Source of the DNA: a virus
Lineage: Duplodnaviria > Heunggongvirae > Uroviricota > Caudoviricetes
Strand: one strand, 5' to 3'
Length of the DNA stretch: 40,402 bases
Virus record (IMG/VR): IMGVR_UViG_2529292883_000006
Part shown: piece by piece, positions 1 through 40,402 of the stretch
How the letters are laid out: the number at the start of each line of letters is the position of its first letter
Numbering within the stretch: the stretch's first letter is position 1
Notes under the pieces: model-generated
Database searches by the model: none
The model's input: the letters and a program-made list of their open reading frames with translations, nothing else
What the model was told of the DNA's origin: nothing
Program-made: the position numbers and the translations under genes

Positions 1-669
1 TCATGCGTCAGCGGATTCACCCCCCCCCGCCGCCAGCGTCGCGCCAAGCGTTGCTAGTTCAACAGTATTGATGAGCGTGGAGCACTGACGGGTGTACACG
101 TCACAGGCTTCCATTGCATCACAATAGAGATATCCGGCGGAGTACAGCAGCCAGGCAATGGCCCGGTTATGGAAGTTGGTTGTTTGTTCCGACTGGTTGA
201 CTTCGTCAGAGAGCGCTACCAGCTCACCAGCCAGTTGCTGTTGGATATGTAAAATTCGCTGCCAGCGTTGTTCGGCATTTTCAGCGTTAATCAGGCTGGT
301 GGTGGCAATAGCGCCAGCATTTACCAGTGGCGACAGCGGTTTGCCGCCATGCAACTCTAAGGCGATAACTGAGTTAAAGGGCAATCCGGTCGGGTCAGCG
401 CCAATTTTGTCCTGTACCGCCTGCGGGCCGACATCTTCTAACGCAAGGGCTAACGTACAGACTTTCGAGATGGATTCCAGCGCAAAGCGGTAATCACTGT
501 CACCCGCACTATAGACGTTGCCATCGCAGGTCACGATAGCCACTGCCGCCAGTTGACCTGGTACATTCGCCAGAAAGGGAATGTAATCGGCATTTTGTCC
601 GCCGTTAAGTGAGTGAAATTGGGTGTAAGCCTGATCCACTGCCTGCTGTAATTTGTTTGCATCTAACAT
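1..669 (-). CDS. glsA: Glutaminase (GlsA/YbaS family); 222 codons, reading frame closes at a stop on the window edge immediately after a 9-nt C homopolymer (pos 20-28)
   Basis: Translation MLDANKLQQAVDQAYTQFHSLNGGQNADYIPFLANVPGQ... matches enterobacterial glutaminase 1 as I recall it. The recalled family length is ~310 aa; an alternative frame past the poly-C tract reads VNPLTH, suggesting frameshift or sequencing error. Confidence 0.85.
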   Translation of the reverse strand: MLDANKLQQAVDQAYTQFHSLNGGQNADYIPFLANVPGQLAAVAIVTCDGNVYSAGDSDYRFALESISKVCTLALALEDVGPQAVQDKIGADPTGLPFNSVIALELHGGKPLSPLVNAGAIATTSLINAENAEQRWQRILHIQQQLAGELVALSDEVNQSEQTTNFHNRAIAWLLYSAGYLYCDAMEACDVYTRQCSTLINTVELATLGATLAAGGGESADA

Positions 670-851
670 CTTTTGTTAACTCCTTTTTATAGATGCGGGA
701 GGTAATTCCTCACCCCGGTGCCGATTTTCAGGCATCCTGATTTAACTTAGCACCCGCAACTTAACTACAGGAAAACAAAGAGATAAATGTCTAATCCTGA
801 TGCAAATCGAGCCGATTTTTTAATCTTTACGGACTTTTACTCGCCTGGGTT

Positions 852-879
852 ATTAATTTCTTGACCTTCCCCTTGCTGG
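852..879. repeat. attL core (left copy of 28-bp direct repeat)
   Basis: Exact match to 37819-37846. The flanking sequence diverges immediately (ctgg|gaggatctc here versus ctgg|aaggtttaacc at attR). Confidence 0.7.
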
Positions 880-937
880 GAGGATCTCAATAGGCGCAGT
901 ACCGTAACATACTGCGCCAATTCAACATTTTACAGAC

Positions 938-1975
938 TTAACTACCCTCTAAAATCCCCACTTTGCCTCCAAAGTGTGGACACAATGTGGACATTCCCAC
1001 AAGAGGATTATAATTCACTGCATCCAATAAATAATCAGGTGCAAAATGAGCATATGTCATTGTTTGTGAAATATCTGCGTGACCAAGAATTCTTTGTAAC
1101 GCAATTATATTCCCGCCCTTCATCATAAAATGAGTAGCAAACGTATGACGCAATGCATGAGCTGCCTGACCATCAGGTAAATTAGGTTTTGCCTCTTTCA
1201 TTTTTAAACGAAAAGTTTTGTAACTCACACGAAAAAGTCGACCAGATTCGCGATGCCTTACAATATTTACAACCTCATCTGAAACGGGAACAACTCGCCG
1301 ATCACCATTTTTTGTAAGCGTAAATATAACCCTATTGCCCACAATGTTTTCGGCTTTGAGCTGATAAGCCTCACCCCACCTTGCACCAGTTGCAAGCAAG
1401 AGAACTGCAATCCGGAAATAATCACCAGAGCATAAGGATAATAACCGCTTAACCTCAGACTCAGTAAAGTAAGACATCTCAGTTTTTGGCTCTTTTAAAG
1501 CAGATATTGCCGCCACAGGATTTTCACCATGAAACTCATCGATCTCAGCCATCGCCTTAAACATACCGCTCAGGGCAAAAAGGTCATGGTTAATCGTTGA
1601 AGCCTTTATACCTTGCCCCAATCTATACGCCCGGTATTCGATAAGGCATCGACCATCAATCTGGTAAATCATGGGATCCCCCATATCCTGGCAAATACAG
1701 CTTAACGCACTAAGCCTACGATTAGCGTAGTTCTTATTACGTCCAATGAGCTGCCACCACAAAGCGATAAACTCACTCAGTCGCCGCTTGTCTGCTGGAC
1801 GACTCAGGTAGTCATGGTTTTGATACTTTGCAATGATGCTTCGTTCAAAAGCATGCGCCTCCGCTTTTCTCTCAAACTTCCGCCGGATACGCTTTCCGTC
1901 GCGCCCGCGCGGCCTTACATCCACTTCATAGCGACCATCTTCGAGCTTCTTAACAGACACAAGAAGTCCCTCCAA
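938..1975 (-). CDS. int: Tyrosine site-specific integrase (P2 Int-like)
   Basis: 345 aa. The N-terminus KKLEDGRYEVDVRPRGRDGKRIRRKF and the C-terminal HALRHTFATHF...LQRILGHADISQTMTYAHF (catalytic R, H-x-x-R, Y) follow the phage-integrase pattern. It sits adjacent to attL. Confidence 0.9.
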   Translation of the reverse strand: MEGLLVSVKKLEDGRYEVDVRPRGRDGKRIRRKFERKAEAHAFERSIIAKYQNHDYLSRPADKRRLSEFIALWWQLIGRNKNYANRRLSALSCICQDMGDPMIYQIDGRCLIEYRAYRLGQGIKASTINHDLFALSGMFKAMAEIDEFHGENPVAAISALKEPKTEMSYFTESEVKRLLSLCSGDYFRIAVLLLATGARWGEAYQLKAENIVGNRVIFTLTKNGDRRVVPVSDEVVNIVRHRESGRLFRVSYKTFRLKMKEAKPNLPDGQAAHALRHTFATHFMMKGGNIIALQRILGHADISQTMTYAHFAPDYLLDAVNYNPLVGMSTLCPHFGGKVGILEGS

Positions 1976-2029
1976 CAGTCAGTTCACCATCCTGAAAACA
2001 AATGGTGAAAATGTAATGTTTATAAAGCG

Positions 2030-2329
2030 TTAACCAATCTGTTTCCCGGAGGGGCCAGATTGTGTTGTCTCTGGCCCAGTGTGTGCAAGAGCCGGGGCGA
2101 TCTGACCTCGGCTAGGGTCTATACGGTCATACATGAACCAATCTTGATATTTATGGAAACGGGGATGACCAAAGAGTTTGATCGCAGCCTCCAATGACAT
2201 TTTCGCCTTGCCTAGCTCATAACCGTTGTACGTACCATAATTTACACCAATCAAATCAGCAACTTGCTTAGATTTAAGGCGTTCTGAATCTCGGATTAAC
2301 TGTAGTTTTTCATGTTGTGGTATTGACAT
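2030..2329 (-). CDS. Immunity repressor, P2 C-like (HTH)
   Basis: 99 aa with the motif ...GQIAPALAH... and an HTH segment (QVADLIGVNYGTYNGYELG). It lies immediately upstream of int on the same strand, as in P2. Confidence 0.8.
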   Translation of the reverse strand: MSIPQHEKLQLIRDSERLKSKQVADLIGVNYGTYNGYELGKAKMSLEAAIKLFGHPRFHKYQDWFMYDRIDPSRGQIAPALAHTGPETTQSGPSGKQIG

Positions 2330-2453
2330 AATATATCAGATCTCTCATTGTATACATTAATTGACACTCGCAAGCGGCGTTGACCGCTCATAACACCAAG
2401 GGCTTGCTGAGCTAAACATGCCTCAACAAGCCTCAAGCAGTGGAGTTTATCAA
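2330..2453. promoter_or_regulatory. Divergent lysogenic/early promoter-operator region (putative)
   Basis: Intergenic region between the divergent repressor gene and the early operon. It contains direct repeats ttgacactcg / ttgaccgctc. No promoter was mapped. Confidence 0.3.
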
Positions 2454-2915
2454 ATGAAAGAAATGCGAGAAAACGAATTAAATATGGAAACTCATTTTTT
2501 ACGTCAGTTCCCGATAGACAACGGACGAGCTCTGCGTACCTGCAAAATGACAGAGACACAAGCTGCGCGTATCAGGGACATCAGCCTGGAAGAGCTACAA
2601 AAACAAATCTTCGCTACTCCGGAAGAGTTTGCTTATCTAACTGGTCGCACCCTCAAATCGGTGCGCAACCTGATGGATCGTGCGCAGGTGCCAGTTCATA
2701 GAGAAGGCATGCCCGGGTCAAAGCGCCCTAAACGCTTCATCATGTTGCAAGAATACTGGAAAGCTGTTGCTCATTGCCGCGCTCTCATCACTCCGGAAGA
2801 AAAGCACTACATTGATCGTCTGATGCGTGACAAGAAGACTTATCGCCGCACAACCAGTAGAGGGCATCGGGTTCTAAAACGCAATAGCATCAGCGCACTG
2901 CAGGCAGGCTTATAA
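2454..2915 (+). CDS. First early-operon protein (Cox/Apl position); putative DNA-binding regulator, start uncertain
   Basis: ORF 2418-2915. The ATG at 2454 has a GGAG 10 nt upstream. The protein is basic; no family was recognised with certainty. Confidence 0.4.
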   Translation: MKEMRENELNMETHFLRQFPIDNGRALRTCKMTETQAARIRDISLEELQKQIFATPEEFAYLTGRTLKSVRNLMDRAQVPVHREGMPGSKRPKRFIMLQEYWKAVAHCRALITPEEKHYIDRLMRDKKTYRRTTSRGHRVLKRNSISALQAGL

Positions 2916-2917
2916 AC

Positions 2918-3331
2918 ATGAATACTGATAGCACAGATAAAGCGTTACTGAAGCACTTGGAAACCCTTAAAAACGAAAAGCCACACCAGAAGGTTTTACT
3001 CGTTTTTCCAGGTAAGCCGCAGGTCGAAATCAGCGTTGACTACCACGAATTACACAGAACGTTCGCTGGCCTGATGGCATTAAAATCAAAGCTTCAGAAT
3101 GGCAAAGATTTGAAAGATATCACTCTGCATCCTGACGATGAATACGGCCATTTTTGTCGAGATGGCATCAAAGAAACTATTGGAATGATTTTAGAACCAA
3201 TATACGGAGTTGCGCTCCGTTTCCCCGCCAAAGAAGTCTTTAAGCTTTATCGACAAATTTTAAGCAGTGACAACATGGTTATTGAGGTCGGAAATGTGCC
3301 AGAGAAAATCTCCGGCACTGGAGTTAAATAA
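2918..3331 (+). CDS. Hypothetical early protein
   Basis: 137-aa ORF, tightly packed after the preceding gene. Confidence 0.5.
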   Translation: MNTDSTDKALLKHLETLKNEKPHQKVLLVFPGKPQVEISVDYHELHRTFAGLMALKSKLQNGKDLKDITLHPDDEYGHFCRDGIKETIGMILEPIYGVALRFPAKEVFKLYRQILSSDNMVIEVGNVPEKISGTGVK

Positions 3332-3514
3332 TCACTCAGGAAGAATCCATGCACTTGCCTGAGGATATTTTCTTAACGCAAGAGTACGCAAGTCATTCGC
3401 GAGCTGACGAATGGTTTTTGATGGCTCTCCTTTATTCGGAGGATTGACCGGCGCTTCCCCTAACACAGAAATTGCCGCATTTAGCGCATCAATAACCTTT
3501 TTATCATAGGACAT
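3332..3514 (-). CDS. Hypothetical small protein (60 aa), convergent and abutting the previous gene
   Basis: ORF with AAGGA-type RBS (rc of 3521-3527) upstream of the ATG. It meets the 2918-3331 gene end-to-end with zero spacing. Confidence 0.4.
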   Translation of the reverse strand: MSYDKKVIDALNAAISVLGEAPVNPPNKGEPSKTIRQLANDLRTLALRKYPQASAWILPE

Positions 3515-3607
3515 ATTTTATTCCTTGTGGTTGGTTGAACACGCGCCCTTTACAGCCCCTTCAAGACTGCGGGCGCTGGAAAAATACCACAAAACCATGC
3601 GCCGGGC

Positions 3608-4006
3608 ATGGCTAAAACCCGGCACAAATTCGCAACAGCAGCAGGATATTTTTGTATGAAGCAACGACGTAATTCTTCACAGCAACGCTTCCGCAACGGG
3701 GCGGAACTCCACGCTAACCGTTTCGCTACCAGCGCATCACGCAGCAGCTCTCGCTACAGCCTGAGCGAAACACACGCCACACCTGATGGCCATCCCGTAA
3801 AACAAATTGGCGAACACACCTGGCTGATTGAAAAAGCTGGAATCGTGGTCCACAAATGCCCACGCAATCCGTTTACCGGAAGCCGCATTTTTGCACTAAG
3901 CAGCGGCGACAATCAGTTCGGGCAGGATTTCACATTATACGAAGCACTTCGCACGGTTGATCGTCTGCTTCGCGGACAAAGTTTTATTAAACAGGTTGAT
4001 TTATAA
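3608..4006 (+). CDS. Hypothetical early protein (start may be the internal ATG at 3656)
   Basis: ORF in the early operon. No SD is visible before 3608; a weak one precedes 3656. Confidence 0.45.
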   Translation: MAKTRHKFATAAGYFCMKQRRNSSQQRFRNGAELHANRFATSASRSSSRYSLSETHATPDGHPVKQIGEHTWLIEKAGIVVHKCPRNPFTGSRIFALSSGDNQFGQDFTLYEALRTVDRLLRGQSFIKQVDL

Positions 4007-4016
4007 CAGGTGATTT

Positions 4017-4268
4017 ATGACCAAAGAGTATGCACAAGGTGTATTTATCCGTTTTATTGATTCTCGCGGTGAACTGTTATTGCGTGCATCAGCTATCAAT
4101 GGTGTGGCCAAGACAAAAGACGCAACCACTCATATTTATTTGGACAGCACCGCACAACTGATCGTGGAGCTTCCGTACCAGACTGTACGTGAAGTCATTA
4201 GCGAAGCTGAAAAGGCACGTCAGATTAATAGCGATGAACCATACATCGAAATTATCTGCATGGATTAA
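4017..4268 (+). CDS. Hypothetical early protein (83 aa)
   Basis: ORF with short spacing to its neighbours. Confidence 0.5.
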   Translation: MTKEYAQGVFIRFIDSRGELLLRASAINGVAKTKDATTHIYLDSTAQLIVELPYQTVREVISEAEKARQINSDEPYIEIICMD

Positions 4269-4303
4269 GAAGCTGAAACCCAGAAGACAGATTAAAGGGT
4301 GTT

Positions 4304-4549
4304 GTGATGGGCAAAGAATATAAAACTCTCATTAACAAAGCACTTGAGCGTTTTTATTTTCGCTTAAGTGCATCAGGCGCTCATGCTGAACGTGCAGCCC
4401 GTGACTCATTGACCAGGGCAATCCGGAGTCTGTATGACGTGGCTTTTTACGCTGATGATCTGGATGCACTTAACGAACTTTCCGAGCTTATCTGTGCAGC
4501 AGAATGTGGGGAACATATTGAACCGTATAAGCTGGGGAATATTGCATGA
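4304..4549 (+). CDS. Hypothetical early protein (81 aa)
   Basis: ORF with GGGTG-type RBS region upstream. Confidence 0.5.
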   Translation: MMGKEYKTLINKALERFYFRLSASGAHAERAARDSLTRAIRSLYDVAFYADDLDALNELSELICAAECGEHIEPYKLGNIA

Positions 4550-4659
4550 GTATATTTATCTCATGGCTTGTTCTGATTATTTCGGTGGCCTGCGCCATTG
4601 GGATTATGCGAATTATTCATTCAGTAAAAAAGATTGAACGCTTTTTCACTGACGAATAA
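4546..4659 (+). CDS. Putative small single-TM membrane protein (37 aa)
   Basis: ATGA start/stop overlap with the upstream gene. Translation MSIFISWLVLIISVACAIGIMRIIHSVKKIERFFTDE has a hydrophobic core. It is below the ORF-track size cutoff. Confidence 0.3.
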   Translation: MSIFISWLVLIISVACAIGIMRIIHSVKKIERFFTDE

Positions 4660-4751
4660 CAGCTTAAACAAAACACCAGATTAAACCCGAAAATCTGAAA
4701 ACTATCCGCATTCGCGGAGGTATTCGCACACGTAAATAACGGAGATATAAA

Positions 4752-5168
4752 ATGAACGCAAAAGAAGAAGGCATTATCGACACATTAAAAAAAATATCAG
4801 AAGCGGAAGATGAAATGGCTAAAGATGCCGTGAAGCGTAGCCAACATATGGCAGCACTTCACGCACTGACCATTGCAAAAATCACCGCTGACGCAGCCAA
4901 AATTATTGAGGAACAGAGCAAAGAAATCGACACTCTTAAAACACAGTCAACAGTTGCAGCCATGAATCCGTCCAGCATTGGACGCTGCATTTATATTCTT
5001 GGTTCAGCAATGATGCTGCAATACACCATTATTGCCGAACTGCACGGCAAATACCTGATAACGCCTTACCACACAAAAGAGTCAGAGCTTCTGACAAATA
5101 TCCGCCTGATAGAACGCTCTCAAGCTGTATTCATTGATGACGCGCAACGTGCCGTATTTAACGCATAG
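4752..5168 (+). CDS. Hypothetical early protein (138 aa)
   Basis: ORF with GGAG RBS (cggagatataaaATG). Confidence 0.5.
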   Translation: MNAKEEGIIDTLKKISEAEDEMAKDAVKRSQHMAALHALTIAKITADAAKIIEEQSKEIDTLKTQSTVAAMNPSSIGRCIYILGSAMMLQYTIIAELHGKYLITPYHTKESELLTNIRLIERSQAVFIDDAQRAVFNA

Positions 5169-5191
5169 GGTTACTGGACAAAGGGGGCGCA

Positions 5192-5395
5192 ATGGCAATT
5201 AAGCATTTTTCCGTCGTTCGCTTTACCTCCAGAGGGCGCGAATACGAGGTCGACGAACGCCTGATTACCACTATCGACAAACATCGTTCGGAAAAGGATG
5301 CACACCACATCTACCTCACTGACGGCACTTACTTCTGCGCCACCAACGTGGCGCGAGTAAATCTTATCCGACAGGTACAGGAGCCACGCAGATGA
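5192..5395 (+). CDS. Hypothetical early protein (67 aa)
   Basis: ORF with GGGGG RBS; its stop overlaps the next start. Confidence 0.45.
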   Translation: MAIKHFSVVRFTSRGREYEVDERLITTIDKHRSEKDAHHIYLTDGTYFCATNVARVNLIRQVQEPRR

Positions 5396-5658
5396 CCATT
5401 CTGGACTACATCGCTACTCATCCGGGGTGTAGCGGCGGAGAGATCGCCGCAGCACTGAATACCCCAACCACAGCCATTAATGCTGAGTTACGCCAACTTT
5501 GGCGCGGCGGCTTAGTCATCAGAACAAACCGCAGCACAGGTGGTCGCGCTCGCAAAACTGGAGGCCAGGCTTCTTACCACGTAAACCCGATGCCGTTCGG
5601 GTGTAGCAATCCACTTATTCACATGTTTAACCAGCTACTGAAGGAAGCCAGAACATGA
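5392..5658 (+). CDS. Putative winged-helix DNA-binding protein (88 aa)
   Basis: Translationally coupled ORF. The segment GGEIAAALNTPTTAINAELRQLWRGGLV resembles an HTH/wHTH recognition region. Confidence 0.5.
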   Translation: MTILDYIATHPGCSGGEIAAALNTPTTAINAELRQLWRGGLVIRTNRSTGGRARKTGGQASYHVNPMPFGCSNPLIHMFNQLLKEART

Positions 5659-5954
5659 GCACCATCAACCACCAGAAGCTACGCGAACTGGCATTTGCCC
5701 TGCAACGAATGGCAACTCCTCAAAAATTACTGGCATTTCGCGCAATGCTCTCGCCGTCTGCTGTGCTGGCACTGCTGGATGAGCTGGAGCACGCCAGAAC
5801 CACGGCTCCTGCCATTCGCCTGACACTCCATCATGAAATCAAGGATTTCTGCGCGACGCTGGAGTCACCAGGTGAATCAGAAACACCGGAGGCAATGCAG
5901 CAAGAGCTGCTGCAACGCATTGACAAGGTTTTCGATTTTTTCCTTAACCAGTAA
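5655..5954 (+). CDS. Hypothetical early protein (99 aa)
   Basis: Coupled ORF (ATGA overlap). Confidence 0.5.
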   Translation: MSTINHQKLRELAFALQRMATPQKLLAFRAMLSPSAVLALLDELEHARTTAPAIRLTLHHEIKDFCATLESPGESETPEAMQQELLQRIDKVFDFFLNQ

Positions 5955-5964
5955 GGGCCGCAAC

Positions 5965-6168
5965 ATGAACAACAAGACATGGTTTCGTGCATATGCATGG
6001 GCGCTGGTATGCGTCCTCGTCTCTCTCATTCTGTATGTAGGGGTACTCCCCCGAATGATTTCATCAGACAGCTCCTTCCTGGTATTGCTGGGCATTTTCA
6101 TTGCCATGCTGTACCCGGCAGGCGTTGTTCGCCTTTTCAGTAAGTACATCAAGGAAATTAAACAATGA
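5965..6168 (+). CDS. Small two-TM membrane protein (67 aa), coupled to the downstream SPFH gene
   Basis: Translation has two hydrophobic helices (WALVCVLVSLILYVGVL; FLVLLGIFIAMLY). AAGGG RBS. Its stop overlaps the ATG of the next gene. Confidence 0.5.
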   Translation: MNNKTWFRAYAWALVCVLVSLILYVGVLPRMISSDSSFLVLLGIFIAMLYPAGVVRLFSKYIKEIKQ

Positions 6169-6995
6169 AGAAATTCAGACTCTTTCAGATTCTCCCGCTT
6201 TTTGCCGCCATCCTGCTGGTTGGCTGCGATCGCGTTGAGCCAGGTAATGTGGGCATCAAAGTCAACAAGCTGGGCGACGACAAAGGCGTTGGCGAAGTGG
6301 TTGGCGTTGGTCGCTACTGGACTGGCTGGAATACCGAGGTTTACATCTTCCCGACCTTCAAACAAATGAAGACCTACGATGAGCCGTTCAGCTTTCAGAT
6401 GAGTGACGGCACAACCATCGGCTATCACATCGGTGTGGCCTACAAGGTTGATCCATCCAAAGTTACTACAGTGTTTCAGACCTACCGCAAAGGCGTGGAT
6501 GACATTACCGACACTGACCTGCGCCAGAAGATCGCCGACGCACTCAACCGACTGGCCAGCAAAATGACCACCGATAAATTTATCGACGGTGGCAAGTCTG
6601 AACTGCTGGATTCAGCACTTAAAGACATTCAGGCAGAAATGACACCTATCGGCATTCAGGTAATGAGCCTCTCTTATGTCGGTAAACCGGAATACCCACC
6701 AACCGTTATCGACAGCATTAATGCCAAAGTCACGGCAAACCAGAAAACTCTGCAACGCGAGCAGGAAGTCAAGCAACGCGAAGCAGAAGCCAACATGCTG
6801 CGCGCAGAAGCTGCCGGACAAGCTGATGCCATTCGCACAAAAGCCCAGGCTGAAGCCGACGCCATTCGTTTGCGCGGTGAAGCTCTGCGTCAGAATCCCG
6901 GCGTTATGGAGCTGGAAGCGATTAACAAATGGAACGGCACGCTGCCGCAATACATGACCAGTAATACCGCTGTTCCGTTTGTTCCGGTGAAGTAA
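6165..6995 (+). CDS. SPFH/Band-7 (prohibitin/stomatin-like) domain lipoprotein
   Basis: Signal peptide with lipobox (LLVGC). The C-terminal Ala/Glu-rich coiled-coil stretch (EQEVKQREAEANMLRAEAAGQADAIRTKAQAEADAIR) is typical of SPFH proteins. Confidence 0.75.
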   Translation: MKKFRLFQILPLFAAILLVGCDRVEPGNVGIKVNKLGDDKGVGEVVGVGRYWTGWNTEVYIFPTFKQMKTYDEPFSFQMSDGTTIGYHIGVAYKVDPSKVTTVFQTYRKGVDDITDTDLRQKIADALNRLASKMTTDKFIDGGKSELLDSALKDIQAEMTPIGIQVMSLSYVGKPEYPPTVIDSINAKVTANQKTLQREQEVKQREAEANMLRAEAAGQADAIRTKAQAEADAIRLRGEALRQNPGVMELEAINKWNGTLPQYMTSNTAVPFVPVK

Positions 6996-7000
6996 TTAAA

Positions 7001-7046
7001 CCCGGCCAGTGAAAATCGCTGGCCGGAGCAGTATCAGGATTTTTTA
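7001..7046 (+). terminator. Putative intrinsic terminator after the early operon
   Basis: Hairpin ccggccag...ctggccgg followed at a distance by a T-run (ttttt at 7041-7045). Confidence 0.4.
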
Positions 7047-7362
7047 GTATGCCGTTCTCACAAAAAAACCGCTTGCCATGCCGCAATCAGTCAGGTTACA
7101 TTTCCGCTGCACCTCATAAAACGGGTGCCGGGATTTCCACCCCGCTGACAACTACAGCGCACAACCGCGCCAGCGGTTTTTTTGTGCGTACTGTATCGCC
7201 ACGTCTTTTTCGCACACGAATTATGGTGGGGCGTATGGGGCCGACTTCGGTCGGGCCGGGTTCTGTAGTTGCCGGTTGTGGAAACCCTGTACGTCTCACC
7301 ACCCCGAGTTTTCCACCTCTGGATGGTGAGTTTTCAAAACTTGCAACTACAGAGGCCACACC

Positions 7363-7593
7363 ATGGCAAACCGCAAACATCACCGCGCTATCGCGGAGCG
7401 TCGTCACATCCAGACTGAAATCGATCGCAGACTCACCCGCGCTGCACACATCGCCTTTATCATGCAATCCAACACATTGCACAGACTCAACAGCACTATT
7501 TCAGCCGACTACTGCGCCGCTGTATTCAGCTATCTGGCGGAAGACCTCCTGTCTCTTCAGGATCTCATCCAGCAGCAAAACAAACTCCATTAA
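7363..7593 (+). CDS. Hypothetical small protein (76 aa), weakly supported
   Basis: ORF preceded by ~300 bp of structured non-coding sequence and followed by a stem-loop at 7603-7636. Weak RBS. Confidence 0.3.
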   Translation: MANRKHHRAIAERRHIQTEIDRRLTRAAHIAFIMQSNTLHRLNSTISADYCAAVFSYLAEDLLSLQDLIQQQNKLH

Positions 7594-7687
7594 TTCCTGT
7601 TCCAGGCCTCTCCTGCGCTTTGCAGCGGGAGGCCTGCGCACACCTATAACAAGGAGATTAGCTATGGCTAATGTTTTTGTTTACTCA

Positions 7688-8101
7688 TTATTTAAAGGGG
7701 GATTCGTCACCCCCTTCAAAATCATCATCGTCAAAATAATCATCGAAATCATCATCATCTTCTTCGGGCGCAGGAGGGTTTACAGGAATATCAACAAGTT
7801 TCATTTTTCCACTTGCTATATCAGCCTTTACTTTTGGCAAGGCAAAAACCGCGTCATATCCGCGAAAAACCTCCCCATCACCAAGAATATTGGTGAGCCC
7901 GAGTCTTTTCAAAAACTCACAAATAGAAACGTAATCTCCAAGCCCAGAACCGGTAATAGCTCGGTAAATAAATCCATTATGAAAAAGAGCAACTGGATAG
8001 GGAGCTGCTCCCCACGGATCTCGAGGACGCCCCTCAAGCCACAGACTTATTTTTTCATCGTAATCAGGTCGTTCGCACTCTCTTGTATATCGATGTTTCA
8101 T
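7688..8101 (-). CDS. Hypothetical protein with strongly acidic C-terminal tail (EEDDDDFDDYFDDDDFEGGDE), opposite orientation to the early operon
   Basis: 137-aa ORF on the minus strand with its own upstream region (8102-8199). Composition is unlike the overlapping frames. Confidence 0.6.
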   Translation of the reverse strand: MKHRYTRECERPDYDEKISLWLEGRPRDPWGAAPYPVALFHNGFIYRAITGSGLGDYVSICEFLKRLGLTNILGDGEVFRGYDAVFALPKVKADIASGKMKLVDIPVNPPAPEEDDDDFDDYFDDDDFEGGDESPFK

Positions 8102-8199
8102 TGGTTTTTTCTCTCTTTTTACATGGAAATAAATAATTTACGAAACACAACCACTAACCGCCAAGCCCCTAATGAAAATTTATACAAGAGGGGAGTTGT

Positions 8200-8589
8200 A
8201 TGATTGACCATCATGACTTCGTAAAATGGGTGCGCCCACAGGACACCCGTCTGGCTCCCGTTCTCCAGGGATTATTTGATCTCTACATCCGTGGTCGTGA
8301 CAACAGAGCGCGCACTACAAAACCGGAGAATGCGGACACCCTTTATTTCACAGTAGACGACTGCTACCGCGTGGACTTCACACCACACGGACTGGCGTTG
8401 CACTGCCTGACACCGCACGGCGAATCACTGCTGGCGTATTACGACTCCCCGGCCTCCGTATTTGCGGCAATGCTGGCGCATCGCACTGCTGGCGGGTGTG
8501 CCTCGCTGAGTGAATACACCGCTGAGTTTAACCGCCTTTCCGCCCTCTTCTCACAGGAGTGGCAGCGCGTGACGGGATACCAGCCATGA
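8200..8589 (+). CDS. Hypothetical protein upstream of and coupled to gene A
   Basis: RBS agaggggag before the ATG. Its stop overlaps the gene A ATG (ATGA at 8586-8589). Confidence 0.55.
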   Translation: MIDHHDFVKWVRPQDTRLAPVLQGLFDLYIRGRDNRARTTKPENADTLYFTVDDCYRVDFTPHGLALHCLTPHGESLLAYYDSPASVFAAMLAHRTAGGCASLSEYTAEFNRLSALFSQEWQRVTGYQP

Positions 8590-11426
8590 GTGAGTTTGCA
8601 TGGAGCTGGAATGAACCACGGCCAGCCATTGATCCGGCCAGATTTACGGAGCGCAGGCAGGAAACTGAAACCGACCTGCAACGCGCCATCCGTTACTACC
8701 TTGAGGCAGACAAAAAGGCCCAGGAAGAACAGGAAGCGAAAGAGGAAGCCTTTTTCGCACAATCCGCCATGGGTAAAAAACTCATGGCATCCCTTGAGGA
8801 AGCCGGACAGCGTGAAGAGCTGGCACAAAGCATCATCAGCAAGCGTCAGGCAACAGAACAAGACCCGGTGGCCCGTGCTTTTGCCACACTGAAGGTGCTT
8901 CCCGTTTATCTGCGTGAACCACTGAGCCGCCGCCTCTCTTTTTTACGTAAGAAGCAGGAATCTGACCGCCAGAAAGGCAAAAAGAGTCGACCAGCAGAGG
9001 GCTACGCACGCGGAACCCTGCGCAAAATATTCGAACGTCTGGATCGCACTGACGGGCGCTGGCTGACACCGGGTTATCGCTCCCTTGCCGGACGCGAACG
9101 CCTGGACGATTTGCTTTACCTGCCGCAGCTCAACAAACACCAGATACAGACGCTGGCCACCATGACGGCGGCGATGTTCAGCAGCACCTTCGAAAAACTC
9201 TGCGATGGCTTTGGCGCGACCGATGGCGAACTGACCATGGATGTAACGCTGAAGGCGTATCAGATGCTGGCCCGCATGGCGTTACACCTGCACGCCATGC
9301 CTCCACATTATGACGCACTGACAACAGACAAAGACCAGAGGAACGAACCGGACACGGAGCTGCTGCCGGGCGCAATCCTTCGCCTGACCTGTGCAGAATG
9401 GTGGAAACGCAAACTGTGGCTGTTACGTTGCGAGTGGAGAGAAGAACAACTCCGCGCCGCCTGTCTGGTTTCCAGAAAAACATCGCCCTATCTGAGCCAG
9501 GACGCGTTAAGCGAGTTTCGCGCACAGCGCGAGAAAACACGCGATTTCCTGAAAAGTTTCATGCTGGAAAATGAAGACGGGTTCACGATTGATCTCGAGA
9601 CGGTGTATTACGCGGGAGTAAGTAACCCGGTTCACCGTAAGGCAGAAATGATGGCCACCATGAAGGGGCTGGAACTTCTGGCCGAAGCCCGTGGCGACAA
9701 AGCGGTGTTTCTGACTGTCACCTGCCCGTCAAAATACCACGCCACAACAGAGAACGGTCATCCGAATCCCAAATGGAACGGGGCCACCATGCGCGACTCC
9801 AGCGATTACCTGGTTAACACGTTTTTTGCGGCGGTCCGCAAAAAACTGAACCGCGACGGTCTTCGCTGGTATGGCATCCGCACGGTGGAGCCTCACCATG
9901 ACGGCACCGTGCACTGGCATATGATGGTCTTTGCTCATCCGGAAGAAATCGACAGCATCGTGGCCATCACCCGCGATATTGCCATTCAGGAAGACCGCCA
10001 CGAGCTGGGCAATGATATTACTCCGCGCTTTAAGGCAGAGTACGTCGACGGTTCGAAAGGTACGCCGACCAGCTACATCGCCACCTACATCGGAAAGAAC
10101 CTGGACAGCCGCGCCGTGGATGGCATTGACCCGAAAACAGGCAAACCGCGCATCGACGACGAATCAGGAAAGACGATGGCAGAAAGCGTGGAACGCGCCA
10201 TCGGCTGGGCGCGCCTTCACCGGGTCCGCCAGTTCCAGTTCTTTGGCATCCCTTCCCGTCAGGTGTGGCGTGAACTGCGCCGCCTTGCCTGTCAGATGGC
10301 ACGTAACCCACAGGGACCGCAACGTCTGGAAAATGACGCAATGGATGCGGTTCTTGCTGCCGCTGATGCCGGATGTTTTGCCACCTACATAGAGAAACAG
10401 GGCGGCGTGCTTGTTCCACGCAAAGACTACCTGATTCGCACCGCCTACGACCTCGCAGATGAACTGAACGATTACGGCGAGCAGAGTGTACAGATTTACG
10501 GGATCTGGTCGCCGCTCATCGGGGAGTCTTCCCGCGTGTGCACGCACCCGGATAACTGGAAGCTGGTAAGACGTAAACCGGAAGCGGAAGACAGCGCCCG
10601 CGAAAATGGTTTTGACCTTCAGGGCGGCCCTGCCGCCCCTTGGACTCGTGGCAATAACTGTCCCCGTGTACAGGAAACGGACAACAACGGGACAGAACAG
10701 CCGGAAGAACGGCCAGCACCGTGGCCGCAGCTCCCTGACGGCGTTGAAGTGAACGAATGGATGCGCTCACTGAAACGGCACGAACGCCGGGCGCTGATGC
10801 GTTCGCTGCGTGACAAACAGGCAAAAAACAGCAGTGATGAAATGCAGAGCTGGACACAGAGCCACAAACAGCCGCGACCTTTGCCTGATAACCACGAGTT
10901 ACTCGCTAAAGAATGGCGGGAGTCTGCCGAATCTCTCGGCCTGCATATCGGTGAACAGCAGATGCAGCACCTGTTACGGGGCGGCAGCCTGTACGTTGAC
11001 GGCAGCATCATTGCACCGCAGGGATTTGAAATTGTACGCAAACCGGATACCCGCCCGGACAGCCGAATCACGCAGCTCTGGCAACGCCTGAGCCGTAATC
11101 ACGGCGTAAGCAGCACGGAGATCCGCCATAACCCGGTCGCCGGCTATCTGGAGCAGCTGGGGGCATCAGACCCCGAAGCCGCCGCACGCCTGGCATCCAC
11201 ACTTCAGCAGGACCAGAACACCATGAAAACCCCCGTTACCGTGCTTTCTGACATGTTGCGCGCCATCCGTGACGCAGAGCACGCACAGAGAATCAGTGAA
11301 ACCACTGAACGCGCCCACCGCAAAGCAGACCTGCTGCGGGGTAGCCTGACCAGTGGAAACAAAAAACAGACAGAAACGGGATTCACAAATCCCGTAAATG
11401 AGCAAAAAACGTGCCGCGATATATGA
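8586..11426 (+). CDS. Rolling-circle replication initiator (P2 gpA-like HUH endonuclease), 946 aa
   Basis: HUH motif (GTVHWHMMVF) and paired catalytic tyrosines (SYIATYIGK). Position corresponds to P2 gene A. The start at 8586 is chosen from translational coupling. Confidence 0.85.
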   Translation: MSEFAWSWNEPRPAIDPARFTERRQETETDLQRAIRYYLEADKKAQEEQEAKEEAFFAQSAMGKKLMASLEEAGQREELAQSIISKRQATEQDPVARAFATLKVLPVYLREPLSRRLSFLRKKQESDRQKGKKSRPAEGYARGTLRKIFERLDRTDGRWLTPGYRSLAGRERLDDLLYLPQLNKHQIQTLATMTAAMFSSTFEKLCDGFGATDGELTMDVTLKAYQMLARMALHLHAMPPHYDALTTDKDQRNEPDTELLPGAILRLTCAEWWKRKLWLLRCEWREEQLRAACLVSRKTSPYLSQDALSEFRAQREKTRDFLKSFMLENEDGFTIDLETVYYAGVSNPVHRKAEMMATMKGLELLAEARGDKAVFLTVTCPSKYHATTENGHPNPKWNGATMRDSSDYLVNTFFAAVRKKLNRDGLRWYGIRTVEPHHDGTVHWHMMVFAHPEEIDSIVAITRDIAIQEDRHELGNDITPRFKAEYVDGSKGTPTSYIATYIGKNLDSRAVDGIDPKTGKPRIDDESGKTMAESVERAIGWARLHRVRQFQFFGIPSRQVWRELRRLACQMARNPQGPQRLENDAMDAVLAAADAGCFATYIEKQGGVLVPRKDYLIRTAYDLADELNDYGEQSVQIYGIWSPLIGESSRVCTHPDNWKLVRRKPEAEDSARENGFDLQGGPAAPWTRGNNCPRVQETDNNGTEQPEERPAPWPQLPDGVEVNEWMRSLKRHERRALMRSLRDKQAKNSSDEMQSWTQSHKQPRPLPDNHELLAKEWRESAESLGLHIGEQQMQHLLRGGSLYVDGSIIAPQGFEIVRKPDTRPDSRITQLWQRLSRNHGVSSTEIRHNPVAGYLEQLGASDPEAAARLASTLQQDQNTMKTPVTVLSDMLRAIRDAEHAQRISETTERAHRKADLLRGSLTSGNKKQTETGFTNPVNEQKTCRDI

Positions 11427-11471
11427 AGCGCGCACAAAACAGGCAAAAGCGGGATTTAAAAATCCTGTAAA
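11374..11471. repeat. Two ~25-bp imperfect palindromic repeats (aaacgggattcacaaatcccgtaaa / aagcgggatttaaaaatcctgtaaa); candidate centromere (parC-like) or origin-associated site
   Basis: Two copies ~70 bp apart. The first lies in the last codons of gene A, the second in the A-parM intergenic region. Each has internal dyad symmetry. Confidence 0.4.
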
Positions 11472-11502
11472 CGATTAATTAATCAACATAAGGAAAAGCG
11501 AC

Positions 11503-12462
11503 ATGAAAATTTGTATCGACGACGGCTCCACCAACATCAAGCTGGCATGGACTGAGAACGGCGAACGCCGCAACGCCATCAGCCCGAACAGCTTCAAGTC
11601 GGAATGGTCTGCGCCGTTCGGTGGCACGCAGCCCGCGAACTACATGCTTGATGGCGTGCGCTATGGTTTTGATCCGGTCAGCGATCGCTTTGTCCAGACG
11701 ACCGACACGCAATACCAGTACAGCGATGTGAATGTCATCGCCGTTCATCACGCGCTGGTCAAATCAGGCATCACGCCACAGGAGGTGGATGTGGTTGTCA
11801 CCCTGCCACTGAGCGAGTATTTCGACACAAACGCACAACCGGACATGGCCAACATCAACCGCAAAAAAGCGAACGTTATGCGCCCGGTGGAGTACCAGAA
11901 CGGCGAGGCATTCACTATCCGTAACGTGCGGGTTATGCCTGAATCCATTCCGGCTGGCTTTAAAGCACTGGCTGACATGAGTCCGTTTGAATCCCTGCTG
12001 ATTGTGGATTTGGGCGGAACCACGCTGGATGTGGCAAAGGTTCAGGGGCAACTGGCAGGTATCAGCCAGGTGTTTTGCGATCCACACGTAGGCGTTTCTC
12101 TGATGGCCGATGCCGTGCTGTCGGTGATGGCCACCAACGGTATGCGCACCAGTCACCACATCGCCAATACCATTATCGAACATCGCCACGATGAAGCCTG
12201 GCTGCGCCAGCACATCCACAATGACGCGCATTACGCCAGTCTGATGGCAGTTATTCGTGAAAAGGAGGAAACACTGAAACAACGCGTGATCCGCGCGCTG
12301 GCGGGTTTTTCGGGTTACGGGCGGGTGATGGTTGTCGGTGGAGGAGCGGAGATTGTGGCACCCGCTATCCGCGAAGCCTGCGGAGTTAATGCGACTTTCA
12401 TCGCGGACGGGGTGCCACAGTTTGCTCTGGTTAATGGGCTGTACGCAATGGACAAGGAGTAA
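11503..12462 (+). CDS. parM: Actin-like segregation ATPase, ParM/StbA family
   Basis: 319 aa. Translation begins MKICIDDGSTNIKLAW and carries ISPNSFK, YSDVNVIAVHHAL, VMPESIPAG, DLGGTTLD, GGGAE and LVNGLY motifs, which align along the whole length with plasmid R1 ParM as I recall it. Confidence 0.85.
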   Translation: MKICIDDGSTNIKLAWTENGERRNAISPNSFKSEWSAPFGGTQPANYMLDGVRYGFDPVSDRFVQTTDTQYQYSDVNVIAVHHALVKSGITPQEVDVVVTLPLSEYFDTNAQPDMANINRKKANVMRPVEYQNGEAFTIRNVRVMPESIPAGFKALADMSPFESLLIVDLGGTTLDVAKVQGQLAGISQVFCDPHVGVSLMADAVLSVMATNGMRTSHHIANTIIEHRHDEAWLRQHIHNDAHYASLMAVIREKEETLKQRVIRALAGFSGYGRVMVVGGGAEIVAPAIREACGVNATFIADGVPQFALVNGLYAMDKE

Positions 12463-12466
12463 ATCA

Positions 12467-12781
12467 ATGACGACACCAACCAGACGGATAAGTTTCTATC
12501 TGAAGCCCGCCGTCGTCAAGAGCGAACGGGAGGCGTGCAGCTACCTCGACAGCCTGCCAGCCTCCGAACGCAGCCGCGCACAACGCGCGGCTTTTCTGGC
12601 CGGACTGGCTCTTATAAAACGCACCCCCGCGTTGGCGTATTCGCTGGCAGAATGGTCAGAAGACGAAATACGGATGCCACCGCTACCAGTACAGCCTGAA
12701 AAACCGGCGCAACCAGCAGCAGACAGCGCCCCCCATATGCAGCAGGTGAAAAAGAATATTCAGGCGTTTTTCCCGAAGTGA
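12467..12781 (+). CDS. parR: ParR/StbB-like centromere-binding adaptor
   Basis: 104 aa immediately downstream of parM with an AGGAG RBS. The N-terminus RISFYLKP...SERSRAQRAAFLAGLAL resembles the R1 ParR ribbon-helix-helix region. Confidence 0.7.
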   Translation: MTTPTRRISFYLKPAVVKSEREACSYLDSLPASERSRAQRAAFLAGLALIKRTPALAYSLAEWSEDEIRMPPLPVQPEKPAQPAADSAPHMQQVKKNIQAFFPK

Positions 12782-12795
12782 AAACAGGAGTAACT

Positions 12796-13083
12796 ATGTC
12801 CACCATTACCAAAGAATGGTTACAACGTAAAATCACAGAGTTTAAATCGTGGCGCGAAGACATCCCGTTCGGTCTTGATGAAGACGATCACAATATGTTA
12901 ATCGCACTGGAAATCGCACTTGCATCACTGGAAGCAGAGCCAGTGGCATGGATGCACGCAAATAATCCTATTGGAATACCGGCGATAACAAGAAGTAAAG
13001 ATGTTGCAGACAGCTGGCGCTCTAAGGGATGGAATGTATTGCCTCTTTATTCACTGACCCGCTCCATCAATTTATGCCATTAA
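12796..13083 (+). CDS. Hypothetical small protein (95 aa), lower GC than surrounding genes
   Basis: ORF with AGGAG RBS 5 nt before the ATG. Coupled to the downstream Rrf2 gene. Confidence 0.5.
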   Translation: MSTITKEWLQRKITEFKSWREDIPFGLDEDDHNMLIALEIALASLEAEPVAWMHANNPIGIPAITRSKDVADSWRSKGWNVLPLYSLTRSINLCH

Positions 13084-13094
13084 TGGAAGTAATC

Positions 13095-13454
13095 ATGATG
13101 AAAGATAATTCCGGAAGCCAGCGTGCATCAGTTGCAGTTATGGTAATGATTAAATTTGTGAAACAGTACACCGGAAAGCCAATCTCGCTCCGGCAATTAA
13201 GCAAAGAAACCGTTTCACTGTCATATCTGGAGCAAATATTCAGATATTTACGGGAAAGTAGCCTGGTAAAAGCCACACGCGGCCCGGGTGGTGGATATAT
13301 CCCAACAAAAGAAAATTACAGTGTTGGTGATATTGTCCGGGCAATGAAATGTTCCGGATTATATACACAGCACGTTATTCTGGCTGCACTGGATAATATT
13401 TCTTTAACCAGCCTGCAGGAAGACACAAATTATCAGTTGTCTGCCATTAAATAA
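13095..13454 (+). CDS. Rrf2-family (IscR/NsrR-like) winged-helix transcriptional regulator
   Basis: Segment SLSYLEQIFRYLRESSLVKATRGPGGGYIPTKENYSVGDIVRAM matches the Rrf2 HTH signature (compare IscR [33 protein letters not shown]). AT-rich codon usage. Confidence 0.8.
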   Translation: MMKDNSGSQRASVAVMVMIKFVKQYTGKPISLRQLSKETVSLSYLEQIFRYLRESSLVKATRGPGGGYIPTKENYSVGDIVRAMKCSGLYTQHVILAALDNISLTSLQEDTNYQLSAIK

Positions 13455-13457
13455 GAA

Positions 13458-13502
13458 AACCCGGAACGGGTGCGCAAATTCTTTGTGCGCCCGTTCCGGG
13501 TT
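13458..13502. terminator. Bidirectional stem-loop terminator between convergent genes
   Basis: 16-bp stem cccggaacgggtgcgca / tgcgcccgttccggg. T-run on the minus-strand side. Confidence 0.55.
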
Positions 13503-13522
13503 GGACAAGCGAAGCGCGTCAG

Positions 13523-13780
13523 CTATCCGGCCTGCAACAACTCCAGAGCCATTTGTTTTTCTTCCGGACGCATCCGCTCAATCAACAGCTTTAACACACC
13601 ATTCTCCAGCCCGCTGGGCACCAGTGTGTGCGAGTAGGTCAGATTCATCACCCAGGTATGTCCGCACTCGAGACGGGTGCAACGGTAATAAACATCTGCA
13701 AAGCGATCATCTTTCCAGAAGGTCTTCTCAATCACTGCGCGTTCACCACAGCAAAAACATCGCGCTTTTTGTCTGCGCAT
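13523..13780 (-). CDS. Ogr/Delta-family zinc-finger late-gene activator (start uncertain, ORF extends to 13849)
   Basis: C-x2-C ... C-x4-C arrangement (CFCCGERA...YYRCTRLECGH) typical of Ogr/B/Delta. It lies directly downstream of the portal gene on the minus strand. Confidence 0.65.
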   Translation of the reverse strand: MRRQKARCFCCGERAVIEKTFWKDDRFADVYYRCTRLECGHTWVMNLTYSHTLVPSGLENGVLKLLIERMRPEEKQMALELLQAG

Positions 13781-13845
13781 TTTCCACCTCCCAGAGCAGC
13801 GTTTTCCTGCAGCTGATTTTACCTGCTCTTTTCGCATGTCGCACA

Positions 13846-14880
13846 TCACTCCGGGGGCTCATCAAATTCAAGAATAAATTTCACCTCCCCCAGTCGCCTG
13901 ATATCCGGGTCACTGTTGATTCCCTCCATAATCAGGCGGCGCATCGGAATAACCTCATCCCTGTAATATGCCTCGCGGGATTTCAGTGGGTCACCAAGCC
14001 CGGCCGTATTTGCGGGAATGATGCCGGCAAGTCCGGGTGGGAAACGGTGCGCAACGAGCTGATCCTGGGCACTGATGGTTTTTATATTCAGGAACTCATC
14101 TTTTGTACCTGAATCCCCGATAGGGATCACCTTAACGCCTTCTTTGTCTCCGCCCGGTATATTGATAAACATGGATTTAAAATTGCCCGCCCCTTTTGAC
14201 GCCTCTATCTTTTTACGGAATTCCGCCTCGAGCTCGGGATCCATGTCCGGGTCAGTGGAATACAGGATATAACCAAGATGTGCGCCGTTCTTGTAATACT
14301 TGCGGCGAAAGCGGGTGGCATCCACATTCAGCATGGCGGATTCCATCCCGTGAATATAATCCGGGACACCGTAAACCTGCTGTTGCGGGTCATAAATGGC
14401 CACGAACACCACTTCGCCTGGCGGGTAAACGAGATCTTCCAGTGCCGCCTGCACAATCACCGTGCCACCCTCGTTGTTACGCCGCAGGTACAGAGAAGGT
14501 AACGTATGCAGGCGCACCACTCGACCGAAGCCATTGCGCACTTTAAGCAACCCCATATCCCCGAATATCAGCAGATTGGTTACTGCTGCCGCCATGGCGG
14601 CGAGTGTCATACCACCACCACCCCGAAAACCCTGCATGATCATATTGACGCGCGCACGCAATACCGCGCCGTGATACGGTGCGATATTGGACAACATGGC
14701 GAGATCCATGCGCTCAATGGGCGGCGTGTACCAGCCGTTATAGCCATCCCAGAGCGAGCCGTAATAACAGCCCCATGCAGCGACCGGTTCCGGGTCACCA
14801 AATTCAATAAAAGTCATTTTGCTGGCTGTTTTTTTTGCCACGCCATCGTGTAACACGGGGTATTTTTTCTTTTTACTCAT
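13846..14880 (-). CDS. Portal protein (P2 gpQ-like)
   Basis: 344 aa, same length and position as P2 Q. Transcribed divergently from the scaffold/capsid genes. Confidence 0.9.
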   Translation of the reverse strand: MSKKKKYPVLHDGVAKKTASKMTFIEFGDPEPVAAWGCYYGSLWDGYNGWYTPPIERMDLAMLSNIAPYHGAVLRARVNMIMQGFRGGGGMTLAAMAAAVTNLLIFGDMGLLKVRNGFGRVVRLHTLPSLYLRRNNEGGTVIVQAALEDLVYPPGEVVFVAIYDPQQQVYGVPDYIHGMESAMLNVDATRFRRKYYKNGAHLGYILYSTDPDMDPELEAEFRKKIEASKGAGNFKSMFINIPGGDKEGVKVIPIGDSGTKDEFLNIKTISAQDQLVAHRFPPGLAGIIPANTAGLGDPLKSREAYYRDEVIPMRRLIMEGINSDPDIRRLGEVKFILEFDEPPE

Positions 14881-16660
14881 CTGACAGGATCCATGTTGAT
14901 TTGCGCTTGTGCTTATAGTTCAGGGGTTCATTACTTGCGGCATGAGCTATGGCAAAGAAGATGTCAGCGTGCCCGGTTTCTTCGCTACGTTCGGCGGTGA
15001 AAGTGACTTTATTGCCGCTGTTGGTGGATTCCTGACGAATGGCCAGGAACGATGCCGGAATATCCGTGGCTTCTTCATCCCACTCAATACGGTTGGCGTA
15101 AATCAGATCCAGCATCTTCATCACCAGGCGGTTTTTGGATTCCACGCTGTAATGAATGGCCACTGTTTCACGGCGGGCAAATCCCTGAACCAGCTCAAAG
15201 ACACCGTAGCCAAGACCGGTGACGTCAATGCCGATAAACGTCATGTTATAGCGTGCTTTAATGCTGCGTATACGCTCTGCCATAAACTGGAATGACATGC
15301 TGCGCCAGTGGTGTTTTTCCAGCACGCGGAATCGTTCTGCCGCAACCAGCGGCGGTGCCAGCACTACAAATGTGGCGTTATCGCCGGAGCGCGCAGGGTC
15401 AAAGCCGCCCCAAACCTCACGGTTACCAAATGGCATGGACTCTTCCGGGTGAAAATCCTCCCACGTACTGACATCAACACCACAACGCACAAGATCATCA
15501 AATTTAAAGACGCTCTCTTTGTCATCCACAAACACACACATAAACAGCATATTGAACGCTGTTTCGTTGTATCGCTCGCGCAGCTCGTTGATGTCAGCAA
15601 GGTTAAAGCCGCCGGCAATGGCATCTTCCAGCGTAACCACATAGCGCCACTGACCATCCGGACATTCACGCCCACCATCGCGCAGCTCATCAAAGGACGG
15701 AAACTCAACCCCTTTTCGTTTCGGATCGCCTTTGCGCCATTCATCGCCAGACCAGAACGGGTAACCCTGGTGTGTTTTGGATGACGGCGTGGAGAAATAG
15801 GTAATGCGCCAGTGTTTATGGGTGGCCATCCCTGACGCCACTTCATTGAGACGGCGAAAACCGGGGATCCACAGGTATTCATCAATATACAGGTGGCCGC
15901 TGTTTGACTGCGCTGTGTTACTGTTGGTCGCCAGAAAATACAGTTCAGCCAGATTACTTAACTTAACCGGATTGCCTTTAATGGGAATGCCAAACTCTGT
16001 TTGTGCAATTTTTACAATATAAGTACGGAACACTTCGGCCTGACGTTTTGATGCCGATAAAAATATCTGTGTGTCGCCGGTTAATACTGCATCTTCAAAT
16101 GCCTCAAACGCGAAGTAATACGTCGCCCCAATCTGGCGGGATTTAAGCAGGTTGCGTACACGGCGGAATTTGTTTTCACGCAGGAGCAACTGGTAAGTAA
16201 ACAACTTTTTCGTAAACGGCTCAAAACTTTCAGCAGTCAGTCCGGAAACGTCATTAGCTTTGCGGGGGCGCTCTTTCTTACCTGCACCTTTTTCTCCGCG
16301 TTCTTCTTTTCCATAACGACCAGACTGGGGAATATCCGCTCCCATTCGTTCAATCTCGGCCATTCGTTCCGTGTGCTTGTTCCTGACCGACATCAGTTTG
16401 ACGTGATGGCCAATCAGGCGATCGAGTTCATCGTGTTCTTCCGGCGTTTTATGATCACGCTCCGCCAGTACAGCGAGACGACGGGCGATAACATCCTCCA
16501 CGCCTTCAGTATTAAGCTGTGTGTACCACTCAAACTTTGTCGCCCAGTAATAAACAATTCGCGGGCTGTTCAGTCCGAGTTTCTTTTGTATTTCTTTTGG
16601 TGTGTGCCTTTTCAGATAGAGCGATTTTGCAGCAGCAATCACCTCATCAGAATACGCCAT
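14873..16660 (-). CDS. Terminase large (ATPase) subunit (P2 gpP-like)
   Basis: 595 aa, upstream of the portal on the same strand. P2-type head-gene arrangement. Confidence 0.9.
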   Translation of the reverse strand: MAYSDEVIAAAKSLYLKRHTPKEIQKKLGLNSPRIVYYWATKFEWYTQLNTEGVEDVIARRLAVLAERDHKTPEEHDELDRLIGHHVKLMSVRNKHTERMAEIERMGADIPQSGRYGKEERGEKGAGKKERPRKANDVSGLTAESFEPFTKKLFTYQLLLRENKFRRVRNLLKSRQIGATYYFAFEAFEDAVLTGDTQIFLSASKRQAEVFRTYIVKIAQTEFGIPIKGNPVKLSNLAELYFLATNSNTAQSNSGHLYIDEYLWIPGFRRLNEVASGMATHKHWRITYFSTPSSKTHQGYPFWSGDEWRKGDPKRKGVEFPSFDELRDGGRECPDGQWRYVVTLEDAIAGGFNLADINELRERYNETAFNMLFMCVFVDDKESVFKFDDLVRCGVDVSTWEDFHPEESMPFGNREVWGGFDPARSGDNATFVVLAPPLVAAERFRVLEKHHWRSMSFQFMAERIRSIKARYNMTFIGIDVTGLGYGVFELVQGFARRETVAIHYSVESKNRLVMKMLDLIYANRIEWDEEATDIPASFLAIRQESTNSGNKVTFTAERSEETGHADIFFAIAHAASNEPLNYKHKRKSTWILSDE

Positions 16661-16746
16661 AAATAAACCTCACCTGCTGATGCAATTTTAATTTATGCAT
16701 TTTCAGCAAAGGCTTTTTTAAAAACGAATATCGCTTTTCGGTATTT

Positions 16747-16770
16747 TTCGGATATATACGCATATCCGAA
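16747..16770. promoter_or_regulatory. Palindrome ttcggatat-N6-atatccgaa in the divergent P-O late promoter region; candidate activator site
   Basis: 9-bp inverted arms with a 6-bp spacer, located in the 194-bp intergenic region between divergent late operons. Confidence 0.35.
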
Positions 16771-16854
16771 AGTACCGGAAATTAATCAGATGACGACATT
16801 TTCATTTCTCCGTTAAATAACGCCAGTTTAATTTTTATCAGCGGGTTAATTCAG

Positions 16855-17745
16855 ATGTCGAAACTGAAAACAGACTGGGTGGTCGTAGCCACTTCAGGCC
16901 CCACCATCGACGGTCGGGAAATTGATCCAAAGTGGCTGACGGATGCTGCCGAGGTTTATAACCCGGACGAACACACCGCCATGCTCTGGCCGTTTCATGC
17001 CAGCGCCGGCTGGCGTGCTTTCACCAATAACTATGGTCTTGTTGATGCACTGAAGGCGGAAAAAGTCGGCGATAAAGTGCAGCTGAAAGCCCGCCTGATA
17101 CCCAACCGCTTTCTGACCGAAGCCAACGAGGCCGGGCAAAAACTTTTCACCTCCATAGAGGTAAAGGAAAACTACCTGGGAACAGGCAAATTCTTTGTAT
17201 CCGGTATCGCCGTGACTGACACACCGGCCAGCATCAACACCACACGCCTGCAATTTTCGCAGGGAGACTCCATTCACATGGGAAATGCAGAAGAACTGAA
17301 TTTCACGCTGCAGTCTGACGACGAGCAGGCCAAACGCAGTTTCTTTTCCGGCCTTTTCTCCGTGGGACGCAACAAACAGGAAAACGACATGAACGAAAAA
17401 CAGTTCGGTCAGTTGATGGACGCCATCAACAAAACCGGCGAACGCCTGAACAAACTGGAAGAAAACGTCGCGCAGTTCAGCGCGAAGGATGCCCCGAAAG
17501 ATACCGGTGATAACAAGCCGGAAGGCAGCACCGGCGATCAGGGGCAGGACAACGCAGAACAGAACAACAAGGACGACAAAACCTTCACGCTGACCACCGA
17601 GCAGGGCGAAAAGCTGTTCTCCACAGTGAACGCCATCGCGGAGAAGGTTACCAGTATGGAAACCGCATTTGCTGAACTCAGCAAGGATGCCACCAAACTG
17701 CCGGGCAACAATCCGGCCGGTGGCGAAACTTTTAACCTGGTGTAA
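16855..17745 (+). CDS. Capsid scaffolding protein (P2 gpO-like)
   Basis: 296 aa. Motifs ALKAEK and GIAVTDTPAS resemble P2 O. It sits directly upstream of the major capsid gene. Confidence 0.85.
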   Translation: MSKLKTDWVVVATSGPTIDGREIDPKWLTDAAEVYNPDEHTAMLWPFHASAGWRAFTNNYGLVDALKAEKVGDKVQLKARLIPNRFLTEANEAGQKLFTSIEVKENYLGTGKFFVSGIAVTDTPASINTTRLQFSQGDSIHMGNAEELNFTLQSDDEQAKRSFFSGLFSVGRNKQENDMNEKQFGQLMDAINKTGERLNKLEENVAQFSAKDAPKDTGDNKPEGSTGDQGQDNAEQNNKDDKTFTLTTEQGEKLFSTVNAIAEKVTSMETAFAELSKDATKLPGNNPAGGETFNLV

Positions 17746-17759
17746 CCGGAGAGAACGCA

Positions 17760-18773
17760 ATGAACATGACACCAGAAGCACAAAAGCTGGTTAATCAGTA
17801 CATCAGCGAACTGCAAAAAACATTCAGTGACTGCGGGAAATCAGGCGATCGTTTCTTTTCGCTGACCGAGCCACGCAGTATTGCCCTGCGCAAAGCCCTG
17901 CTGGAAAGCACGGAATTTCTGAGTTTCATCACCTGCATGGACGTTCCGCACCCGCAAGGGCAGGTCGTCACCGTGGGCGAATCCACGCTGCGCACCGGTC
18001 GCGTGAAAAGCGGTCGTTTCGCTAAAGGTTCGGGCATCAAAGGCAACGAATTTAAACTCGTTGAAACTGATTCCTGCTGCGTGATCACCTGGGAACAACT
18101 CGCCATCTGGGCGAATGCCGGCAGCCCGCAGGAATTTTTCAACCTGATGAACTCCGCCGCCGTCACCAACTTTGCGCTGGACATGCTGCGCATTGGCTTT
18201 AACGGTAAAGAGGCTGCTGAAAACTCTGACCCGGAAAGTCACCCGAACGGCGAAGACGTTAACGTCGGCTGGCATGAAATCGCCAAAAAGTGGGGAGAAC
18301 AGCCCGGCAATACCTCCCGTATTCTGACGGACGCCGTTACCCTGGGCGAAGGCGGTGATTATGTCAGCCTTGATGCCATGGCCTCAGACCTGATCCGCAC
18401 TTATATCCCGGCGCAATATCACAACGATCCTCGCCTTACTGTACTGGTTGGCGCAGACCTTGTGGCTGCTGAAGAACTACGCCTCTACAACAAAGAGGAC
18501 AAGCCCACCGAAAAAGTGGCCGCACAGTTGCTGACGAAGAACATTGCGGGCCGCAAGGCCATCATTCCGCCGTTTATGCCGGGCAAACGTATGGTGGTGA
18601 CCATGCTGCCAAACCTGCAGATCCTGACGCTGAAAGGCTCCCGCCGCCGCAAGGCAGAAGATGTGGGCGATCGCAAACAGTTCGAAAACTCATACTGGCG
18701 TTACGAGGGGTACGCCCTGGGCGATCCGGATTTATATGCTGCCGTAGATGAGTCTGCGGTCACCATCGCCTGA
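17760..18773 (+). CDS. Major capsid protein (P2 gpN-like)
   Basis: 337 aa. Motifs GFNGKEAAENSD, GGDYVSLDAM and NDPRLTVLVG resemble P2 N. Confidence 0.9.
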   Translation: MNMTPEAQKLVNQYISELQKTFSDCGKSGDRFFSLTEPRSIALRKALLESTEFLSFITCMDVPHPQGQVVTVGESTLRTGRVKSGRFAKGSGIKGNEFKLVETDSCCVITWEQLAIWANAGSPQEFFNLMNSAAVTNFALDMLRIGFNGKEAAENSDPESHPNGEDVNVGWHEIAKKWGEQPGNTSRILTDAVTLGEGGDYVSLDAMASDLIRTYIPAQYHNDPRLTVLVGADLVAAEELRLYNKEDKPTEKVAAQLLTKNIAGRKAIIPPFMPGKRMVVTMLPNLQILTLKGSRRRKAEDVGDRKQFENSYWRYEGYALGDPDLYAAVDESAVTIA

Positions 18774-18790
18774 TAAACGGAACGCACGGT

Positions 18791-19501
18791 ATGCCAACGC
18801 CAATGCAGCGACAACGTGCCCGACAGATGGATGAGCGCCGTGCGGCGCTCATGACCAGAACGGACGGGAGCGCCATCAGCACAGAGAGTCAGCACATTAA
18901 GCTGCTGGCACTGGATAACGACATCAGACAACTGCACAACATGGAGCTGCTGTCTGACAAGCTGGAATTCAAACGGAACACGCTGCTGCCCCGCTGGCTG
19001 CCACACGCACAGGCTTATCTGGAGGGGGAACGCGTCTATCAGAATCCCATTCTGGTGTACTGCATCATCTGGCTGTTCGATACCGGGCAGTTTGAGATGG
19101 CGCTGCGGTGGGCTGACATTGCCATTGAGCAGGGGCAAAAGACGCCGGAGAACTTCAAAAGCGAGCTGCCAACGTTTGTGGCCCATTTCATTCTTGAATG
19201 GGCAGAAACCGAAGCTGAACGCGGGAACAGTATCGCGCCATATTTTCAGCAGGTGTTTGAAAAAATCCGTGACAAATGGCGCGTGAATGAACGCCTTGCT
19301 GCCCGCTACTGGCGCTTTGCAGGCGTCCTGCTGCTGCGCGGCGATGACGGTAAACCGCTGGCCAGTGCAATTAACGATCCGGAGAGACTGCAACAGGCCG
19401 ACCAGTGTCTGGAACAGGCTGCCTGGCTGCATCCAAAAATTCAGGTGAAAACCCTGCGCCAGCGCATTGCCGCAAGACTGCGCGCGTTGCAGGGCACGTA
19501 A
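18791..19501 (+). CDS. Terminase small (endonuclease) subunit (P2 gpM-like)
   Basis: 236 aa at the P2 M position in the O-N-M-L operon. Confidence 0.8.
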   Translation: MPTPMQRQRARQMDERRAALMTRTDGSAISTESQHIKLLALDNDIRQLHNMELLSDKLEFKRNTLLPRWLPHAQAYLEGERVYQNPILVYCIIWLFDTGQFEMALRWADIAIEQGQKTPENFKSELPTFVAHFILEWAETEAERGNSIAPYFQQVFEKIRDKWRVNERLAARYWRFAGVLLLRGDDGKPLASAINDPERLQQADQCLEQAAWLHPKIQVKTLRQRIAARLRALQGT

Positions 19502-19599
19502 ACGACTCCCAACAACCGGGCGGGCGCGGTGGAGGTGTGCCGGCAAAAGCCATCAGCACACTGCGGAAACCGGTCAGCCCGCCTTTCCCCGGAGTGAGC

Positions 19600-20094
19600 A
19601 TGTTTGACGGGAAAAGCATTCACTATCAGCAGGCCATTATTCAGAACGATGGATTCTGGCCGGATATTGATGCCGGCGATTTTGAAAAGAGCCGCAGCAT
19701 CCCCGCCGTCACGTCGCACGAAACGGTGCTGACGGCGCTGCTTTGCGCGGTAACAGAGATTAACACTGAACTGGCTGCACGCCGTGAATACTGGCAGGAA
19801 CAGGGCCACACCCGGGCCGCTGATATTCCGGGTTACACCGTGTTGCAACCAGAGCCGCGCAATACGGATGCACAACCTGAACGGATGCAGAACCACATTA
19901 CAGCACTGTACACCAAGGCTGTGTATGCCCGCGCAAAGGCCGATCTTTTGCCGGAATCAGCCAGCGTGGGGCGACGCGAGGCGCAGCCCTCATCAGAAGC
20001 CAGCGAGAGCCGCCGGACGTTGCTGGCTGAAGCGGCAATGGCGGTGCGGGCGCTGCTGGGCCGACCGCGTGCATCCATCGCGCTGATTGATTAA
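19600..20094 (+). CDS. Head completion/stabilisation protein (P2 gpL-like)
   Basis: In-frame ATG at 19600 within the 19405-20094 ORF. Translation MFDGKSIHYQQAIIQNDGFWPDIDAGDFEKSRSIP... resembles P2 L. Confidence 0.75.
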   Translation: MFDGKSIHYQQAIIQNDGFWPDIDAGDFEKSRSIPAVTSHETVLTALLCAVTEINTELAARREYWQEQGHTRAADIPGYTVLQPEPRNTDAQPERMQNHITALYTKAVYARAKADLLPESASVGRREAQPSSEASESRRTLLAEAAMAVRALLGRPRASIALID

Positions 20095-20103
20095 GGAAAT
20101 GGT

Positions 20104-20577
20104 ATGACGCAACTCGCCAGCCTGACGGCATTCATTGAAAACAATCTGCCGGCACGCGCACGCATTCCGTTCACCAGTGACATGGATGACATAACGCTCC
20201 TTCCGTTTACGAAGTCGCTGGGGCACGGGCAGTTATGTACGCAGGTCCGAAAATATACAGCTTTTCTGCGATGGGACGCATGGCCCTATCGTCAGCTCAA
20301 TCCGGATTTGGTGTTTTCTCTGGTTGAAGCCTGGCTGGCAGACAACGCCGGCGACCTGCGCCAGCGCCTGGCACCGGATGCGCCAGCCGTTGACGTCGAA
20401 GTGGATGATGAAAATGAAGTGGCATGGCTGGAAATCAGTCTGCCGCTGGTTGATCCCATCACCCTGGTTGAGGATGAAAACGGCCCCATCCCCAGAGGCG
20501 GGAAACGTTACCAGCTGGAAAAGCCTGAAATCTGGGTGGCTCAGGCGCATCAGCTTCACTGTCAGGTGATGCCATGA
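20104..20577 (+). CDS. Putative head-tail joining / tail completion protein
   Basis: 157-aa ORF immediately after L. Function assigned by position only. Confidence 0.4.
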   Translation: MTQLASLTAFIENNLPARARIPFTSDMDDITLLPFTKSLGHGQLCTQVRKYTAFLRWDAWPYRQLNPDLVFSLVEAWLADNAGDLRQRLAPDAPAVDVEVDDENEVAWLEISLPLVDPITLVEDENGPIPRGGKRYQLEKPEIWVAQAHQLHCQVMP

Positions 20578-21287
20578 CGCGCCCCGTGATTAACGAGTCA
20601 CAACTCCGGCAGGTTCGTCGCGCCATCAGAGAGGCAGAACTGCCGCCGGCAAAGGCCAGAAAGCTGCTGGTTCGCATTGCGAAACACGGCCTGATACCGG
20701 CTGCACGACGCAATGTGAAAGCACAGCGAACACCTGAGGGGGCAGCCTGGGCACCACGAAAAAGACCGGATAAAGCCAGCGGCAGGTATAAAAACAAAAT
20801 GCTGCTGGGACTGCCAAAACTGCTGGCCATCAGGGTTGACGGCAACGGGAAAAGTGTCCGCCTTTTCTTCAAAAAAGGGGATTACAACACCGGCTCTCAT
20901 GGTGGGGCGGTCGCGTGGGTGCAACAGCACGGCGCAACCATCAAAGGCCGCGCCACAAAACGCCGGGACAACGAAACCATGCGCACCCACCCCGCCACAC
21001 GACGGCAGGCAGAGCGCCTTCTCTCTCTGGGCTTTCGCGCACCCGTCGGCGCAGTCAGCAAAAAGACCGGACGCAGGGGGCGCAGAAAGCCCTCCATGAA
21101 ATGGATTATGGAAAACATGAGTATGGCGCAGGCCGGGCTGGTGATCAGCATTCTGAAAGGCGAGCAGAAAAAACGTGTATGGGAAATCAAAATTCCCTCC
21201 CGCGCATTTCTGGGAGTCAGCAACGCTGAATTTGCCCGCATTCTGGAGGCGCAATTGCGCAGCCTGCATTACGGCGGCACGAGATAA
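20574..21287 (+). CDS. Putative virion morphogenesis protein (gpS-like, basic)
   Basis: 237 aa, Arg/Lys-rich N-terminus. Coupled to the upstream gene. Confidence 0.45.
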   Translation: MTRPVINESQLRQVRRAIREAELPPAKARKLLVRIAKHGLIPAARRNVKAQRTPEGAAWAPRKRPDKASGRYKNKMLLGLPKLLAIRVDGNGKSVRLFFKKGDYNTGSHGGAVAWVQQHGATIKGRATKRRDNETMRTHPATRRQAERLLSLGFRAPVGAVSKKTGRRGRRKPSMKWIMENMSMAQAGLVISILKGEQKKRVWEIKIPSRAFLGVSNAEFARILEAQLRSLHYGGTR

Positions 21288-21306
21288 CAAAATCAGGAGA
21301 TAAATC

Positions 21307-22455
21307 ATGACCTGGCCATCTGTCACAATTGAACAGTACAACACATTCAGCAGTTCACCGGACGGCGTGGAAAATACACTGCTGTTTGTGGGCAATGCAC
21401 AAAACAACAAAGGTAAGGTTCTGCCGGTTAATGCCAACAGCGATCTGGATGAACTGCTGGGAACAAACGCCAGCCCGTTGAAGAATTTCCTACAGTCTGC
21501 GCTGACCAATGCCGGACAGAATGCCTTTTTCTATGTTGCCGTTCTGCCGGAAGCCGGCAAAGGCAAAGAAGCAACGCCAGCCTGTCAGGCATGGCAGAAC
21601 GCCATTCTGGCAGCTCAGGAAACTGTTTCAGTTGAAGGCGTGGTGATCACCGAGCCGGTCAGCACGAAGGATGACATCAACGCCATACAGGCGTTACGTC
21701 AGACCATCATCAATAAATATCAGCGCCGCATCTGGTTCATTCTGACCATTGCCGCCAATAACTGCAGCAAAACCTGGGCAGATTACGTTGCTGAACTGAC
21801 CACGCTACAGGAAGGCATCGCCGCCCCACAAATCATGCTGGTTCCGGAAATTTTTGGATTTGAACCGGGCGTTCTTGCCGGCCGTTTGTGTAACAGCGCC
21901 GTCACCATTGCTGACAGTCCAGCGCGTGTGGCAACCGGGGCGCTGTCCGCATTGAAAACCACAGAGCGCCCGAAGGACTGCGCAGGGCAGGTAATTGATC
22001 TCGCCACCCTGCAGGCACTGGCAACCGCCCGCTACAGCGTGCCCATGTGGTATGCCGACTATGACGGCCTTTACTGGGCTGATGGTGTGACACTTGAGGT
22101 GGAAGGCGGGGACTACAACGTCATTGAGCATGTCCGCATTGCTGATAAGGTGGCACGCCGCGTGCGACTGATGGCCATCCCCAAAATTGCCGATCGCTCA
22201 CTGAACAGCACGCCGGGCAGCATTGCCGCACATGAAACGCTGTTTGCCCGCCCACTGCGTGCCATGGCGAAATCCACGCAACTTAACGGCATCACGTTTC
22301 CGGGCGAAGTGAAATCGCCCCGGAAAGGCGACGTGGTTATCACCTGGCAGGACGAAAAGACGGTCAGTATCAGCATTGTCGTCCGCCCTTACGCCTGCCC
22401 TAAAACCATCAAAGTGGGCATTCAGCTGGATAAATCTCTGGAGGAAAACGCATGA
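21307..22455 (+). CDS. Putative tail sheath protein
   Basis: 382 aa, first gene of the tail operon, directly followed by a tube-sized gene. Assignment from order and size. Confidence 0.5.
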   Translation: MTWPSVTIEQYNTFSSSPDGVENTLLFVGNAQNNKGKVLPVNANSDLDELLGTNASPLKNFLQSALTNAGQNAFFYVAVLPEAGKGKEATPACQAWQNAILAAQETVSVEGVVITEPVSTKDDINAIQALRQTIINKYQRRIWFILTIAANNCSKTWADYVAELTTLQEGIAAPQIMLVPEIFGFEPGVLAGRLCNSAVTIADSPARVATGALSALKTTERPKDCAGQVIDLATLQALATARYSVPMWYADYDGLYWADGVTLEVEGGDYNVIEHVRIADKVARRVRLMAIPKIADRSLNSTPGSIAAHETLFARPLRAMAKSTQLNGITFPGEVKSPRKGDVVITWQDEKTVSISIVVRPYACPKTIKVGIQLDKSLEENA

Positions 22456-22907
22456 CGACCCGCATTAACGGCATGGCGTTTGACACCTTTATCGGTGGAA
22501 CGGATATCCATGTGAAAAGCATCTCACTGGACATCAGCGATGAAAGCGCCGTTGCCAAAACCCGTGGCATCCCTGACGGCAAACTGCGCGGCCCTGTCAG
22601 TGCCGAAGGTGAAATCGAAATGAGTACCCGCAGCTTTAACCAGCTCGGGGAAGTGGCTGCTCAGGCGGGATCGTGGCGTGACCTGCCGCCAATGGATTTT
22701 GTGTTTTACGCCAATACGGGAACCGAAGAAATCCGCGTTGAAGCCTTCGGTTGTGAGCTGATGCTTTCCGGCCTGTTAAGCATTGACACCGAGAGCGCAG
22801 ATCTGACCACGCACAAAATCAAGTACGTGGTGGCAAGCCCTGACTTTGTGCGTATCAACGGCGTGCCCGTTCTCTCAGAGAACGACGTGCGCGGACTGAT
22901 GGGGTGA
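22452..22907 (+). CDS. Putative tail tube protein
   Basis: 151 aa, coupled to the sheath gene. Confidence 0.5.
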   Translation: MTTRINGMAFDTFIGGTDIHVKSISLDISDESAVAKTRGIPDGKLRGPVSAEGEIEMSTRSFNQLGEVAAQAGSWRDLPPMDFVFYANTGTEEIRVEAFGCELMLSGLLSIDTESADLTTHKIKYVVASPDFVRINGVPVLSENDVRGLMG

Positions 22908-22910
22908 ACC

Positions 22911-23207
22911 ATGCAGGAGCATGAGCGCACCATTATCACTCTGGGCATTCTGGGCGGAATCGCTGCCGCAAGTCGGGTGCTGGCTGGCGCAGAGCCGATT
23001 ACGTTGCGGTTGTTTGTGGGCCGAACCCTGCTGGGGAGCGCGCTGGGTGTTTCTGCCGCTGCCCTGCTGGTTCGCTACCCGAACCTTGACCCACTGGCCA
23101 TTGCCGGCGCAGGCACCGCAATGGGCGTTGCCGGTTACCAGATTGTTGAAATCTTCCTGCGTCATATGCGCCGGAAGCTGGGCGAGAAAGAGAACAAAGA
23201 GGAGTAA
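22911..23207 (+). CDS. Putative holin (membrane protein with charged C-terminus)
   Basis: 98 aa with 2-3 hydrophobic segments and a KEKENKEE tail. Lies upstream of the endolysin. Confidence 0.45.
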   Translation: MQEHERTIITLGILGGIAAASRVLAGAEPITLRLFVGRTLLGSALGVSAAALLVRYPNLDPLAIAGAGTAMGVAGYQIVEIFLRHMRRKLGEKENKEE

Positions 23208-23316
23208 CAGCAATGCTGTCCCGCAGGGAACAAAAAGCTGCCGCCATTGCCTGGAAAATTATCCGGGCACTGTGGTACTGGCTGCGCAAACCTCAGCAAC
23301 CTCATAAGGAGCAAAA

Positions 23317-23658
23317 ATGAAACTCTCCGATAAGCAACAACAATTTACCGTCATGATCGGAAAACTCATCCAGTTTGCCCATCAGCGCGGTTATGGCCTG
23401 ACGTTCGGTGAGGCGTACCGCACGCCAGAACAGGCAAAACTCAACGCACAAAAGGGATCCGGCATTGCCAACAGCCTGCACTGCCAGCGGCTGGCCGTGG
23501 ATTTTAATCTGTTTATTAACGGTGAATATCAGACCCGCACAGAGGCCTACCGAGAGCTGGGCGAGTACTGGGAATCCCTTGGTGGCGCATGGGGCGGTCG
23601 TTTTAAAAACCGCCCGGATGGCAATCATTTCAGCCTTGAGCACGACGGCGTGCGCTGA
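23317..23658 (+). CDS. Endolysin, peptidase M15 (VanY / L-Ala-D-Glu peptidase-like) family
   Basis: 113 aa with zinc-ligand motifs SLHCQRLAVD and DGNHFSLEH typical of M15 peptidases. Confidence 0.7.
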   Translation: MKLSDKQQQFTVMIGKLIQFAHQRGYGLTFGEAYRTPEQAKLNAQKGSGIANSLHCQRLAVDFNLFINGEYQTRTEAYRELGEYWESLGGAWGGRFKNRPDGNHFSLEHDGVR

Positions 23659-23722
23659 TTTTACGCTTAATAAGCCTTCCTGCAGGCTTATTAAGCCCTC
23701 TTATTCTTGACTTTAAAAGGAA

Positions 23723-24016
23723 ATGATGATGAACGATAAAAACACCCAGACTACCGCAGAGAACACCATCACTTTACAGGTCGGCGAGCATGAACTGACG
23801 TTTATCCCGACCGTAAAAGCCTACAACGACCTGCAGAACGACTTCATGCCGGATAACAAAATCGCGCCGCTGAAAAACTACCTGCGCCGTATCGTGATTA
23901 AAGAGCACCGCGATCTGCTGAACCAGTTGCTGGAAAAACCAGGAATGCCGGCCAGCCTGGCAACAGCCGTGAATAACGAGTTTGTGCCGGAAGTGGAAAT
24001 CACCGTAAAAAAATAA
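23723..24016 (+). CDS. Tail assembly chaperone (P2 gpE / lambda G analogue)
   Basis: 97-aa ORF immediately upstream of the tape measure gene. Ends in the slippery run gtAAAAAAAtaa. Confidence 0.55.
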   Translation: MMMNDKNTQTTAENTITLQVGEHELTFIPTVKAYNDLQNDFMPDNKIAPLKNYLRRIVIKEHRDLLNQLLEKPGMPASLATAVNNEFVPEVEITVKK

Positions 24017-24204
24017 AAAGCCATCTGGGGGCCATTGATCGCAATGACCTTACCCGGATGCTGATCCTGCGCCGCCACTGGCTGCCCGGCGAGGATGACT
24101 CGCCGCAGTCACTGGCTGCCGCCGTCTGGCTGGATAACCACTACTGGGAAAATATGAGCATCGCCGTCAATAACGGCATTATCCGTGCTTTTAAGGGATC
24201 GTAA
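23723..24204 (+). CDS. Predicted -1 frameshift product of the tail assembly chaperone (E+E'-like)
   Basis: The heptamer A_AAA_AAA at 24007-24013 precedes the stop. The -1 frame stays open from 24013 to a stop at 24202-24204, overlapping the tape-measure ATG. Confidence 0.4.
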
Positions 24205-26300
24205 TGTCACAACAGCGCCTTGAATTACTTCTTGAACTGACAGACCGCCTGACAAGGCCGTTGCGTGCAGCCGGGCGACAGGTTCAGGGATTTGCTGCAA
24301 CAAGTCGGGGAGCCTTTCGGGACATTGCTACCGGAGGCGCTGCGCTCTGGGGAGTGGGAGCAGCCATTCAGGGGGCACTGATGCCAGCCATTGAAATGGA
24401 CAGGGCGCTCGGTGAGGTGAAATCACTGGGCGTCGCAGAGTCCGGATTGCGTAAACTCAGCCGCGCCGCCGTTGATTTCACTATGGAATACGGCGGGGCT
24501 GCGCAGGATTTTGTGCGTGCTTCTTACGACATCCAGTCAGCCATTGCCGGGTTAACTGACGATGAGCTGTCCAGCTTCACCACCGCATCAGCAACGGTGG
24601 CAGCAGCAACCAAATCCAGCAGCCAGACCATTACCGCCTACATGGGCACCATGTACGGCATCTTTAAAGACCAGGCTGATGCCATGGGAAAAAGCAAATG
24701 GGTGGAGCAGGTCGCCGGGCAAACCGCCACCGCCGTGCAAATGTTTAAAACAACCGGCGATAACATGTCAGCGGCGTTCACCACGCTGGGTGCCAGTGCA
24801 AAAGCGGCCGGTATTGATGCGGCTGAACAGTTCGCCGTGCTGGGACAACTGCAGGCCACCATGAGTGGCAGCGAGGCCGGGACAAAATACAAGGCATTTC
24901 TTGCCGCAGTAGGTAGCGCCCAGAAAAAGCTGGGGCTTAATTTCGTGAATAAAGACGGCACCATGAAAAGTGTTGTCGAGATCATGAAACTTATCAGGGG
25001 TAAATTTGGTGATCTGTCAAAAGTGGCCGATTCCGATTTGCTGAAAAGCGCCTTTGGCTCCGATGAAGCTGTGGCCATGATTAAATTACTCAATGCGGAC
25101 ATTGGCGGACTTGAAAAGAATATCGCCACGCTGGGCAATATCAAAGGTATGGATAAGGCTGTCGAAATGGCGCAGGCCATGGCTGACCCATGGGAACAGG
25201 CCGCTGCAATTATTAACGGCATTCGCATCGAAATTGGCACGCAGCTGTTGCCTGTTCTGTACCCGTTTATCCAGAAAAGCAACGAAGGCGGTAAATCCTT
25301 TGTTGCCTGGTTACGTCTGTATCCCAATATCACACGGGCCATTGGTTTACTGTCTGCCGCCCTGCTGGGCATTGCCGCAGTGGGTGCTGTTGTCAACATT
25401 ATGGTGGGTGTGGCGAAGTTTGTCTGGACAGGACTGCGGCTGGTCTGGCTGGCAGCCGTTGCGCCGCTGAAGATCCTCATTCTGCTGAAACGCACACTGA
25501 CGGCTACCATGTGGGCATTCACTGTAGTTGCCCGAACAGTCAGGGCACTGTATCTGGCCATGTCCATTGCCATGGGTACATACAATGTCAAAGCAAAAAT
25601 TCAGCTGGCGCTGCTGAAATTACAGCGCGCCGGACTCTGGCTTTATTCTGTTGCGCTGGGTGCCGCCGGCATAGCAATGAAAATCTACACCGCAGTCACC
25701 AGCGGAGCCGCAATTGCAACACAGTTACTTTTCAGCCCCATCACATTAATCATCCTGGCACTGGCTGCGCTGGGCGTGGGCATTTATTTCCTGATCACCC
25801 GCTGGGATGAGATTAAAGCCGCGCTGATGGATACCGCCGCCTTTCAGTGGGTGGCTGAAATGGTCGGCAGTATGGGGGCATGGTTCGGCAATGCATGGAA
25901 CACAATCCAGGGCGGCTGGATTGCACTGGTTAACTATTTTTCCACGCATTCACCTCTGGACGCCCTGAAGGATATCGCGGGCGGCATCCTGAACATTTTC
26001 AGTAACCTCTGGGAACTGGTGAAACAGTCCTTCAGTGATTCATGGGGCTGGATTGTGGACAAACTCAACATGATCCCCGGCGTTAACATCGGCACATCAG
26101 AAAGCACAGGAAGTGGCGAAGGCTCCGTATTAACCGGCGGTAAAGCCATCAGTGCGGGGCCGGGTGGCATTGCGGCAGAAATGCAGAATAACAGCGAAAA
26201 CCAGACCACAATCGACAACTCCCGTCGCGTGGTCAACGTCAATGTGCAGGATCCATCCCCTGCCCGCCTCAACGAGTGGATGGAGCTACATGCATACTGA
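24204..26300 (+). CDS. Tail tape measure protein
   Basis: 698 aa, Ala/Gly-rich with a central hydrophobic block. Position after the chaperone/frameshift. Confidence 0.8.
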   Translation: MSQQRLELLLELTDRLTRPLRAAGRQVQGFAATSRGAFRDIATGGAALWGVGAAIQGALMPAIEMDRALGEVKSLGVAESGLRKLSRAAVDFTMEYGGAAQDFVRASYDIQSAIAGLTDDELSSFTTASATVAAATKSSSQTITAYMGTMYGIFKDQADAMGKSKWVEQVAGQTATAVQMFKTTGDNMSAAFTTLGASAKAAGIDAAEQFAVLGQLQATMSGSEAGTKYKAFLAAVGSAQKKLGLNFVNKDGTMKSVVEIMKLIRGKFGDLSKVADSDLLKSAFGSDEAVAMIKLLNADIGGLEKNIATLGNIKGMDKAVEMAQAMADPWEQAAAIINGIRIEIGTQLLPVLYPFIQKSNEGGKSFVAWLRLYPNITRAIGLLSAALLGIAAVGAVVNIMVGVAKFVWTGLRLVWLAAVAPLKILILLKRTLTATMWAFTVVARTVRALYLAMSIAMGTYNVKAKIQLALLKLQRAGLWLYSVALGAAGIAMKIYTAVTSGAAIATQLLFSPITLIILALAALGVGIYFLITRWDEIKAALMDTAAFQWVAEMVGSMGAWFGNAWNTIQGGWIALVNYFSTHSPLDALKDIAGGILNIFSNLWELVKQSFSDSWGWIVDKLNMIPGVNIGTSESTGSGEGSVLTGGKAISAGPGGIAAEMQNNSENQTTIDNSRRVVNVNVQDPSPARLNEWMELHAY

Positions 26301-26640
26301 TAAACCGCTTTACATTGATTTGCTCATCACCGGTCGCAATCTCACGCTGAACAGCGCCAGTGAGCCGGTGTTATGCAACAACAGGGAAAGTATTGCCCAG
26401 GACTGCCAGCACGCCATCATTGAGAGCGGACTGGCAACGCGCCTGCTGGCTGAAAAAAGCCCGACACTTCGTGCCGACATCATGATGCAGATGACACTGC
26501 TGATTGAAGATGATGAGCGCATCACACCCGGCACGGTCAGTGTGACAGAAGAAACCCCGCTTTCTGGTCGCCTGCTGATTAGCGCCCACACCGAAGATTT
26601 TTTTGAACCCCTGACTTTTACGGTATCTCTTGATGATTAA
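26290..26640 (+). CDS. Putative baseplate wedge protein (gpW/gp25-like)
   Basis: ~116 aa immediately upstream of the baseplate J-like gene (P2 order V-W-J-I-H-G). Start chosen at the in-frame ATG at 26290. Confidence 0.4.
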   Translation: MHTDKPLYIDLLITGRNLTLNSASEPVLCNNRESIAQDCQHAIIESGLATRLLAEKSPTLRADIMMQMTLLIEDDERITPGTVSVTEETPLSGRLLISAHTEDFFEPLTFTVSLDD

Positions 26641-27817
26641 CGGCAAACCCACCGCAGATTACGAGCGCATTCTGGCTGATAACGGCATGCCGGTAACCGA
26701 AGAACAGGCACGCGCTGAATTTGAAGCCATTGTCAAAGACGAAGGGCTTATCACCAACACATCCCGCATGTCGCCGTTCTGGCGACTGATTACAGCCATC
26801 ACCACAAAACCCGTGATGTGGCTGAAAGATGCGCTGGTTAATGTGGTGATGAAAAACCTGTTTCTGGCCGATGCCAGCGGTGTATTCGTTGATGTTTTTG
26901 CCTGGGCGGTAAACCTGCAACGCAAGGCCGCCACGCACGCAGCCGGCGTGATTCGTTTCACCAAAAACGACATTGATCGCGCAGTTACCGTGCCGGCCGG
27001 TACGCAGATTCAGACAGAACGCATTAACGGCGTGATTTATACGCTGAGCGTTGTCAGGGATACCGTTATTCCGGCAGGAACACTCAGCATGAACATCGAT
27101 GTTTCTGCGGAACAGGCCGGAGCCGGCTTTAACCTTGCGCCGGGATATTACCGCATCCTTCCGGTGGCGATTGATGGTATTGCCGGTGTTGAGAACGATG
27201 AAAACTGGCTGACCACACCGGGTGCCAACGAAGAAAGCGATGACGAGTTGCGTGATCGTGTCCGCAATCAGTTTAATCTTGCCGGCGCTTATCACACCGA
27301 TGCTGTTTACCGGGGATTAATTGCCGGCGTTGCCGGCATCAGTGCCGACCGCATCTATTTTCTGCATGACGCACCACGCGGCCCCGGCACAGCAAATGCT
27401 TACATTCTGCTGGATACCGGCATCGCATCCGAACCGTTCGTTGATGCAGTAAACGCATTCATTAACGATGAAGGCCATCACGGACACGGTGATGATCTGC
27501 GCTGTTTTTCCATGCCCGAAACACGCCACACCCTGACCGTGACACTCTGGTTATATGCAACACTGAACCTCAGCGATGAGGAAATTCAGATGTTATTGCG
27601 CAATGTGGAAAATCTGGTTCGCTGTGCATTTCGCGAAAACAGCGATTATGACGTTCAGAAAACATGGCCGTACAGCCGTTTCAGCATGTCCAGACTGGGC
27701 GAAGAGATCCACCAGGTATTTCCACAGGTGGAGTCGGTTAAATTTTCTCTTCCGGATATTCTCAGTGATCTGGCTGTTCCTCGTCTGGAATCCCTTACTG
27801 TGGAGGTGAGCGCGTGA
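26630..27817 (+). CDS. Baseplate J-like protein
   Basis: 395 aa. Size and position between the wedge-like gene and the gpI-like gene. Confidence 0.55.
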   Translation: MMINGKPTADYERILADNGMPVTEEQARAEFEAIVKDEGLITNTSRMSPFWRLITAITTKPVMWLKDALVNVVMKNLFLADASGVFVDVFAWAVNLQRKAATHAAGVIRFTKNDIDRAVTVPAGTQIQTERINGVIYTLSVVRDTVIPAGTLSMNIDVSAEQAGAGFNLAPGYYRILPVAIDGIAGVENDENWLTTPGANEESDDELRDRVRNQFNLAGAYHTDAVYRGLIAGVAGISADRIYFLHDAPRGPGTANAYILLDTGIASEPFVDAVNAFINDEGHHGHGDDLRCFSMPETRHTLTVTLWLYATLNLSDEEIQMLLRNVENLVRCAFRENSDYDVQKTWPYSRFSMSRLGEEIHQVFPQVESVKFSLPDILSDLAVPRLESLTVEVSA

Positions 27818-28449
27818 AACTTCCGGAGATCCCTGAACTCCCGCTCCCCACCTGGATGAATAAAGGCGAGCCGTTAACGCTGGCACATTCATCGCATCGC
27901 TACTGGGAAAAGGTATACAGCTGGCTGACGTGGCCACTACAGCAGATTGATGTCGACACCTGCGCAGAGCCTTTACTTAACCTGCTGGCTTATCAGCGCA
28001 ATATCACCCGATTTAAAGGTGAGCCGGTTTCGTTATTTCGCTTAAGAGTGAAACACGCGTTTATTAACGCTCAGGACTCTGGCGAACGCGCCGGCTTCGA
28101 ACGCATCTTTAAGCGTCTTGGCGTGGGAGACGTTAAAACACTGGAACGGCAACTGCAGCATGACTGGGACGTTATTTTACTGCGCATTAATGACACCCAG
28201 TTAAGTGAAAACAACGCGCTGATGATGCAGCTCGTGCGCCAGTATGGTCGTACCTGCAGGCGCTATTTCTTTCAGGTAATCAATACAACCACTGCCCGGC
28301 TGACAGCCGGCACATTCGATGGCCATTACAGGTATCACACAGCAGAAGCAACGGTGAGAAAGGACACCATCTGGTTAACCGCTTCGCTACAGGCAGGACA
28401 TTACGGCCTGTCCGTGGAACATTACACATTACAGGCAGATGAAGCATGA
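27814..28449 (+). CDS. Putative baseplate/tail protein (gpI-like)
   Basis: 211 aa, coupled between the J-like gene and the tail fibre gene. Confidence 0.45.
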   Translation: MKLPEIPELPLPTWMNKGEPLTLAHSSHRYWEKVYSWLTWPLQQIDVDTCAEPLLNLLAYQRNITRFKGEPVSLFRLRVKHAFINAQDSGERAGFERIFKRLGVGDVKTLERQLQHDWDVILLRINDTQLSENNALMMQLVRQYGRTCRRYFFQVINTTTARLTAGTFDGHYRYHTAEATVRKDTIWLTASLQAGHYGLSVEHYTLQADEA

Positions 28450-30146
28450 GCACGATTATTACTGAACAGTACGAACACTGGTGCGCAAATCAAATCATCA
28501 GTGGAAAACCTGCGCGCCCGGATACATTTGTTTTTGCATATATTCCGGGACAGGATGAATCCGCAGAGATCCCCCGCGATGAGATACTCCCTGATGAATC
28601 CATGATTCAGTATCGTGCGCCGGTCACCCAGTACGGCCTCCTGTCGCCGAACGCGACCGCGTTTTCCATCATTCTGGACACGACAGTCGGCGACTTCGAA
28701 TACAACTGGATCGGTCTGCTGAACGAAGAAAGCGGCGTGCTCTGCATGATTGCACACACACCTCGTCAGCAAAAAATTAAAACAGCGAACGGCGTGCAGG
28801 GAAACAACCTGATCCGCACATTTTCCATGGAGTTTGACGGCGCAGCCGCAGCAATGCATATCGATGTCAGTGCTGATGTCTGGCAGATTGATTTCACTGC
28901 ACGCCTTGCAGGAATGGATGAGGCCCGCCGGCTGCTGGCGTTTGATCACTACGGTGAAGCCGCTTTTCTGGGGGATGGTTTTCAGGTCAGCTATCAGGAT
29001 GGTACCGCTACTGTTGCCGCCGGCGTGGGTTATGTGGGAGGTCTGCGCATCAGTCTGCGCGAACCTTACAGCCTGCCGGCTGCGGTCGGGGATACCCTCT
29101 GGATTGATGCAAGCTGGCAGGGATTTGTTACCGGCGAATGGAATACCGTTTTTACGTTCTGCGCCCGCCAGGAACATGCGTCCTATACAGACGGTAACGG
29201 CTTCCGACACTTTGTCGCGCCACTTGCGAAACTGACATCAGAAGGCTTACAGGATTTACGTCCACAGACGCCCGATGAAGAACAAAGCAATGCACTGGCA
29301 GAGCACGAAAAATCCCGCCGTCATCCGGACGCAACACTGAAGGAGAAAGGCTTTGCGCAGTACAGCAACTCCACCGACAGCGACGCAGAAGACCGCGCCG
29401 CCACATCAAAGGCAGTAAAAGCCGCAATGGATAAGGCAAAAGGCGCTGTTGAGCGTGACGGCGACACCATGACCGGGGAACTGAAAATCCGTAGTGTTAA
29501 TGCACTGAGGATTTTCAACGAAGCTTTTGGCCTGATTTTTCGTCGTTCTGAAGAGTGCCTGCATCTTATTCCCACCCGGGAAAATCAGGGCGAAAACGGC
29601 GATATTGGCCCCCTGCGTCCGTTCACTATTAATTTGCGGACGGGTGAAATATCCATGTCGCATAAAGTGTCTGTTGGTGGCGGTTCTCAGGTGAATGGTG
29701 CGCTGGGTATCGGCGTTCAGAATGCGCTGGGCGGAAACTCAATTGCTTTCGGGGATAACGATACCGGCCTGAAACAGAATGGTGACGGCCTGCTGGATGT
29801 TTATGCCAATGGTCAGCACGTATTCCGTTTTCAGAATGGCGCGTTACAAAGTAACCGGGCAGTGAATGTTTCAGGGCGGGTAACACCGTCAGACTACGGA
29901 AACTTTGATGCCCGTTACCAGACCAAAACAGGCGGCGTGCAGGATGTGCGTTATGGTTCCGAAATGTATTACAACCCGGGAGGTAACCAGATATCCTGGA
30001 CATTTCGCTCACCTTCAGGCCATGGATTATCTGGTATTAATGTGCAGGAAACCGGAAGTAATTCGGCAGATAACATCGGCGGCGTGTATTACCGACCGCT
30101 TCAGAAACTGATTAACGGCACCTGGTATAACGTGGCGAGTGTTTAA
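28446..30146 (+). CDS. Tail fibre protein 1
   Basis: 566 aa with a Gly-rich C-terminal region, followed by a tail-fibre assembly chaperone. Its N-terminal ~150 aa is shared with the 30707-31903 protein. Confidence 0.7.
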   Translation: MSTIITEQYEHWCANQIISGKPARPDTFVFAYIPGQDESAEIPRDEILPDESMIQYRAPVTQYGLLSPNATAFSIILDTTVGDFEYNWIGLLNEESGVLCMIAHTPRQQKIKTANGVQGNNLIRTFSMEFDGAAAAMHIDVSADVWQIDFTARLAGMDEARRLLAFDHYGEAAFLGDGFQVSYQDGTATVAAGVGYVGGLRISLREPYSLPAAVGDTLWIDASWQGFVTGEWNTVFTFCARQEHASYTDGNGFRHFVAPLAKLTSEGLQDLRPQTPDEEQSNALAEHEKSRRHPDATLKEKGFAQYSNSTDSDAEDRAATSKAVKAAMDKAKGAVERDGDTMTGELKIRSVNALRIFNEAFGLIFRRSEECLHLIPTRENQGENGDIGPLRPFTINLRTGEISMSHKVSVGGGSQVNGALGIGVQNALGGNSIAFGDNDTGLKQNGDGLLDVYANGQHVFRFQNGALQSNRAVNVSGRVTPSDYGNFDARYQTKTGGVQDVRYGSEMYYNPGGNQISWTFRSPSGHGLSGINVQETGSNSADNIGGVYYRPLQKLINGTWYNVASV

Positions 30147-30148
30147 CA

Positions 30149-30700
30149 ATGTTGCATTTAAAAAATATTACTGCGGGCAATCCGAAAACAGCAGAACAAT
30201 ATCAGATGACAAAACAATATGATGTCACCTGGCTTTTTTCGGAAGACGACAAAAACTGGTATGAAGAACAGAAGAACTTTGCCAGCGACACAATAAAAAT
30301 GGTTTACACCGGGGACGGGCGCGTGGTGTGGGTCGGTAAGGATGTGACAGGCATTGAACCCCGTAACGCCAGTGTTATTGAAGTTCCGGATATTACCGCT
30401 AATCGCCGTATTACCGCGCCTGGTTACTGGTTTTACCGCGATGGCAATTTTATCTTCGACTACAAACTTAAAGCGGAAGATGAGCGTGATGCACTGTTAA
30501 AACAGGCCAGCATCATGACCAGCGAATGGGAAAAAGACCTGCTGCTGGGATTAATCAGCGACGAAGACAGGGAGAAATTGAAAGCCTGCCGTATTTATAC
30601 AAAAACGTTACGGGAGATGACATTCAGCCAGGTTACAGATAAAGCATCGTATGCCGCGATTGTATGGCCAGAATTACCGCAGAACATTAGCGAGAATTAA
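30149..30700 (+). CDS. Tail fibre assembly chaperone (Tfa/gpG-like)
   Basis: 183 aa. The C-terminal region DERDALLKQASIMTSEWEKDLLLGLISDEDREKLKACRIYTKTLREM...WPELP is characteristic of Tfa chaperones. Confidence 0.7.
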   Translation: MLHLKNITAGNPKTAEQYQMTKQYDVTWLFSEDDKNWYEEQKNFASDTIKMVYTGDGRVVWVGKDVTGIEPRNASVIEVPDITANRRITAPGYWFYRDGNFIFDYKLKAEDERDALLKQASIMTSEWEKDLLLGLISDEDREKLKACRIYTKTLREMTFSQVTDKASYAAIVWPELPQNISEN

Positions 30701-30706
30701 GAAGTA

Positions 30707-31903
30707 ATGAGCGCACTGTTGACGAAAGCATTTGAAAAGTGGGTTGCTGAATGCACAGCCAGTAATTTACCTGCACGCCCTGACACTATTATTTTTGCCC
30801 TGATGGAGCGGGAACCAACGCGCGAAGATAATACCGTTCCGGAAGAAAAAATCACATATGCTGTGAATGAACTGACCTACGGCCAGTTAAGCCAGAACAA
30901 TATTGTGTGTAGCGCGGTCGTTCCTGATGACTGCGCATTCAGCTATGACTGGATTTGCCTCATCCATCAGCCCAGCGGAACACTATGCGGCGTAATAAAA
31001 ACGCCTGTTCGTCAGAAACATGTTGGCGAGTCACTGGTCAGGAATTTCACGATTACTTATCAGGGCGTGGCTCAGGCTGCGCAGATTACCGTTCCTCCAC
31101 AAAGCTGGCAGGTAGATATTTCTCCTGAACTGAAATCAATGCTGAAAATCCCTAACCGCTTGTCAGAAATTGCGGCAGAAGGCGAAGAGGCGCAACAGGA
31201 GTCCCGCGATAATCTGGGACTGAAAAGCGCCGCCACAATGGAGCCACAGAGTGATATTTATGACCGGACGGAAGGCCGACTGGCGATACCGGGGACACTG
31301 GGTTTTGGTGAAATTTTTCATATTAATGACAGGATTAGCTTTGACACCAGAGCCGAATTTGATACCTGGATAAGAGGCGCAAAACCGGGGCGTTATCTGG
31401 TTTATGCAAACCCCGACATAGTGATACCCAAAGTGCTATTCAGTGGAATTCTTGAAATTATCTGGGCTTCAGCTTTAACTACTACAACTAACGGCGTAAA
31501 CAAGATTTATTTTTTTTACAGTGTTAATGGTGCGGTTTATTACGCCCGTGGCACTTCTACTGTCCCGGCATGGGAACTCTGGAGACGAACAGATAAGGAA
31601 TTAATTGATTTTTTGTCCGGTACAGTTTATTCCGACGGGCTGAATGCATCACCGGAGGCTGGCGGTATTGTTCAGGCAGCATTTCGTTATCAGGATAAGC
31701 CCGGAGGATACACCCTGAAGCGAGGTGATGCTTTAAGTGGTTCACTTCTGAAGCCATATATAATTACAGTCGATGAAAGTGGCGAACAGACTCTTCATAT
31801 TAAAGAGGAACATACGTTTCCCGGATATTACTGGAGTCTGACCTCCTATCCGTGGCTGAAAACGAGTGATTATATTCTGGGAATATTTATAAGGTATCGT
31901 TAA
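30707..31903 (+). CDS. Tail fibre protein 2 (paralogous N-terminal domain)
   Basis: 398 aa. The N-terminus (...WVAECTASNLPARPDTIIFAL...) parallels fibre 1 (...WCANQIISGKPARPDTFVFAY...). Confidence 0.6.
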   Translation: MSALLTKAFEKWVAECTASNLPARPDTIIFALMEREPTREDNTVPEEKITYAVNELTYGQLSQNNIVCSAVVPDDCAFSYDWICLIHQPSGTLCGVIKTPVRQKHVGESLVRNFTITYQGVAQAAQITVPPQSWQVDISPELKSMLKIPNRLSEIAAEGEEAQQESRDNLGLKSAATMEPQSDIYDRTEGRLAIPGTLGFGEIFHINDRISFDTRAEFDTWIRGAKPGRYLVYANPDIVIPKVLFSGILEIIWASALTTTTNGVNKIYFFYSVNGAVYYARGTSTVPAWELWRRTDKELIDFLSGTVYSDGLNASPEAGGIVQAAFRYQDKPGGYTLKRGDALSGSLLKPYIITVDESGEQTLHIKEEHTFPGYYWSLTSYPWLKTSDYILGIFIRYR

Positions 31904-32475
31904 TGAACATTACAGATATAAAAAATCCTGTCAGCCTTGAACACGGGGCGATAAATTGCGAAATATTATTTGACGATATGGAGGAATATGTTCCCTATAC
32001 CGCGACACCGACAGACAGCGATAAAACGGGGAAGCAGGTATGGCAGGAGCTACAAAGCGGTAAATGGGGTGAAATCGCCCCGTTCATCGTCACGCCGGAA
32101 CTTATTTCGGCAGCGAAGAATGCCAAAAAGCGGGAAATTGAGGCGTGGCGTACAGAACAGGAAGCGCAGCCGTTCACGTTCGAATGGAACGGTCGCACCT
32201 GGAATGCTGGCCCCGACTCAATGGCTCGCCTTTATCCGGTGGTAATGGCTGCGAAATCCGATACGGCGCGTGACGTGATGACGTGGGGTGACGCCGATAA
32301 TCAGCAGGTGAAGCTGTCGATGTTAAAGCTTGAAGAGCTGGCTACAGCAATGGCACAGGCGCAACTGAACCGCAACGATGAAATTTATCGACGTCAGCGA
32401 CAGATGAAGGACGTGCTGGATGGCCTGAATAATCTTGCCGACATCCGCGCTTTTCAGGCTGGAGAGTCAGAATGA
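31903..32475 (+). CDS. Putative tail fibre chaperone / fibre-associated protein for the second cassette
   Basis: 190 aa, translationally coupled to fibre 2. Assignment by position. Confidence 0.35.
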   Translation: MNITDIKNPVSLEHGAINCEILFDDMEEYVPYTATPTDSDKTGKQVWQELQSGKWGEIAPFIVTPELISAAKNAKKREIEAWRTEQEAQPFTFEWNGRTWNAGPDSMARLYPVVMAAKSDTARDVMTWGDADNQQVKLSMLKLEELATAMAQAQLNRNDEIYRRQRQMKDVLDGLNNLADIRAFQAGESE

Positions 32476-33185
32476 AATGGGAAAAGGCAATTCTGCGCCC
32501 GTCAGCCATGAACATTAAATGTTCAGTGGTTTGCCTTCATCCATGGTCAGAGAATACCGGAAACATCACACCATCGGGGCGTTATCTCAGCCCCGAAAAT
32601 GCTGTATCTGCACTTTTACCCTATCTGAAAGAAAGCACAGAAAAGGACATTGTGGCGCTGTTATTTTGCGCCCCTTCTGCTGGCGAGTTTTTATCACTCG
32701 CCAGGCAATTTTCAGGCGCTTTTCCGTTGCCAGAGGTGGGGCGAATGTCCCGCATGATTTCCAGTCAACTTTCACTGGCCATCAGCAGAATGCAAATCCC
32801 CGCCAGACCGGCAACATCACTTCCGGAACCGATAATGCTGTCGACACAGACCACTCGCAGCATGTCGCTGGCAGCAACCATTGCACAGGCAGCCACTCCT
32901 GCCGCCACATCACCGGAAACATTGTCATCATTACTGCGTCAGTTCATGAATGCGAGAGATAAAGCCTTACAGGAAATCGCTGATCAGCAGGCTGCACTCC
33001 GGCAAAAATTTTGCCCGGTGTGGCGCTTTTGCTACAAGGGAGCCCTTAGCCAGGCCGAAGTGCTGATACAAAAAAACATCCCACACCCCGAGTGGGTTTT
33101 TACAGCTGTGATGCTGTTCGTCGGCGATAATCTCTCATCACTAAGGGAAGCACTACATGACCCAGATGATTGTCCTTGCGCTTGA
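32472..33185 (+). CDS. Hypothetical protein in tail operon
   Basis: 237-aa coupled ORF. No recognisable family. Confidence 0.4.
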   Translation: MKWEKAILRPSAMNIKCSVVCLHPWSENTGNITPSGRYLSPENAVSALLPYLKESTEKDIVALLFCAPSAGEFLSLARQFSGAFPLPEVGRMSRMISSQLSLAISRMQIPARPATSLPEPIMLSTQTTRSMSLAATIAQAATPAATSPETLSSLLRQFMNARDKALQEIADQQAALRQKFCPVWRFCYKGALSQAEVLIQKNIPHPEWVFTAVMLFVGDNLSSLREALHDPDDCPCA

Positions 33186-33732
33186 CGGGGAAGCCATTCT
33201 GCTGCGCAACATCACCGTCAGCGCCACCATGCAACTACCGGACAAAGATATGTCCGGACAGTCAACCAGCACCACGAGCGCCCAGCAGGGAAACAAGGCT
33301 AAAGAGCTGCGCGTGTCGGGGGTTATTGATTTTAACGATGAAGCTATTCTGACCCGTATTTTTCAGCTTGCGGAGGCAACAGAAAGCAACGGTGCTAAAA
33401 AAACATATCGCATTGCTAACGCTACCGCGAAGGCAATCAATATGCGACAGGGGGTATTTTCTGGTGGCATTGATGCCACGGAACAACAGGGAAAAATGCA
33501 CTGGCAGATCACCTTTACTCTCAGGGAAAAATTAAGCGTGCCAGAGAAAGCATCCGCACGCAGCGGTTCGCAGAAAACCATCGCCAGACAGCAGACCCAG
33601 AATGGCAGCGAACAGGCACCAGACAAAGGCATGAATACGCAAAGTTCGTTCTGGAAAAAAATCAATGATGCCGTTGGCTCTGGTCTGGATGCTGTTGGCA
33701 TCGGGAGCGTGAAAGAGGAAGGGAAAACATGA
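33157..33732 (+). CDS. Hypothetical tail-associated protein
   Basis: 191-aa ORF coupled to the downstream hub-like gene. Confidence 0.4.
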   Translation: MTQMIVLALDGEAILLRNITVSATMQLPDKDMSGQSTSTTSAQQGNKAKELRVSGVIDFNDEAILTRIFQLAEATESNGAKKTYRIANATAKAINMRQGVFSGGIDATEQQGKMHWQITFTLREKLSVPEKASARSGSQKTIARQQTQNGSEQAPDKGMNTQSSFWKKINDAVGSGLDAVGIGSVKEEGKT

Positions 33733-35426
33733 AATTAATACAACGCTGCATGATTAATGGCGAACGGGTGGAAATTGCCGATATAAACCTTGTTCTTACC
33801 CTGAATGCTGCCGGTCGTGGCTTCATTTCTGTTAACAATCTGTCACCAGAAAAAAGCTTTGCCGGCGCAATGGTACAAATTGACCTCGGCCGTGACGGTG
33901 AAGCATGGCGCTATTTCTCCGGCTACATTGAGCGCGATCAACCTGCTGAAAATGGCTCACGTCGTCTTTTTATCCGCGAAGCAGCTGCGGTGCTGGATTT
34001 TGATTTCCCTTGCTCCATGCAACACCCGACATTGCGGGGGGTGCTCGATAATCTGGGGCGACAAAGCGGTATCGTTTTTATCACTCCGGATGCAGATTAT
34101 TCCAGCATACCAACTCCCTATATCACCCACAGCGGCAGCGGGACGCAGTTACTTAGCCAGCTGGGGCGTGCATTCAGAATCAGCGATTACGTCTGGCACC
34201 CTATGCCGGACGGTTCTGTATTTGTGGGAAGCGCAGCTGATTCACGATTTGCCAGTATTACGATGCCGGATATTCCGCAACAGTACACACTCGGGCAAAG
34301 CGGCGGAAACAGCATCGACATCATGTTTATGGAAACTGTGCGACCGGGCGTGAACCTACCGGCAGGGCGCATTACCCGTGTAGCCCTCAACAACGAGAAA
34401 ATGACCCTGACATGGGAGCGCCTTACCGCCACGGGTAACCCTGTTTCCAAATCACCATTACGCAGACAAATGGAAACACAGTTCCCGGAACTGGCCAGCG
34501 GTACGCTACATACCCGGCTGGCGCGCGTCATTGCGCCAACGGAGCCCACCACCCTGGGCGATGTGGCCGACAGTTTCCGCCCACGCTACGCCGTCGATGT
34601 GCAGTTGCTTGATGAGAACGGCAACGATAAAAGCGACACGCCCGTTTACCCGGCAGTACCGCTCCCCGTCCCCATGGCTGGCAGTGAGGCGGGATGTTAT
34701 GCCTACCCGCCAGCAGGCACCATCGTGGAAATATCCAACATTGAAGGACGTCCGGACAAACCTGTTATCAGGCAAATCTTACCCGCTGGCCATAACCTGC
34801 CTGATGTAAAGCCCGGCGAACAGCTGCAGCAACAGCGCGCAGAAGTGTTTCAGCGCGTCACGACTGACGGAAGCTGGCACAGAGAAACCGATCAGCAAAT
34901 CAGGGAGCATTCAGCCAGACGAACCATTAACAGCGATCAGGAAGAACGCACAACAACAACCAGAACAACAACAGTACAGGCAAACGACATAACCAGCGTT
35001 CTGGGAACCAGCAAAGTAATGGCAGGGCAAATAGAGCACCTTACTACCGGCCATTACGCGATCGCAGCCAGTGAGCATATCCAGATGGTAGCGCAGGATT
35101 TGCTGACCAAACTTAAAGGAGCAACGTCAACGATTGAACGTGACCTTACTGAAAACGTGGGAGGCCGCAGAACATGCAGGGCGGACGGCGGTCTGGAGTT
35201 TACCGCCCCGACAGTATTTATTGGTCGCGGTGGCTCACGGGAAAAATCCGGACTTAATCTGCTTACGTTACTGATTGATATTCTGGATCTGATTCAATTA
35301 CTGGCCACACACACCGCAAACCATACCCATAGCAATACCGGCTCACCAACAAACAGCAGCGAACTTGCCGCAGATGCCCTGCAAGCCACGAGGCTGCGCG
35401 AAAAATACGGCGATATTATCGCCTGA
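33729..35426 (+). CDS. Putative baseplate hub / late control gpD-like tail protein
   Basis: 565 aa, last gene of the tail operon, followed by a strong intrinsic terminator. Function inferred from position and size. Confidence 0.4.
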   Translation: MKLIQRCMINGERVEIADINLVLTLNAAGRGFISVNNLSPEKSFAGAMVQIDLGRDGEAWRYFSGYIERDQPAENGSRRLFIREAAAVLDFDFPCSMQHPTLRGVLDNLGRQSGIVFITPDADYSSIPTPYITHSGSGTQLLSQLGRAFRISDYVWHPMPDGSVFVGSAADSRFASITMPDIPQQYTLGQSGGNSIDIMFMETVRPGVNLPAGRITRVALNNEKMTLTWERLTATGNPVSKSPLRRQMETQFPELASGTLHTRLARVIAPTEPTTLGDVADSFRPRYAVDVQLLDENGNDKSDTPVYPAVPLPVPMAGSEAGCYAYPPAGTIVEISNIEGRPDKPVIRQILPAGHNLPDVKPGEQLQQQRAEVFQRVTTDGSWHRETDQQIREHSARRTINSDQEERTTTTRTTTVQANDITSVLGTSKVMAGQIEHLTTGHYAIAASEHIQMVAQDLLTKLKGATSTIERDLTENVGGRRTCRADGGLEFTAPTVFIGRGGSREKSGLNLLTLLIDILDLIQLLATHTANHTHSNTGSPTNSSELAADALQATRLREKYGDIIA

Positions 35427-35463
35427 TCACCAGACATAAAAGCCACATAAGCGCCCATCACAC

Positions 35464-35490
35464 AACGCACGGCACCGGCCGTGCGTTTTT
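35464..35490 (+). terminator. Rho-independent terminator of the tail operon
   Basis: 10-bp stem aacgcacggc / gccgtgcgtt with an accg loop, followed by tttt. Confidence 0.6.
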
Positions 35491-36099
35491 CGTATCTGCC
35501 ACCTGATTAATGCGTTCTGCGTGCCATTCTGGCGCTGTATGCACACACTGCGTAAACGGTGTAACGTAAAGCGTGAGGTGACGTAAACCGCGCTACCCCC
35601 TCCAACCCGCGGGTTTTGTCTCGAAACACTTTTTCAGTTTTCTGCCGTGCAAAAATGACCGCCAGCCCGCGCAGCAACTGAGGGAAAAGCGAAGATCTGA
35701 AATTTCACGTTTTGAAATTTTTTGCAGTTTTCAGAGGGATTTTTACGATCTCATGAATGGCAGGAGAAAGAAAACAGGCTGATATTAAAAGAGTTTTTAT
35801 ACTTTACGTGGGACAAGACACGATCGCGAAAGGATCGCGTTAAACAACCCTCAAACAAAGAAGCCCGACGTAGCGCGGCCTGCGCAAAATCAAGAGTCAG
35901 AATTAAACTGAAAAAAGGATCAATACCGCGCCTCGATAGCACATGACGATCTACGCAGCAACAGGACGAAAAAAACCGGCGCGAACGCCGGCGGAAGCAT
36001 GTATCAAATGCGTGACTGAATAATGTCTGCGGTCGGGAATTTTACATCAGAAGGCTGATAAGTCTCAACGGATTGAAACAAGGGAAAAAACCAGGCTAG

Positions 36100-36460
36100 A
36101 ATTCGCGCGGGTGCCTTTCGGCTGATGGCTGGAGGGAATACCTGAAGGCCGGATGTGGAAAGGCCCCGGAAAACATTTTTGTTTAACCGAGGCCCTAACC
36201 ATCTACCCTAGACAAGTGATAGGTTAGCGCCTCCCCGAAAAAGGAGCAAGCGCTATGTCGCAAAAATCGCTTACGGCCATTACGTTCTGCGTGACGGCAA
36301 TCCTCATCATCTGGATGCTACACGGTTCGCTGTGTGAGATACGGATGAGCTTCTGGGGAGCGGAGTTTGCGGCGTTCTTACAGTGTAAACAGTAAGGAAA
36401 CCGCGACGGGGGAGCAATCCCCCGTCAATCGGTTGCTAAGGTAAGGTCGTAAAGGCACCC
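36100..36460. ncRNA. hok/sok-like type I toxin-antitoxin locus (mRNA with 5'/3' fold-back elements; antisense RNA expected on the minus strand)
   Basis: The 5' element gggtgccttt (36108-36117) is exactly complementary to the 3' element aaaggcaccc (36451-36460), as in hok mRNA fold-back inhibition. A GC hairpin lies at 36405-36426. Confidence 0.45.
36255..36395 (+). CDS. hok: Hok/Gef-family membrane toxin (46 aa)
   Basis: Translation MSQKSLTAITFCVTAILIIWMLHGSLCEIRMSFWGAEFAAFLQCKQ has the N-terminal TM helix and SLCEIR...AAF motif of Hok/Gef. AGGAG RBS. Confidence 0.65.
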   Translation: MSQKSLTAITFCVTAILIIWMLHGSLCEIRMSFWGAEFAAFLQCKQ

Positions 36461-36593
36461 TATCTTCTAACATATGAGTGGAAAATCCTACGGGGAAAAA
36501 TGTAAACCTCGTCCTTGCCCACTCATAAGAAGAAATTATCATTTCACTATTCGATTTTCAAAGAATCAATGTAGGTAAAAAGAAGATAGCTAT

Positions 36594-37166
36594 ATGACTA
36601 AATATATTTTTGCTCTTTATTTTATATTATTTGGTAATACGAAACATCTATTCGAATGCTGGAAAGTTGAAGTCATCCGTCGCGATCGATTTTTAATTCA
36701 TCGCCTACTAAGAGAGAAGAGATCACGCTCAAGAAAATACATCTTCTGGTGGAGACTTGCAAATGAAATGTTTATCCATGGCGGGAAATATACAAAAAAA
36801 GCAGCGAAGAAAATCAACCGCAAATTACTCAGTGAATACAGCTGTGATCTTGGTCTAGGGCTGACCGTTGGCAAGGGTCTGACAATTATCCATCACACGG
36901 GCATCGTTGTTACCAGTACGGCAATCATTGGAGAAAATCTGACCATCAGACAAAATACAACCATTGGTCGTAGTCAATCGGATAATGAACACGATAGAAT
37001 AACAATTGGCAATAACGTTGATATTGGCGCCCACTCATTCATTCTGGGCTCTGGTTTTAAAATTGGAGATAATGTCAAGATCGGGGCAATGTCATTTATC
37101 ATGGATGAAATTCCTTCAAACTGTACTTATGTCACCCGGAAAGAATCAAGGATAATATCTAAGTAA
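36594..37166 (+). CDS. Hexapeptide-repeat acetyltransferase (serine O-acetyltransferase / CysE-like left-handed beta-helix)
   Basis: Repeated [LIV]-G-x4 hexapeptides (GLTVGKGLTIIHHTGIVVTSTAIIGENLTI...IGNNVDIGAHSFILGSGFKIGDNVKIGAMSFI). AT-rich relative to the prophage core. Confidence 0.7.
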   Translation: MTKYIFALYFILFGNTKHLFECWKVEVIRRDRFLIHRLLREKRSRSRKYIFWWRLANEMFIHGGKYTKKAAKKINRKLLSEYSCDLGLGLTVGKGLTIIHHTGIVVTSTAIIGENLTIRQNTTIGRSQSDNEHDRITIGNNVDIGAHSFILGSGFKIGDNVKIGAMSFIMDEIPSNCTYVTRKESRIISK

Positions 37167-37287
37167 AATTAAAACTCAACCAATTACCACAAAAAACGCA
37201 GCGTAAAATCATGTGTTTACTTTTTGCCCCCTTGAGGGGGCATTTAAATATCAACAACATTCACAAAAACGAACTAATAAAACGAAA

Positions 37288-37604
37288 TCACTCCCCATTC
37301 TCCCGCTTCCATTGCTGGATCATTTCATCGGTGACATCACTCCCATAACATATCACGTTATATCCTCCACTACGACTATATGCACTGCGCCACCACATCT
37401 ACTACCATTCCTTGCATAATTATAAGGACACGCACAATTACCTGGATACGATTCAATAGATTCTTTAATTATTTCTTTCTTGATCTGAGCGTCAGACTTT
37501 TCAGTTGCCGCATATCCACCAAAAGACACCAAACAAAGGCAGATTACTATTAATAAACCACATCGCATACAGATACTCTCTATCAATAACCAATCACAAA
37601 TCAC
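37288..37604 (-). pseudogene. Small Cys-rich secreted protein with apparent frameshift
   Basis: The 37353-37604 ORF has a signal-peptide-like N-terminus and Cys-rich motif (GNCACPYNYARNGSRCGG). A second frame starting at the GG stays open to 37288 (RSAYSRSGGYNVICYGSDVTDEMIQQWKRENGE). Confidence 0.35.
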
Positions 37605-37818
37605 CTCATAAATTGATATGAGGAGTGCAACGCCTTAAGCAGGAAGACGCAACCTCGATAATATGCAGTGCAATTCAACAAAAAAAGAACTATATCAAAG
37701 AGATAGCACCCTTATCAGTGCTGCAAACACTAGCGTTTGCAGCAACAAAAAACAACAAATCAGTCGAAATGTGGACACTATGTGGACGCTGATTAAATAA
37801 TCCTTTCCTAATCAACAA

Positions 37819-37846
37819 ATTAATTTCTTGACCTTCCCCTTGCTGG
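37819..37846. repeat. attR core (right copy of 28-bp direct repeat)
   Basis: Exact repeat of 852-879. It is followed by the intact copA promoter sequence. Confidence 0.7.
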
Positions 37847-37860
37847 AAGGTTTAACCTTT
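37828..37860 (+). promoter_or_regulatory. copA promoter with CueR (MerR-type) operator dyad
   Basis: -35 ttgacc followed by the dyad ccttcc-N7-ggaagg (accttccccttgctggaaggt) and tttaacc, ~40 bp upstream of the copA ATG. The long spacer is typical of MerR-family promoters. Confidence 0.7.
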
Positions 37861-37897
37861 ATCACAGCCAGTCAAAACTGTCTTAAAGGAGTGTTTT

Positions 37898-40402
37898 ATG
37901 TCACAAACTATCGACCTGACCCTGTACGGCCTGTCCTGCGGTCACTGCGTTAAACGCGTGAAAGAAAGTCTCGAACAGCGCCCGGATGTGGAACAAGCGG
38001 ATGTGTCTATCACTGAAGCGCACGTTACCGGGACTGCCAGTGCAGAACAGCTGATCGAAACTATCAAACAAGCGGGTTATGACGCATCTGTAAGCCACCC
38101 AAAGGCTAAACCGCTGGCGGAGTCATCAATCCCGTCGGAAGCACTGACAGCGGTTTCTGAGGCGCTTCCGGCAGCGACCGCCGATGACGATGACAGCCAG
38201 CAGTTGCTGCTGAGCGGCATGAGCTGCGCCAGCTGTGTCACCCGCGTACAAAATGCGTTGCAAAGCGTACCGGGCGTCACTCAGGCACGGGTAAACCTGG
38301 CGGAGCGTACTGCGCTGGTGATGGGCAGTGCCTCCCCACAAGATTTAGTGCAGGCGGTGGAAAAAGCGGGCTACGGCGCGGAAGCGATTGAAGATGACGC
38401 GAAACGCCGCGAGCGCCAGCAAGAAACCGCCGTCGCTACGATGAAGCGCTTCCGCTGGCAGGCAATTGTTGCACTGGCGGTGGGTATCCCGGTAATGGTC
38501 TGGGGGATGATCGGCGATAACATGATGGTCACCGCTGACAACCGCAGCCTGTGGTTGGTTATCGGCCTGATAACCCTGGCGGTAATGGTTTTCGCCGGCG
38601 GCCATTTTTACCGCAGTGCATGGAAAAGCCTGCTGAACGGTGCGGCGACGATGGATACGCTGGTGGCGCTGGGTACGGGTGTGGCGTGGCTCTATTCGAT
38701 GAGCGTCAACCTGTGGCCGCAGTGGTTCCCGATGGAAGCGCGGCATCTTTACTATGAAGCCAGTGCGATGATTATCGGTCTGATTAATCTCGGTCATATG
38801 CTGGAAGCGCGCGCACGTCAGCGTTCTTCTAAGGCGCTGGAGAAATTACTCGATTTAACCCCACCGACGGCGCGCCTGGTTACTGACGAAGGTGAAAAAA
38901 GCGTGCCTCTGGCAGAAGTGCAGCCAGGTATGTTGCTGCGCCTGACGACCGGCGACCGCGTGCCAGTAGATGGCGAGATTACCCAGGGCGAAGCATGGCT
39001 GGATGAAGCGATGCTGACGGGCGAACCTATCCCGCAGCAAAAAGGCGAAGGCGATAGCGTCCATGCCGGGACAGTGGTACAGGACGGTAGCGTTCTGTTT
39101 CGCGCCAGTGCGGTTGGCAGCCATACCACGCTATCAAGGATTATTCGTATGGTGCGCCAGGCCCAGAGCAGCAAGCCAGAAATCGGTCAGCTGGCGGATA
39201 AAATCTCAGCCGTATTTGTGCCGGTAGTAGTGGTGATTGCGCTTTTCAGTGCGGCAATCTGGTATTTCTTTGGTCCGGCACCGCAGATTGTCTATACCCT
39301 GGTGATTGCCACCACGGTGCTGATTATTGCCTGTCCGTGTGCGCTGGGGCTGGCGACGCCGATGTCGATTATTTCCGGCGTCGGGCGGGCGGCTGAGTTT
39401 GGCGTGCTGGTGCGGGACGCCGACGCGCTACAACGCGCCAGTACACTCGATACCGTCGTGTTCGATAAAACCGGGACGCTGACCGAAGGGAAGCCGCAGG
39501 TTGTCGCAGTGAAAACATTTGCTGATTTTGACGAAGCGCAGGCGCTGCGTCTGGCGGCGGCACTGGAACAAGGTTCCAGCCATCCGCTGGCGCGGGCGAT
39601 CCTCGATAAAGCAAGCGATATGCAGCTGCCGCAGGTCAACGGTTTCCGCACATTGCGCGGGCTGGGCGTGAGCGGTGAAGCTGAAGGTCATGCGTTATTG
39701 CTGGGCAATCAGGCGCTGTTAAATGACCAGCAAGTTGATACTAAAGCGATTGAAGCAGATATTTCAGCTCAGGCATCGCAAGGGGCAACGCCTGTGCTGC
39801 TGGCGGTTGACGGGAAAGCGGTAGCCCTGCTGGCTGTACGCGATCCGTTGCGTAGTGATAGCGTGGCGGCGCTGCAACGTCTGCATAAAGCGGGATATCG
39901 TCTGGTGATGTTGACCGGGGATAACCCAACCACCGCCAATGCGATCGCCAAAGAAGCCGGGATTGATGAGGTGATAGCCGGGGTGCTGCCAGACGGTAAA
40001 GCCGAAGCGATCAAACGTCTGCAAAGTGAAGGACGTCAGGTGGCAATGGTGGGCGACGGCATTAACGACGCGCCAGCGCTGGCCCAGGCGGATGTCGGCA
40101 TTGCAATGGGCGGCGGCAGTGATGTTGCCATTGAAACCGCGGCGATTACCCTGATGCGCCATAGCCTGATGGGCGTTGCGGATGCGCTCGCTATTTCCCG
40201 CGCAACGCTGCGCAACATGAAGCAGAACCTGCTCGGCGCGTTTATCTACAACAGTATCGGTATTCCGGTCGCCGCCGGTATTTTGTGGCCGTTTACTGGA
40301 ACACTGCTTAACCCGGTAGTTGCCGGAGCGGCAATGGCGCTCTCGTCGATTACCGTAGTGAGTAACGCCAACCGGTTGCTGCGGTTTAAACCGAAGGAAT
40401 AA
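37898..40402 (+). CDS. copA: Copper-exporting P1B-type ATPase CopA
   Basis: 834 aa. Two N-terminal GMxCxxC metal-binding motifs (GLSCGHC, GMSCASC), CPC in the TM domain, DKTGT phosphorylation motif, GDGINDAP. Stop at the window end. Confidence 0.95.

Follow-up and report, generated by a model that had tools for sequence, protein, structure and literature searches.

A P2-family prophage in the CueR-dependent copA promoter of Escherichia coli

Temperate phages usually take tRNA genes, tmRNA genes or anonymous intergenic sequence as their attachment sites. Here one integrase clade docks, in about ten genera, on a regulatory element that is already well characterised, a sigma-70 -35 hexamer together with a MerR-family operator. 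The window, that is, the whole stretch of 40,402 bp that was analysed, carries the 5' part of glsA (glutaminase A; 1-669, minus strand) as its left host flank and copA (37898-40402, plus strand; a complete 834-codon ORF from ATG 37898) as its right one, both so annotated in matching E. coli genomes. The prophage body, of 37 kb and complete in appearance, lies between them at 884-37818, delimited by repeats at both ends and recognised by its Pfam and PHROG gene content. No published description of an attB in the copA promoter was found; this attB is a new and well-conserved regulatory target, and the integration itself is ordinary site-specific recombination.

The attachment core and its two copies

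A 28-bp direct repeat, ATTAATTTCTTGACCTTCCCCTTGCTGG, is found at 852-879 and 37819-37846, exact over its 28 bp and identical at 31/32 positions when extended to 852-883 and 37819-37850. These are the only two matches in the window with three mismatches tolerated (0 expected from 100 shuffles), and the unit from repeat to repeat amounts to 36,967 bp between glsA and copA. A synthetic empty site, made by fusing window positions 352-851 to 37819-38318, was compared with 5,426 complete E. coli genomes and gave a single ungapped match in 5,401 of them, the top match having 99.8% identity and lying between annotated glsA and copA. Base-by-base alignment with strain EC1515 has revealed that the left side of attL is that of attB and the right side of attR is that of attB, and the four-way alignment of attB, attL, attR and attP gives the geometry BOB' x POP' -> BOP' + POB'. 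The prophage was placed inside PcopA by the sequence-only reading, and this is confirmed: the 28-mer is indeed present in the prophage-free genomes, and superimposing the repeats gives clean junctions. Direct reading also bears out the proposed overlap of the core with the -35 and the left CueR half-site, as the 28-bp repeat contains both the PcopA -35 hexamer and the left half-site, followed by the 7-bp dyad spacer with 2 bases of the right half-site. The core common to all E. coli prophage lineages at the site is 20 bp long, CTTGACCTTCCCCTTGCTGG, and takes in the -35 together with the left CueR half-site and the dyad spacer, plus the opening GG of the right half-site. Shared by attP and attB, it occurs twice after integration, once at attL and once at attR.

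The attR copy (P-O-B'; 37819-37858, plus strand), delimited by the repeat, by the 20-bp core at 37827-37846 and by the empty-site alignment, is a regenerated PcopA. On the plus strand it can be read directly as the -35 TTGACC (37828-37833), the CueR left half CCTTCC (37832-37837), the dyad spacer CCTTGCT (37838-37844), the right half GGAAGG (37845-37850; whole dyad 37832-37850) and the -10 TAACCT (37853-37858). In the published anatomy of PcopA, a 19-bp spacer holds the box CCTTCC-N7-GGAAGG, which ends 2 bp short of the -10 (PMC8169799). attR reproduces this arrangement in full, with 19 bp between -35 and -10 and the dyad within that spacer at the same 2-bp distance. The earlier claim that attR restores an intact promoter before copA holds, the sequence being base-for-base native from -46 through to copA. 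Upstream of -46, the glsA-copA intergenic sequence is replaced by the phage P arm with its predicted Int and IHF sites. Because host-identical DNA is kept from about -46 onward and a -40 to +14 scaffold of PcopA is enough for CueR activation in vitro (PMC8169799), there is good reason to expect that copA stays copper-inducible in the lysogen. Its expression may nevertheless shift quantitatively, since the DNA upstream of -46 is now the P arm, which also contains a sigma-70-like match (10/12; 37772-37801) directed at copA.

The attL copy (B-O-P'; 852-883, plus strand; exact repeat 852-879, all-lineage core 860-879) reads on the same strand as a -35-like TTGACC (861-866), the left half CCTTCC (865-870), the dyad spacer (871-877) and a degenerate right half GGGAGG (878-883), one mismatch away from GGAAGG. 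It had been described as only a half-site some 180 bp from the glsA start; the distance stands (183 bp to the glsA ATG at 669), but the copy is more than a half-site, as CCTTCC-N7-GGGAGG retains 11/12 dyad positions. It does not qualify as a CueR promoter, given the incomplete dyad and a -10 position occupied by CTCAAT, without A at position 2. The promoter scan called no promoter at this copy, which is oriented antisense into int. GGGGAC or GGTTTT takes the place of the right half in other E. coli phages at this site, and the near-complete right half-site at attL appears to be specific to the present lineage.

The phage and its recombination module

The int gene (938-1960, minus strand) starts at GTG 1960 after a GGAGG Shine-Dalgarno sequence and encodes a P2-family tyrosine integrase of 340 aa with matches to PF00589 (E = 7e-21) and PF24624. 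It is colinear with P2 Int, with 52% identity over 323 aa, and its ATGARWGEA, HALRHTFATH and TYAHF motifs align with the same P2 residues, providing the R...HxxR...Y signature of tyrosine recombinases. Residues 1-30, MSVKKLEDGRYEVDVRPRGRDGKRIRRKF, align with MAIKKLDDGRYEVDIRPTGRNGKRIRRKF of P2, as in a P2-type N-terminal arm-binding domain, and this alignment includes the Y, D and R positions that discriminate the P2 type (PMC3448106). The arm repeats of that type have the consensus tgTGGaCa (PMC3448106). By this consensus, two candidate arm-type sites 11 bp apart are found in each arm: TGTGGACA twice in the P' arm (975-993, plus strand), within the int 3' end as in P2, and TGTGGAC twice in the P arm (37770-37787, plus strand). 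The TGTGGAC starts, 975 and 986 on one side and 37770 and 37781 on the other, share one orientation, so that each arm has at least two direct repeats, and the P-arm pair is also found in the attR of other lineages. A predicted IHF consensus site, AATCAACAAATTA, lies at the border of P arm and core (37810-37822, plus strand), in the place of the annotated IHF site of P2 attP; it is the single match to WATCAANNNNTTR in the 40.4-kb window, against an expectation of 1.66 for its full length.

Between the int stop codon and the core there is a conserved hairpin (893-918, minus strand; GGCGCAGTAC-loop-ATACTGCGCC on the plus strand; RNAfold -19.7 kcal/mol). Hairpins of 10-12 bp with differing stem sequences occupy the equivalent place in 17 lineages, and this one is probably the int 3' terminator or stabiliser. 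glsA and int are co-oriented, and any read-through from int would run toward glsA. The position of the hairpin matches the Cox-binding region of P2. Upstream of int, an immunity-repressor candidate with a Pfam HTH_3 match (2030-2329, minus strand) holds the position of P2 C, giving the same C-int order, and is annotated as a helix-turn-helix protein in related prophages. No Cox excisionase was recognised; the ORF in the equivalent position (2418-2915, plus strand) has no Pfam match and a weak PHROG match of function unknown.

The element was called a prophage by the sequence-only reading, in agreement with the presence of int, repressor, GpA replication protein, portal, terminase, capsid, sheath, tape measure, baseplate, fibres and endolysin. 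The early region resembles that of P88, with the GpA replication protein at 8559-11426 and ParM at 11503-12462, and the late region carries P2-type portal, terminase and capsid genes with sheath, tape measure, baseplate and fibres. The hallmarks used for Peduoviridae (GpA replication endonuclease, divergent portal/terminase pair, GpO scaffold, GpN capsid and GpM) are represented by a PF05840 match (E = 6e-131), PHROG matches for portal, large terminase, major head and sheath, and the gene order. At the nucleotide level, no more than 38% of the 884-20000 segment is matched in any phage record, at about 93% identity, and positions 20000-37818 have almost no match in 50,697 phage records; of these last 18 kb, P88-like phages account for about 2%, and no record for more than 7%. 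The phage is very probably a temperate member of Peduoviridae, a mosaic of a P88-like early and a divergent late region. ICTV practice delimits genera at about 70% nucleotide similarity across full length. Membership in the P88-like genus Xuanwuvirus was rejected, given the matched fractions of at most 38% of 884-20000 and about 2% of the last 18 kb. A run of nine C at 21-29, against eight in other strains, shifts the glsA frame; this apparent frameshift, and another in a small cargo gene, point either to sequencing indels or to a degree of decay.

Recurrence of the site and competing explanations

The PcopA site is used in E. coli by three different prophage lineages. Other P2-like prophages with a related int (about 83% nucleotide identity) occupy the same site in about 18 E. 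coli genomes, three further genomes contain IS1-truncated remnants of the phage described here, and H1827/12 has a decayed relative. Relatives of Int with 68-90% identity adjoin the same core in Citrobacter, Pantoea, Kosakonia, Edwardsiella, Yersinia, Rouxiella, Rahnella, Erwinia and Serratia, a count of nine genera that takes in close core variants in Pantoea, Edwardsiella, Kosakonia and Erwinia. The usual neighbour in other genera is cueR, which directly adjoins attL in six of these loci; in two, copA is found across short remnants. Because clade members L019, L053, L059 and L076 sit elsewhere, the specificity of the integrase is not absolute. A metagenomic viral contig (L092) has a contiguous attP that includes the P-arm TGTGGAC pair, flanked by a baseplate gene and, on the opposite side, by a repressor gene and an int of 90% identity.

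The favoured explanation, held with high confidence, builds on what has been shown of the junctions and the empty site, on the contiguous attP, on the sites in both arms and on the recurrence across genera. It proposes that a temperate phage inserted through Int-mediated site-specific recombination between attP and attB, the latter being the upstream half of the CueR-dependent copA promoter, and that the identity required for strand exchange lies within CTTGACCTTCCCCTTGCTGG; we infer that the crossover falls inside this 20-mer and that the phage is still active. As attP carries CTTGACCTTCCCCTTGCTGG, recombination would duplicate it: attR would link the phage P arm to a promoter with unchanged host sequence from about -46 on, and attL would join glsA-side host DNA to the P' arm, leaving a promoter stump with a -35 and a near-dyad and no -10. 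The core would evidently have been chosen as target because selection for CueR and sigma-70 binding keeps its sequence nearly invariant. The same integrase clade docks on it in at least ten genera, regardless of the gene on the other side.

It could be argued that the element is a fixed defective remnant, its repeats a historical scar, with no active recombination system at the promoter. The IS1-truncated and decayed relatives in E. coli, the two apparent frameshifts in the window and the failure to recognise Cox would fit, but all major modules from int through endolysin are long intact ORFs, the repeats are exact, the arm sites are intact on both sides and attP is found in an unintegrated contig of a close relative, which makes this reading unlikely. 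The original proposal was that prophage-end genes could be coupled to CueR, or CueR titrated; on this view attL would be a working CueR operator or promoter through which copper controls those genes, or a site that draws CueR off copA and cueO. attL does combine TTGACC with 11 of the 12 dyad positions in the native 19-bp geometry, and the G-for-A variant in its right half is shared by several lineages and by the free attP. Against this stand the missing -10, the silence of the promoter scan and the divergent right halves of other phages at the site. MerR-type activators work on promoters whose spacer contains the operator (PMC8169799). Any attL transcript would go antisense into the 3' end of int and into no phage gene, and the phage gene nearest attR (37353-37604), apparently frameshifted, is divergent, lying on the opposite strand at a distance of more than 220 bp, so that coupling of prophage-end genes to CueR is not borne out. 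Titration is unsupported and weak a priori, a single extra imperfect site being a very small sink for the regulator, and the proposal as a whole is highly improbable.

Cross-talk between recombination and copper regulation has also been considered. Here the core-type sites of Int would be the CueR half-sites and the 7-bp spacer CCTTGCT the strand-exchange overlap, so that Int would face competition from CueR and RNA polymerase at attB, attL and attR alike, copA would be damped by Int and IHF on attR, copper would influence integration and excision, and lysogeny would influence copper tolerance. The core always contains the full left half-site, the spacer and GG, with identity stopping directly after CTGG, within the right half-site. 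As we read the sequence, the CueR dyad is the sole obvious inverted repeat in attB, with the 7-bp spacing typical of tyrosine-recombinase overlaps. Most attP lineages retain a G-rich degenerate right half (GGGAGG, GGGGGG, GGTGGG or GGAAAG), and secondary sites keep CTTCCCCTT..TGG and not the -35 part (L053). The occupancy of the PcopA operator by CueR in both its apo, repressor, and Cu(I), activator, forms (PMC8169799, PMC5329002) would fit too. However, the right halves GGGGAC and GGTTTT in two E. coli lineages imply that a symmetric Int site is not required there, identity (up to 28 bp) extends leftward well past what a symmetric core calls for, and the competition could have a negligible effect in vivo; cross-talk is quite unlikely. 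There is a slimmer chance still for its wider form, in which a P2-family integrase clade would be specialised on the CueR box and -35 as attB across Enterobacterales, with CueR and RNA polymerase set against Int and IHF over the same 20 bp, integration and excision sensitive to copper and CueR, copA sensitive to lysogeny, and cueR expression taken over where cueR is divergent from copA. In such genera the cueR ATG is only 7-10 bp from the core; if this form were true, insertion would sever cueR from any copA-side promoter and leave it directly downstream of the phage C-int operon, and the prophage would take over the expression of the copper regulator.

Significance and comparison with known systems

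On the favoured explanation, that of ordinary Int-mediated insertion, the locus would be a clean natural example of a selection-conserved operator exploited as a broad-host-range attB, and the compact 20-bp attB with its attP/Int pair would be usable for integration vectors. The structure of the promoter with CueR and RNA polymerase is already solved. The site offers a testable case in which a recombination site may interfere with a stress promoter, of relevance to copper tolerance in lysogens from poultry and pig sources, where copper is fed as an additive; if there is only faithful promoter regeneration, it is simply a new catalogue entry among P2-like integration sites.

Compared with the native E. 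coli PcopA, a MerR-family promoter under CueR, attR is identical from about -46 onward, and the prophage locus adds a second, truncated copy at attL. With P2 (Peduovirus P2, locI), the phage shares a heterobivalent tyrosine integrase with the same catalytic motifs, the gene order repressor, int, attP, and the attP order of P-arm Int sites, IHF site, core and P'-arm Int sites over the int 3' end. Both also have the arm repeat tgTGGaCa and an intergenic core of about 20-28 bp common to attP and attB (PMC3448106). The cores themselves, AAAAAATAAGCCCGTGTAAGGGAGATT in P2 and CTTGACCTTCCCCTTGCTGG here, are unrelated, and the present target is a defined sigma-70/CueR promoter element. P2 has cox and, in the region of the conserved hairpin, Cox sites, whereas no cox homologue was recognised here, and the remainder of the phage is P88-like or novel and not P2-like. 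Escherichia phage P88 (Xuanwuvirus) is about 93% identical over the early region 2761-11736 (SPFH, MarR, C4/isrK RNAs, GpA, ParM) and has a hok/mok-like cassette in common, but the int-attP module (884-2760) is not shared and the late region (20000-37818) is almost without nucleotide match. Prophages that regenerate a host function are known from tRNA genes (phage 186, HP1 and other P2-likes) and from ssrA (SopE-phi, Fels-2). As in the present case, attP brings along the end that a conserved host element loses on disruption, so that integration restores the element, and the conservation of the target gives the att site a wide host range (PMC3448106). Those prophages rebuild the end of a gene, whereas here it is the upstream half of a promoter with its operator, so that regulation is regenerated rather than a product.

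The insertion site at the copA promoter

A direct repeat, ATTAATTTCTTGACCTTCCCCTTGCTGG, is found at 852–879 and 37819–37846, exact over 28 bp and matching at 31/32 positions over 32 bp, with 36,967 bp between the starts of its two copies. It is the only long direct repeat in the window, where a search allowing ≤3 mismatches returns two matches, compared with 0 in 100 dinucleotide-preserving shuffles. No tRNA or tmRNA gene was found in the window, at the junctions or elsewhere. A synthetic empty site, made by fusing window 352–851 to 37819–38318, was compared with complete E. coli genomes and is continuous in 5,401 of the 5,426, the best match having 99.8% identity and the annotation 'glsA / copA'. 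Base-by-base comparison with strain EC1515 revealed that the left part of its empty site (attB) is that of attL, its right part is that of attR, and the 28-mer is present in a single copy. The prophage is thus an insertion in the glsA–copA intergenic region. The sequence-only reading had placed it inside the CueR-regulated copA promoter, and this placement has withstood comparison with prophage-free references, which carry the 28-mer and align cleanly at the junctions.

The copA promoter (PcopA) has a 19-bp spacer and contains the CueR core site CCTTCC-N7-GGAAGG, an inverted repeat that overlaps the -35 element and ends 2 bp from the -10 box (PMC8169799). At attR, the -35 element TTGACC (37828–37833), the left CueR half-site CCTTCC (37832–37837), the dyad spacer CCTTGCT (37838–37844), the right half-site GGAAGG (37845–37850) and the -10 element TAACCT (37853–37858) are all in place upstream of the copA ATG at 37898, and attR is thus the native promoter, followed by a complete copA ORF of 834 codons. 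On PcopA, the repeat extends from about -46 to the GG that opens the right half-site. The attL junction reads TTGACC TTCC CCTTGCT GGGAGG AT CTCAAT, so that the -35 element and 11 of the 12 dyad positions are kept. This near-perfect dyad is, judging from the aligned junctions, specific to the lineage of the window. The attL stump is oriented antisense into the 3' end of int; it has no acceptable -10, a promoter scan called no promoter there, and attL was ruled out as a promoter by its -10 position.

Codon 10 of CopA (37925–37927), shortly before the first CXXC metal-binding motif, is TAC (Tyr) in the window vs GAC (Asp) in the E. coli copy L091. The glsA homopolymer at 21–29 has nine C in the window, compared with eight in strain LH50-c and CACCACCC in CP131_Sichuan; the nine-C run shifts the frame, with a stop at 1–3, and reflects either an error in sequencing the homopolymer or a glsA pseudogene.

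Use of the site by other phages and in other genera

An int relative with ~83% nucleotide identity across the junction adjoins glsA in about 18 complete E. coli genomes. Two of these were looked at closely: the prophage of LH50-c has a classical P2-type late region and that of H1827/12 is decayed, both being different phages at the same site. Remnants of the window's own phage, truncated by IS1, are found in three genomes, 33-6, 58-3 and CP131_Sichuan. They keep attL and the first 100–170 bp of the prophage, followed by an IS1A element, as well as attR and the right end, which are 98.5% identical to the window, the genes from int through the tail fibres being deleted. These three strains (L003, 58-3 and L002, respectively) are Sichuan pig and chicken isolates.

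The core common to all aligned junctions is 20 bp, CTTGACCTTCCCCTTGCTGG. Host identity always ends directly after CTGG, and the phage side then continues with GAGG in the window, GGAC in LH50-c and TTTT in H1827/12; from this common core and the fixed end of host identity, the crossover is placed inside the 20-mer. Viral contigs were scanned for the 20-mer, which gave twelve loci, most of them attL or attR of Escherichia and Rouxiella-type prophages. In one contig, L092, phage DNA flanks the core on both sides in a contiguous stretch. Its P side holds a baseplate gene homologous to window 33729–35426, cargo and, in the P arm, two TGTGGAC repeats; beyond the core come GAGG, the hairpin, the P' arm, an int that has 90% identity with the one in the window, and a repressor. 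L092 is the unintegrated arrangement, and together with the window junctions it forms the textbook BOB' x POP' pattern.

A cross-genus scan with the Int protein as query, taking one genome per species, detected relatives 68–90% identical in Citrobacter youngae, C. amalonaticus, Pantoea stewartii, Edwardsiella piscicida, Kosakonia sacchari, Yersinia pekkanenii, Rouxiella silvae, Rahnella inusitata, R. ecdela, Erwinia tasmaniensis and Serratia fonticola. In each of these species the core or a close variant lies ~60 bp beyond the int stop codon, the variant being ...CCTTGATGG in Kosakonia and Erwinia, ...CCTTGATGG with TTTGACC in Pantoea and ...CCTTAGGGG in Edwardsiella. Among relatives with Int ≤62% identical, the arm repeats are kept and the core is different. 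C. amalonaticus and S. fonticola have two short remnants, both with copA beyond them, and here too the attR copies restore GGAAGG and the -10. Some clade members or fragments are located elsewhere, in L053, L059 (Erwinia tracheiphila), L076 (Kosakonia oryziphila) and L019 (Ca. Erwinia dacicola). Two of these other sites are similar to the right-hand part of the core, as with CTTCCCCTT..TGG in L053, where the site, behind a terminator, reads GTCTTCCCCTTAATGG followed by TGGG; this hints that recombination depends on the CTTCCCCTT..TGG portion of the core.

Expected effects on copA, cueR and the phage genes

Control of copA can soundly be expected to be preserved in the lysogen, because the sequence is identical to the native one from -46 onward and a scaffold covering -40..+14 is sufficient in vitro for activation by CueR (PMC8169799). 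In the lysogen, the DNA upstream of -46 carries predicted sites for Int and IHF, together with a sigma-70-like match aimed at copA (37772–37801, + strand; TGGACA-18-AATAAT, 10/12), which is partly made of P-arm Int sites, lies ~55 bp upstream of PcopA and occurs in the attR of LH50-c too. This match could drive CueR-independent transcription into copA. The earlier proposal that phage genes at the prophage ends are coupled to CueR found no backing, as the phage gene closest to attR is divergent, lies far off and seems to be frameshifted, and the attL stump lacks a -10.

One point absent from the sequence-only reading is that, on the attL side, int and any read-through from the phage repressor–int operon head towards glsA in the window and towards cueR in other genera, with the hairpin at 893–918 in between. 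Local tblastn located the cueR start directly adjoining attL in Kosakonia, Yersinia, Rouxiella, Rahnella inusitata, Serratia and Erwinia (L010–L013, L062 and L074), the ATG lying about 75 bp from the core in Kosakonia and 7–10 bp from it in the other five genera. At these loci cueR is co-oriented with int, about 100–150 bp behind its stop codon, and with its ATG so near the core, only the 20-bp core and phage DNA are therefore upstream of cueR. As read from this layout, the native cueR promoter must have lain on the copA side, and such lysogens may rely on phage transcription to express cueR. Competition between CueR and Int is speculative, and so is the idea that the cueR promoter is displaced in the other genera.

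Gene content, recombination module and relation to known phages

ORF prediction and family searches of the window gave an integrase (938–1960, -), a candidate HTH repressor (2030–2329, -), a GpA replication endonuclease (8559–11426), ParM (11503–12462), divergent portal and large terminase genes (13846–16660) and, further, an SPFH protein, a MarR-type and an Rrf2-type regulator; scaffold, major capsid and small terminase; tail sheath, tape measure, Baseplate_J, a baseplate protein and two tail-fibre/assembly pairs; and an M15 endolysin and cargo genes. The prophage is a mosaic member of the Peduoviridae that appears complete. Positions 2761–11736 have ~93% identity to Escherichia phage P88 and relatives (Xuanwuvirus); the int–attP end, 884–2760, is not shared. 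Across the last 18 kb, 20000–37818, with most late genes, a comparison with 50,697 phage records gave hardly any nucleotide-level matches, these being limited to tail-fibre segments and the hok cassette, and PHROG profiles still recognise the proteins.

Rfam models match isrK (63.6 bits) and the C4 antisense RNA (79.3 bits), adjacent at 7109–7306 (+), a pair that corresponds to the P1/P7-type antisense immunity element, as in P88-like phages; the overlapping 384-aa 'ORF' at 7049–8203 looks spurious. At 11503–12781, ParM, an actin-like segregation gene, is followed by a possible partner ORF inside this integrating prophage, as also in P88. The cargo region before attR contains a hok/mok-type toxin cassette (PF01848; 36097–36465, hok ORF 36255–36395, +), which has ~93–95% identity with the cassette labelled 'MokW-like host killing' in P88-like phages, and a gene of low GC (about 0.40–0.44) for a 190-aa hexapeptide-repeat acyltransferase (36594–37166, +; PHROG 2154, function unknown), which is possibly a lysogenic-conversion gene. 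No + strand terminator was found from this gene to PcopA. The product of the last phage gene (37288–37604, -) is a small protein whose N-terminus resembles a signal peptide, and the gene is apparently frameshifted, the ORF 37353–37604 resuming in another frame at 37288–37398 (…RSAYSRSGGY…); relatives with ~85% identity are annotated 'hypothetical protein' in roughly 600 E. coli genomes.

Int harbors a tyrosine-recombinase domain and shares 52% identity with P2 Int across 323 residues, spanning the arm-binding N-terminus and the R/HxxR/Y motifs; its start codon is likely the GTG at 1960, preceded by GGAGG. Each arm has two TGTGGAC repeats 11 bp apart (975/986 and 37770/37781), which match the P2-type arm consensus, tgTGGaCa, published in a survey of P2-like integration sites (PMC3448106). 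The sole IHF-consensus match in the whole window (37810–37822) lies at the border of P arm and core. An annotated P2 record has the same order of P-arm Int sites, IHF, core, Cox region and P'-arm Int sites overlapping the int end. The recombination module is P2-type; no Cox homologue was recognised in the window. Where P2 has its Cox-binding sites, the window has the hairpin that separates the int stop codon from the core. A 10–12-bp hairpin occupies the same spot in 17 lineages (the window, L004, L005, L007–L014, L016, L062, L074, L089, L092 and L094), and its quite different stem sequences make the pattern compensatory. A clear U-tract behind it is usually missing, and it is probably the 3' terminator or stabiliser of int.

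A literature search found no paper describing a prophage attB linked to copA, glsA, ybaS or cueR, the matches sharing words only, and the text of the integration-site survey, Figure 5 aside, makes no mention of copA, ybaS or ybaR (PMC3448106). Papers of use on the P2 core and its cleavage positions were likewise looked for and not found. Co-regulation of copA and a phage integrase by SdiA in E. cloacae was dropped as a lead, since ENC_22440 and ENC_02820 are far apart. The phage collection holds no Int >62% identical, so no cultured representative was found; the closest among sequenced phages, at 61.6%, is that of Yersinia phage vB_YenM_42.18, which was ruled out as a copA-promoter phage because its core differs despite the same arm repeats. 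The P2-type mechanism and the principle of target regeneration are already known; what is new is the CueR operator/-35 element as the target and its use across genera.

Follow-up and report, generated by a model that had tools for sequence, protein, structure and literature searches.

Why would a phage carry its own membrane scaffold among its early genes, and is such a gene part of the phage core or an optional addition? The question is raised by a locus in the stretch of DNA analysed here (the window, 40,402 nt), which contains a complete P88-like (Xuanwuvirus, P2-type) prophage of E. coli. SPFH proteins organise membranes universally and have been seen as rings and cages in recent cryo-EM studies; the locus encodes one of them directly after a very small membrane protein. 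A first-pass annotation had described the two as overlapping genes that end the early operon, are followed by a terminator and are accessory rather than core. The features that bear on these claims are listed here.

5655..5954, + strand: Ead/Ea22-like early gene forming the left flank, with its stop 10 nt before the 67-aa ORF
5958..7058, + strand: accessory cassette of both genes and the trailing hairpin (blastn against relatives)
5965..6168, + strand: small partner, a 67-aa protein predicted to form a two-TM hairpin (hydrophobicity, PHROG 1130)
6165..6168, + strand: ATGA stop/start overlap, read from the sequence
6165..6995, + strand: SPFH/Band_7 (prohibitin-like) lipoprotein, 276 aa (Pfam, PHROG, AlphaFold2)
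7002..7026, + strand: GC-rich perfect 11-bp hairpin closing the cassette (RNA fold)
7073-7102: promoter-like site ahead of the isrK-like and C4 RNAs
7109-7183, + strand: isrK-like RNA (Rfam isrK, 63.6 bits; gathering score 50)
7219-7306, + strand: C4 antisense RNA (Rfam C4, 79.3 bits; gathering score 45)
7363-7593, + strand: derepression gene
8200-8589, + strand: ORF
8559-11426, + strand: replication gene A

The two genes and their early-region setting

As judged from their sequences, both reading frames are real genes and not chance ORFs; the smaller has a dN/dS of 0.2-0.4 (22 DNA variants) and matches PHROG 1130 (E=1.6e-20). It is preceded, 7 nt upstream, by a Shine-Dalgarno-like AAGGG, and its product carries two hydrophobic segments (residues ~6-33 and ~34-58) between basic termini, much as the first-pass annotation had it; an N-in/C-in hairpin topology fits this pattern. 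A short loop motif, P-x-[ML]-[IV]-S-x-x-D-[ST], is conserved in the small partner and reads LPRMISSDSS here, and Pro29 is invariant across two alignments (A1 and A3). The profile searches that had been proposed for both proteins gave a divided answer for this one: PHROG recognised it, while Pfam returned no match at E<=0.01 and NCBIfam none. The small hairpin protein forms a separate, diverged family, with 610 representatives at 50% clustering, of which the 150 listed are all 36-106 aa long, and its genes are so far unannotated or called "hypothetical".

For the larger protein the profile search was unambiguous. Pfam Band_7 (PF01145) is matched over the full model at residues 23-209 with E=7.6e-31 and 107.9 bits (cut-off 23.6), and PHROG 200 is matched at E=6e-112, so that by sequence the protein is a member of the SPFH/Band 7 superfamily. 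Its N-terminus (MKKFRLFQILPLFAAILLVGC, then DR) reads as a lipoprotein signal, with a signal peptide at residues 1-20, a lipobox LVGC, a putative lipidated Cys21 encoded at 6225-6227 and Asp22 at the +2 position; the lipoprotein assignment made earlier thus holds, and N-terminal attachment to the membrane is predicted from the signal peptide and lipobox motif. In the AlphaFold2 monomer model (pLDDT 71.6) an alpha/beta SPFH domain, with strands in residues 20-95, is followed by one long helix at residues 179-243. Foldseek matched this model to PHB1/2, HflK/C, erlin, stomatin, flotillin and QmcA with E from 1e-13 to 3e-7, and with probability 1.00 to the same proteins and MVP. The C-terminus bears a conserved motif, KWNGxLP...PF, and C21, W256, G258 and P261 are invariant in 14 diverse phage SPFH homologues. 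This C-terminal region is invariant and yet modelled with low confidence in the monomer, which is compatible with a role as an oligomer interface.

The junction between the genes bears out the overlap claimed for it: the TGA stop of the small ORF (6166-6168) overlaps the ATG of the SPFH gene (6165-6167), whose Shine-Dalgarno sequence (AAGGAA, 6151-6156) falls within the small ORF. The ATGA overlap implies translational coupling of the two genes, and phiP27, KpCHEMY26, S6, CKB-S1, Paxi, phi644-2 and P1-like phages have conserved overlaps of 4-20 nt as well. A two-component spanin of the Rz/Rz1 type was considered in view of the overlap and the lipoprotein, but was rejected given the Asp at +2, the 276-aa SPFH fold and a lysis cassette that lies elsewhere.

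The pair belongs to the early lytic operon, which runs rightward and lies opposite the repressor gene. The gene on its left flank matches PHROG 4144 (E=9e-62) and, below the cut-off, Pfam Ead_Ea22 (E=1.3e-4), and is also conserved in relatives that lack the cassette. Our promoter scan found no promoter-like site directly upstream of the pair, nor any inside the cassette or just before it; the nearest same-strand match is at 4332-4360, some ~1.6 kb upstream. A perfect TTGACA at 5920-5925 was considered as part of a promoter of the pair's own, but it has no acceptable -10 hexamer and was rejected. For the P1-like copy of the pair a promoter-like site nearby was likewise not found.

What follows the pair departs from the first-pass annotation on two counts. 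The hairpin at 7002-7026 is strong (dG -23.5 kcal/mol, z=-3.84, with 0/200 shuffles equally stable), but it has no adjacent U-tract, the nearest T-run (7040-7045) beginning 13 nt past the stem, and is not among the sites that the terminator scan called, so a canonical intrinsic terminator after the pair was rejected. Nor does the pair end the early operon, since same-strand early features go on downstream through the isrK-like and C4 RNAs, the derepression gene and gene A. The RNA region (7109..7306) is a separate unit outside the gene pair, for which terminator-like sites were also predicted in the promoter/terminator scan.

An optional cassette with recurrent pairing

Comparison with relatives answers the question of core or optional status. 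The two genes and the trailing hairpin form a discrete 1,083-bp indel with clean junctions in an early region that is otherwise collinear: by blastn, PhiR44_2, P884B11 and 705R2 align to window positions 5955-5975 and then resume at 7059, and in Shae_phiSM the slot is filled by another gene, an HTH gene of 552 nt. The left edge follows the stop of the Ead-like gene (CAGTAAG) and the right edge precedes CACAAAAAAACCGCTTGCC; no flanking repeats were seen at these junctions. Among 5,426 complete E. coli genomes the cassette occupies the slot in ~117, and the slot occurs without it in ~958; most P88-like prophages lack it. The pair is thus far from universal in its lineage, and the earlier suggestion that it is accessory and not core is supported by this pattern of presence and absence. 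Like a moron, it adds DNA between genes that are direct neighbours in relatives. Its composition gives no signal of foreign origin, with a GC content of 0.50-0.52 that is similar to the flanks.

The pair is found in E. coli phage P88, in the uropathogen UTI89 and in N4-like Klebsiella phages, and SPFH homologues occur in 716 of 50,697 phage records (~1.4%), many of them virulent, with hosts that range from E. coli through Staphylococcus to haloarchaea. At 99 of the 106 assessable SPFH loci, which are mostly close relatives, an ORF with two or more TM segments ends no more than 30 nt from the SPFH start. The pairing nevertheless recurs in independent lineages, namely P88-like, P1-like and phiP27/lambdoid elements and three N4-like genera, and also in Vibrio CKB-S1, Burkholderia phi644-2, a crAss-like phage and phiCbK; in Vequintavirinae there is a three-gene version. 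Searching from the partner's side gave the same picture. For three partner subfamilies an overlapping Band_7 gene follows the partner at 12/12 genomic places sampled, four of five distant partner representatives adjoin an SPFH lipoprotein (one partner homologue has no SPFH neighbour), and a natural in-frame partner-SPFH fusion exists in P0019. In phages that infect Gram-negative bacteria, then, the sequences indicate that the SPFH gene is usually accompanied by a specific 60-70-aa hairpin protein. Departures from this arrangement were seen in Bruynoghevirus and Kayvirus, which have a single-TM neighbour instead of the two-TM partner, and in Kolesnikvirus and Enterococcus phages, where no partner was detected directly upstream of the SPFH gene.

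The genomic neighbourhood of the pair varies. Lambdoid prophages carry it between a CI-like repressor and xis/int, N4-like phages between the RNAP II subunits and dUTPase, and P1-like elements next to a Tad2-like gene in a variable region; in strictly virulent phages, for example N4-like phages and Vequintavirinae, it stands among early or middle genes. Full-text searches of the literature brought up no work on the function of the pair or of any phage SPFH lipoprotein; the papers that name such genes only speculate about them, and neither of two SPFH surveys refers to phages or lipoproteins.

Possible roles of the pair

The reading we prefer, at a probability of about 45%, is that the pair is a mobile, optional two-gene phage membrane module in which an SPFH ring encloses its partner and alters the inner membrane. 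The pair would be transcribed alongside the early lytic genes, a timing that we predict from gene position, and its two genes would be coupled in translation. The small protein would insert into the inner membrane as an N-in/C-in hairpin, with only its short loop (ISSDSS) reaching the periplasm, and the SPFH protein would be exported, lipidated at Cys21 and, because of the Asp at +2, probably retained at the inner membrane, in its outer leaflet and on the periplasmic side. With Arg next after the Asp this retention may be imperfect, and the more distant SPFH homologues, which have Ser, Asn or Glu at +2, would by the E. coli rule be sent to the outer membrane, apart from the partner. The long helix and the C-terminal motif would be expected to drive assembly into a ring or dome, as in other SPFH proteins (a general behaviour described in PMC12624060 and PMC12048511). 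Such a ring would fence off a patch of membrane with the hairpin partner as anchor or client, a role modelled on NfeD for QmcA or FtsH for HflK/C; contact between the two proteins is suggested by the linkage of their genes, and recruitment of an SPFH protein by membrane partners is described in bioRxiv 10.64898/2026.02.06.704340. The likely purpose would be altered inner-membrane behaviour during phage growth, and our leading guess is that DNA entry by a second phage is blocked, or that the envelope is otherwise protected in the latent period. It should be considered that a ring over a small membrane patch has no obvious means of blocking DNA entry.

When such a module would act can be argued from its distribution. 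Were the pair expressed constitutively, it could protect the lysogen by defence or superinfection exclusion as P22 SieA or lambda Rex do, and the patchy, accessory, moron-like cassette is what one might expect in that case, as is the position of the P1-like copies in a variable region near a Tad2-like gene; both products would also be envelope proteins, like many exclusion proteins (SieA, Llp and Ltp). We nonetheless consider this unlikely. The pair follows the previous gene of an early lytic operon by 10 nt with no promoter-like site directly upstream, it is common in strictly virulent phages, which have no lysogen to protect, and PADLOC-DB v2 gave no convincing match to a known anti-phage defence system for either protein (none for the SPFH protein, and for the small protein a marginal partial match to PDC-M18B with E=0.008 and 14.2 bits). 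Because the pair occurs in virulent phages and in an early-gene context, the evidence points to a job in lytic growth rather than in lysogen defence, and exclusion during lytic growth, by analogy with T4 Imm/Sp or T5 Llp, is a live possibility. A bolder extension of the module reading, which we regard as rather doubtful, is that such pairs form an unrecognised and widespread class of phage membrane-remodelling systems, in which an early periplasmic SPFH cage would bar rivals' DNA from entry or shield the membrane from depolarising abortive-infection effectors.

The fold matches bring in the host protease FtsH. Lambda CIII has a comparable FtsH-related job, performed from the same kind of early operon, and a phage ring that mimicked HflK/C might surround FtsH or displace it and thereby make CII-like regulators or membrane proteins of the phage more stable. 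HflK chains are the best sequence matches among solved structures (E=7e-4), HflC and HflK are the strongest named NCBIfam matches, the top fold matches include HflK/C and PHB, a periplasm-facing SPFH domain like that of HflK/C (PMC12048511) is predicted, and authors have suggested the same role for other phages. This too strikes us as quite unlikely: the scores fall so far under the NCBIfam equivalog cut-offs (TIGR01932 for HflC, 24.8 bits against 134.4; TIGR01933 for HflK, 22.7 against 159.4) that HflK/HflC orthology was rejected, prohibitin, erlin and stomatin are matched equally well in fold, and there is a single SPFH gene with a predicted lipid anchor where HflK/C is a K/C pair with TM helices. 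A membrane stabiliser or lysis-timing factor, keeping the inner membrane energised or the holin restrained until late and thereby raising burst size, would accord with Kayvirus, in which the homologous gene mbpS and a small neighbouring holin-like membrane gene, mbpV, lie between lysK (endolysin) and tgl (PMC7150955), and with the reported ties of SPFH proteins to membrane-stress responses, the PspA system among them. However, the holin and endolysin genes of this prophage are at 22911-23658, 16 kb from the pair, and the P2-like, lambdoid and N4-like pairs stand among early genes and not lysis genes, which makes such a function decidedly unlikely. Any bacterial lipoprotein can stimulate TLR2, and we find it highly improbable that this one serves lysogenic conversion as a surface or virulence factor acting on an animal host. 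That idea draws on the analogy of PM0222 of Pasteurella multocida, an HflK/C-like SPFH protein of a prophage that is reported to be released in vesicles, to trigger TLR1/2 signalling and to contribute to virulence (PMC9872710), and on the presence of the cassette in UTI89, but members of the family are widespread among virulent phages from the environment whose hosts are not pathogens.

Comparison with known systems

As a small and tractable two-gene system, the membrane module that we favour would allow one to ask what a virus gains from its own membrane scaffold, and it would serve as a minimal model for how an SPFH ring chooses its membrane clients. If exclusion or counter-defence proved true it would represent a new class of mechanism, and if control of FtsH did, the system would tie in with the classic hfl story of lambda. 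Among phages, possible parallels are small envelope proteins or lipoproteins that are early, non-essential and patchy in distribution. T4 Imm and Sp are early exclusion proteins of a virulent phage, and T5 Llp is an early-expressed exclusion lipoprotein, a small outer-membrane protein that plugs a receptor; these have no sequence or fold relation to the SPFH pair. The MbpV-MbpS pair of Kayvirus (the Staphylococcus phage K group) is another parallel, with an SPFH protein that is 24% identical, has the C-terminal KWNG motif in common and is encoded directly after a small membrane gene, but it differs in its one-TM partner with a long charged tail, its place in the lysis region and its Gram-positive host.

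Cellular systems offer further parallels. By analogy, the YdjG/YdjH-YdjI (SamGHI) system of B. subtilis with PspA has small membrane proteins from adjacent genes recruiting an SPFH protein to the membrane; unlike in the phage pair, that SPFH protein is cytosolic, chromosomal and part of a stress operon. HflK/HflC-FtsH (PDB 7vhp, 7wi3, 9cz2) has in common a periplasm-facing SPFH domain, predicted in our case, and a long helix after it, yet identity is only 15-19%, and the phage system would have one type of subunit instead of two, with no TM helix. In SPFH-NfeD operons such as E. coli QmcA-YbbJ (PDB 8z5g), the SPFH gene likewise stands co-oriented beside a gene for a membrane protein, and QmcA matches the fold of the phage SPFH protein (E=3e-7). 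An NfeD identity for the partner was rejected, as it has no NfeD domain and 67 aa is too short for an OB-fold plus two TM segments. Compared with those operons, the phage pair has a 67-aa hairpin in place of the NfeD/OB-fold partner, an SPFH protein with a predicted lipid anchor in place of a TM anchor, and a phage as its carrier; in phages of Gram-negative hosts, an SPFH gene and its hairpin usually go together as a coupled, swappable cassette.

A presence/absence cassette in the early region

The window is a stretch of E. coli-type chromosome with a P2-type prophage inside, which appears to lie whole within it. The rightward early region carries a DUF4761 gene, a MarR-like gene, an Ead/Ea22-like gene and replication gene A, and the terminase and portal genes come after it. 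The features referred to below are:

1-669, minus: host glutaminase gene fragment, left end of the window
938-1975, minus: integrase
2030-2329, minus: HTH repressor
5965-6168, plus: small ORF, the partner
6165-6995, plus: SPFH gene
7073-7102, plus: promoter-like site, downstream of the cassette
7109-7183, plus: isrK-like sRNA (63.6 bits)
7219-7306, plus: C4 antisense RNA (79.3 bits)
7363-7593, plus: derepression-protein gene (76 aa)
8200-8589, plus: ORF, followed by replication gene A
8559-11426, rightward: replication gene A
within 36594-40402: hexapeptide-repeat transferase gene, right flank of the prophage, with the copA-like gene
37898-40402: copA-like P-type (copper) ATPase gene, right end of the window

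Over 5600-7100 the window shares 94.8% identity with Escherichia phage P88 (Xuanwuvirus, Peduoviridae), where the counterparts of the pair are gp11 ("membrane protein") and gp12 ("lipoprotein"). Among six aligned relatives only P88 shares the pair. PhiR44_2, P884B11 and 705R2 are collinear with the window up to 5955-5975 and resume at 7059; in Citrobacter phage Shae_phiSM the slot is filled by a different, 552-nt HTH gene, and in phage 520873 there is a larger deletion. The junctions are clean, with no repeats. Across 5,426 complete E. coli genomes 117 have the pair in this context and 958 contain a site that spans 80% or more of the "empty slot" junction, so that roughly one in ten P88-like early regions carries it. 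Since the relatives without the pair otherwise match in the early region, it is not core, and the accessory status proposed in the first-pass annotation is borne out by both comparisons. Taken together, the alignments show a mobile cassette.

The same annotation had the pair ending the early operon ahead of a terminator, which does not hold. A perfect 11-bp hairpin does lie at 7002-7026 (dG -23.5 kcal/mol, z=-3.84), but the nearest T-run begins 13 nt past it, the terminator scan did not call the site, and same-strand features continue downstream. Directly after the cassette, 7073-7593 forms a P1 immI-like unit of promoter-like site, isrK-like sRNA, C4 RNA and derepression-protein gene. Several reading frames overlie the two RNAs, namely the long ORF 7049-8203 (384 aa), annotated 618-nt "transcriptional regulator" genes in PhiR44_2, 705R2 and P884B11, and, on the opposite strand, P88 gp13; all are probably spurious calls.

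Other parts of the region also vary. A 540-bp insertion at 7660-8199, with GC down to 0.43, is missing from all six relatives and bears a reverse-strand ORF (7688-8101, 137 aa, PHROG 19905) whose product has neither a Pfam nor a PADLOC match; its hyper-acidic C-terminal tail, EEDDDDFDDYFDDDDFEGGDE, is reminiscent of DNA-mimic anti-restriction proteins. A second presence/absence block, 4733-5180, holds ORF 4752-5168 (138 aa, PHROG 9338, function not assigned), which is present in the window, 705R2 and Shae_phiSM and missing from P88, PhiR44_2, P884B11 and 520873. Directly 3' of replication gene A, in the window (11503-12781) as in P88, are ParM-like and partition-protein genes (PHROG 691, 2515).

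Anatomy of the two proteins

The overlapping two-TM ORF and SPFH-domain lipoprotein are as first described. The product of the small ORF (67 aa) has two hydrophobic segments and basic residues at both ends; the TGA of this ORF overlaps the ATG of the SPFH gene (ATGA), an arrangement indicating translational coupling. Its dN/dS of 0.2-0.4 (22 DNA variants) and its match to PHROG 1130 mark it as a real gene. The 276-aa product of the second ORF matches Pfam Band_7 (E=7.6e-31), and its N-terminus is a lipoprotein signal, ...AAILLVGC|DR, in which Cys21 is followed by Asp. Asp after the lipobox Cys is the inner-membrane retention residue of E. coli lipoprotein sorting; Arg at +3 may weaken that retention.

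An AlphaFold2 model of the SPFH protein (alignment of 29 sequences, mean pLDDT 71.6) comprises an SPFH alpha/beta domain, a single long helix (residues 179-243) and a low-confidence tail. With this model Foldseek matched all ring-forming SPFH families (prohibitin, HflK/C, erlin, stomatin, flotillin, major vault protein and QmcA) with a probability of 1.00 and at identities of 14-19%. Neither the lipobox Cys nor a C-terminal K-W-[ND]-G-x-x-P motif varies among 14 homologues (24-93% identity), and the motif has pLDDT <50 in the monomer model, as would be expected of a stretch whose folding depends on oligomer formation. Membership tests place the protein in the SPFH superfamily; as an HflK, HflC or FloT equivalent it failed them, and a Pfam search ruled out NfeD as the identity of the partner.

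Pairing and exchange across phages

Both families are already in databases, as PHROG 200 "lipoprotein" and PHROG 1130 "membrane protein", the latter filed under morons, and authors who have noted the SPFH gene in phage genomes call its role unclear. What our analysis adds is the partner upstream of phage SPFH genes; we found no paper on the conserved pairing or on experiments with it. In many phages a small membrane ORF lies directly 5' of the SPFH gene, in most cases with an overlap of 4-20 nt:

phiP27 (L002), 2759-2947: overlaps the SPFH start; no annotation in the reference record
RCS47 (P1-like, L003), 2730-2966: overlaps the SPFH start; no annotation
crAss-like phage cr128_1 (L099): ends 11 nt inside the SPFH gene at 1510; no annotation
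N4-like Klebsiella and Erwinia phages: partner upstream of SPFH
Vibrio CKB-S1, Stenotrophomonas Paxi, Burkholderia phi644-2: partner upstream of SPFH
phiCbK: partner in a 3-TM form

Other P1-like phages likewise lack annotation of the gene, and in these, phiP27, RCS47 and cr128_1 the unannotated ORF is the conserved two-TM one, overlapping the start of the SPFH gene. Aligned partners share a proline that never varies and the loop motif P-x-[ML]-[IV]-S-x-x-D-[ST]. Upstream ORFs with two or more TM segments were present at 99 of 106 assessable SPFH loci, most of these loci being close relatives, so that the independent lineages carry the weight. Conversely, a Band_7 gene directly followed the partner at all 12 places sampled from three partner subfamilies. 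A partner profile retrieved 610 of 1.84 billion cluster representatives, the 150 among the matches listed all being 36-106 aa. Of five distant representatives, three overlap the gene of an SPFH lipoprotein, a fourth is separated from it by a single gene and the fifth has no such neighbour. All contexts sampled look phage-derived. Vequintavirinae and a metagenomic relative place a small ribbon-helix-helix-like gene between partner and SPFH gene, Bruynoghevirus and Kayvirus have a one-TM neighbour instead, and Kolesnikvirus and Enterococcus phages have no partner directly 5' of the SPFH gene. An NCBI protein of 347 aa (P0019, 8 member sequences) fuses the P1-like partner in-frame to the SPFH lipoprotein at a poly-A run where the two genes overlap, and could be either a genuine Rosetta-stone fusion or the product of a frameshift or an error in sequencing. 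These surveys show that the pairing is kept across unrelated phages.

Many Stx2-converting phages, phiP27 and P1-like phage-plasmids carry the mature SPFH part, from the lipobox on (window 6216-6222), at 87-92% DNA identity. In these copies DNA homology with the window begins exactly at the lipobox, and divergence is far greater in the partner gene and signal peptide (at most 48% amino-acid identity). It seems that these two are exchanged together. One and the same SPFH gene moves from one type of phage to another. In lambdoid prophages the pair sits between a CI-like repressor and xis/int, a PL-type early operon; in RCS47 it has the upl/plp genes on one side and, on the other, a tRNA gene that precedes a dnaB-like helicase gene, in a stretch taken to be variable. 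About 0.7 kb downstream of the pair, Salmonella and E. coli P1-like phage-plasmids (L101, L103, L104; about 4728-5305) carry a Tad2-like gene (Pfam PF11195, anti-Thoeris sponge family), with an Lpa-like gene next. SPFH homologues occur in 716 of 50,697 phage records (tblastn), and many of the phages bearing them are strictly virulent, including N4-like phages, Vequintavirinae, Kayvirus, Schiekvirus, phiCbK, crAss-like phages and haloarchaeal viruses.

Possible roles of the pair

The pair is an SPFH-plus-partner operon, phage-borne and lipid-anchored, with a minimal hairpin partner. Defence expressed by the lysogen, to which its moron-like distribution would be suited, is unlikely given its position within the early operon, a scan with no promoter near it, the lack of a convincing PADLOC match and its spread among virulent phages; this context makes prophage defence less likely than a role in lytic growth. 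Modulation of FtsH in the manner of HflK/C, a somewhat poorer prospect, would agree with the predicted periplasmic orientation of the SPFH domain and with HflK as the best, though weak, match, but the protein falls well short of the HflK and HflC cut-offs, and its matches to prohibitin, erlin and stomatin are just as good. Gene context in Kayvirus would favour lysis timing or membrane stabilisation, which we regard as more doubtful still, the window's holin and endolysin genes being 16 kb from the pair. A host-directed virulence lipoprotein, by analogy with the claim for Pasteurella PM0222 (PMC9872710), is highly improbable; that claim stands on a single paper.

We favour a role in the lytic cycle, where the pair's occurrence in virulent phages and early lytic operons places its job; gene order puts the pair in an early-gene context. 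The partner would adopt an N-in/C-in topology exposing only its conserved loop to the periplasm, while the lipid would anchor the SPFH protein in the outer leaflet of the inner membrane. There it may build a ring or dome, the usual behaviour of SPFH proteins according to PMC12624060 and PMC12048511, with the hairpins inside or under it as anchor or client. Our leading guess for the last step is that the pair blocks a second infection at the inner membrane or protects the envelope during the latent period. We give this mechanism as a whole, guess included, a probability of about 0.45. For an exclusion lipoprotein made early, T5 Llp is a precedent. The proposed hairpin in a ring is comparable to NfeD with QmcA (PDB 8z5g) and to the membrane partners that recruit an SPFH protein in B. 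subtilis.

What the first reader, a model, noticed from the sequence alone, without database searches (positions are those of the whole stretch)
7688..8101. Oppositely oriented gene encoding a protein with a poly-Asp/Glu C-terminal tail
This 137-aa ORF is the only minus-strand gene between the early operon and gene A, with its own upstream region and a stem-loop downstream. Its tail EEDDDDFDDYFDDDDFEGGDESPFK is an extreme acidic patch of the kind seen in DNA-mimic or anti-restriction proteins and some toxin-neutralising domains.
Basis: inference. Interest (0 to 1): 0.5.

Follow-up and report, generated by a model that had tools for sequence, protein, structure and literature searches.

The report
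Reverse-strand phage gene with acidic tail
A real, conserved but uncharacterised small protein gene sits backwards inside the early operon of a P2-like (P88-type) prophage, next to the replication gene; its acidic tail is a lineage-specific add-on, and nothing ties it to known DNA-mimic or anti-restriction proteins.

Summary
ORF 7688-8101 (-) encodes 137 aa ending in EEDDDDFDDYFDDDDFEGGDESPFK. It is the only reverse gene in the early operon of a P88-like P2-family prophage. It lies in a 557-bp AT-rich insert (7643-8199) that close E. coli relatives lack.

It is a genuine gene. Against homologues, pN is 0.15-0.33 and pS is 0.58-0.83, with changes concentrated at third codon positions. The family is small (phrog_19905; 61 clusters at 50% identity). 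Its core is about 90 aa, charge-neutral and predicted to fold as beta-alpha-beta-beta-alpha-beta. The core has no Pfam, NCBIfam, PADLOC, PDB or fold relative.

In every P2-like locus examined the gene lies just upstream of, and divergent from, replication gene A. The acidic, aromatic tail is disordered and varies in length. It occurs in only one clade, so it is not the family's core function.

The DNA-mimic or anti-restriction reading is neither supported nor excluded. My best guess, at low confidence, is a lysogeny-phase accessory binding protein, or a gpA-linked regulator.

One unexpected point: the operon strand carries an in-register antisense ORF (7664-8203). It has its own Shine-Dalgarno sequence and an ATGA junction to the next gene. 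Related phages keep this frame open more often than chance predicts, so it may act as a translational bridge.

The parts
7688..8101 (-). ORF137 coding sequence (137 aa plus stop). This is the gene of the finding and a member of phrog_19905.
   Evidence: ORF list and sequence. PHROG hit at E=1e-17. Purifying selection: pN 0.15-0.33 against pS 0.58-0.83, with third-position changes dominant. Exact protein found on 15 contigs read, and the 90%-identity cluster holds E. coli and Shigella boydii entries.
7802..8101 (-). Conserved globular core, residues 1-100. Predicted order of elements is beta-alpha-beta-beta-alpha-beta plus a helix. Net charge is about 0.
   Evidence: AlphaFold2 10-residue block means 72-95 over residues 1-100; elements E2-4, H14-22, E34-40, E43-50, H53-65, E83-86, H88-96. 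Conserved motifs P..D..I..W, YR, GL.EY and GYD..F across 38 family members. pI 7.8.
7766..7801 (-). Linker KLVDIPVNPPAP, residues 101-112. The (L/M)xDIP(R/K/V)N.P motif is shared by the enterobacterial clade.
   Evidence: Alignments and C-termini.
7691..7765 (-). Disordered acidic/aromatic tail EEDDDDFDDYFDDDDFEGGDESPFK, residues 113-137. It is encoded largely by GAT/GAC runs.
   Evidence: pLDDT below 50 for residues 114-119 and 126-136. Charge -14. Clade-specific. Length varies from 136 to 142 aa within the 90% cluster.
8102..8199 (-). Upstream region of ORF137. It holds a purine-rich Shine-Dalgarno-like stretch (AAAAAGAGAGAAAAAACCA before the ATG) and one weak promoter candidate, TTGGCG (8164-8159) - 18 nt - TAAATT (8140-8135).
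   Evidence: Sequence. No site of 9/12 or better. The 8/12 candidate. The proximal part resembles the 5' leader of homologues (CATG-AAAAAG-GGGAAA), by my reading of the sequences printed.
7643..8199 (.). 557-bp low-GC insert that carries ORF137. In the otherwise 90-97% identical prophage of E. coli ES4 it is replaced by 23 bp.
   Evidence: BLAST junctions. No match to the insert in 5,426 complete E. coli genomes or in 50,697 phage records. GC profile.
7664..8203 (+). Operon-strand ORF (179 aa), antisense to ORF137 and in codon register with it. AAGGAG (7651-7656) lies 7 nt before its ATG. Its TGA overlaps the ATG of the next gene (ATGA at 8200-8203). I read it as a candidate translational bridge.
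   Evidence: The frame is not itself under protein-level selection (dN/dS above 1). It is kept open in 10 of the 16 loci tabulated; Poisson-binomial P is about 6e-4 with clades merged (5 of 10 lineages) and 2e-5 with three lineages split. Gene callers never report it.
7657..7672 (-). Small hairpin AUUAGC-CAUA-GCUAAU, 16 nt downstream of the ORF137 stop. It overlaps the ATG of the operon-strand ORF.
   Evidence: RNA fold.
7603..7636 (.). GC-rich hairpin between the derepression gene and the insert. It is a backbone feature, has no U-tract on either strand, and is present in relatives that lack ORF137.
8200..8589 (+). ORF129 (phrog_3237, function unknown), the operon gene between ORF137 and gene A. 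It overlaps the gene A start by ATGA.
8586..11426 (+). Gene A, the rolling-circle replication endonuclease (946 aa from the ATG at 8586). It is the constant neighbour of this gene family.
   Evidence: PF05840 at E=5.8e-131. Gene calls. Synteny.

Best explanation
ORF137 is a genuine accessory gene of P2-family phages. It belongs to a small uncharacterised family (phrog_19905) whose usual slot is just upstream of, and divergent from, replication gene A. So it is nested backwards in the early lytic operon.

Shown:
- The protein is a soluble, neutral domain of about 100 aa with a beta-alpha-beta-beta-alpha-beta order of elements.
- In the E. coli, Enterobacter and Raoultella clade it also carries a proline-rich linker and a disordered acidic/aromatic tail.
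- The P88-like lineage of this window acquired the gene on a 557-bp AT-rich insert.

Inferred:
- Because the gene faces against the repressed early operon, it is probably transcribed from its own weak promoter in the lysogen. Head-on early transcription would then shut it down after induction.
- The protein probably works by binding another protein through its folded core.
- In this clade the flexible poly-Asp/aromatic tail may add an electrostatic, nucleic-acid-like or SSB-tail-like decoy for a DNA-binding or DNA-processing partner. The partner could belong to the host, to a competing phage or to a defence system.
- The operon strand compensates for the nested gene with an open, Shine-Dalgarno-led antisense ORF. 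This would keep ribosomes on the early mRNA up to ORF129 and gene A.
For: - Real coding gene: pN 0.15-0.33 against pS 0.58-0.83, with third-position substitutions dominant. The antisense frame shows dN/dS above 1.
- Fold: mean pLDDT 79, block means 72-95 over residues 1-100, tail below 50.
- Family: 7 close clusters; 61 clusters at 50% identity; phrog_19905 at E=1e-17.
- Synteny: gene A lies directly upstream and divergent, with a gap of 23-67 bp, in 22 loci and in called or annotated loci from Raoultella, Morganella, Enterobacter, Serratia, Klebsiella phage 3LV2017 and two Vibrio phages. Gene A itself is only 30-38% identical to the window's copy.
- Insert and composition. GC3 is 0.28 against 0.64 for gene A.
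- No signal peptide or membrane segment; neutral core; tail charge -14.
- The tail keeps an aromatic/acidic motif and its reading frame despite indels. A second, independent acidic/aromatic extension occurs in a Vibrio phage homologue.
- The int-GpA interval is a minor accessory and defence hotspot of P2-like phages, holding 8% of their defence systems (PMC13586616).
- Bridge ORF.
Against: - No promoter of 9/12 or better lies upstream, here or in the homologue scanned with the tool (L031). My own scan of 16 loci found one 9/12 site (L032) and otherwise 8/12 or nothing. There is no canonical terminator. Timing of expression is therefore pure inference.
- No binding partner or activity can be deduced. 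There is no homology to any characterised protein or fold.
- The tail is missing in many family members. Any decoy mechanism applies at most to this clade.
- The strict adjacency to gene A may indicate a replication-linked role instead.
- Adjacency may also simply reflect vertical inheritance of gene order.
Confidence: 0.35

Rival explanations
1. Replication-linked regulator. The gene stays next to gene A because its product, or its transcription, controls the replication endonuclease gpA. Where the gap to gene A is only 23-67 bp, any promoter for the reverse gene must lie inside gene A. Its 5' leader would then be antisense to the gpA translation start. This would suppress leaky gpA in the lysogen, or the protein would bind gpA directly.
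For: Divergent adjacency to PF05840 genes was found in every P2-like locus examined, across Enterobacterales and Vibrio, although gene A has diverged to 30-38% identity. A distant member also lies about 1 kb from a GPA gene in a small element. The independent acquisition in the P88 lineage landed in the same relative position and orientation.
Against: - In this window ORF129 and 98 bp separate the gene from gene A. The only candidate promoter would not overlap the ORF129 start.
- Close relatives lack the gene entirely and still carry intact gene A. By my recollection, P2 and 186 also lack it.
- Some distant homologues are not near any gene A.
- Conserved gene order in P2-like phages can be explained by descent.
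Confidence: 0.22
2. One reading: a DNA-mimic or anti-restriction (counter-defence) protein whose poly-Asp/Glu tail blocks the DNA-binding site of restriction enzymes or other defence nucleases.
For: The tail has net charge -14 over 25 residues. The aromatic/acidic motif is retained in the clade and stays in frame through indels. The gene sits on a mobile, AT-rich insert.
Against: - No match to Pfam (which, by my recollection, includes Ocr, ArdA and ArdB/KlcA models) or to any solved structure.
- The folded part is neutral, and the acidity is confined to a disordered tail.
- The tail is absent in many homologues.
- A gene oriented against the early operon, with no evident strong promoter, is poorly placed for immediate-early expression on entering a new host.
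- A survey of P2-like phages found recognisable anti-defence genes in only 28 elements (PMC13586616).
Confidence: 0.12
3. Prophage-encoded exclusion or defence factor, comparable to P2 Tin. In the lysogen the protein poisons a replication or recombination protein of a superinfecting phage. One route would be for the tail to imitate the acidic C-terminus of single-strand-binding proteins.
For: The orientation is typical of genes expressed in the lysogen. The int-GpA interval is a minor defence hotspot in P2-like phages. The D/F-rich tail resembles SSB-type tails in composition (SSB-Ct described in PMC7913777). Some homologous domains are fused to HNH nucleases (P0056 by Pfam; P0063 by my reading of its sequence).
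Against: No PADLOC hit. The tail ends in -SPFK, not in a terminal Phe. The tail is not conserved across the family. No partner gene is present.
Confidence: 0.15
4. The real gene is the plus-strand ORF 7664-8203. It runs in the operon direction, has a strong Shine-Dalgarno sequence and has an ATGA junction. On this view ORF137 is only its antisense shadow.
For: The plus-strand ORF has textbook operon signals. It is open in 10 of the 16 homologous loci tabulated.
Against: Substitutions fall at third positions of the ORF137 frame. The plus-strand frame has dN/dS of 1.0-2.2. That frame is closed in Morganella, L010, Serratia, Vibrio and Klebsiella homologues, where ORF137-type proteins remain conserved. 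The ORF137 frame gives a confident AlphaFold2 fold and a 61-cluster family. The plus-strand product is absent from 15 billion predicted proteins.
Confidence: 0.03

Closest known systems
phrog_19905 (PHROGs family of unknown function) and the hypothetical proteins P0001-P0007 from E. coli, Raoultella, Enterobacter and Morganella
   Same: Direct sequence membership. The HMM hit is E=1e-17 over residues 6-88. Identity to the named hypothetical proteins is 54-99%.
   Different: The PHROG profile (94 positions) covers only the core. This protein adds a proline-rich linker and a 25-residue acidic tail. No member has a known function.
Phage morons and lysogenic-conversion genes of P2 (old, tin, Z/fun)
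   Same: AT-rich relative to the backbone. Absent from close relatives. Carried as a discrete insert. Oriented so that it could be expressed independently of the lytic operon.
   Different: It is not in the two main P2 hotspots (gpA-Q, and the tail-gene hotspot; PMC13586616). It is nested inside the early operon. The family keeps a fixed slot next to gene A across distant P2-like phages rather than turning over. No clear promoter or terminator was found. No similarity to Old, Tin or any PADLOC model.
DNA-mimic anti-restriction proteins (T7 Ocr; ArdA; ArdB/KlcA)
   Same: Strongly acidic overall (pI 4.4). Small, phage-borne protein.
   Different: [quoted passage not shown] That its acidic residues are arrayed on a folded surface is my recollection. 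Here the fold is neutral and the charge lies in a disordered tail. No sequence or fold similarity.
Acidic C-terminal tails of single-strand-binding proteins (E. coli SSB-Ct, last 9 residues; T7 gp2.5)
   Same: A disordered, Asp-rich tail with interspersed Phe, attached through a Pro-rich linker to a folded domain. A DIP tripeptide lies in the linker (SSB-Ct role in PMC7913777).
   Different: The protein ends in -ESPFK, not in a terminal Phe carboxylate. The core is not an OB fold. The SSB-Ct sequence MDFDDDIPF is quoted from memory.
Same-register antisense ORFs ('shadow ORFs') in bacterial genes
   Same: The plus-strand ORF is the codon-aligned reverse complement of a real gene. It stays open only because the real gene lacks TTA, CTA and TCA codons.
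   Different: Ordinary shadow ORFs are statistical by-products. This one has its own Shine-Dalgarno sequence and ATG. Its stop overlaps the next cistron's start. Its start abuts the previous cistron's stop in relatives. It is kept open in more saturated lineages than expected.

Membership tests
phrog_19905 / ORF137 family | Significant match to the family HMM and alignment of the conserved motifs (P..D..I..W, YR, GL.EY, GYD..F) | tested here: met
   E=1.1e-17 over residues 6-88. Alignments A1 and A3.
DNA-mimic anti-restriction proteins (Ocr, ArdA, ArdB/KlcA) | Sequence or fold membership in one of these families | tested here: not met
DNA-mimic anti-restriction proteins (Ocr, ArdA, ArdB/KlcA) | Acidic residues displayed on a folded surface that imitates the DNA backbone | tested here: not met
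   The core (residues 1-100) has charge +0.7 and pI 7.8. The charge of -14 lies in residues 113-137, which have pLDDT below 50.
DNA-mimic anti-restriction proteins (Ocr, ArdA, ArdB/KlcA) | Relief of restriction in vivo, or binding to Type I enzymes | not testable with these tools
   Needs plating-efficiency assays and binding assays.
SSB-type C-terminal interaction tail | Acidic peptide ending in a C-terminal hydrophobic residue (…DDDIPF-COOH), on an OB-fold ssDNA-binding protein | tested here: not met
   The tail ends in ESPFK. The core is beta-alpha-beta-beta-alpha-beta, not an OB fold.
Phage moron | Discrete insert that is absent from close relatives and has deviant base composition | tested here: met
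   557 bp against 23 bp in E. coli ES4. GC 0.40-0.45 against 0.53-0.61. GC3 0.28 against 0.64.
Phage moron | Own promoter and terminator flanking the gene | tested here: inconclusive
   Only an 8/12 promoter candidate. Hairpins lack a U-tract.
Phage moron | Expressed from the repressed prophage | not testable with these tools
   Needs a transcriptome of a lysogen.
Known anti-phage defence systems (PADLOC-DB v2) | Match to a defence-protein HMM | tested here: not met
   No family at E<=0.1.
P2 defence hotspots (gpA-Q; tail-gene hotspot) | Location in one of the two main hotspots | tested here: not met
   The gene lies between int and gpA, a minor hotspot holding 8% of P2 defence systems (PMC13586616; window map).
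Type II toxin-antitoxin pair | Two adjacent co-oriented small genes, one matching a toxin or antitoxin family | tested here: not met

The most novel reading that the evidence does not exclude
The ORF137 family and its antisense partner form a conserved two-strand module at the entrance to the replication gene of P2-family phages. The backward gene, through its protein or its transcription, would gate gpA expression and mark the lysogenic state. The operon strand would have evolved a sequence-unconstrained but obligatorily open 'bridge' ORF, with a Shine-Dalgarno sequence and stop/start overlaps. Its only job would be to keep ribosomes on the early mRNA, which would prevent Rho-dependent polarity and couple translation into gene A. 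That would be selection on a reading frame for being translated, not for its product.
Probability: 0.2. Interest if true: 0.65.

Novelty: new variant of a known kind. Interest (0 to 1): 0.45.

Why it matters
P2-like prophages are among the commonest mobile elements of enterobacteria, and they carry many accessory and defence genes. This gene defines an uncharacterised protein family with no recognisable fold relative. The family holds a fixed, backward slot next to the replication initiator in phages from E. coli to Vibrio. That placement suggests a role linked to the choice between lysogeny and replication, or to competition between phages.

The clade-specific poly-Asp/aromatic tail can be removed experimentally, which gives a direct way to look for a binding partner.

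The antisense frame on the operon strand is kept open in related phages. If it is translated, it would be a clear and easily tested case of selection for translatability itself. Synonymous TTA, CTA or TCA substitutions in ORF137 would close that frame without changing ORF137. Such a result would bear on how operons tolerate nested reverse genes and avoid Rho polarity.

Tried and rejected
1. The plus-strand ORF as the real gene. I rejected this on codon-position and dN/dS analysis, and because the frame is closed in several lineages.
2. Family assignment by HMM libraries. Pfam, NCBIfam and PADLOC gave nothing. PHROGs gave only an unknown-function family.
3. Solved-structure relatives by profile. 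There were none; best E=0.55.
5. Hits of the family profile to giant proteins rich in Ig, LRR or MBG repeats (P0014, P0015, P0023, P0024 and others). I judged these to be additive low-level matches to repeats, not homology.
6. tRNA or tmRNA near the gene. None was found.
7. A canonical promoter or terminator for the gene. None was found here or in the homologue L031 with the scanning tool. My own scan of 16 loci found one 9/12 site (L032) and otherwise 8/12 candidates or none, with no conserved position.
8. Alternative cargo at the same junction in E. coli. The relatives inspected have either the empty junction or a different left flank, and none carries another insert.
9. More phage-borne homologues through distant members. 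P0011 gave none and P0022 gave one Vibrio phage. Scans of viral contigs with P0013 and P0017 gave none. P0056 matched only through its HNH part.
10. Literature searches on acidic-tail DNA mimics and on antisense bridging ORFs found nothing specific to this family.
Full report
**1. Setting**

The window is a P2-family prophage. From the left it holds:
- a host glutaminase fragment (1-669, -);
- an integrase (938-1975, -);
- an HTH repressor (2030-2329, -);
- a long plus-strand early operon, running from 2418 to replication gene A (PF05840, E=5.8e-131);
- ParM and ParR-like genes, an Rrf2 regulator and the portal.

At the DNA level it is closest to Escherichia phage P88 and Xuanwuvirus, at about 93% identity over parts of the early region.

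Just left of the finding lie:
- an SPFH/Band-7 gene (6165-6995);
- an isrK-like RNA (7109-7183) and a C4 antisense RNA (7219-7306);
- a 76-aa 'derepression' protein gene (7363-7593).

Just right of it lie ORF129 (8200-8589, phrog_3237) and gene A.

**2.

ORF 7688..8101 on the minus strand encodes 137 aa and ends in EEDDDDFDDYFDDDDFEGGDESPFK. It is the only reverse gene within the early operon. Independent gene calls on other contigs that carry the identical protein agree.

The last 25 residues carry 15 acidic and 5 aromatic residues, with net charge -14. Residues 1-100 are neutral, with pI 7.8. No membrane segment is present.

Two hairpins follow the stop codon, at 7657-7672 and 7603-7636. Neither has a U-tract. 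The GC-rich one is backbone sequence that is also present in relatives without the gene.

The 98-bp upstream region holds no sigma-70 match of 9/12 or better. It holds only one 8/12 candidate, TTGGCG-18-TAAATT, at 8164-8135.

**3. The gene arrived as an insert**

In 1,405 of 5,426 complete E. coli genomes one or both flanks are found, but never the middle. In E. coli ES4 the flanks are 90-97% identical. The 557 bp at 7643-8199 are replaced there by 23 bp.

The insert has no DNA match in any complete E. coli genome or in 50,697 phage records. Its GC content is 0.40-0.45, against 0.53-0.61 in the flanks. GC3 of the ORF is 0.28, against 0.64 for gene A.

The exact protein occurs on a handful of contigs, always in the same P88-like context. 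Its 90%-identity cluster holds E. coli and Shigella boydii entries.

**4. Which strand codes?**

The plus strand carries an ORF (ATG 7664 to TGA 8203, 179 aa) that is exactly antisense to ORF137 and in codon register with it.
- It has AAGGAG 7 nt upstream of the ATG.
- Its stop overlaps the ATG of ORF129 (ATGA).

I therefore tested both frames over 102 ungapped codons in 12 homologous loci.
- In the ORF137 frame, differences concentrate at third positions (for example 17, 16 and 60 at positions 1, 2 and 3).
- For the window against each homologue, pN is 0.15-0.33 and pS is 0.58-0.83.
- The plus frame gives dN/dS of 1.0-2.2.

The ORF137 frame also yields a confident AlphaFold2 model and a 61-cluster family. 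ORF137 is the selected protein-coding frame.

**5. The protein and its family**

Close homologues (54-99% identity) occur in E. coli, Raoultella, Enterobacter and Morganella. A profile search of 1.84 billion representatives found 61 clusters. Most are proteins of 85-110 aa. They share the motifs P..D..I..W, YR, GL.EY and GYD..F.

The only library hit is phrog_19905, of unknown function, at E=1e-17. Pfam, NCBIfam and PADLOC give nothing, whether for the protein or for 38 members scanned individually. A family profile has no relative among PDB sequences; the best E-value is 0.55.

The AlphaFold2 model has mean pLDDT 79 and pTM 0.70.
- Block means over residues 1-100 are 72-95.
- The elements are beta(2-4), alpha(14-22), beta(34-40), beta(43-50), alpha(53-65), beta(83-86) and alpha(88-96).
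- That order is ferredoxin-like, with one extra helix.
- The tail is disordered.

High-scoring giant Ig, LRR or MBG repeat proteins are additive repeat artefacts. Two real fusions exist: P0056 and P0063 carry the domain at the N-terminus of HNH nucleases. For P0056 the HNH domain is a Pfam hit. For P0063 it is my reading of the sequence.

**6. The tail is a clade-specific add-on**

One clade has a PPPP(P)KP linker followed by EYDD[DE][FY][FYW]W.DD-type tails. It comprises the window, P0002-P0005 and loci L003, L008, L009, L022 and L031.

Sister lineages stop right after the shared DIP(R/K)N.P motif, or earlier. These are L010, L017, L019, L020, L024 and Morganella. Most distant members end within about 10 residues of the core.

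Within the 90% cluster the tail varies from 136 to 142 aa through Asp or DDYFDD indels, always in frame. A Vibrio phage homologue has an independent acidic/aromatic extension, EEEFYELYPENEPGYE.

The tail is therefore not the family's core function. It does appear to be maintained where it is present.

**7. Conserved position**

In every P2-like phage or prophage locus examined, the gene lies immediately upstream of gene A and divergent from it.
- This holds for the 22 loci scanned.
- In loci with called or annotated genes the gaps are 41 bp (Raoultella), 23 bp (Morganella), 40 bp (Enterobacter), 29-47 bp (Serratia), 67 bp (Klebsiella phage 3LV2017, where the gene is unannotated), and 41 and 67 bp (two Vibrio phages).
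- Those gene A proteins are only 30-38% identical to the window's copy. The small protein is 55-80% identical.
- Immunity regions differ between loci: some are C/Cox type and some are CI/Apl type.

Three distant members lie elsewhere:
- one beside an integrase and a filamentous-phage gene;
- one in an RHS region;
- one about 1 kb from a GPA gene in a small element.

The window is the exception in having ORF129 between the gene and gene A. The proximal leader of ORF137 resembles that of homologues. The sequence further upstream looks like a decayed gene A start from a donor phage; this is my reading of the sequences. The module therefore probably moved between P2-like phages by illegitimate recombination at analogous positions.

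A recent survey places 8% of P2 defence systems in the int-GpA interval. That makes it a minor hotspot, distinct from the main gpA-Q and tail-gene hotspots (PMC13586616).

**8. The antisense 'bridge' ORF**

The in-register antisense frame can contain stops only where the sense gene uses TTA, CTA or TCA. ORF137 uses none of these among its 15 Leu and Ser codons. Yet 28% of its other codons end in A.

The frame is open over the whole gene in 10 of the 16 loci tabulated. It is closed in Morganella (L004, L015), L010, Serratia, Vibrio L041 and Klebsiella 3LV2017, which use these codons freely (1 to 11 of 14-19 Leu/Ser codons).

Where the frame is open, its ends look like operon junctions.
- Its stop overlaps the gene A start, or lies 4-13 nt inside gene A: ATGA in L003, ATGCCTAA in L017, L020 and L024, and ATGAGCACAACTAA in L008, L009, L022 and L031.
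- In L031 its ATG overlaps the previous gene's stop (TGATG).

I estimated chance as follows.
- Per-locus expectations from each phage's own gene A codon usage are 0.0005-0.35.
- Synonymous sites between clades are close to randomised, with codon identity of 0.2-0.5.
- The Poisson-binomial probability is about 6e-4 with clades merged (5 or more of 10 lineages open) and 2e-5 with three saturated lineages split (7 or more of 12).
- In the window alone the event is unremarkable: 15% of 137-codon windows and 8% of 179-codon windows in its real genes are open.

Gene callers never report the product.

My interpretation is an inference. The operon strand is kept translatable across the nested gene. 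This would protect the early mRNA from Rho-dependent polarity and feed ribosomes into ORF129 and gene A.

**9. What it most likely does**

Shown: this is a real, selected, soluble, two-part protein, with a fixed backward slot next to gene A.

Inferred: it is expressed against the silent early operon in the lysogen and silenced by head-on transcription after induction. It acts by binding another protein. In this clade the tail may serve as an electrostatic decoy. I put this at about 0.35.

Rivals:
- a regulator linked to gene A, through the protein or through cis-antisense transcription (0.22);
- a Tin-like exclusion factor (0.15);
- a true DNA-mimic anti-restriction protein (0.12);
- the plus-strand ORF as the sole gene (0.03, effectively refuted).

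These readings overlap in part.

**10. Comparison with known systems, and novelty**

The protein is a member of phrog_19905 and of nothing characterised. It behaves like a moron in being an insert with deviant composition. It differs from a moron in having a conserved slot and in lacking clear transcription signals.

It fails every testable membership criterion for Ocr/ArdA-type DNA mimics, for SSB-type tails, for PADLOC defence proteins and for toxin-antitoxin pairs. Working like a decoy remains possible.

I rate it a new variant of a known kind: a phage accessory gene of an uncharacterised family, with an unusual nested arrangement. Interest is moderate at 0.45. The main value lies in the conserved gene A-adjacent slot and in the testable bridge-ORF idea.

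Noticed in passing
window 7664-8203 (+); also L003, L008, L009, L017, L019, L020, L022, L024, L031: An operon-strand ORF lies antisense to ORF137 and in codon register with it. It has its own Shine-Dalgarno sequence and ATG, and its stop overlaps the next gene's start. The frame is kept open in 10 of the 16 homologous loci tabulated (P about 6e-4 to 2e-5), although it shows no protein-level constraint. It may be a translational bridge that prevents polarity.
   Followed up: partly
window 7073-7593 (+): An isrK-like sRNA (7109-7183, 63.6 bits) and a C4 antisense RNA (7219-7306, 79.3 bits) sit directly ahead of a 76-aa 'derepression' (antirepressor-like) gene. A promoter-like site lies at 7073-7102 and a terminator-like hairpin at 7163-7178. 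This is a P1/P4-style RNA-controlled antirepressor module inside a P2-like early operon. The left flank alone is widespread in E. coli, often next to 'ash family' genes.
   Followed up: partly
window 11503-12781 (+) and 13029-13454 (+): ParM (StbA_N/ParM_N) and a ParR-like plasmid-stability protein lie just after gene A, followed by an Rrf2-family regulator. So a plasmid-type segregation cassette sits in the gpA-portal hotspot of this integrated prophage.
   Followed up: no
window 6165-6995 (+): An SPFH/Band-7 protein gene lies within the early operon (E=7.6e-31). One P88 record annotates the matching region as a lipoprotein, and the N-terminus looks like a lipoprotein signal by eye. The gene is present or absent among otherwise similar prophages (L027 lacks it).
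   Followed up: no
window 7691-7765 (-); proteins P0069-P0079: Tail length varies (136-142 aa) among near-identical E. coli and Shigella copies. The changes are gain or loss of Asp codons or of a DDYFDD unit, consistent with slippage in the GAT/GAC runs. All variants stay in frame.
   Followed up: partly
proteins P0056 (339 aa) and P0063 (183 aa): The ORF137-type domain occurs as the N-terminal domain of HNH nucleases in other organisms. P0056 has a Pfam HNH hit; for P0063 the HNH-like part is my reading of the sequence. This suggests the domain can act as a sensor or targeting module.
   Followed up: partly
L002 (Klebsiella phage 3LV2017, KY271397.1), locus 4001-4276: A family member is unannotated in this deposited reference phage genome and in 11 related Klebsiella phage records. 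It lies in a gap of about 800 bp between the replication gene and a Dam methylase gene.
   Followed up: partly
window 7049-8203 (+) and 7114-7482 (-): Long mechanical ORFs (384 aa and 122 aa) run across the isrK and C4 RNA genes. They are almost certainly non-coding artefacts upstream of position 7664.
   Followed up: no

Follow-up and report, generated by a model that had tools for sequence, protein, structure and literature searches.

Why does a phage that integrates retain, under strong selective constraint, a segregation motor of the plasmid kind in about one in four sequenced E. coli? The answer would tell if P2-like phages pass through a hidden episomal state or employ an actin-like cytoskeleton during replication. 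The question is raised here by a 40,402-nucleotide stretch of phage DNA (IMG/VR record IMGVR_UViG_2529292883_000006), referred to as the window at its full length, in which a parM-parR cassette follows the replication gene A. The product of parM is annotated as ParM by PGAP, and no experimental characterisation of the cassette was found in the searchable literature. Rousset et al. 2022 described a 'putative plasmid partitioning system' in P2-like phages and put into print the idea that such phages are 'maintained as plasmids' (PMC9122126). Their remark covers exactly this cassette. As a standard component of a phage lineage, it had been both annotated and published before and is not a discovery.

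Genomic setting of the cassette

The window element is an integrated P2-like E. coli prophage. Chromosomal genes lie on either side, one for a glutaminase (1-669) and one for a copA-type ATPase (37898-40402), and the element encodes a tyrosine integrase (938-1975). Gene A (8559-11426, + strand) encodes a P2 GPA-type rolling-circle endonuclease (Pfam Phage_GPA, 5.8e-131), named 'replication endonuclease' by PGAP in the near-identical STEC316 prophage, and its 3' end overlaps the first of two centromere-like repeats. The sequence-only reading, in which the pair directly follows gene A in a P2-like prophage that integrates, is right. Membership of the phage-plasmid class (P1, N15, SSU5 and D6 type) was also considered; that class is marked by extrachromosomal upkeep and independence from integration, and the element has chromosomal flanks and a tyrosine integrase instead.

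The right border of the interval behind gene A (13523-16660) is formed by the ogr/Delta zinc-finger activator (13523-13849), the portal (13846-14880) and the large terminase (14873-16660), all on the - strand. The slot had been equated with the tin/old hotspot of P2, and the gpA-gpQ interval is indeed published as a P2 hotspot (PMC9122126). The further suggestion that the pair is an unusual insert in this accessory and defence hotspot fails, however, as parM tracks the type of gene A, its position is constant and the cargo varies only downstream. The variable hotspot has its left edge and its body at 12510-13500; starting inside parR, near codon 15, identity to phage P88 drops from 97-100% to 78%, 70%, 50% and 42%. 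Two genes make up the cargo in the window, one ORF of hypothetical product (12778/12796-13083) and one gene for an Rrf2-family regulator (13050/13095-13454). A PADLOC search at E<=0.01 returned no family for ParM, ParR or these two downstream ORFs.

The ParM and ParR proteins

The parM gene (11503-12462, + strand; ribosome-binding site AAGGA at 11490-11494) encodes an actin-fold ATPase of 319 aa. In Pfam, StbA_N (2.3e-82) together with the C-terminal domain of ParM (1.3e-68) covers the whole protein, and comparison with the solved structure of plasmid R1 ParM (1mwk) aligned residues 2-316 on 2-318 with E=6.7e-93, at ~47% full-length identity to R1 ParM. The protein had been described as a near full-length ParM/StbA-like ATPase; its identity as ParM is confirmed by both comparisons, and it is actually full length. 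Four nucleotide-binding motifs are identical in the window ParM and R1 ParM, namely DDGSTN (6-11) of phosphate-1, PESIPAG (146-152) holding the catalytic Glu, DLGGTT (169-174) of phosphate-2 and GGGAE (279-283) of the adenosine site. The gene is under strong purifying selection, with a dN/dS of 0.01-0.10, and its ORF is intact in ~1,280 E. coli genomes. Between the window and P88, identity reaches 99.7% for ParM but 87% for protein A. In a neighbour-joining tree, the ParMs of P2-like phages form one clade separate from the plasmid ParMs.

The parR gene (12467-12781, + strand) begins 4 nt beyond the stop codon of parM and encodes a predicted ribbon-helix-helix (RHH) centromere-binding adaptor of 104 aa. 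The earlier designation as a ParR-like adaptor agrees with the Pfam match to Plasmid_stab_B (1.9e-24), and a profile of ten ParRs matches the structure of pB171 ParR (2jd3, 2.9e-15). The RHH N-terminus is homologous to that of R1 ParR (45% identical over 58 aa), and the C-terminal KKNIQAFFPK, a putative tail for binding ParM, aligns with KKNAMKLIN, the corresponding ParM-binding tail of R1 ParR. The tail pattern K-x-N-[IA]-x-x-[LF]-F is common to R1 ParR and all phage ParRs compared. However, the E. coli phage ParR lacks a helix of ~20 aa (TTxxxIxxLxSVxP) that is present in the R1, pB171 and other phage ParRs. At least three old divergent parR alleles (53-63% identical, dS ~0.9 to saturated) occur beside a 99%-identical parM. 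The N-terminal strand TRRISFYLKP, the predicted DNA-reading part of ParR, is the same in all three alleles, as are the CGGGA/TCCCG arms of the upstream sites; thus, the specificity of ParR has not obviously diverged.

Centromere-like repeats upstream of parM

Two direct repeats of 42 nt, 81% identical to each other, lie on the + strand upstream of parM, at 11360-11401 and 11433-11474. Each holds a CGGGA-N8-TCCCG palindrome: ACGGGATTCACAAATCCCGT at 11376-11395 in repeat 1, which reads ACGGGATT-CACA-AATCCCGT, and GCGGGATTTAAAAATCCTGT at 11449-11468 in repeat 2. The repeats start 73 bp apart (~7 helical turns) and enclose a core of 31 bp (11402-11432) that contains the stop codon of gene A (11424-11426). 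Repeat 1 is contained in the final ~22 codons of gene A, and parM starts 76 bp after the gene A end at 11426. The 24-nt site pattern is confined to these two positions in the 40-kb window and gave 0 matches in 100 shuffles. Across seven E. coli and Citrobacter elements the palindrome arms CGGGA/TCCCG are invariant and the inner bases variable. Relatives in Plesiomonas and Hafnia also have two sites, with a spacing of ~72 bp, and in those of Serratia and Enterobacter the corresponding place is taken by a large inverted repeat of a different kind. The two palindromic repeats of ~25 bp noted earlier as a possible centromere are real and, as two direct repeats of 42 nt, larger than noted.

The 11-bp periodicity of the window repeats is weak (z=1.1, vs. 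3.7 in R1 parC). This weak periodicity, and the presence of two palindromic sites only where R1 has ten iterons, suggest that the repeats could be mainly an operator. A scan for sigma-70 consensus promoters found none in the 31-bp core, nor between the repeats of the Plesiomonas or Hafnia relatives; the same simple scan recovered the TTGACT-16-TAAACT promoter of an R1-type parC, although a weak, activator-dependent or ParR-regulated promoter could escape it. No terminator on the + strand was found after gene A. Since the cassette has neither a consensus promoter of its own nor a terminator separating it from gene A, it is probably co-transcribed with the early cox-B-A operon.

Distribution and conservation of the cassette

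The cassette is present in ~1,300 of 5,426 complete E. coli genomes (~24%), O157:H7 and ST131 strains included, and is almost always chromosomal. It also occurs in the phages P88, phiSM (Citrobacter) and Chuche, and up to 3-4 such elements reside in one genome. The gene A type of the window is carried by 1,320 genomes, against 1,279 that carry parM, and the two co-occur in ~97% of the carriers. A survey of related P2-like prophages, proposed earlier as a search for the same insert, found the cassette in the same position in four other genera: the order A-parM-parR-[variable cargo]-portal is kept in Plesiomonas, Hafnia, Serratia and Enterobacter, despite gene A identities down to 29%. The parM-parR pair is thus a lineage-core module and not hotspot cargo, and it belongs to the backbone that is conserved in early/replication arms of the P88-like (Xuanwuvirus-type) kind among P2-like phages. 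The sequence-only reading had named two outcomes that would count against it, a lack of similarity to ParM or ParR and a pair that is a common, characterised component of such phages; the pair is common (~24% of complete E. coli genomes, P88) but, as far as the searchable literature shows, not characterised by experiment.

Among 72,556 plasmid records, a single phage-sized circular carrier was found, the others being large replicons or a linear IS-ridden contig. This carrier, pZ1323PEC0009-2, is a complete circular P88-like genome of 34,461 bp deposited as a plasmid. It also encodes hok/gef, a plasmid-type stability gene, and in a sister strain of Z1323PEC0009 the parMR region, 100% identical over the 2.1 kb compared, is chromosomal. 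A circular 34.4-kb genome of this kind fits a plasmid prophage and a transient episome equally well, which weighs against the reading preferred below.

Possible roles of the cassette

The reading that we prefer, and to which we give about an even chance, is that the cassette is a genuine type II segrosome at work: transcribed together with the early replication operon, it would move phage circles outside the chromosome once infection or induction has taken place. In its favour are the intact ParM and ParR, the two sites with their invariant arms, the purifying selection on parM and the synteny across the lineage, the apparent tie of expression to gene A, and the precedents of AlpAC and srpMRC in other integrated elements. 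Dimers of ParR would bind the two palindromic sites, which are in phase, just upstream of parM, and filament ends of ParM would be captured by the conserved tail at the C-terminus of ParR, so that ATP-driven polymerisation of ParM could push apart or position the DNA molecules carrying the sites. Transcribed with cox-B-A, the cassette would be active only while A-dependent rolling-circle replication yields free circles, after infection or induction. The packaging substrate of P2 is rolling-circle-derived monomer circles. Distribution and positioning of the extrachromosomal circles may make replication and packaging efficient, and a transiently excised genome may also be kept in both daughter cells, rather than a stable plasmid prophage being maintained. 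Such a DNA-positioning role, one of the roles proposed earlier, is preferred over a stable plasmid prophage. The fuller account, in which an integrating P2-like lineage has long retained an R1-type ParMRC as a cytoskeleton of the lytic cycle or transient episome, expressed with the replication operon, that spreads or positions rolling-circle monomer circles and raises the efficiency of replication, packaging or inheritance, is put forward tentatively, as falling somewhat short of an even chance. If true, it would be the first system based on actin that has been shown to position the genome of a temperate phage in Gram-negative bacteria, in an element that about a quarter of E. coli strains contain; in E. 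coli the cassette is easily tested genetically.

The cassette might instead allow a facultative plasmid prophage to persist stably at low copy, for instance where the host has no attachment site free, a published suggestion of Rousset et al. 2022 (PMC9122126) that draws further weight from the close relation of the cassette to real plasmid partition systems, from the 48%-identical StbA/StbB pair of the P1-like plasmid prophage D6, and from pZ1323PEC0009-2 with its hok/gef gene and its chromosomal parMR twin. However, complete E. coli genomes hold the cassette at 1,441 chromosomal and only 2 plasmid places, the plasmid records yielded the one phage-sized circle, and the integrase is retained in every element examined, in the window and its relatives alike. 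Replication would, moreover, depend on gene A of the early operon, which P2 biology leads one to expect to be off under lysogenic repression, and a circular phage contig can reflect mere spontaneous induction. A stable plasmid lifestyle is therefore unlikely, and the episomal, phage-plasmid-like state suggested by the first reading is weakly supported. The positioning of free circles, as preferred here, was also weighed against an action of the cassette while the prophage is integrated, or on DNA other than its own, with ParR serving mainly as a regulator of parMR and the cargo, or the cassette mediating incompatibility with, or exclusion of, co-resident P88-like phages or ParMRC plasmids. Two palindromic sites only are operator-like, and the divergent parR alleles beside a nearly invariant parM would suit such a role: the alleles travel with the cargo because the recombination breakpoint lies inside parR, and incompatibility pressure is conceivable because several such elements can share a genome. 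Nevertheless, a full-length ParM with intact ATPase motifs and a dN/dS of 0.01-0.1 would be superfluous if ParR were purely a regulator, the constancy of TRRISFYLKP and the CGGGA/TCCCG arms in three ParR alleles shows no obvious divergence of specificity, and PADLOC gave no match, which leaves this role improbable. An integrating phage has no obvious need for plasmid-type genes, and the pair could be a functionless leftover of recombination between a plasmid and a phage long ago; yet the low dN/dS of parM, the intact ORFs in ~1,280 genomes, the synteny over five genera and the monophyletic phage ParM clade effectively refute this, and we consider it extremely unlikely.

Comparison with known systems

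The cassette resembles the ParMRC of R1 and other IncF-type plasmids, with which it shares the order parC-parM-parR, repeats upstream of parM, a 47%-identical ParM with the same nucleotide-binding motifs, and a ParR with an RHH N-terminus and a similar tail. Unlike ParMRC of R1, it resides in a chromosomally integrated phage, and the left half of its centromere-like region overlaps the end of gene A. R1 parC consists of 5+5 direct 11-bp iterons around a core with a TTGACT-16-TAAACT promoter, whereas the window has two 42-nt units with palindromes and a core without a consensus promoter. The window ParR is short, without the ~20-aa helix, and the phage ParMs form their own clade. The ParMs of P88/Xuanwuvirus, phiSM and Chuche are 98-99.7% identical to that of the window, with the same parC region and position after gene A. 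P88 differs in its ParR (53% identical to the window allele), its downstream cargo and its structural arm, the portals being only 30% identical.

Two other integrated elements offer precedents. Prophage CGP3 of C. glutamicum encodes an actin-like ATPase and a DNA-binding adaptor, AlpC and AlpA, with alpS (PMC4446434, PMC5539076). AlpAC is induced early and needed for efficient replication of phage circles (PMC4446434), and AlpA binds sites upstream of its own operon (PMC4446434, PMC5539076). However, AlpC is only distantly actin-like and AlpA is no ParR homologue by its authors' description, and the host is Gram-positive, whereas the window proteins are close members of the R1 family. The two cassettes may be regarded as analogous in architecture, with co-transcription with gene A presumed for the window. 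The srpMRC locus of SXT/R391 ICEs is likewise a type II partition locus on a normally chromosomal element whose excised form replicates by rolling circle; it is expressed with the activation programme of the ICE, stabilises the excised, replicating form and has a centromere of only four 13-bp repeats, direct or inverted (PMC4489591). It differs in belonging to an ICE and not a phage, and in that SrpM and SrpR are distant from R1 ParMR, SrpR having no ParR homology by its authors' account (PMC4489591). A Dickeya ICE encodes a ParMR pair 49% identical to that of the window. The StbA/StbB of D6 is again a phage-borne R1-family ParM (48% identical) with a ParR partner, but D6, with 91 kb, lives truly outside the chromosome as a plasmid prophage, and its ParM groups with plasmid ParMs, outside the P2-like clade. 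The GenBank note of D6 cites similarity to 'phage P88 StbA'.

A complete ParM-ParR pair in an integrated prophage

The window is a chromosomal segment in which the prophage lies between a gene for a glutaminase (1-669) and one for a copA-type P-type ATPase (37898-40402). The prophage encodes a tyrosine integrase (938-1975), an HTH repressor (2030-2329) and a P2-type replication protein A (8559-11426; Pfam Phage_GPA, 5.8e-131), and the genes of the ogr/Delta activator, the portal and the large terminase lie on the strand opposite to gene A. Directly 3' of gene A, parM (11503-12462) encodes a full-length ParM with the Pfam StbA_N domain (2.3e-82) and the ParM C-terminal domain (1.3e-68). Residues 2-316 align with residues 2-318 of the solved ParM of plasmid R1 (E=6.7e-93), and the four nucleotide-binding motifs of R1 ParM recur unchanged. 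The parR gene (12467-12781, 104 aa) starts four bases past parM. Its product matches Pfam Plasmid_stab_B (1.9e-24), and a profile built from ten ParRs hits the structure of pB171 ParR (2jd3, 2.9e-15). By these sequence matches to solved structures, the folds of both proteins are settled. The sequence-only reading had identified the pair correctly, except that the ParM it called near full-length is full length.

The C-terminal KKNIQAFFPK of the window ParR aligns with KKNAMKLIN of R1 ParR, the segment that binds ParM in R1, as structural studies have established (ParM:ParR-peptide complex, PDB 4a62). A K-x-N-[IA]-x-x-[LF]-F pattern is present in all ParRs compared. All E. coli phage ParRs (103-104 aa) are without a helix of ~20 aa (TTxxxIxxLxSVxP) that R1 ParR, the remaining phage ParRs and the pB171-matching profile share.

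Repeats upstream of parM

Two 42-nt direct repeats precede parM. The first (11360-11401) falls within the final codons of gene A; the second is at 11433-11474. Identity between them is 81% and the start-to-start distance is 73 bp, about seven helical turns, with the gene A stop codon falling within the 31-bp core that separates them. The two ~25-bp palindromes noticed earlier from the sequence are real and form the centres of these larger repeats. A 24-nt site pattern has two matches in the 40 kb, both of them the repeats, and none in 100 shuffles. Comparison of seven related E. coli/Citrobacter elements showed that the CGGGA and TCCCG arms are constant and the inner eight bases variable. In the same place, two repeats of the CGGG-N10-CCCG type are spaced at 72 bp in the Plesiomonas relative, similar sites are spaced at ~72 bp in the Hafnia relative, and a single large inverted repeat replaces the two sites in the Serratia and Enterobacter relatives. 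Because the relatives retain repeats at the same place with differing sequences, the repeats are a conserved feature drifting by lineage, as expected of a ParR-binding site. No co-variation between ParR allele and palindrome variant was found, the arms being invariant and the inner-base variants independent of ParR type.

The layout of the region departs from that of R1 parC. An R1-like 5+5 array of 11-bp iterons in the 131-bp region was dropped, since the lag-11 autocorrelation is weak in the window (z=1.1) and strong in R1-type parC (z=3.7); the A-tracts of the region appear phased by eye. A consensus scan found a promoter in the R1-type core (TTGACT-16-TAAACT) but none between the repeats of the window or of the Plesiomonas and Hafnia relatives. 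No plus-strand terminator was found between gene A and parM.

The cassette as part of the phage backbone

The sequence-only reading had placed the module in the tin/old slot and treated it as unusual there. A survey of related P2-like prophages showed instead the order A-parM-parR-[cargo]-(ogr)-portal-terminase in four other genera, namely Plesiomonas (ParM 62% and protein A 56% identical to those of the window), Hafnia (62% and 33%), Serratia (58% and 47%) and Enterobacter (54% and 29%). The cassette region is ~95% identical to phages P88, P884B11, 520873, 503458, Citrobacter phiSM, Chuche and others. Any match to parM occurs in 1,303 of 5,426 complete E. coli genomes. With at least 80% of the gene covered, parM is found in 1,279 of them and the gene A type of the window in 1,320; thus, the two genes travel together. 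The products already carry the PGAP labels 'plasmid segregation protein ParM' and 'plasmid partitioning/stability family protein', and the genes were annotated without study in the P88 and phiSM papers. The cassette is a common, annotated and previously noted (Rousset et al. 2022) backbone module of P88-like phages. No experimental work on this cassette was found in the literature searched, nor anything on it in the CP-933T literature.

A neighbour-joining tree built from 112 ParMs, without bootstrap values, groups the five phage ParMs and their closest database relatives in one clade apart from R1, the P1-like plasmid prophage D6, a Dickeya ICE homologue and plasmid sequences. Because this clade is separate and plasmid ParMs are at most 52% identical, the sequences argue for an old acquisition of parM by the phage lineage and its later retention. 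The Dickeya chromosomal ICE carries a 49%-identical ParMR pair beside TraG/TraU genes.

The genes 3' of parR are different in every phage examined. In the window, this hotspot carries, at 12778-13454 on the plus strand, an ORF for a 96-101-aa hypothetical protein (PHROG 660/60) and a gene for a winged-helix regulator of the Rrf2 family (Pfam Rrf2, 3.3e-13; PHROG 24072), a cargo common to only 37 complete E. coli genomes. A defence-system reading was rejected, as PADLOC gave no match (E<=0.01) for ParM, ParR or either cargo protein. In the position behind parR, the Serratia prophage has a HicAB toxin-antitoxin pair (L006, 7450-8084) and the Enterobacter prophage a KAP-family NTPase (L007, 7411-8757). 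Nucleotide identity to P88 is 97-100% across parM and up to about codon 15 of parR and then falls to 78%, 70%, 50% and 42%, which places the left edge of the hotspot inside parR. At least three old parR alleles (window region 12510-12781) share 53-63% protein identity, with dS from ~0.9 to saturation and dN/dS of 0.1-0.4. For parM, protein identity is 98-99.7% and dN/dS 0.01-0.10. Compared with P88, ParM is 99.7%, protein A 87% and the portal only 30% identical; compared with the Plesiomonas prophage, the portal is 75% and the terminase 76% identical (window 13846-16660). Thus, the early/replication arm, parMR included, is joined by recombination to differing structural arms, and the junction lies at the hotspot.

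Possible role of the cassette

All components of a type II segrosome are, by sequence, present and under selection, so that an inert relic is very unlikely. Absence of an internal promoter and terminator suggests that parMR would be expressed along with the early replication operon, and such expression would favour a role on free replicating circles. The target would be circles generated by A-dependent rolling-circle replication following infection or induction, which the segrosome may spread or position, or it may keep a transiently excised genome in both daughters. This role on free phage circles is the reading we prefer, with about even confidence. Two experimentally studied systems act on free circles of integrated elements: AlpAC of prophage CGP3, with early induction, is required for efficient circle replication (PMC4446434), and srpMRC, whose centromere comprises only four short repeats, stabilises SXT/R391 ICEs in their excised, replicating form (PMC4489591).

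Among the competing readings, facultative plasmid lysogeny, in line with the plasmid maintenance suggested by Rousset et al., ranks first, and we consider it unlikely. A stable plasmid lifestyle is poorly supported: in complete E. coli genomes parM occupies 1,441 chromosomal places and 2 on plasmids (~700:1), and every element examined has an integrase. Only one of 72,556 plasmid records is a phage-sized circle with the cassette (pZ1323PEC0009-2, 34,461 bp), and its parMR region is 100% identical to the copy in a sister strain, where the element is integrated in the chromosome. The Shigella boydii 'plasmid' NZ_CP049283.1 was rejected as an episomal phage, since this 26.7-kb contig is linear, riddled with IS1 and bears tail genes. 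The operator-like arrangement of two sites and the divergence of the parR alleles hint at a regulator or incompatibility role, which seems less probable again than plasmid lysogeny.

Other features of the prophage and its relatives

pZ1323PEC0009-2 (NZ_CP148288.1) is a complete P88-like genome that was deposited as a plasmid, a circle of 34.4 kb. Genes for a Hok/Gef toxin, a Com-family regulator and a DNA methyltransferase lie close to ogr (110-1431), hok being a second plasmid-type stability function in such a phage.

In the early region of the window, Rfam matches above the gathering scores identify an isrK Hfq-binding RNA (7109-7183, plus strand, 63.6 bits) and a C4 antisense RNA (7219-7306, plus strand, 79.3 bits). 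These matches make the segment 7109-7306 an antisense immunity or antirepressor-control module of the P1/P7/P4 type in a P2-like early region, and the long 'ORF' overlapping it (7049-8203) is unlikely to be a gene. Possible accessory genes are those for an SPFH/Band 7 family protein in the early region (6165-6995, plus strand; Pfam 7.6e-31) and for a 137-aa product without a family match whose C-terminus is very acidic (7688-8101, minus strand). Near the right end of the prophage, directly ahead of the chromosomal copA, a hexapeptide-repeat acyltransferase gene (36594-37166, plus strand) may be phage-borne serotype-conversion or other cargo, or host DNA.

Follow-up and report, generated by a model that had tools for sequence, protein, structure and literature searches.

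Why a P2-type prophage should carry a gene for an Rrf2-family regulator, directly behind a partition locus and next to a small gene of its own, is the question raised by two genes, here called orf95 and rrf2, in a 40,402-nucleotide stretch of viral DNA (IMG/VR record IMGVR_UViG_2529292883_000006; this whole stretch is referred to below as the window). The original prediction, made from the sequence alone, described them as a separately acquired, AT-rich cassette of two coupled genes closed by a bidirectional terminator and proposed that the cassette could be a regulatory or exclusion module or could control the neighboring parMR genes. We therefore compared the locus, its two products, and its relatives with known systems by computational analysis.

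Judged from its genes and their identities, the window is an E. coli prophage of the P2 family, mosaic in composition, whose early region is P88-like. Its left end (1-669) is a fragment of the host glutaminase gene, followed on the minus strand by the genes of a tyrosine integrase (938-1975) and an HTH_3 repressor (2030-2329). A string of early genes starts at ∼2400 on the plus strand and runs via gpA (8559-11426), which encodes a replication endonuclease of 955 aa, parM (11503-12462; StbA_N, 2.3e-82; ParM C-terminal domain, Pfam PF21523, 1.3e-68), and parR (12476-12781; Plasmid_stab_B, 1.8e-24) to orf95 and rrf2. Convergent with the cassette, on the minus strand, is ogr (13523-13780; Ogr_Delta, 2.1e-11), the gene of an ogr/Delta-type zinc-finger late activator, and beyond it lie portal Q (13846-14880) and terminase P (14873-16660), likewise on the minus strand. 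ParM and ParR are a type II partition pair, and their genes belong to the backbone of P88-like prophages; the segment comprising gpA and parMR shares 93-96% identity with P88 (Xuanwuvirus, Peduoviridae) and related phages, and for the late genes the identity to deposited phages is only ∼66-69%. The window contained no match to a P2/186-type cos sequence, and an Rfam scan of positions 11300-14000 returned nothing credible.

As predicted, the two genes are AT-rich and closely coupled. On the plus strand, orf95 (95 aa) extends from an ATG at 12796 to a TAA at 13081-13083, with an AGGAG SD sequence (12786-12790) five bases upstream, and rrf2 (119 aa) extends from an ATG at 13095 to a TAA at 13452-13454, preceded by GGAAG at 13085-13089. 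An alternative rrf2 start, ATG 13083, overlaps the orf95 stop codon as TAATG and would give a product of 123 aa. The GC content of the cassette is 42.5%, below the 56-58% of gpA, parM, and parR and the window mean of 51.6%. Taken singly, orf95 has 44.1% GC (GC3 0.43) and rrf2 41.4% (GC3 0.39), compared with 56.9% in gpA, 55.8% in parM, and 57.8% in parR (GC3 of 0.60-0.66 in these three). The cassette thereby falls at the 6th percentile of segments of the same size, which is low, yet the window has regions that are lower. The intergenic gaps are 14 nt between parR and orf95 and 11 nt between orf95 and rrf2; parR is thus coupled to the cassette as tightly as the two cassette genes are to each other. 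Because of the 14-nt gap after parR, orf95 and rrf2 read as the distal end of a longer same-strand string rather than as a free-standing cassette. No plus-strand terminator was found between gpA and the hairpin at 13458-13502, and a promoter scan gave no convincing promoter for the cassette. The sole match of that scan, inside orf95 (12806-12833), is at chance level; this promoter-like site could, if used, drive rrf2 alone and apart from the early operon.

The hairpin at 13458-13502 (21-bp stem, 3-nt loop) separates the convergent rrf2 and ogr genes and was originally described as a bidirectional terminator, a description that stood for one strand and failed for the other. As minus-strand RNA, it folds with -32.2 kcal/mol (z = -5.9) and two A·C mismatches, and the stem is followed, on this ogr side only, by the U-tract UUUUCUUAUUU; the combination predicts a canonical intrinsic (Rho-independent) terminator for ogr. 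As plus-strand RNA, the stem is strong (-39.7 kcal/mol, z = -7.0, two G·U pairs), but the tail that follows it, UUGGAC, is not the U-tract of an intrinsic terminator. Even without a U-tract, the hairpin likely stops the early transcript on the plus strand. It is 100% conserved in 16 of the 16 related loci checked, and in Salmonella it stays with the cassette despite a further gene inserted between the hairpin and ogr.

In P2-like prophages of E. coli, the interval from gpA to gpQ is a hotspot, for which 1,650 gene arrangements have been described in 18,150 loci, many of them with anti-phage systems (Rousset 2022, PMC9122126); a second study reached a matching conclusion (Vassallo 2022, PMC9519451). 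When hotspot cargo was assayed by Rousset et al., only part of it was active (PMC9122126). The cassette lies within this interval, between gpA and gpQ, and the contents of the interval vary among relatives of the prophage. Among P2-like phages, anti-phage systems are enriched at this site, which speaks in favor of a defense role for the cassette. In RefSeq, orf95 and rrf2 carry the accessions WP_000104418 and WP_000974052 (strain K_EC180), and the supplementary table of Rousset 2022 lists StbA, hypothetical WP_000104418, Ogr_Delta, Rrf2 WP_000974052, and Plasmid_stab_B as one arrangement (PMC9122126). The cassette has therefore already been catalogued. We saw no sign of a study of it in the literature, nor any mention in the main text of the hotspot papers, and literature searches for work on Rrf2 or IscR proteins carried by phages came back empty.

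The distribution of the cassette supports the separate acquisition that had been proposed for it, and a comparison of neighborhoods across related prophages, suggested with that proposal, found the slot filled by different genes in P88 and its relatives. In P88, 569R5, and many prophages, homology to the window breaks off in the 3' part of parR (∼12620-12665); beyond this point lie other small genes. Of 5426 complete E. coli genomes, 45 carry a copy at least 99% identical to the cassette, in each case on the chromosome, and Salmonella prophages of the same type carry the cassette as well, with an orf95 product that is 94% identical. Among 50,697 deposited phage records, none gave a nucleotide match to the cassette.

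The assignment of the second gene to the Rrf2 family proved right for its wHTH domain. Pfam PF02082 (Rrf2) matched the 119-aa product, mini-Rrf2, at 50.9 bits (gathering cutoff, 30; E = 2.2e-13), but only over residues 8-88, which correspond to profile positions 2-85 of 132. Similarly, TIGR00738 (rrf2_super) aligned over the N-terminal two thirds of the profile only and reached 53.5 bits, below its cutoff of 73.3. The best NCBIfam model was that of IscR, TIGR02010 (59.3 bits, far from the equivalog cutoff of 207.55), and PRK10857, another IscR equivalog model, scored 46.3 bits against a cutoff of 275. E. coli IscR ranked first in both sequence and fold searches of the PDB, with apo-IscR as the best fold match (4HF0, TM 0.72), and all fold matches were Rrf2 proteins. 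Mini-Rrf2 and E. coli IscR share 40% identity across residues 14-87, a stretch that covers the wHTH domain only. Existing annotation already names the protein an Rrf2-family regulator, and it falls in PHROG 24072, whose function is not assigned.

A redox or Fe-S sensor, which the original prediction named as the normal role of Rrf2 regulators, is not what the gene encodes. Aligned with canonical IscRs, mini-Rrf2 has a gap of ∼26 residues that removes the Cys-rich loop and the N-terminal half of the dimerization helix: the counterpart of IscR residues ∼85-110 is deleted, and with it go C92, C98, C104, and H107 and about half the length of the dimer helix. The three Cys ligands of Fe-S-binding Rrf2 proteins, which had been named as a point to check, are thus missing together with the loop that holds them. 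Where mini-Rrf2 has its only Cys, C86, other members of its clade have A, P, T, G, K, or D, and the clade alignment contains no conserved Cys at all. Because the loop is deleted and no Cys is conserved, Fe-S sensing is excluded on sequence grounds, and a sensor of Fe-S or redox state was rejected as a candidate function.

The residues that read DNA in IscR are, by comparison, kept. In structures of IscR with DNA, base and groove contacts are made by S40, E43, Q44, R59, and P61 (PMC9338935), and these residues are retained in mini-Rrf2 as S43, E46, Q47, R62, and P64. Within the clade, S43, E46, and P64 are invariant, R62 nearly so, and Q47 is mostly kept. Of the dimer helix, only the distal half remains (VILAALDNISLTSL); L99 is invariant in the clade, and the monomer model has short helices at residues 88-118 with low confidence at the end. 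With half of the Rrf2 dimer helix missing, which speaks against a regulator, both dimerization and DNA binding are predicted properties. The gene itself is under purifying selection: across 13 alleles (E. coli, Salmonella, and IMG/VR loci), we counted 15 synonymous and four nonsynonymous segregating changes (ratio 0.08), and dN/dS against the Salmonella copy is 0.11.

Relatives of mini-Rrf2 share its architecture. All-against-all HMMER comparison gave ∼15 clusters (50% identity, E < 1e-10) of proteins of ∼95-123 aa with a common shortened C terminus, and a profile of the clade scores its members at 122 bits or more and canonical IscR at 97 bits or less. These proteins form a small, discrete clade that derives from IscR and has lost the sensor. 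All contexts that could be retrieved for the clade are mobile elements. On the repressor strand of lambdoid phages, between cI and exo/xis/int, relatives occur in Citrobacter phage Chris1 and Klebsiella phage Kp4865-4 and, at the same position, in a circular 51-kb Klebsiella record; in two lambdoid prophages (L004 and L035), the relative is on the Cro side, past the replication genes. Another copy lies in a TraI-TraT region (L036), and a further one in a small integrase-bearing islet (L037), directly after a GhoT/OrtT-like hydrophobic protein of 58 aa. The neighbors are different every time, and none is Ea22-like. In phages, the relatives always lie within an early operon, as rrf2 lies at the end of the early string here. 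Scans of viral contigs with three distant clade members (P0241, P0242, and P0243) were not productive.

The first gene of the cassette had been predicted to encode an unknown protein, and it could be placed in a family. Its product matches the profiles of PHROG 660 (3.3e-18) and PHROG 60 (9.2e-17), both of unknown function, parts of it match Ea22, EaA, and DUF550/DUF551 genes of lambdoid and P22-like phages in tblastn searches, and 274 homologs are found in a large protein database. These matches identify it as a modular small protein of the Ead/Ea22/EaA type. The family alignment consists of a variable N-terminal helix pair, a junction motif (IALASLEAEPVAW), and interchangeable C-terminal modules; in the junction motif, ALASLEAEP, the LEAE residues are invariant and the others nearly so. 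An AF2 model of the orf95 product (pLDDT 83.8) comprises a helical hairpin and a small α/β unit. Fold searches with the orf95 product gave nothing informative, and its sequence matched none of the PDB chains, which include the solved C-terminal domain of λ Ea22.

The modular architecture is reflected in the origin of orf95. Residues 1-57 correspond to the N terminus of a 137-aa paralog and residues 45-95 to the C terminus of an 88-aa paralog, both of which are found in related prophages. In four draft genomes (L012-L015), the locus has a long form, in which parR is followed by the 137-aa gene, an unrelated 95-aa gene (PHROG 2821), the 88-aa gene, and rrf2. In BLAST comparisons, window positions 8907-12941 correspond to L012 positions 2406-6440 and window positions 12910-16663 to L012 positions 7094-10847, with an overlap of 32 bp; 685 bp between the two repeat copies of the long form are missing from the window. 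The overlap (12910-12941, plus strand) is a recombination junction and encodes the family motif EIALASLEAEPVA. The gene orf95 is a chimera of two neighboring paralogs, with one recombination at the 32-bp repeat separating the two forms. Because complete E. coli genomes have the short form of orf95 only, we make no claim about the direction of this event. Compared with rrf2, orf95 evolves differently (Fisher p = 0.002): four synonymous and 12 nonsynonymous changes give a ratio of 0.82. The gene is thus weakly constrained, evolves almost neutrally, and may be drifting. Its reading frame and SD sequence are intact in all loci examined, and the one indel, present in L025, removes 12 nt and preserves the frame.

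Taken together, these data make the proposed two-gene module doubtful. An 86-aa relative of orf95, sharing its central module, occupies the slot after parR in many P88-like prophages without an Rrf2 gene, and relatives of mini-Rrf2 occur in six other contexts that have no Ea22-like partner. Because each gene occurs without the other and the two are under different selective regimes, the evidence speaks against an obligate pair. Their co-inheritance in E. coli and Salmonella, where the identity of the segment is about the same as that of its flanks, is what one expects of neighbors in a recently shared segment; it leaves room for a functional link between the two.

Nor is the cassette likely to control parMR. 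This idea draws on the same-strand adjacency of the genes and nothing more, and we consider it very improbable that orf95 and rrf2 regulate the adjacent partition genes. The parMR genes are conserved at ∼95% identity in P88, 569R5, 705R2, phiSM, and many other prophages without the cassette, and relatives of mini-Rrf2 elsewhere have no par genes nearby. Type II par operons are autoregulated by their ParR. Upstream of parM, a palindrome-bearing 42-nt repeat is a candidate ParR site and is unlike IscR sites.

With moderate confidence, we propose instead that orf95 and rrf2 are accessory cargo with which the early string closes and that mini-Rrf2 is an early accessory regulator. The two genes would be the last of the early transcription unit, which would end at the hairpin, and mini-Rrf2 would probably be made together with gpA and ParMR after infection or induction. 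It would bind DNA constitutively via its IscR-type wHTH domain, with no cluster-dependent switch, because loss of the sensor loop should render DNA binding independent of Fe-S or redox state. Its likeliest role would be to adjust, as an accessory transcription factor, the expression of host or phage genes early in development, and orf95 would provide a separate Ea22-type accessory protein that is not an obligate partner of mini-Rrf2. We infer from the sequence features co-transcription of the cassette with the early operon and, for mini-Rrf2, constitutive DNA binding, dimerization, and a regulatory role. Scans of the whole window for type 1 and type 2 IscR operators gave 0 and 2 matches, compared with 5.8 expected; the prophage thus has no IscR-type site above chance, which mildly favors targets in the host.

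If the targets do lie in the host, mini-Rrf2 could mimic apo-IscR at host IscR sites, or poison IscR by forming heterodimers, and so rewire the Fe-S/oxidative-stress regulon. IscR is the closest family, its base-contact residues are conserved in a protein whose sensor loop is deleted, and a prophage without IscR-type sites would place any targets on the host chromosome. However, mini-Rrf2 shares no more than 40% identity with E. coli IscR, the shorter dimer helix may alter half-site spacing, and SLSYLEQ and RGPGGGY are structurally the most conserved motifs, so that their retention may reflect the fold and not DNA specificity; we regard this explanation as unlikely. A more general version, which we hold to be quite unlikely, would make the whole mini-Rrf2 clade a mobile-element decoy that temperate phages and some plasmids or islands express early to impersonate apo-IscR or poison IscR. 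Anti-phage defense or exclusion, by the pair or by mini-Rrf2 alone, also strikes us as rather improbable, even though the cassette sits in a published defense hotspot on an AT-rich segment of patchy distribution. A search of PADLOC-DB 2.0 gave no match at E ≤ 1 for orf95, mini-Rrf2, ParM, or ParR; enzymatic, membrane, and effector domains are absent from the two cassette proteins, 214 aa in total; their genes abut the early operon in the same orientation and have no convincing promoter of their own; orf95 and rrf2 are not an obligate pair; and hotspot cargo was active only in part in the assays of Rousset et al. (PMC9122126). In a variant of this explanation, mini-Rrf2 might repress early genes of incoming phages that have matching operators, and because relatives of mini-Rrf2 occur in lambdoid phages, a P2-type prophage could hold a cross-acting copy.

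Hardly credible, finally, is the outcome that the original prediction itself had named as fatal, in which rrf2 is a captured fragment of a host gene left by imprecise excision and orf95 a non-coding artifact. Mini-Rrf2 is indeed shorter than canonical Rrf2 proteins and orf95 is almost neutral, but a captured fragment was rejected because rrf2 (GC 41%) shares only 40% identity with host IscR and lies deep in the prophage, ∼11 kb from the int/att end and between gpA and Q. Furthermore, its deletion is common to a discrete clade of ∼95-123-aa proteins on other mobile elements, and selection on the gene is strong and purifying. An artifact is at odds with the orf95 frame and SD sequence, which are intact everywhere examined, the sole indel (L025, 12 nt) being in-frame. 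Overall, an early accessory regulator next to an independent Ea22-type gene is the reading that we prefer for the locus.

The Rrf2 annotation, the membership in PHROG 24072, and the listing in a published hotspot table were already known for rrf2, and both products of the cassette are annotated and catalogued although uncharacterized. What is new is a discrete, sensor-deleted, IscR-derived clade whose contexts are confined to mobile elements, the retention of the DNA-reading residues of IscR together with purifying selection on rrf2, and the finding that the neighbor of rrf2 is a recombinant Ea22-like gene and not a partner. As matters stand, both proteins are fairly ordinary and would not surprise a phage genomicist. 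If mini-Rrf2 is a working regulator, phages can strip a host metalloregulator of its sensor and use the DNA-binding half constitutively; this would provide a handle on the ways in which temperate phages touch iron-sulfur and oxidative-stress physiology, and the cargo of the P2 gpA-gpQ hotspot would include, in mini-Rrf2, something other than an obvious defense system. Should the clade consist of decoys, a phage-encoded decoy of a global metalloregulator would seize the Fe-S/oxidative-stress regulon of the host. Independently of this, the orf95 chimera cleanly illustrates how modules are shuffled at a conserved junction motif.

Among known systems, mini-Rrf2 is closest to IscR (compared in PDB structures 4HF0, 4HF1, and 4CHU), with which it shares the SLSYLEQ recognition helix and the RGPGGGY wing. 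Unlike iscR, its gene is located on mobile elements and has no position ahead of an isc operon. CymR (PDB 2Y75 and 3T8R) is a cluster-less DNA-binding protein of the Rrf2 fold and a structural match to mini-Rrf2, but it has a full-length dimerization helix, and the sequence of mini-Rrf2 is nearer to IscR (59.3 bits) than to CymR (49.2 bits). CymR is, in addition, under the control of a partner protein, CysK.

For orf95, the closest comparison is with λ Ea22 and P22 EaA, with which it has the N-terminal module and the junction motif ALASLEAEPVAW in common. Like orf95, the genes of the Ea22/EaA family, which belong to the exo-xis region, are early-operon accessory genes composed of shuffled modules, and a pro-lysogenic effect has been reported for λ Ea22 (PMC7093339, PMC10834534). 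The 95-aa product is much shorter than λ Ea22, belongs to a P2-type instead of a lambdoid phage, and does not have the coiled coil and NMR-solved C-terminal domain that characterize λ Ea22 proper. With respect to position, the cassette resembles the tin/old locus of P2, which likewise lies between the genes of the replication endonuclease and the portal protein, at a site with many alternative cargoes. The tin and old genes have their own promoters. The cassette, in contrast, has neither a defense domain nor a PADLOC match, and its genes extend the early operon and are not an independent unit. Compared with P2, the slot of this P88-like lineage also contains the backbone parMR genes and, in the prophage described here, ogr.

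As a whole, the prophage in the window is a mosaic. The region from gpA through parMR is ∼95% identical to that of P88-type phages, whereas the portal and terminase genes match deposited phages at a nucleotide identity of only ∼66–69% (comparison of window 13523–40402). Further, ogr adjoins Q in the window, whereas P88 is without ogr at that position. In the complete genome of Escherichia coli K_EC180 (related locus L001, 6744–12731), tail-fibre genes take the place of the portal and terminase genes after the cassette and ogr; this copy of the prophage is therefore rearranged or degraded. Elsewhere in the window, we noted that two genes of the early region, one for an SPFH/Band_7 protein (276 aa, 6165–6995) and one for a DUF4761 protein (3608–4006), look like accessory genes inside the early operon, and that GC content reaches its minimum near the far prophage end, at about 36500–37200 (36.4% in a 659-bp interval starting near 36520).

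In the Salmonella relatives (L005–L009, 6946–7575, minus strand), the conserved hairpin and the ogr stop codon are separated by a 209-aa gene (PHROG 12870, with a weak match to DUF6338) inserted precisely between the two, at a site corresponding to window 13517–13523. This insertion marks a second insertion point inside the variable cargo slot between gpA and gpQ. Directly past the hairpin is a 28-nt segment that overlaps the ogr stop codon (window 13504–13531; 7481–7508 in locus L003). Phage vB_EcoM-569R5 has this segment at 93% identity, although its cargo differs, and the segment may represent a conserved slot boundary or a recombination site.

A 42-nt direct repeat occurs on either side of the gpA stop codon (11360–11401 and 11433–11474; the copies are 81% identical), the second copy lying 30–70 nt upstream of parM. 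Each copy has a palindrome inside it (ACGGGATTCACAAATCCCGT and GCGGGATTTAAAAATCCTGT, respectively), and we consider the repeats candidate parC or ParR-binding sites together with the parM promoter region.

A distant mini-Rrf2 protein (115 aa) is encoded in a different setting in the related loci L037 and L038 (5814–6348), where its gene lies 10 nt downstream of that for a 58-aa GhoT/OrtT-like hydrophobic protein within a small islet carrying an integrase. These two genes could constitute a toxin-regulator pair.

In other P88-like prophages (L031–L034, about 3950–5260), the slot after parR is occupied by arrays of small genes, all of 44–46% GC, in which a gene for a zf-C4_ClpX protein (110 aa) is followed by genes of 104–111, 64, 69, and 86 aa. 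These arrays resemble the nin or ea gene strings of lambdoid phages.

Follow-up and report, generated by a model that had tools for sequence, protein, structure and literature searches.

Two fibre cassettes in one operon

Why should a phage of a type that carries a single tail fibre encode two, each followed by an assembly gene of its own, and how might the second be used? The question is raised by a window of 40,402 nucleotides (the whole stretch of DNA analysed), which is an Escherichia coli prophage of an HP1-like temperate myophage (Peduoviridae; HP1/P2-type). The prophage is integrated between glsA and copA; as relatives occupy at least four distinct chromosomal sites (flk, serS, sufA, glsA), the lineage has been mobile. 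The tail genes of HP1 and ESSI2_ev040 follow the plan J-I-fibre-Tfa-orf33-34-35, that is, with a single fibre. In the prophage (Table 1) the Baseplate_J gene has the position of HP1 orf29 and ESSI2_ev040 gp07, the gpI-like protein shows 45-50% identity to HP1 orf30 and ESSI2 gp06 and runs on for a further 19-37 aa at its C-terminus, and the orf33-34-35 order matches both phages. The J-like and gpI-like proteins are presumed to be the docking platform for the fibres. Relative to this plan, the genes for fibre 2 and a DUF4376 protein are inserted between Tfa and the orf33 homologue, and a second anchor copy was absent from all 66 HP1-like phage records that matched the anchor, each of which had one.

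The two fibre and chaperone cassettes at 28446-32475 were recovered with exactly the coordinates and fibre lengths (566 and 398 aa) of the original prediction; all four open reading frames are intact, lie on the plus strand and form one operon. Their starts and stops overlap or are 2-6 nt apart: the stop of the gpI-like gene overlaps the start of fibre 1 (ATGA), Tfa starts 2 nt past the fibre 1 stop, and the fibre 2 stop overlaps the DUF4376 start (TAATG). Neither promoter-like nor plus-strand terminator-like sites were found between the cassette genes, and this layout makes co-expression and dual specificity the natural reading of the sequence.

Table 1. Features of the tail region and of the two fibre cassettes
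Feature	Position	Strand	Evidence or remark
Baseplate J-like wedge protein	26630..27817	+	PF04865 Baseplate_J, E 4e-31
P2 gpI-like tail protein	27814..28449	+	PF09684 Tail_P2_I, E 7e-5; phrog_1228, E 8e-82
Fibre 1, conserved primary tail fibre, 566 aa	28446..30146	+	
Fibre 1 PF12571 anchor, aa 3-157	28452-28916	+	Pfam
Fibre 1 HP1-type proximal region, to about aa 300			Alignment with ESSI-2 and HP1 fibres over 280-340 aa
Fibre 1 Phage_fiber_2 repeat, aa 297-335	29334-29450	+	Pfam
Fibre 1 Mu gpS-like receptor-binding end, aa 342-565	29469-30140	+	PDB 5yvq (Mu tail fibre protein S), E 1.4e-18
Tfa, tail fibre assembly protein for fibre 1, 183 aa	30149..30700	+	PF02413 Caudo_TAP, E 1.4e-22; phrog_136, E 3e-58
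Fibre 2, short accessory fibre, 398 aa	30707..31903	+	
Fibre 2 diverged PF12571 anchor, aa 1-145	30707-31141	+	Pfam
Fibre 2 conserved linker LSEIAAEGEEAQQESRDNLGLK, aa ~149-178	31151-31240	+	Alignment
Fibre 2 globular domain, named D1 here, aa ~179-292			
Fibre 2 tip domain, aa ~293-398			Terminal motif G(L/I)F(I/V)R
Exchangeable module: linker, D1, tip and N-terminal ~100 chaperone codons	31152..32200	+	Nucleotide identity to L007
DUF4376 protein, presumed fibre 2 chaperone, 190 aa	31903..32475	+	PF14301, E 4e-15; phrog_1141, E 2e-84
HP1-type tail/baseplate genes after the cassettes	32472..35426	+	PF25759, E 1e-53; phrog_2258, E 4e-231
orf33 homologue	32472-33185	+	
HP1_ORF34	33157-33732	+	
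orf35-like baseplate protein	33729-35426	+	
Strongest terminator-like hairpin, end of tail operon	35464..35487	+	10-bp stem, 7 G-C pairs, then T run

Most of the fibre 1 gene is 98-100% identical at the nucleotide level to its relatives, and its C-terminus together with Tfa shows about 89% nucleotide identity to phiP27 L54-L55. The domain layout of fibre 2 was derived from alignments with 15 and with 70 homologues. An AlphaFold2 model of fibre 2 had an overall pLDDT of 57, in which the C-terminal blocks 201-300 (52-90) and 311-398 (57-85) were moderately confident, and searches of the PDB by sequence and by fold gave no match. As predicted, a chaperone-like gene follows each fibre. The two belong to the Caudo_TAP and DUF4376 families, and neither BLASTP nor an hhalign comparison of profiles (probability 0.3%) relates them to each other. 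DUF4376 proteins were experimentally shown to be required for the folding of gp26 of Alteromonas phage V22 and of the Campylobacter CJIE1 H-fibre (PMC7289586, PMC7882524), and by analogy the DUF4376 protein of the prophage is presumed to be the chaperone of fibre 2. A similarity of DUF4376 to the C-terminus of TfaMu has been claimed (PMC7882524); it was not reproduced here, as neither a sequence profile nor Foldseek with a model of pLDDT 81 gave a PDB match.

The two anchors and where they may dock

The original prediction also held that the fibres share an N-terminal region and have unrelated C-terminal domains. Pairwise alignment bears this out, with 35% identity over 160 residues (E 2e-24) and nothing aligned outside the N-termini. 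Both N-termini match PF12571 (the phage tail-collar fibre N-terminal domain, or DUF3751), fibre 1 with E 2.5e-29 and fibre 2 with E 2.8e-11, and no direct repeat of the two anchors was found at the DNA level. Judged by sequence, the similarity of the anchors is far above chance but old. The fibre 2 anchor is 26-30% identical to those of HP1 and ESSI-2, whereas the fibre 1 anchor is 40-48% identical to them; since the fibre 1 anchor is closer to that of HP1 than to anchor 2, the shared N-terminus does not stem from a recent duplication. PF12571 is described as the ~150-160-aa part by which fibres of P2 gpH, R-pyocins and tailocins attach to the baseplate (PMC7882524, PMC4684702, PMC13280938).

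We consider it fairly probable that two different receptor-binding fibres are produced from the late tail operon, both made and docked on one baseplate, and that tips are exchanged by recombination. Fibre 1 would be the resident conserved fibre, in which a proximal shaft of the HP1 type joins a gpH-type DUF3751 anchor to a Mu-S-like tip, folded with the help of the Caudo_TAP assembly protein. Fibre 2 would be a short accessory fibre whose 145-aa DUF3751 anchor has diverged and is followed by a universal linker and a receptor-binding end of two domains, folded with the help of the DUF4376 chaperone. Both would trimerise and, via their paralogous anchors, attach to the gpJ/gpI wedge of a single baseplate, and the virion would thereby gain one conserved and one strain-specific specificity. 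The sequences show intact genes, their domains and their arrangement in the operon, conservation across the lineage, an anchor under purifying selection and the limits of the recombined segment; expression, chaperone function, docking site and receptors are inferred. Docking on the baseplate, in particular, is proposed purely from membership of the domain family, at 26-35% identity to anchors of the characterised type.

Six fibres are carried by P2-type baseplates (compare the R-pyocin structure cited in PMC13280938), and both fibres of the prophage might compete for the same six gpI/gpJ sites, giving random mixtures per virion (a form of bet-hedging) in place of two full sets. We regard this as the less probable arrangement, though one to be taken seriously. 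The anchors are of one domain family and, when aligned with those of HP1, ESSI-2 and sister prophages, keep 22 invariant positions, including W-Q-x-D at the domain end; in addition, J and I are ordinary orthologues of those of single-fibre phages, with no extra domain apart from the short gpI tail. However, anchor 2 is only 26-35% identical to HP1-type anchors, which are 40-48% identical among themselves, and it carries two deletions; this would be unexpected for a shared site. It also varies by 4-29% at the nucleotide level among prophages in which J, I and anchor 1 are at least 97% identical. Relative to other HP1-type anchors it has lost about 12 residues, and a proximal region of ~140 aa, common to all HP1-type primary fibres, is missing from fibre 2. 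With both losses, fibre 2 may bind at another site than fibre 1, or not to the baseplate at all, and we lean slightly towards separate docking sites for the two fibres rather than the same six.

That fibre 2 sits off the wedge altogether, branching from fibre 1 or placed elsewhere on the tail (neck or collar) as an accessory whisker, appears unlikely. Other phages do have branched fibres (LtfA/LtfB of DT57C and the CBA120 tailspikes, for example), the missing proximal region would fit such a position, and the top PDB folds of the fibre 2 model are neck and connector proteins of Sf14 and Bas63. These fold matches are, however, below significance (E 0.03-0.2) and involve a region modelled with low confidence (pLDDT was 42-59 for the anchor itself), fibre 1 has no evident motif for docking another fibre, and wherever PF12571 was tested, the reports cited above describe it as an anchor to the baseplate.

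Distribution, selection and exchange

Among 5,426 complete E. coli genomes about 47 carry anchor 1 and about 48 anchor 2, mostly under the same accessions, and both anchors were also found in E. albertii. The second fibre slot is thus a standing trait of the prophage lineage in these two species, and the alternative offered in the original prediction, a recently acquired host-range module, does not hold for the slot as a whole; what looks recently exchanged, from the pattern of nucleotide identity, is only the receptor-binding part with the first ~100 chaperone codons. Sister prophages are 97-100% identical from J through Tfa and from orf33 on, but only ~50-65% identical across about 30980-32180, the hypervariable island of the tail module. 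The exchangeable module coincides with this island, and is 93% identical at the nucleotide level to locus L007 (96-100% in most 100-nt windows), against 54-79% outside it. At least 20 tip types (70% identity clusters, 117 homologues) were found on the same anchor.

The DUF4376 protein is similarly divided: its first ~60-100 residues change together with the fibre tip, while the C-terminal part is conserved throughout the lineage. For tips of 94-99% identity, the chaperones match at 92-100% of their first 60 residues and at only 76-87% of the rest (Spearman rho 0.64, p 3e-4). This covariation could reflect mere physical linkage inside one recombination block. In the proposed model, host range would evolve by homologous recombination with a left crossover within the anchor or linker and a right one within the DUF4376 gene, in its conserved C-terminal half, so that a tip would be swapped along with its tip-specific chaperone N-terminus.

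It is quite improbable that the fibre 2 and DUF4376 genes are a non-functional leftover of recombination, with fibre 1 alone in use. Damaged forms do occur: in one Logan assembly the fibre 2 gene is frameshifted after residue 268, the E. albertii gene encodes 285 aa only and has no DUF4376 partner, and the CP131_Sichuan prophage is an IS1-truncated remnant. Yet the gene is intact here and in sampled relatives (ORFs of 645-683 aa, though PGAP labels them 'pseudogene'), and more than 100 full-length homologues were found. Furthermore, anchor 2 is under purifying selection, with dN/dS of 0.09-0.27 in 21 locus pairs (dS 0.09-2.3), where dS of anchor 1 within E. coli is at most 0.01; and tips that keep being replaced together with matching chaperone N-termini mark a host-range gene in use.

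Comparison with known systems

The four-gene design is already known, because phiP27 (L54-L57), Rac-SA53 (tail1-tail4) and the 'Actinobacillus' phage vB_Apl-pPE4 (gp67-gp70) have the same order of fibre, Caudo_TAP Tfa, second fibre and DUF4376 gene, likewise downstream of baseplate J and I-like genes. The fibre 1 C-terminus and Tfa are ~84-90% identical at the nucleotide level to those of the three phages, and their second fibres have the linker, D1 and tip architecture of fibre 2, which is 32% identical in amino acids to phiP27 L56. Their tail types differ from the HP1-like tail found here (phiP27, for example, has a Mu gp48-like wedge). Their second fibre carries a PF08400 anchor unrelated to the N-terminus of their own first fibre, which indicates that a second fibre needs no primary-fibre anchor, whereas here it carries a diverged copy of the PF12571 anchor family of the first. 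This paralogous anchor is the only unusual element. A second fibre with its own chaperone and a receptor-binding end freely swapped among phages is a real and fairly ordinary phage route to wider or changed host range.

Alternative tips with cognate chaperones on a constant N-terminus are likewise found in Mu G (S-U / S'-U'), P1 C and P2-like invertible fibres, and Mu gpS is a homologue of the fibre 1 tip. Mu has a single copy of the constant part and selects between the alternatives by Gin-mediated inversion; in the prophage an anchor is encoded in each fibre gene, and the second chaperone is of another family. Despite the likeness in logic (constant anchor, alternative tip and chaperone), expression of the cassettes in alternation through an unrecognised switch of the Mu G or P1 C kind is highly improbable, as the integrase at 938-1975 is the sole recombinase in the window, with no serine recombinase or invertase found, the cassette flanks hold no inverted repeats longer than chance (best 28 nt at 71%), both as predicted, and the cassettes are co-oriented, each with a complete anchor and start codon and with no promoter-like or plus-strand terminator-like site separating them.

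As in P2 gpH/gpG, R-type pyocin Prf15/Prf16 and Pseudomonas and Xenorhabdus tailocins, a DUF3751 anchor of ~150-160 aa, a variable end and a chaperone directly downstream are found here. One DUF3751 fibre per particle is described in the available text on these systems, compared with two DUF3751 genes in the operon of the prophage. The E. albertii 285-aa variant recalls the short 'a-type' DUF3751 proteins described in one report (PMC4684702). A protein of ~190-240 aa with a C-terminal DUF4376, encoded directly after a fibre gene, is shared with Alteromonas phages V22 (gp27) and A5 (gp9) and with Campylobacter CJIE1, whose H-fibre also has a DUF3751 anchor, although outside the Pfam domain no sequence relation to these chaperones was detected. 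A counterpart of the exchangeable module was found in the E. coli prophage fibres at locus L007 (P0019, with the DUF4376 protein P0123), in which the linker, D1, tip and chaperone N-terminus sit on a PF08400 'prophage tail fibre N-terminal' anchor. This is a different anchor domain, that of lambdoid side tail fibres, and it docks on a different kind of tail.

Two fibre cassettes in a single-fibre body plan

The prophage, which is about 35 kb long and inserted between glsA and copA, carries an integrase, a P2 gpA-type replication protein, portal, terminase and a DUF2586 sheath. Its tail genes, assigned from Pfam and PHROG matches and by side-by-side comparison with HP1 and ESSI2_ev040, run in the order tape measure, DUF2590, J, gpI-like, fibre 1, Tfa, fibre 2, DUF4376, orf33 homologue, HP1_ORF34 and an orf35-type baseplate protein. 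This is the tail order of the HP1-like Peduoviridae, and the sole difference is the extra pair of fibre 2 and DUF4376 gene; in Haemophilus phage HP1 and Escherichia phage ESSI2_ev040 (Peduoviridae) the order is the same but the fibre 2 position is empty. Since the order is otherwise that of these two phages, the second cassette is an addition to the single-fibre body plan. When the N-terminal domain of fibre 2 (anchor 2) was used as a tblastn query against 50,697 phage records, 66 HP1-like matches were obtained, each in one place and at no more than 31% identity.

Positions of the genes and features discussed (window coordinates unless another locus is named)
Feature	Position	Strand	Remarks
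glsA	1-669	-	flanking gene
Tyrosine integrase	938-1975		sole recombinase
SPFH/Band-7 domain protein	6165-6995		early region; E 8e-31
Ash-family protein	7049-8203		adjoins SPFH/Band-7 gene
ParM/StbA, StbB-like and Rrf2-family genes	11503-12781 and 13029-13454
Baseplate J	26630-27817		directly upstream of gpI-like gene
gpI-like gene	27814-28449		directly upstream of fibre 1
Fibre 1	28446-30146	+	566 aa, uninterrupted ORF
Anchor 1 (in fibre 1)	28446-28925	+
Tfa, Caudo_TAP (PF02413)	30149-30700	+	183 aa; E 1.4e-22
Fibre 2	30707-31903	+	398 aa, uninterrupted ORF
Anchor 2 (in fibre 2)	30707-31141	+
Exchange island	31152-32200
DUF4376 protein (PF14301)	31903-32475	+	190 aa, uninterrupted ORF
orf33 homologue	32472-33185		237 aa
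Strongest terminator-like hairpin	35464-35487		3' of last tail gene
Low-GC cargo	36000-37900		GC 0.40-0.44
hok/gef-like ORF	36255-36395		46 aa; in low-GC cargo
Hexapeptide-repeat acetyltransferase	36594-37166		resembles EpsC, CysE, WcaB, all below family cut-offs
83-aa ORF	37353-37604	-	in low-GC cargo
copA	37898 onward		flanking gene
Sister fibre 2 ORF, L003	8262-10301
Sister fibre 2 ORF, L001	8262-10313
Sister fibre 2 ORF, L005	7262-9310
Sister fibre 2 ORF, L004	7262-9199
E. albertii NBRC 107761 fibre 2 region, L010	6001-7941

The original prediction was of two consecutive cassettes, each made of a fibre and its own chaperone-like gene, and all four ORFs are indeed present where they had been placed, with none interrupted. 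The two fibres do share their N-terminus, as proposed (35% identity over 160 residues, E 2e-24, with both matching PF12571, the DUF3751 family), and align with each other at the N-termini only, which bears out the claim that their C-termini are unrelated. Fibre 1 is followed by a Caudo_TAP gene and fibre 2 by a DUF4376 gene. Membership of Caudo_TAP is limited to the Tfa gene, the DUF4376 gene having no PF02413 match, and no similarity between the Tfa and DUF4376 proteins was detected by BLASTP or profile comparison (hhalign probability 0.3%). The cassette genes are packed for coupled translation, with an ATGA overlap between the gpI-like gene and fibre 1, a Tfa gene that lies 2 nt from fibre 1 and 6 nt from fibre 2, a TAATG overlap of the fibre 2 stop with the DUF4376 start, and a second ATGA overlap between the DUF4376 gene and the gene that follows. 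No promoter-like or plus-strand terminator-like sites were found between the cassette genes.

In fibre 1 the PF12571 domain spans aa 3-157 (E 2.5e-29) and in fibre 2 aa 3-141 (E 2.8e-11), both exceeding the gathering score of 23 bits. Residues 1 to 280-340 of fibre 1 align with the fibres of ESSI-2 (42%) and HP1 (37%), and its last ~220 residues (aa 342-565) are homologous to the Mu tail fibre protein S (5yvq_A residues 268-503; E 1.4e-18, a value for the whole sequence). The C-terminal part of fibre 1 together with Tfa is about 89% identical in nucleotides to L54-L55 of phiP27. Fibre 1 is the resident fibre and, judging from its likeness to Mu gpS, its receptor may be the LPS core.

Fibre 2 resembles fibre 1 in its first 145 residues only, and Pfam places PF12571 there in lieu of PF08400. 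Its anchor, shorter by about 12 residues, is 35% identical to that of fibre 1, 30% to that of ESSI-2 and 26% to that of HP1, whereas the latter three are 40-48% identical among themselves; by these identities, anchor 2 is the outlier of the HP1-type anchor family. The linker that follows, LSEIAAEGEEAQQESRDNLGLK, is nearly invariant across homologues. The two successive C-terminal regions, which we call D1 and tip, had no match in Pfam, NCBIfam or PDB, and the tip terminates in G-L/I-F-V/I-R. Searching solved structures with the fibre 2 sequence, and with a profile of seven anchors, gave nothing useful. An AlphaFold2 model of fibre 2, predicted as a monomer only and from 71 sequences, had a mean pLDDT of 57, with D1 and tip moderately confident and the anchor at 42-59; Foldseek retrieved nothing from PDB with it at E <= 0.001 and other tail fibres only from BFVD. 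The best PDB fold matches of the model were small neck or connector proteins of phages Sf14 (9c39_K) and Bas63 (9mt4_I), whose E values of 0.03-0.2 are not significant and make them a weak lead on fold only. A protein from a Logan assembly (P0001) is 100% identical to fibre 2 over residues 1-268 and is then frameshifted, either by sequencing or assembly error or as a naturally inactivated allele.

The chaperone-like gene of the second cassette

The DUF4376 protein matches PF14301 over aa 70-174 (E 4e-15; score 56.6, cut-off 25), and with a length in the range of ~190-240 aa typical of the class, a C-terminal PF14301 domain and a start codon that overlaps the fibre 2 stop it has the layout of gp27 of Alteromonas phage V22. 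It was shown that the function of V22 gp26 requires the DUF4376 protein encoded after the fibre gene (PMC7289586, PMC10579305). PMC7882524 describes the same requirement for the Campylobacter CJIE1 H-fibre, itself DUF3751-anchored, and states that DUF4376 equals the TfaMu C-terminus. That relation was not reproduced here by sequence, profile or fold search: the DUF4376 protein had no PDB match by phmmer or profile at E <= 1-10, and its AlphaFold2 model (pLDDT 81) retrieved no solved structure with Foldseek at E <= 0.001, 5yvq not being among the matches. In eight fibre/chaperone pairs, tips that are 94-99% identical go with first 60 residues of the chaperone that are 92-100% identical, and the remainder of the protein is 76-87% identical without tracking the tip. 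A tip-specific chaperone head would fit this covariation, which linkage alone could also explain. DUF4376 chaperones, previously studied in Alteromonas and Campylobacter, are common in E. coli prophages.

The second slot across the lineage

Among 5,426 complete E. coli genomes, anchor 1 was found in about 47 and anchor 2 in about 48, with largely overlapping accession lists, and the E. albertii type strain carries both. When GTDB was scanned for anchor 2, each species being represented by one genome, E. albertii was the sole match, and at the sensitivity of that scan this anchor type looks confined to Escherichia. The lineage has moved, since its sister prophages occupy sites next to flk, serS, sufA or glsA. 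In the sampled sister prophages the fibre 2 ORF is intact, measures 645-683 aa and contains two D1 domains in tandem. RefSeq/PGAP splits it in L001, L003 and L005, and likewise in L006, into two "incomplete" pseudogene pieces, one of which is named "shikimate transporter"; these pseudogene labels on long genes look like an annotation artefact. The majority of 117 near-full-length homologues measure 400-430 aa, similar to the window protein, and at least 20 tip types (clusters at 70% identity) were counted among the 117 on one MSALLTKAFEKW anchor. Across seven loci, anchor 2 has a dN/dS of 0.09-0.27 at a dS of 0.09-2.3, and anchor 1 is almost invariant (dS <= 0.01 within E. coli). The second slot is a trait of the lineage and is probably in use.

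Among the E. coli sister prophages, the dS of anchor 2 is 0.09-0.73 as against <=0.01 for anchor 1, located 2 kb upstream, an excess of 10 to more than 70 times, and the identity of anchor 2 drops as a gradient from 5' to 3'. The excess and the gradient imply that recombination has broken the anchor at many points and that its alleles come from a deep pool, of which no other carriers were found. In E. albertii NBRC 107761, fibre 2 has just 285 aa, consisting of the anchor and a short stretch, and is followed by a separate 352-aa ORF that has no family match; the DUF4376 gene is absent. This arrangement may be a two-piece fibre, as with the short DUF3751 proteins of the Pseudomonas tailocin "a-type", or a decayed copy.

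Exchange of the fibre tip and chaperone head

Compared with five sister prophages by sliding identity, the window is 97-100% identical from J through Tfa, falls across anchor 2 and comes down to about 50-65% over D1, tip and the 5' third of the DUF4376 gene, recovers in the second half of that gene, and stands at 96-100% from orf33 on. The exchange island is 93% identical in nucleotides to a locus in which a PF08400-anchored fibre (P0019) is followed by its own DUF4376 protein (P0123), with most 100-nt windows at 96-100% and a collapse on both sides. PF08400, the anchor of lambdoid side tail fibres, marks proteins that have the C-terminal module alone in common with fibre 2. The locus delimits an exchangeable fibre and chaperone unit that moves between unrelated tail types: its left-hand crossover lies in the conserved linker or in the anchor, its right-hand one about 100 codons into the DUF4376 gene. 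Tip exchange probably proceeds by homologous recombination, crossing over on the left in anchor or linker and on the right in the C-terminal half of the chaperone gene, which is conserved. The first ~150 nt of the orf33 homologue, which has no Pfam family and matches only PHROGs of unknown function, vary noticeably more between sister prophages (74-98%) than does the rest of the gene, for which adjacency to the island may be the cause.

The second cassette had also been suggested to be a recently acquired alternative module. For the slot itself this does not hold, as it is a lineage trait seen in E. albertii too; only the receptor-binding part with the chaperone head looks recently exchanged. 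None of the complete E. coli genomes has the window's tip joined to anchor 2, which makes the combination a rare recombinant. A recent duplication of one fibre is rejected, since the anchors share just 35% identity and anchor 2 stands apart from all others of the HP1-like set, and no direct DNA repeat connecting the two N-terminal coding regions was found. An inversion switch of the Mu G, P1 C or Min/Pin type is likewise rejected for want of an invertase and of meaningful inverted repeats. Both absences had already been noted from the sequence: a resolvase/invertase domain occurred in none of the scanned ORFs, the integrase being the sole recombinase, and nothing meaningful was found around the cassettes in direct or inverted orientation, the longest inverted pair having 28 nt, 71% complementarity and arms that lie in fibre 2 and the orf35 homologue. 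Furthermore, the alternative cassettes are co-oriented on the plus strand, unlike the oppositely oriented cassettes of an invertible switch.

Proposed mounting of two fibres on one baseplate

Three papers assign baseplate attachment in P2, pyocin and tailocin fibres to the DUF3751 domain (PMC7882524, PMC4684702, PMC13280938). Both fibres would be made from the late operon, each folded by its own chaperone, and their DUF3751 anchors would probably attach them to the gpJ/gpI wedge, fibre 1 providing a conserved specificity and fibre 2 a rapidly exchangeable one. They may dock at separate sites, compete for the same six, or fibre 2 may be placed elsewhere; the divergence of anchor 2 and the short C-terminal extension of the gpI-like protein are weak hints of separate sites. 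That extension amounts to 19 aa against ESSI2_ev040 and to 37 aa against HP1, two phages with a single fibre.

We suggest tentatively, and with more doubt than confidence, that a minimal P2/HP1-type baseplate holds two complete fibre sets at once through paralogous DUF3751 anchors. If so, anchor 2 would have diverged against the formation of mixed trimers and would bind the gpI/gpJ wedge at a second site. One set would be the conserved Mu-S-like fibre and the other a plug-in slot, supplied with its tip and chaperone head from a pool that also serves the PF08400-anchored fibres of other E. coli prophages. Such a baseplate architecture would be one not previously described for Peduoviridae.

The same four-gene order of fibre, Caudo_TAP, second fibre and DUF4376 is found in phiP27 (L54-L57), Rac-SA53 and vB_Apl-pPE4, but there the second fibre is anchored by a PF08400 domain that is not related to the first fibre, whereas that of the window has PF12571. 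The Mu S-U/S'-U' system follows a similar logic, in which the anchor stays constant and tips and chaperones alternate, although the window has no inversion switch. Because of the phiP27-type order and the Mu logic, the dual-fibre design and modular exchange are already established, and the distinctive feature is that an HP1-type phage has a second DUF3751 anchor, paralogous to the first. Such an anchor was absent from the sequenced phage isolates searched, and the literature on DUF4376, HP1-like phages, two or second tail fibres, phiP27 and DUF3751 returned no description of the arrangement. Fibre and chaperone modules determine the host range of temperate phages and engineered tailocins, and the locus offers a natural case of how two fibres of one anchor family share a small baseplate; it does not overturn current understanding.

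Other genes of the prophage

The prophage also encodes a ParM/StbA actin-like segregation protein (PF06406 and PF21523, E 2e-82), a plasmid stability protein of the StbB type and, after these, a regulator of the Rrf2 family. A plasmid-type partition system would not be expected in an HP1-like prophage that is integrated in the chromosome. The SPFH/Band-7 gene of the early region may belong to cargo or to a defence function. The low-GC cargo that separates the tail operon from copA includes the hexapeptide-repeat acetyltransferase, which, if it acts on polysaccharide, could be a phage-borne enzyme that modifies a surface receptor.

Follow-up and report, generated by a model that had tools for sequence, protein, structure and literature searches.

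A probable cos site beside the hok/sok cargo module of an HP1/ESSI-2-type Peduoviridae prophage in Escherichia

The cos site of phage lambda (cosQ-cosN-cosB) is built around a nicking site with partial dyad symmetry, which is flanked by repeated terminase-binding elements, and it extends over about 200 bp. The cos sites of HP1, HP2 and phiCTX adjoin attP and not the portal gene (Lavigne et al. 2009, PMC2771037). The HP1 record (NC_001697) places cosL, annotated as TCCTTCCCC, at 1-9, attP at 251-694 and int from 698 onwards, with orf35 ending 192 nt before the right end; the ACG-type repeats of HP1 (of the CACGGAAA type) are found at -44, -31 and -14, with spacings of 13 and 17, and the HP2 record ends 4 nt past the HP1 end. 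The P2 cos site is flanked by gpA/old and the portal gene, and its 19-nt end, GGCGAGGCGGGGAAAGCAC, is rich in G; the P2 record duplicates this 19-nt cos at both ends, as the record of phage ESSI-2 does with the 15-nt segment CTACACCGCACCCGC, located 183 nt past orf35. The SW5 record ends with ...GGCGCTACACCGC and begins with GCACCCGCC, at the same place as the ESSI-2 ends, and the assemblies of ESSI2_ev015 and ev129 stop at ...GGCGCTAC. Only the core cos signal is common to P2 and P4, and a variable cargo hotspot adjoins it (Rousset et al. 2022, PMC9122126; PMC8628076), the shared core itself going back to Ziermann and Calendar 1990, as cited by Rousset et al. 2022, PMC9122126.

The DNA analysed here, called the window below, is the whole 40,402-nt stretch of the virus record IMGVR_UViG_2529292883_000006. 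It holds a complete HP1/ESSI-2-like Peduoviridae prophage, which has integrated into the copA promoter and in which int, gpA, ogr/Delta, the portal gene, the terminase genes and the P2-family capsid genes are followed by homologues of HP1 orf34 and orf35 (Table 1); genes for terminase subunits, portal, scaffold and capsid of the P2 family can all be detected. The orf35 homologue (33729-35426) encodes a 565-aa protein that shares 45-47% identity with the baseplate proteins of Cronobacter ESSI-2, Salmonella SW5 and SI7 and Yersinia vB_YenM_324 (YenM324), and 42% with its HP2 counterpart. Given this resemblance, and the name 'baseplate protein' used in related phage records, the first-pass annotation was mistaken in calling this gene a tail terminator. 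Between its stop codon and a hok/sok locus lies the interval that concerns us here, 35491-36100, over which RefSeq has no feature in any of the 53 E. coli genomes that contain it. We propose that the segment from about 35500 to 35920 is very probably the cos site of this HP1/ESSI-2-type prophage and that the rest of the interval is the left edge of the hok/sok cargo module. What was computed here in support of this reading is the position of the segment, its homology to annotated phage ends, the purifying selection acting on it, its sharing with satellites and the presence of the terminase genes; cutting at the site, the exact cut positions and the pairing of proteins with motifs are predictions made from the sequence. 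Since the ogr/Delta-like gene abuts the portal gene, there is no room for a P2-type cos at that place.

The predicted cohesive-end segment begins 167 nt past the orf35 stop, and in HP1 and HP2 the cos site similarly lies about 170-190 nt past that stop, on the attP/int side. Aligned with the phage ends, the window reads GACGTAAACCGCG, then the predicted segment CTACCCCCTCCAACCCGC, then GGGTTTTG...TTTTTCAGTTTT; the interval 35548-35642 matches, motif by motif, both the cohesive end that is annotated in HP1 and the 15-nt repeat at the ESSI-2 termini, with the HP1 cosL and the ESSI-2 repeat both aligning with the window segment at 35593-35610. Further features that HP1 and HP2 have in common with the window are ACG(G/T)AAA repeats left of the cut, spaced by 13-14 and 17 nt (in the window they fall at -29 and -12 from the start of the cohesive segment), a C-rich cohesive segment, a T5-6CAG motif at +35 to +37 and P2-family terminase genes. 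The core, however, is annotated in HP1 as TCCTTCCCC and predicted in the window as CTACCCCCTCCAACCCGC, and attP follows cos after 250 nt in HP1, whereas about 2.2 kb of cargo, made up of hok/sok, an acetyltransferase and an 83-aa ORF, separates cos from attR in the window. The layout of the ESSI-2 group (ESSI-2, SW5, SI7 and YenM324) is colinear with that of the window from -45 to +320, and includes GAC(G/A)(G/A)AAAC at -12 (found in SW5, YenM324 and ESSI-2, in the last as GACAAAAAC), CTAC..CC...ACCCGC, T5CAG at +38, a GC-rich dyad near +70, an AATTTCA dyad near +120, ATTAAAAGAGTTTTT near +190 and an inverted T5CAG near +320; in YenM324, the same module comes after an extra cargo gene. This group differs from the window in that identity between the baseplate proteins is limited to about 46%, no DNA match is obtained with blastn, the window core is about 3 bases longer and, in ESSI-2, a LexA-box-like site and a small ORF follow cos in place of hok.

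Several of these motifs keep their distance from the predicted cut across lineages. The satellites described below, ESSI-2 (+38), YenM324 (+38) and HP1 (+35) all have the direct T5CAG, within +35 to +38, and P2 has T6CAG at +47, while the inverted T5CAG recurs at +315 to +320 in satellites, ESSI-2 and YenM324. AATTTCA-type dyads fall at +105 to +125, the same place as in ESSI-2 and YenM324. Satellites, SW5 and HP1 also contain an inverted ACG(G/T)AAA at +209 to +219, always in the G or T variant of their own lineage; because the copy at about +210 is mutated in several close relatives of the prophage, it is, tentatively, probably dispensable. The link to known cos sites was made only through orf35 homologues located at the protein level and through record ends, and the homology is one of motifs and layout without a long alignment; a blastn search in distant mode of 50,697 phage records gave no match to the stretch. 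In contrast to P2, the predicted cos site of the window comes after the baseplate genes and beside attR. Its general plan is similar to that of lambda cos, without a sequence relation and without an IHF consensus in this region of the window. Cleavage and the length of the overhang are predicted from relatives whose cores differ, i.e., 15 nt in the ESSI-2 record, 9 nt as annotated in HP1 and 19 nt in P2.

Table 1. Features of the prophage and of the interval between orf35 and hok, with window coordinates (pi, mean pairwise difference among relatives; positions given as cos +n are counted from the start of the predicted cohesive segment).
Feature	Position	Strand	Remarks
att cores, 28-bp direct repeat ATTAATTTCTTGACCTTCCCCTTGCTGG	852-879 and 37819-37846		attL/attR, just upstream of copA
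Integrase	938-1975		
Paired TGTGGACR arm repeats	975-993 and 37770-37788		Pairs nowhere else; none in the stretch
gpA replication protein	8559-11426		
ogr/Delta-like gene	13523-13849		Directly beside the portal gene
Large terminase subunit, gpP-like	14873-16660		Pfam Terminase_6N, Terminase_6C, Terminase_5
Small terminase subunit, gpM-like	18791-19501		Pfam Phage_term_smal
HP1 orf34 homologue (Pfam PF25759) and orf35 homologue	33157-35426		Right end of the prophage
Intrinsic terminator of the late (tail/baseplate) operon	35464-35492	+	Hairpin 35464-35487; 10-bp stem with 7 G-C pairs, then a T-run
Low-diversity block, proposed functional cos region	35502-35726		pi 0.004-0.056, lowest at 35577-35601
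ACGTAAA-type direct repeats GCGTAAAC, ACGTAAAG, ACGTAAAC	35550-35588	+	Spacing 14 and 17 nt; candidate terminase recognition sites
Predicted cohesive-end segment CTACCCCCTCCAACCCGC (cosN equivalent)	35593-35610		C-rich; overlaps the 12-bp palindrome AACCCGCGGGTT; predicted cut positions
T5CAG motif TTTTTCAGTTTT	35630-35641	+	cos +37
A/T-rich dyad: TGAAATTTCA, second TGAAATTT and T-run	35698-35723		Right arm of the predicted cos, +105 to +130
Variable segment	35727-35901		pi 0.06-0.18
Inverted ACGTAAA copy	35803-35809	-	About cos +210
Conserved island	35902-35926		pi 0.019
Inverted T5CAG (AAACTGAAAAAAG on the + strand)	35905-35917	-	cos +316; in the conserved island (bin 35902-35926)
Candidate small RNA, about 65 nt	35967-36033	-	Conserved 5' part, then terminator hairpin and a run of 5-8 T
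Minus-strand terminator	Stem 35975-35992	-	7-bp stem with 6 G-C pairs, UUCG loop, T7
Conserved island	35977-36026		pi 0.000-0.017
Promoter-like site TTGAGA-18-TAAAAT	36039-36068	-	10 of 12 matches; back to back with the hok promoter
hok promoter TTGAAA-18-TAGAAT	36073-36102	+	Conserved in relatives, satellites and plasmid hok loci
hok/sok type I toxin-antitoxin locus	36109-36435	+	Outside the stretch, sets its right border; hok CDS 36255-36395

Of 5426 complete E. coli genomes, 53 (about 1%) contain the stretch, 41 of them with full coverage, at 89-97% identity; it is also present in 23 IMG/VR loci and in E. albertii. When genome contigs were scanned with the 24-nt cos core, E. albertii alone matched among the species representatives, so that no distant relatives were gained for covariation. 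Diversity was calculated as pi in 25-nt bins over 22 distinct relatives (Table 1), and among these, variation in the block 35502-35726 is 4-5 times lower than at the synonymous sites of the neighbouring gene, orf35 having a pi of 0.123 at third and 0.027 at first codon positions. Such a low pi in DNA that is non-coding indicates that the left block is under constraint; it could partly come from a recent recombinational spread of the block and not from selection alone. A structured RNA was also considered for the conserved block and was ruled out, as single-strand folding of 35488-35740 was no better than that of shuffled sequences on either strand (z = -0.43 and +0.16), and a conserved block without an unusual fold points to a site that acts at the DNA level.

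The low-diversity block coincides with a block of homology to satellites. Four satellite loci at different chromosomal sites (L003, L005, L016 and L031) are 78-87% identical to 35464-35731; the homology begins exactly at the late-operon terminator (35464), and a 45-nt core, 35572-35616, is identical in them. These loci carry an ogr/Delta-like gene, an integrase, a P4 alpha-like primase (phrog_1139) and an AlpA-like excisionase, a search for a terminase gene in the four of them found none, and their upstream protein is unrelated to orf35. As P4-like E. coli satellites carry the same core, the terminase of the prophage could package them. The likeness to P2 and P4 lies in a packaging core shared by helper and satellites, here 35464-35731, and in cargo that varies, here after 35921. 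The relatives may have hok/sok alone; hok and a hexapeptide acetyltransferase, as in the window; or hok followed by a Com-like regulator and a DNA methyltransferase, between which one relative has a TM2-domain protein; in yet another arrangement hok is replaced by a YafO toxin-antitoxin system and an ATP-dependent nuclease. The conserved block stays beside orf35 whatever cargo follows, including in L004 and L025, two alleles in which hok is replaced and which diverge at 35921, just past the inverted T5CAG.

That some 600 bp are non-coding here, as the first-pass annotation had stated, is borne out: there is no ORF longer than 74 aa and none that is conserved, the longest between 35426 and the hok promoter (36073) being one of 74 aa on the plus strand (35722-35946, TTG start) and one of 63 aa on the minus strand (35751-35942). 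Both overlap the variable middle of the stretch, which evolves near the neutral rate (pi 0.06-0.18), and one might see in this a degraded pseudogene that makes up the whole stretch or at least its middle (35736-35900). However, the two ORFs are disrupted by stops or frameshifts in most of the 34 related sequences, and the variable alignment columns are distributed over the three codon phases as 27/27/31, i.e., without codon periodicity. A pseudogene was looked for among the relatives, in Pfam and PHROG and by tblastn, and none was found: all ORFs of at least 25 aa in the stretch gave no Pfam or PHROG match at E < 0.04, and the small proteins encoded at the same position in ESSI-2, SI7 and YenM324 left no convincing trace when compared with the stretch by tblastn. 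The best E-values were 0.011 (YenM324 gp37, over 15 residues) and 0.024 (SI7 gp25), and the latter match reflects homology at the DNA level, as SI7 gp25 overlaps the cos DNA of SI7. With the RefSeq blank over the stretch in the 53 E. coli genomes added to this, we hold a pseudogene to be very improbable. A remnant attP arm or ogr region, as had been suggested for the stretch, is hardly credible either, even if in HP1-type phages attP closely follows orf35 and cos. The att cores and the paired arm repeats occupy 852-993 and 37770-37846 and are absent from the stretch, which lies 1.7 kb (right end) to 2.3 kb (left end) inside attR, so that it is not an att remnant. An IHF consensus is found at 37810-37822, outside the stretch, and none within it; the ogr/Delta-like gene is likewise located elsewhere (13523-13849), and 35427-36110 contains no Ogr-type TGT-N12-ACA dyad.

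A palindrome, TGAAATTTCA, had also been pointed out in the stretch, and it does exist, at 35698-35707 and not at 35702-35711, i.e., 4 nt further left, with the related GAAATTTTTT at 35714-35723. Taken alone, a 10-bp palindrome is not special here and no more than chance gives, since shuffles give 46 +/- 7 perfect ones where the whole window has 38, and 2 are found in the 610-bp region, where 0.73 are expected (P = 0.18). The other 10-bp palindrome of the region, which the first-pass annotation did not mention, is part of the 12-bp palindrome AACCCGCGGGTT at 35604-35615. With a second TGAAATTT at 35713-35720, TGAAATTTCA forms an inverted repeat with a 5-nt spacer, and the whole dyad (35698-35723) is conserved in close relatives and satellites; ESSI-2 and YenM324 have TGAAA-N4-TTTCA-type elements at the corresponding position. 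The dyad TGAAATTTCA / TGAAATTT resembles an operator, the cargo downstream is variable, and the hok promoter (36073-36102) stands next to a divergent promoter-like site (36068-36039), all of which would suit a stretch that is mainly a promoter or regulatory region for the downstream cargo, with the palindrome as its operator. This we consider improbable, as a consensus scan found no plus-strand promoter in 35427-36072, 375 nt separate the palindrome from the hok promoter downstream, and the conserved block is homologous to phage genome ends and keeps its place by orf35 under any cargo, also in L004 and L025, which are without hok. The earlier proposal of promoters for the downstream cargo is right as far as the hok promoter goes, which is inside the interval, and not for the bulk of the stretch, which we assign to cos. 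As part of a cos site, the palindrome, about 105 nt to the right of the predicted cut, most likely serves the packaging signal by binding a protein or bending the DNA.

The last approximately 150 bp of the interval are part of the neighbouring cargo module and include a minus-strand terminator with a conserved segment upstream of it, possibly a small RNA, and the hok promoter. The identity of the module itself is given by the Rfam sok family (RF01794), which matches 36109-36268 with 46.3 bits and E = 1.8e-8, below the gathering score of 59, by Pfam HOK_GEF for 36255-36395 (E = 4e-7) and by the RefSeq name 'Hok/Gef family protein' in relatives; in a search of 34500-38000 at E up to 1, Rfam matched only the hok/sok leader. 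To the left of hok, the minus strand of 35967-36068 may encode a small regulatory RNA that is divergent from hok, an idea that we put forward tentatively and that is compatible with a cos site at the left. A promoter-like site and a strong terminator are found about 65 nt apart, and 35977-36026 is almost invariant (pi 0-0.017) compared with its flanks (0.14-0.18), the small-RNA body and the terminator being nearly invariant and the promoter region varying. The length of the T-run differs among relatives, which excludes a coding role of 35967-36033, and a 25-aa ORF in this place is interrupted in the L011-type allele. The promoter-like hexamers at 36039-36068 are kept in most relatives but lost in the L011-type allele, L030, L004, L025 and the satellites lack the element, and it is found nowhere outside this prophage lineage, a scan of viral contigs with the small-RNA-like segment having returned only the same prophage loci. 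Rfam has no match for it, the single variable stem (L027) shows no compensatory change, and the predicted pairing with hok mRNA (RNAduplex) is no better than in shuffled controls; a simpler alternative is a terminator that insulates cos and the late genes from leftward transcription. A 26-aa hydrophobic ORF (35920-36000, minus strand) was examined as a type I toxin and ruled out because the length of its internal T-run varies among relatives.

If the site works as its layout suggests, then after induction and replication the terminase, consisting of the gpM-like (18791-19501) and gpP-like (14873-16660) subunits, would recognise the repeats that flank it and nick the C-rich core at about 35593-35610 in a staggered fashion; the virion DNA would thereby receive its cohesive ends, and packaging would start at the cut in the core. 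We view the stretch as ordinary but unannotated phage anatomy, a site of a known kind. It is rather unlikely, in our estimate, that the locus combines an undescribed Escherichia helper-satellite pairing via the cos block with a new prophage-borne small RNA (35967-36033, minus strand) back to back with hok. If this were true, P4-like satellites, which have a capsid-like gene of their own, would have taken the packaging signal of an HP1/ESSI-2-type helper and not that of P2, and satellites and helper would trade cos-adjacent cargo such as hok/sok.

Even as ordinary anatomy, the predicted site gives a packaging site to a prophage lineage carried by E. albertii and by 41-53 of the 5426 complete E. 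coli genomes (about 1%), and as RefSeq is blank over these 650 bp, annotators may now locate the genome ends of HP1/ESSI-2-like prophages. The conceptual gain is modest: the rule known from P2 and P4, a shared cos core with an adjoining cargo hotspot, would be extended to the HP1-type arrangement in which cos is beside attP. The identical 45-nt core may serve as a sequence handle for matching satellites to this helper.

The cos core of the prophage, 45 nt of identical sequence, is common to the P4-like satellites L003, L005, L016 and L031, which occupy differing sites in the E. coli chromosome and in which the hok/sok toxin-antitoxin locus adjoins this core (L003 4001-4994; L005; L016 552-1544; L031). 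Satellite L016 also has a second integrase gene, and its 373-aa protein matches PHROG 70 (major head protein). The palindrome AACCCGCGGGTT of the predicted cohesive-end segment does not vary in the satellites and hardly varies in close relatives. This palindrome was missing from the list of the first-pass annotation. GATC sites are also frequent here: the 684 bp of 35427-36110 contain six, where the mean density of the window (112 in 40402) would predict about 1.9, and two of them make a direct repeat. This frequency may be linked to Dam methylation.

Coordinates of features in the window and on related cos DNA
Feature	Position	Strand	Remarks
Perfect palindrome AACCCGCGGGTT	35604-35615		12 bp; within predicted cohesive-end segment
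Direct repeat GATCGCG-AAAG-GATCGCG	35822-35839		made by two GATC sites
att core ATTAATTTCTTGACCTTCCCCTTGCTGG	852-879 and 37819-37846		28 bp
Paired TGTGGACR arm repeats	975-993 and 37770-37788		flanking att cores
IHF consensus	37810-37822		flanking att core
Element with near-invariant 50-nt segment	35967-36068	-	with intrinsic terminator and promoter-like site
ogr/Delta-like zinc-finger gene, with hairpin	13458-13849	-	directly adjoins portal gene
SI7 gp25 (YP_009883358)	L036 5409-5573		54 aa; annotated 'hypothetical protein'; on SI7 cos DNA

The RefSeq records of two phages, L038 (NC_049395, ESSI2_ev015) and L046 (NC_049394, ESSI2_ev129), terminate in Nextera adapter sequence (CTGTCTCTTATACACATCTGACGCTGCCGACGA), which comes straight after GGCGCTAC in both and is contamination introduced where the assembly met the physical cos end. 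On the cos DNA of SI7, gp25 is probably a spurious ORF call; its tblastn comparison with the window region gave a weak match (E = 0.024), the only one mapping to the cos block. About 330 nt to the right of the cos of ESSI-2 (L042) lies a LexA-box-like dyad, TACTGTGTTTATATACAGT. Downstream of it, still on the cos side of attP, is an 88-aa ORF, and the pair is reminiscent of the SOS-controlled tum gene of phage 186. In P2, cos is found at the portal-adjacent position, whereas in the window prophage this position is occupied by the ogr/Delta-like gene, which lies behind a hairpin (~13458-13500) taken by eye as a terminator.

The prophage is inserted directly upstream of copA (start at 37898), and the att core overlaps a sequence recognisable as the CueR box and promoter of copA; this promoter seems to be left intact on the attR side.

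The minus-strand element lies next to the hok promoter in divergent orientation and may encode a small RNA of ~65 nt; no match of this candidate to a known family was found. When the DNA between cos and attR (35921-37818) was compared with that of relatives, including L004 (4497-8100), L007, L010, L011 and L012, the following variants were seen: hok/sok alone; hok with an acetyltransferase; hok, then a Com-like regulator and a DNA methyltransferase, which in one relative are separated by a TM2-domain protein; and hok replaced by a YafO toxin-antitoxin system and an ATP-dependent nuclease. The interval from cos to attR is a cargo hotspot.
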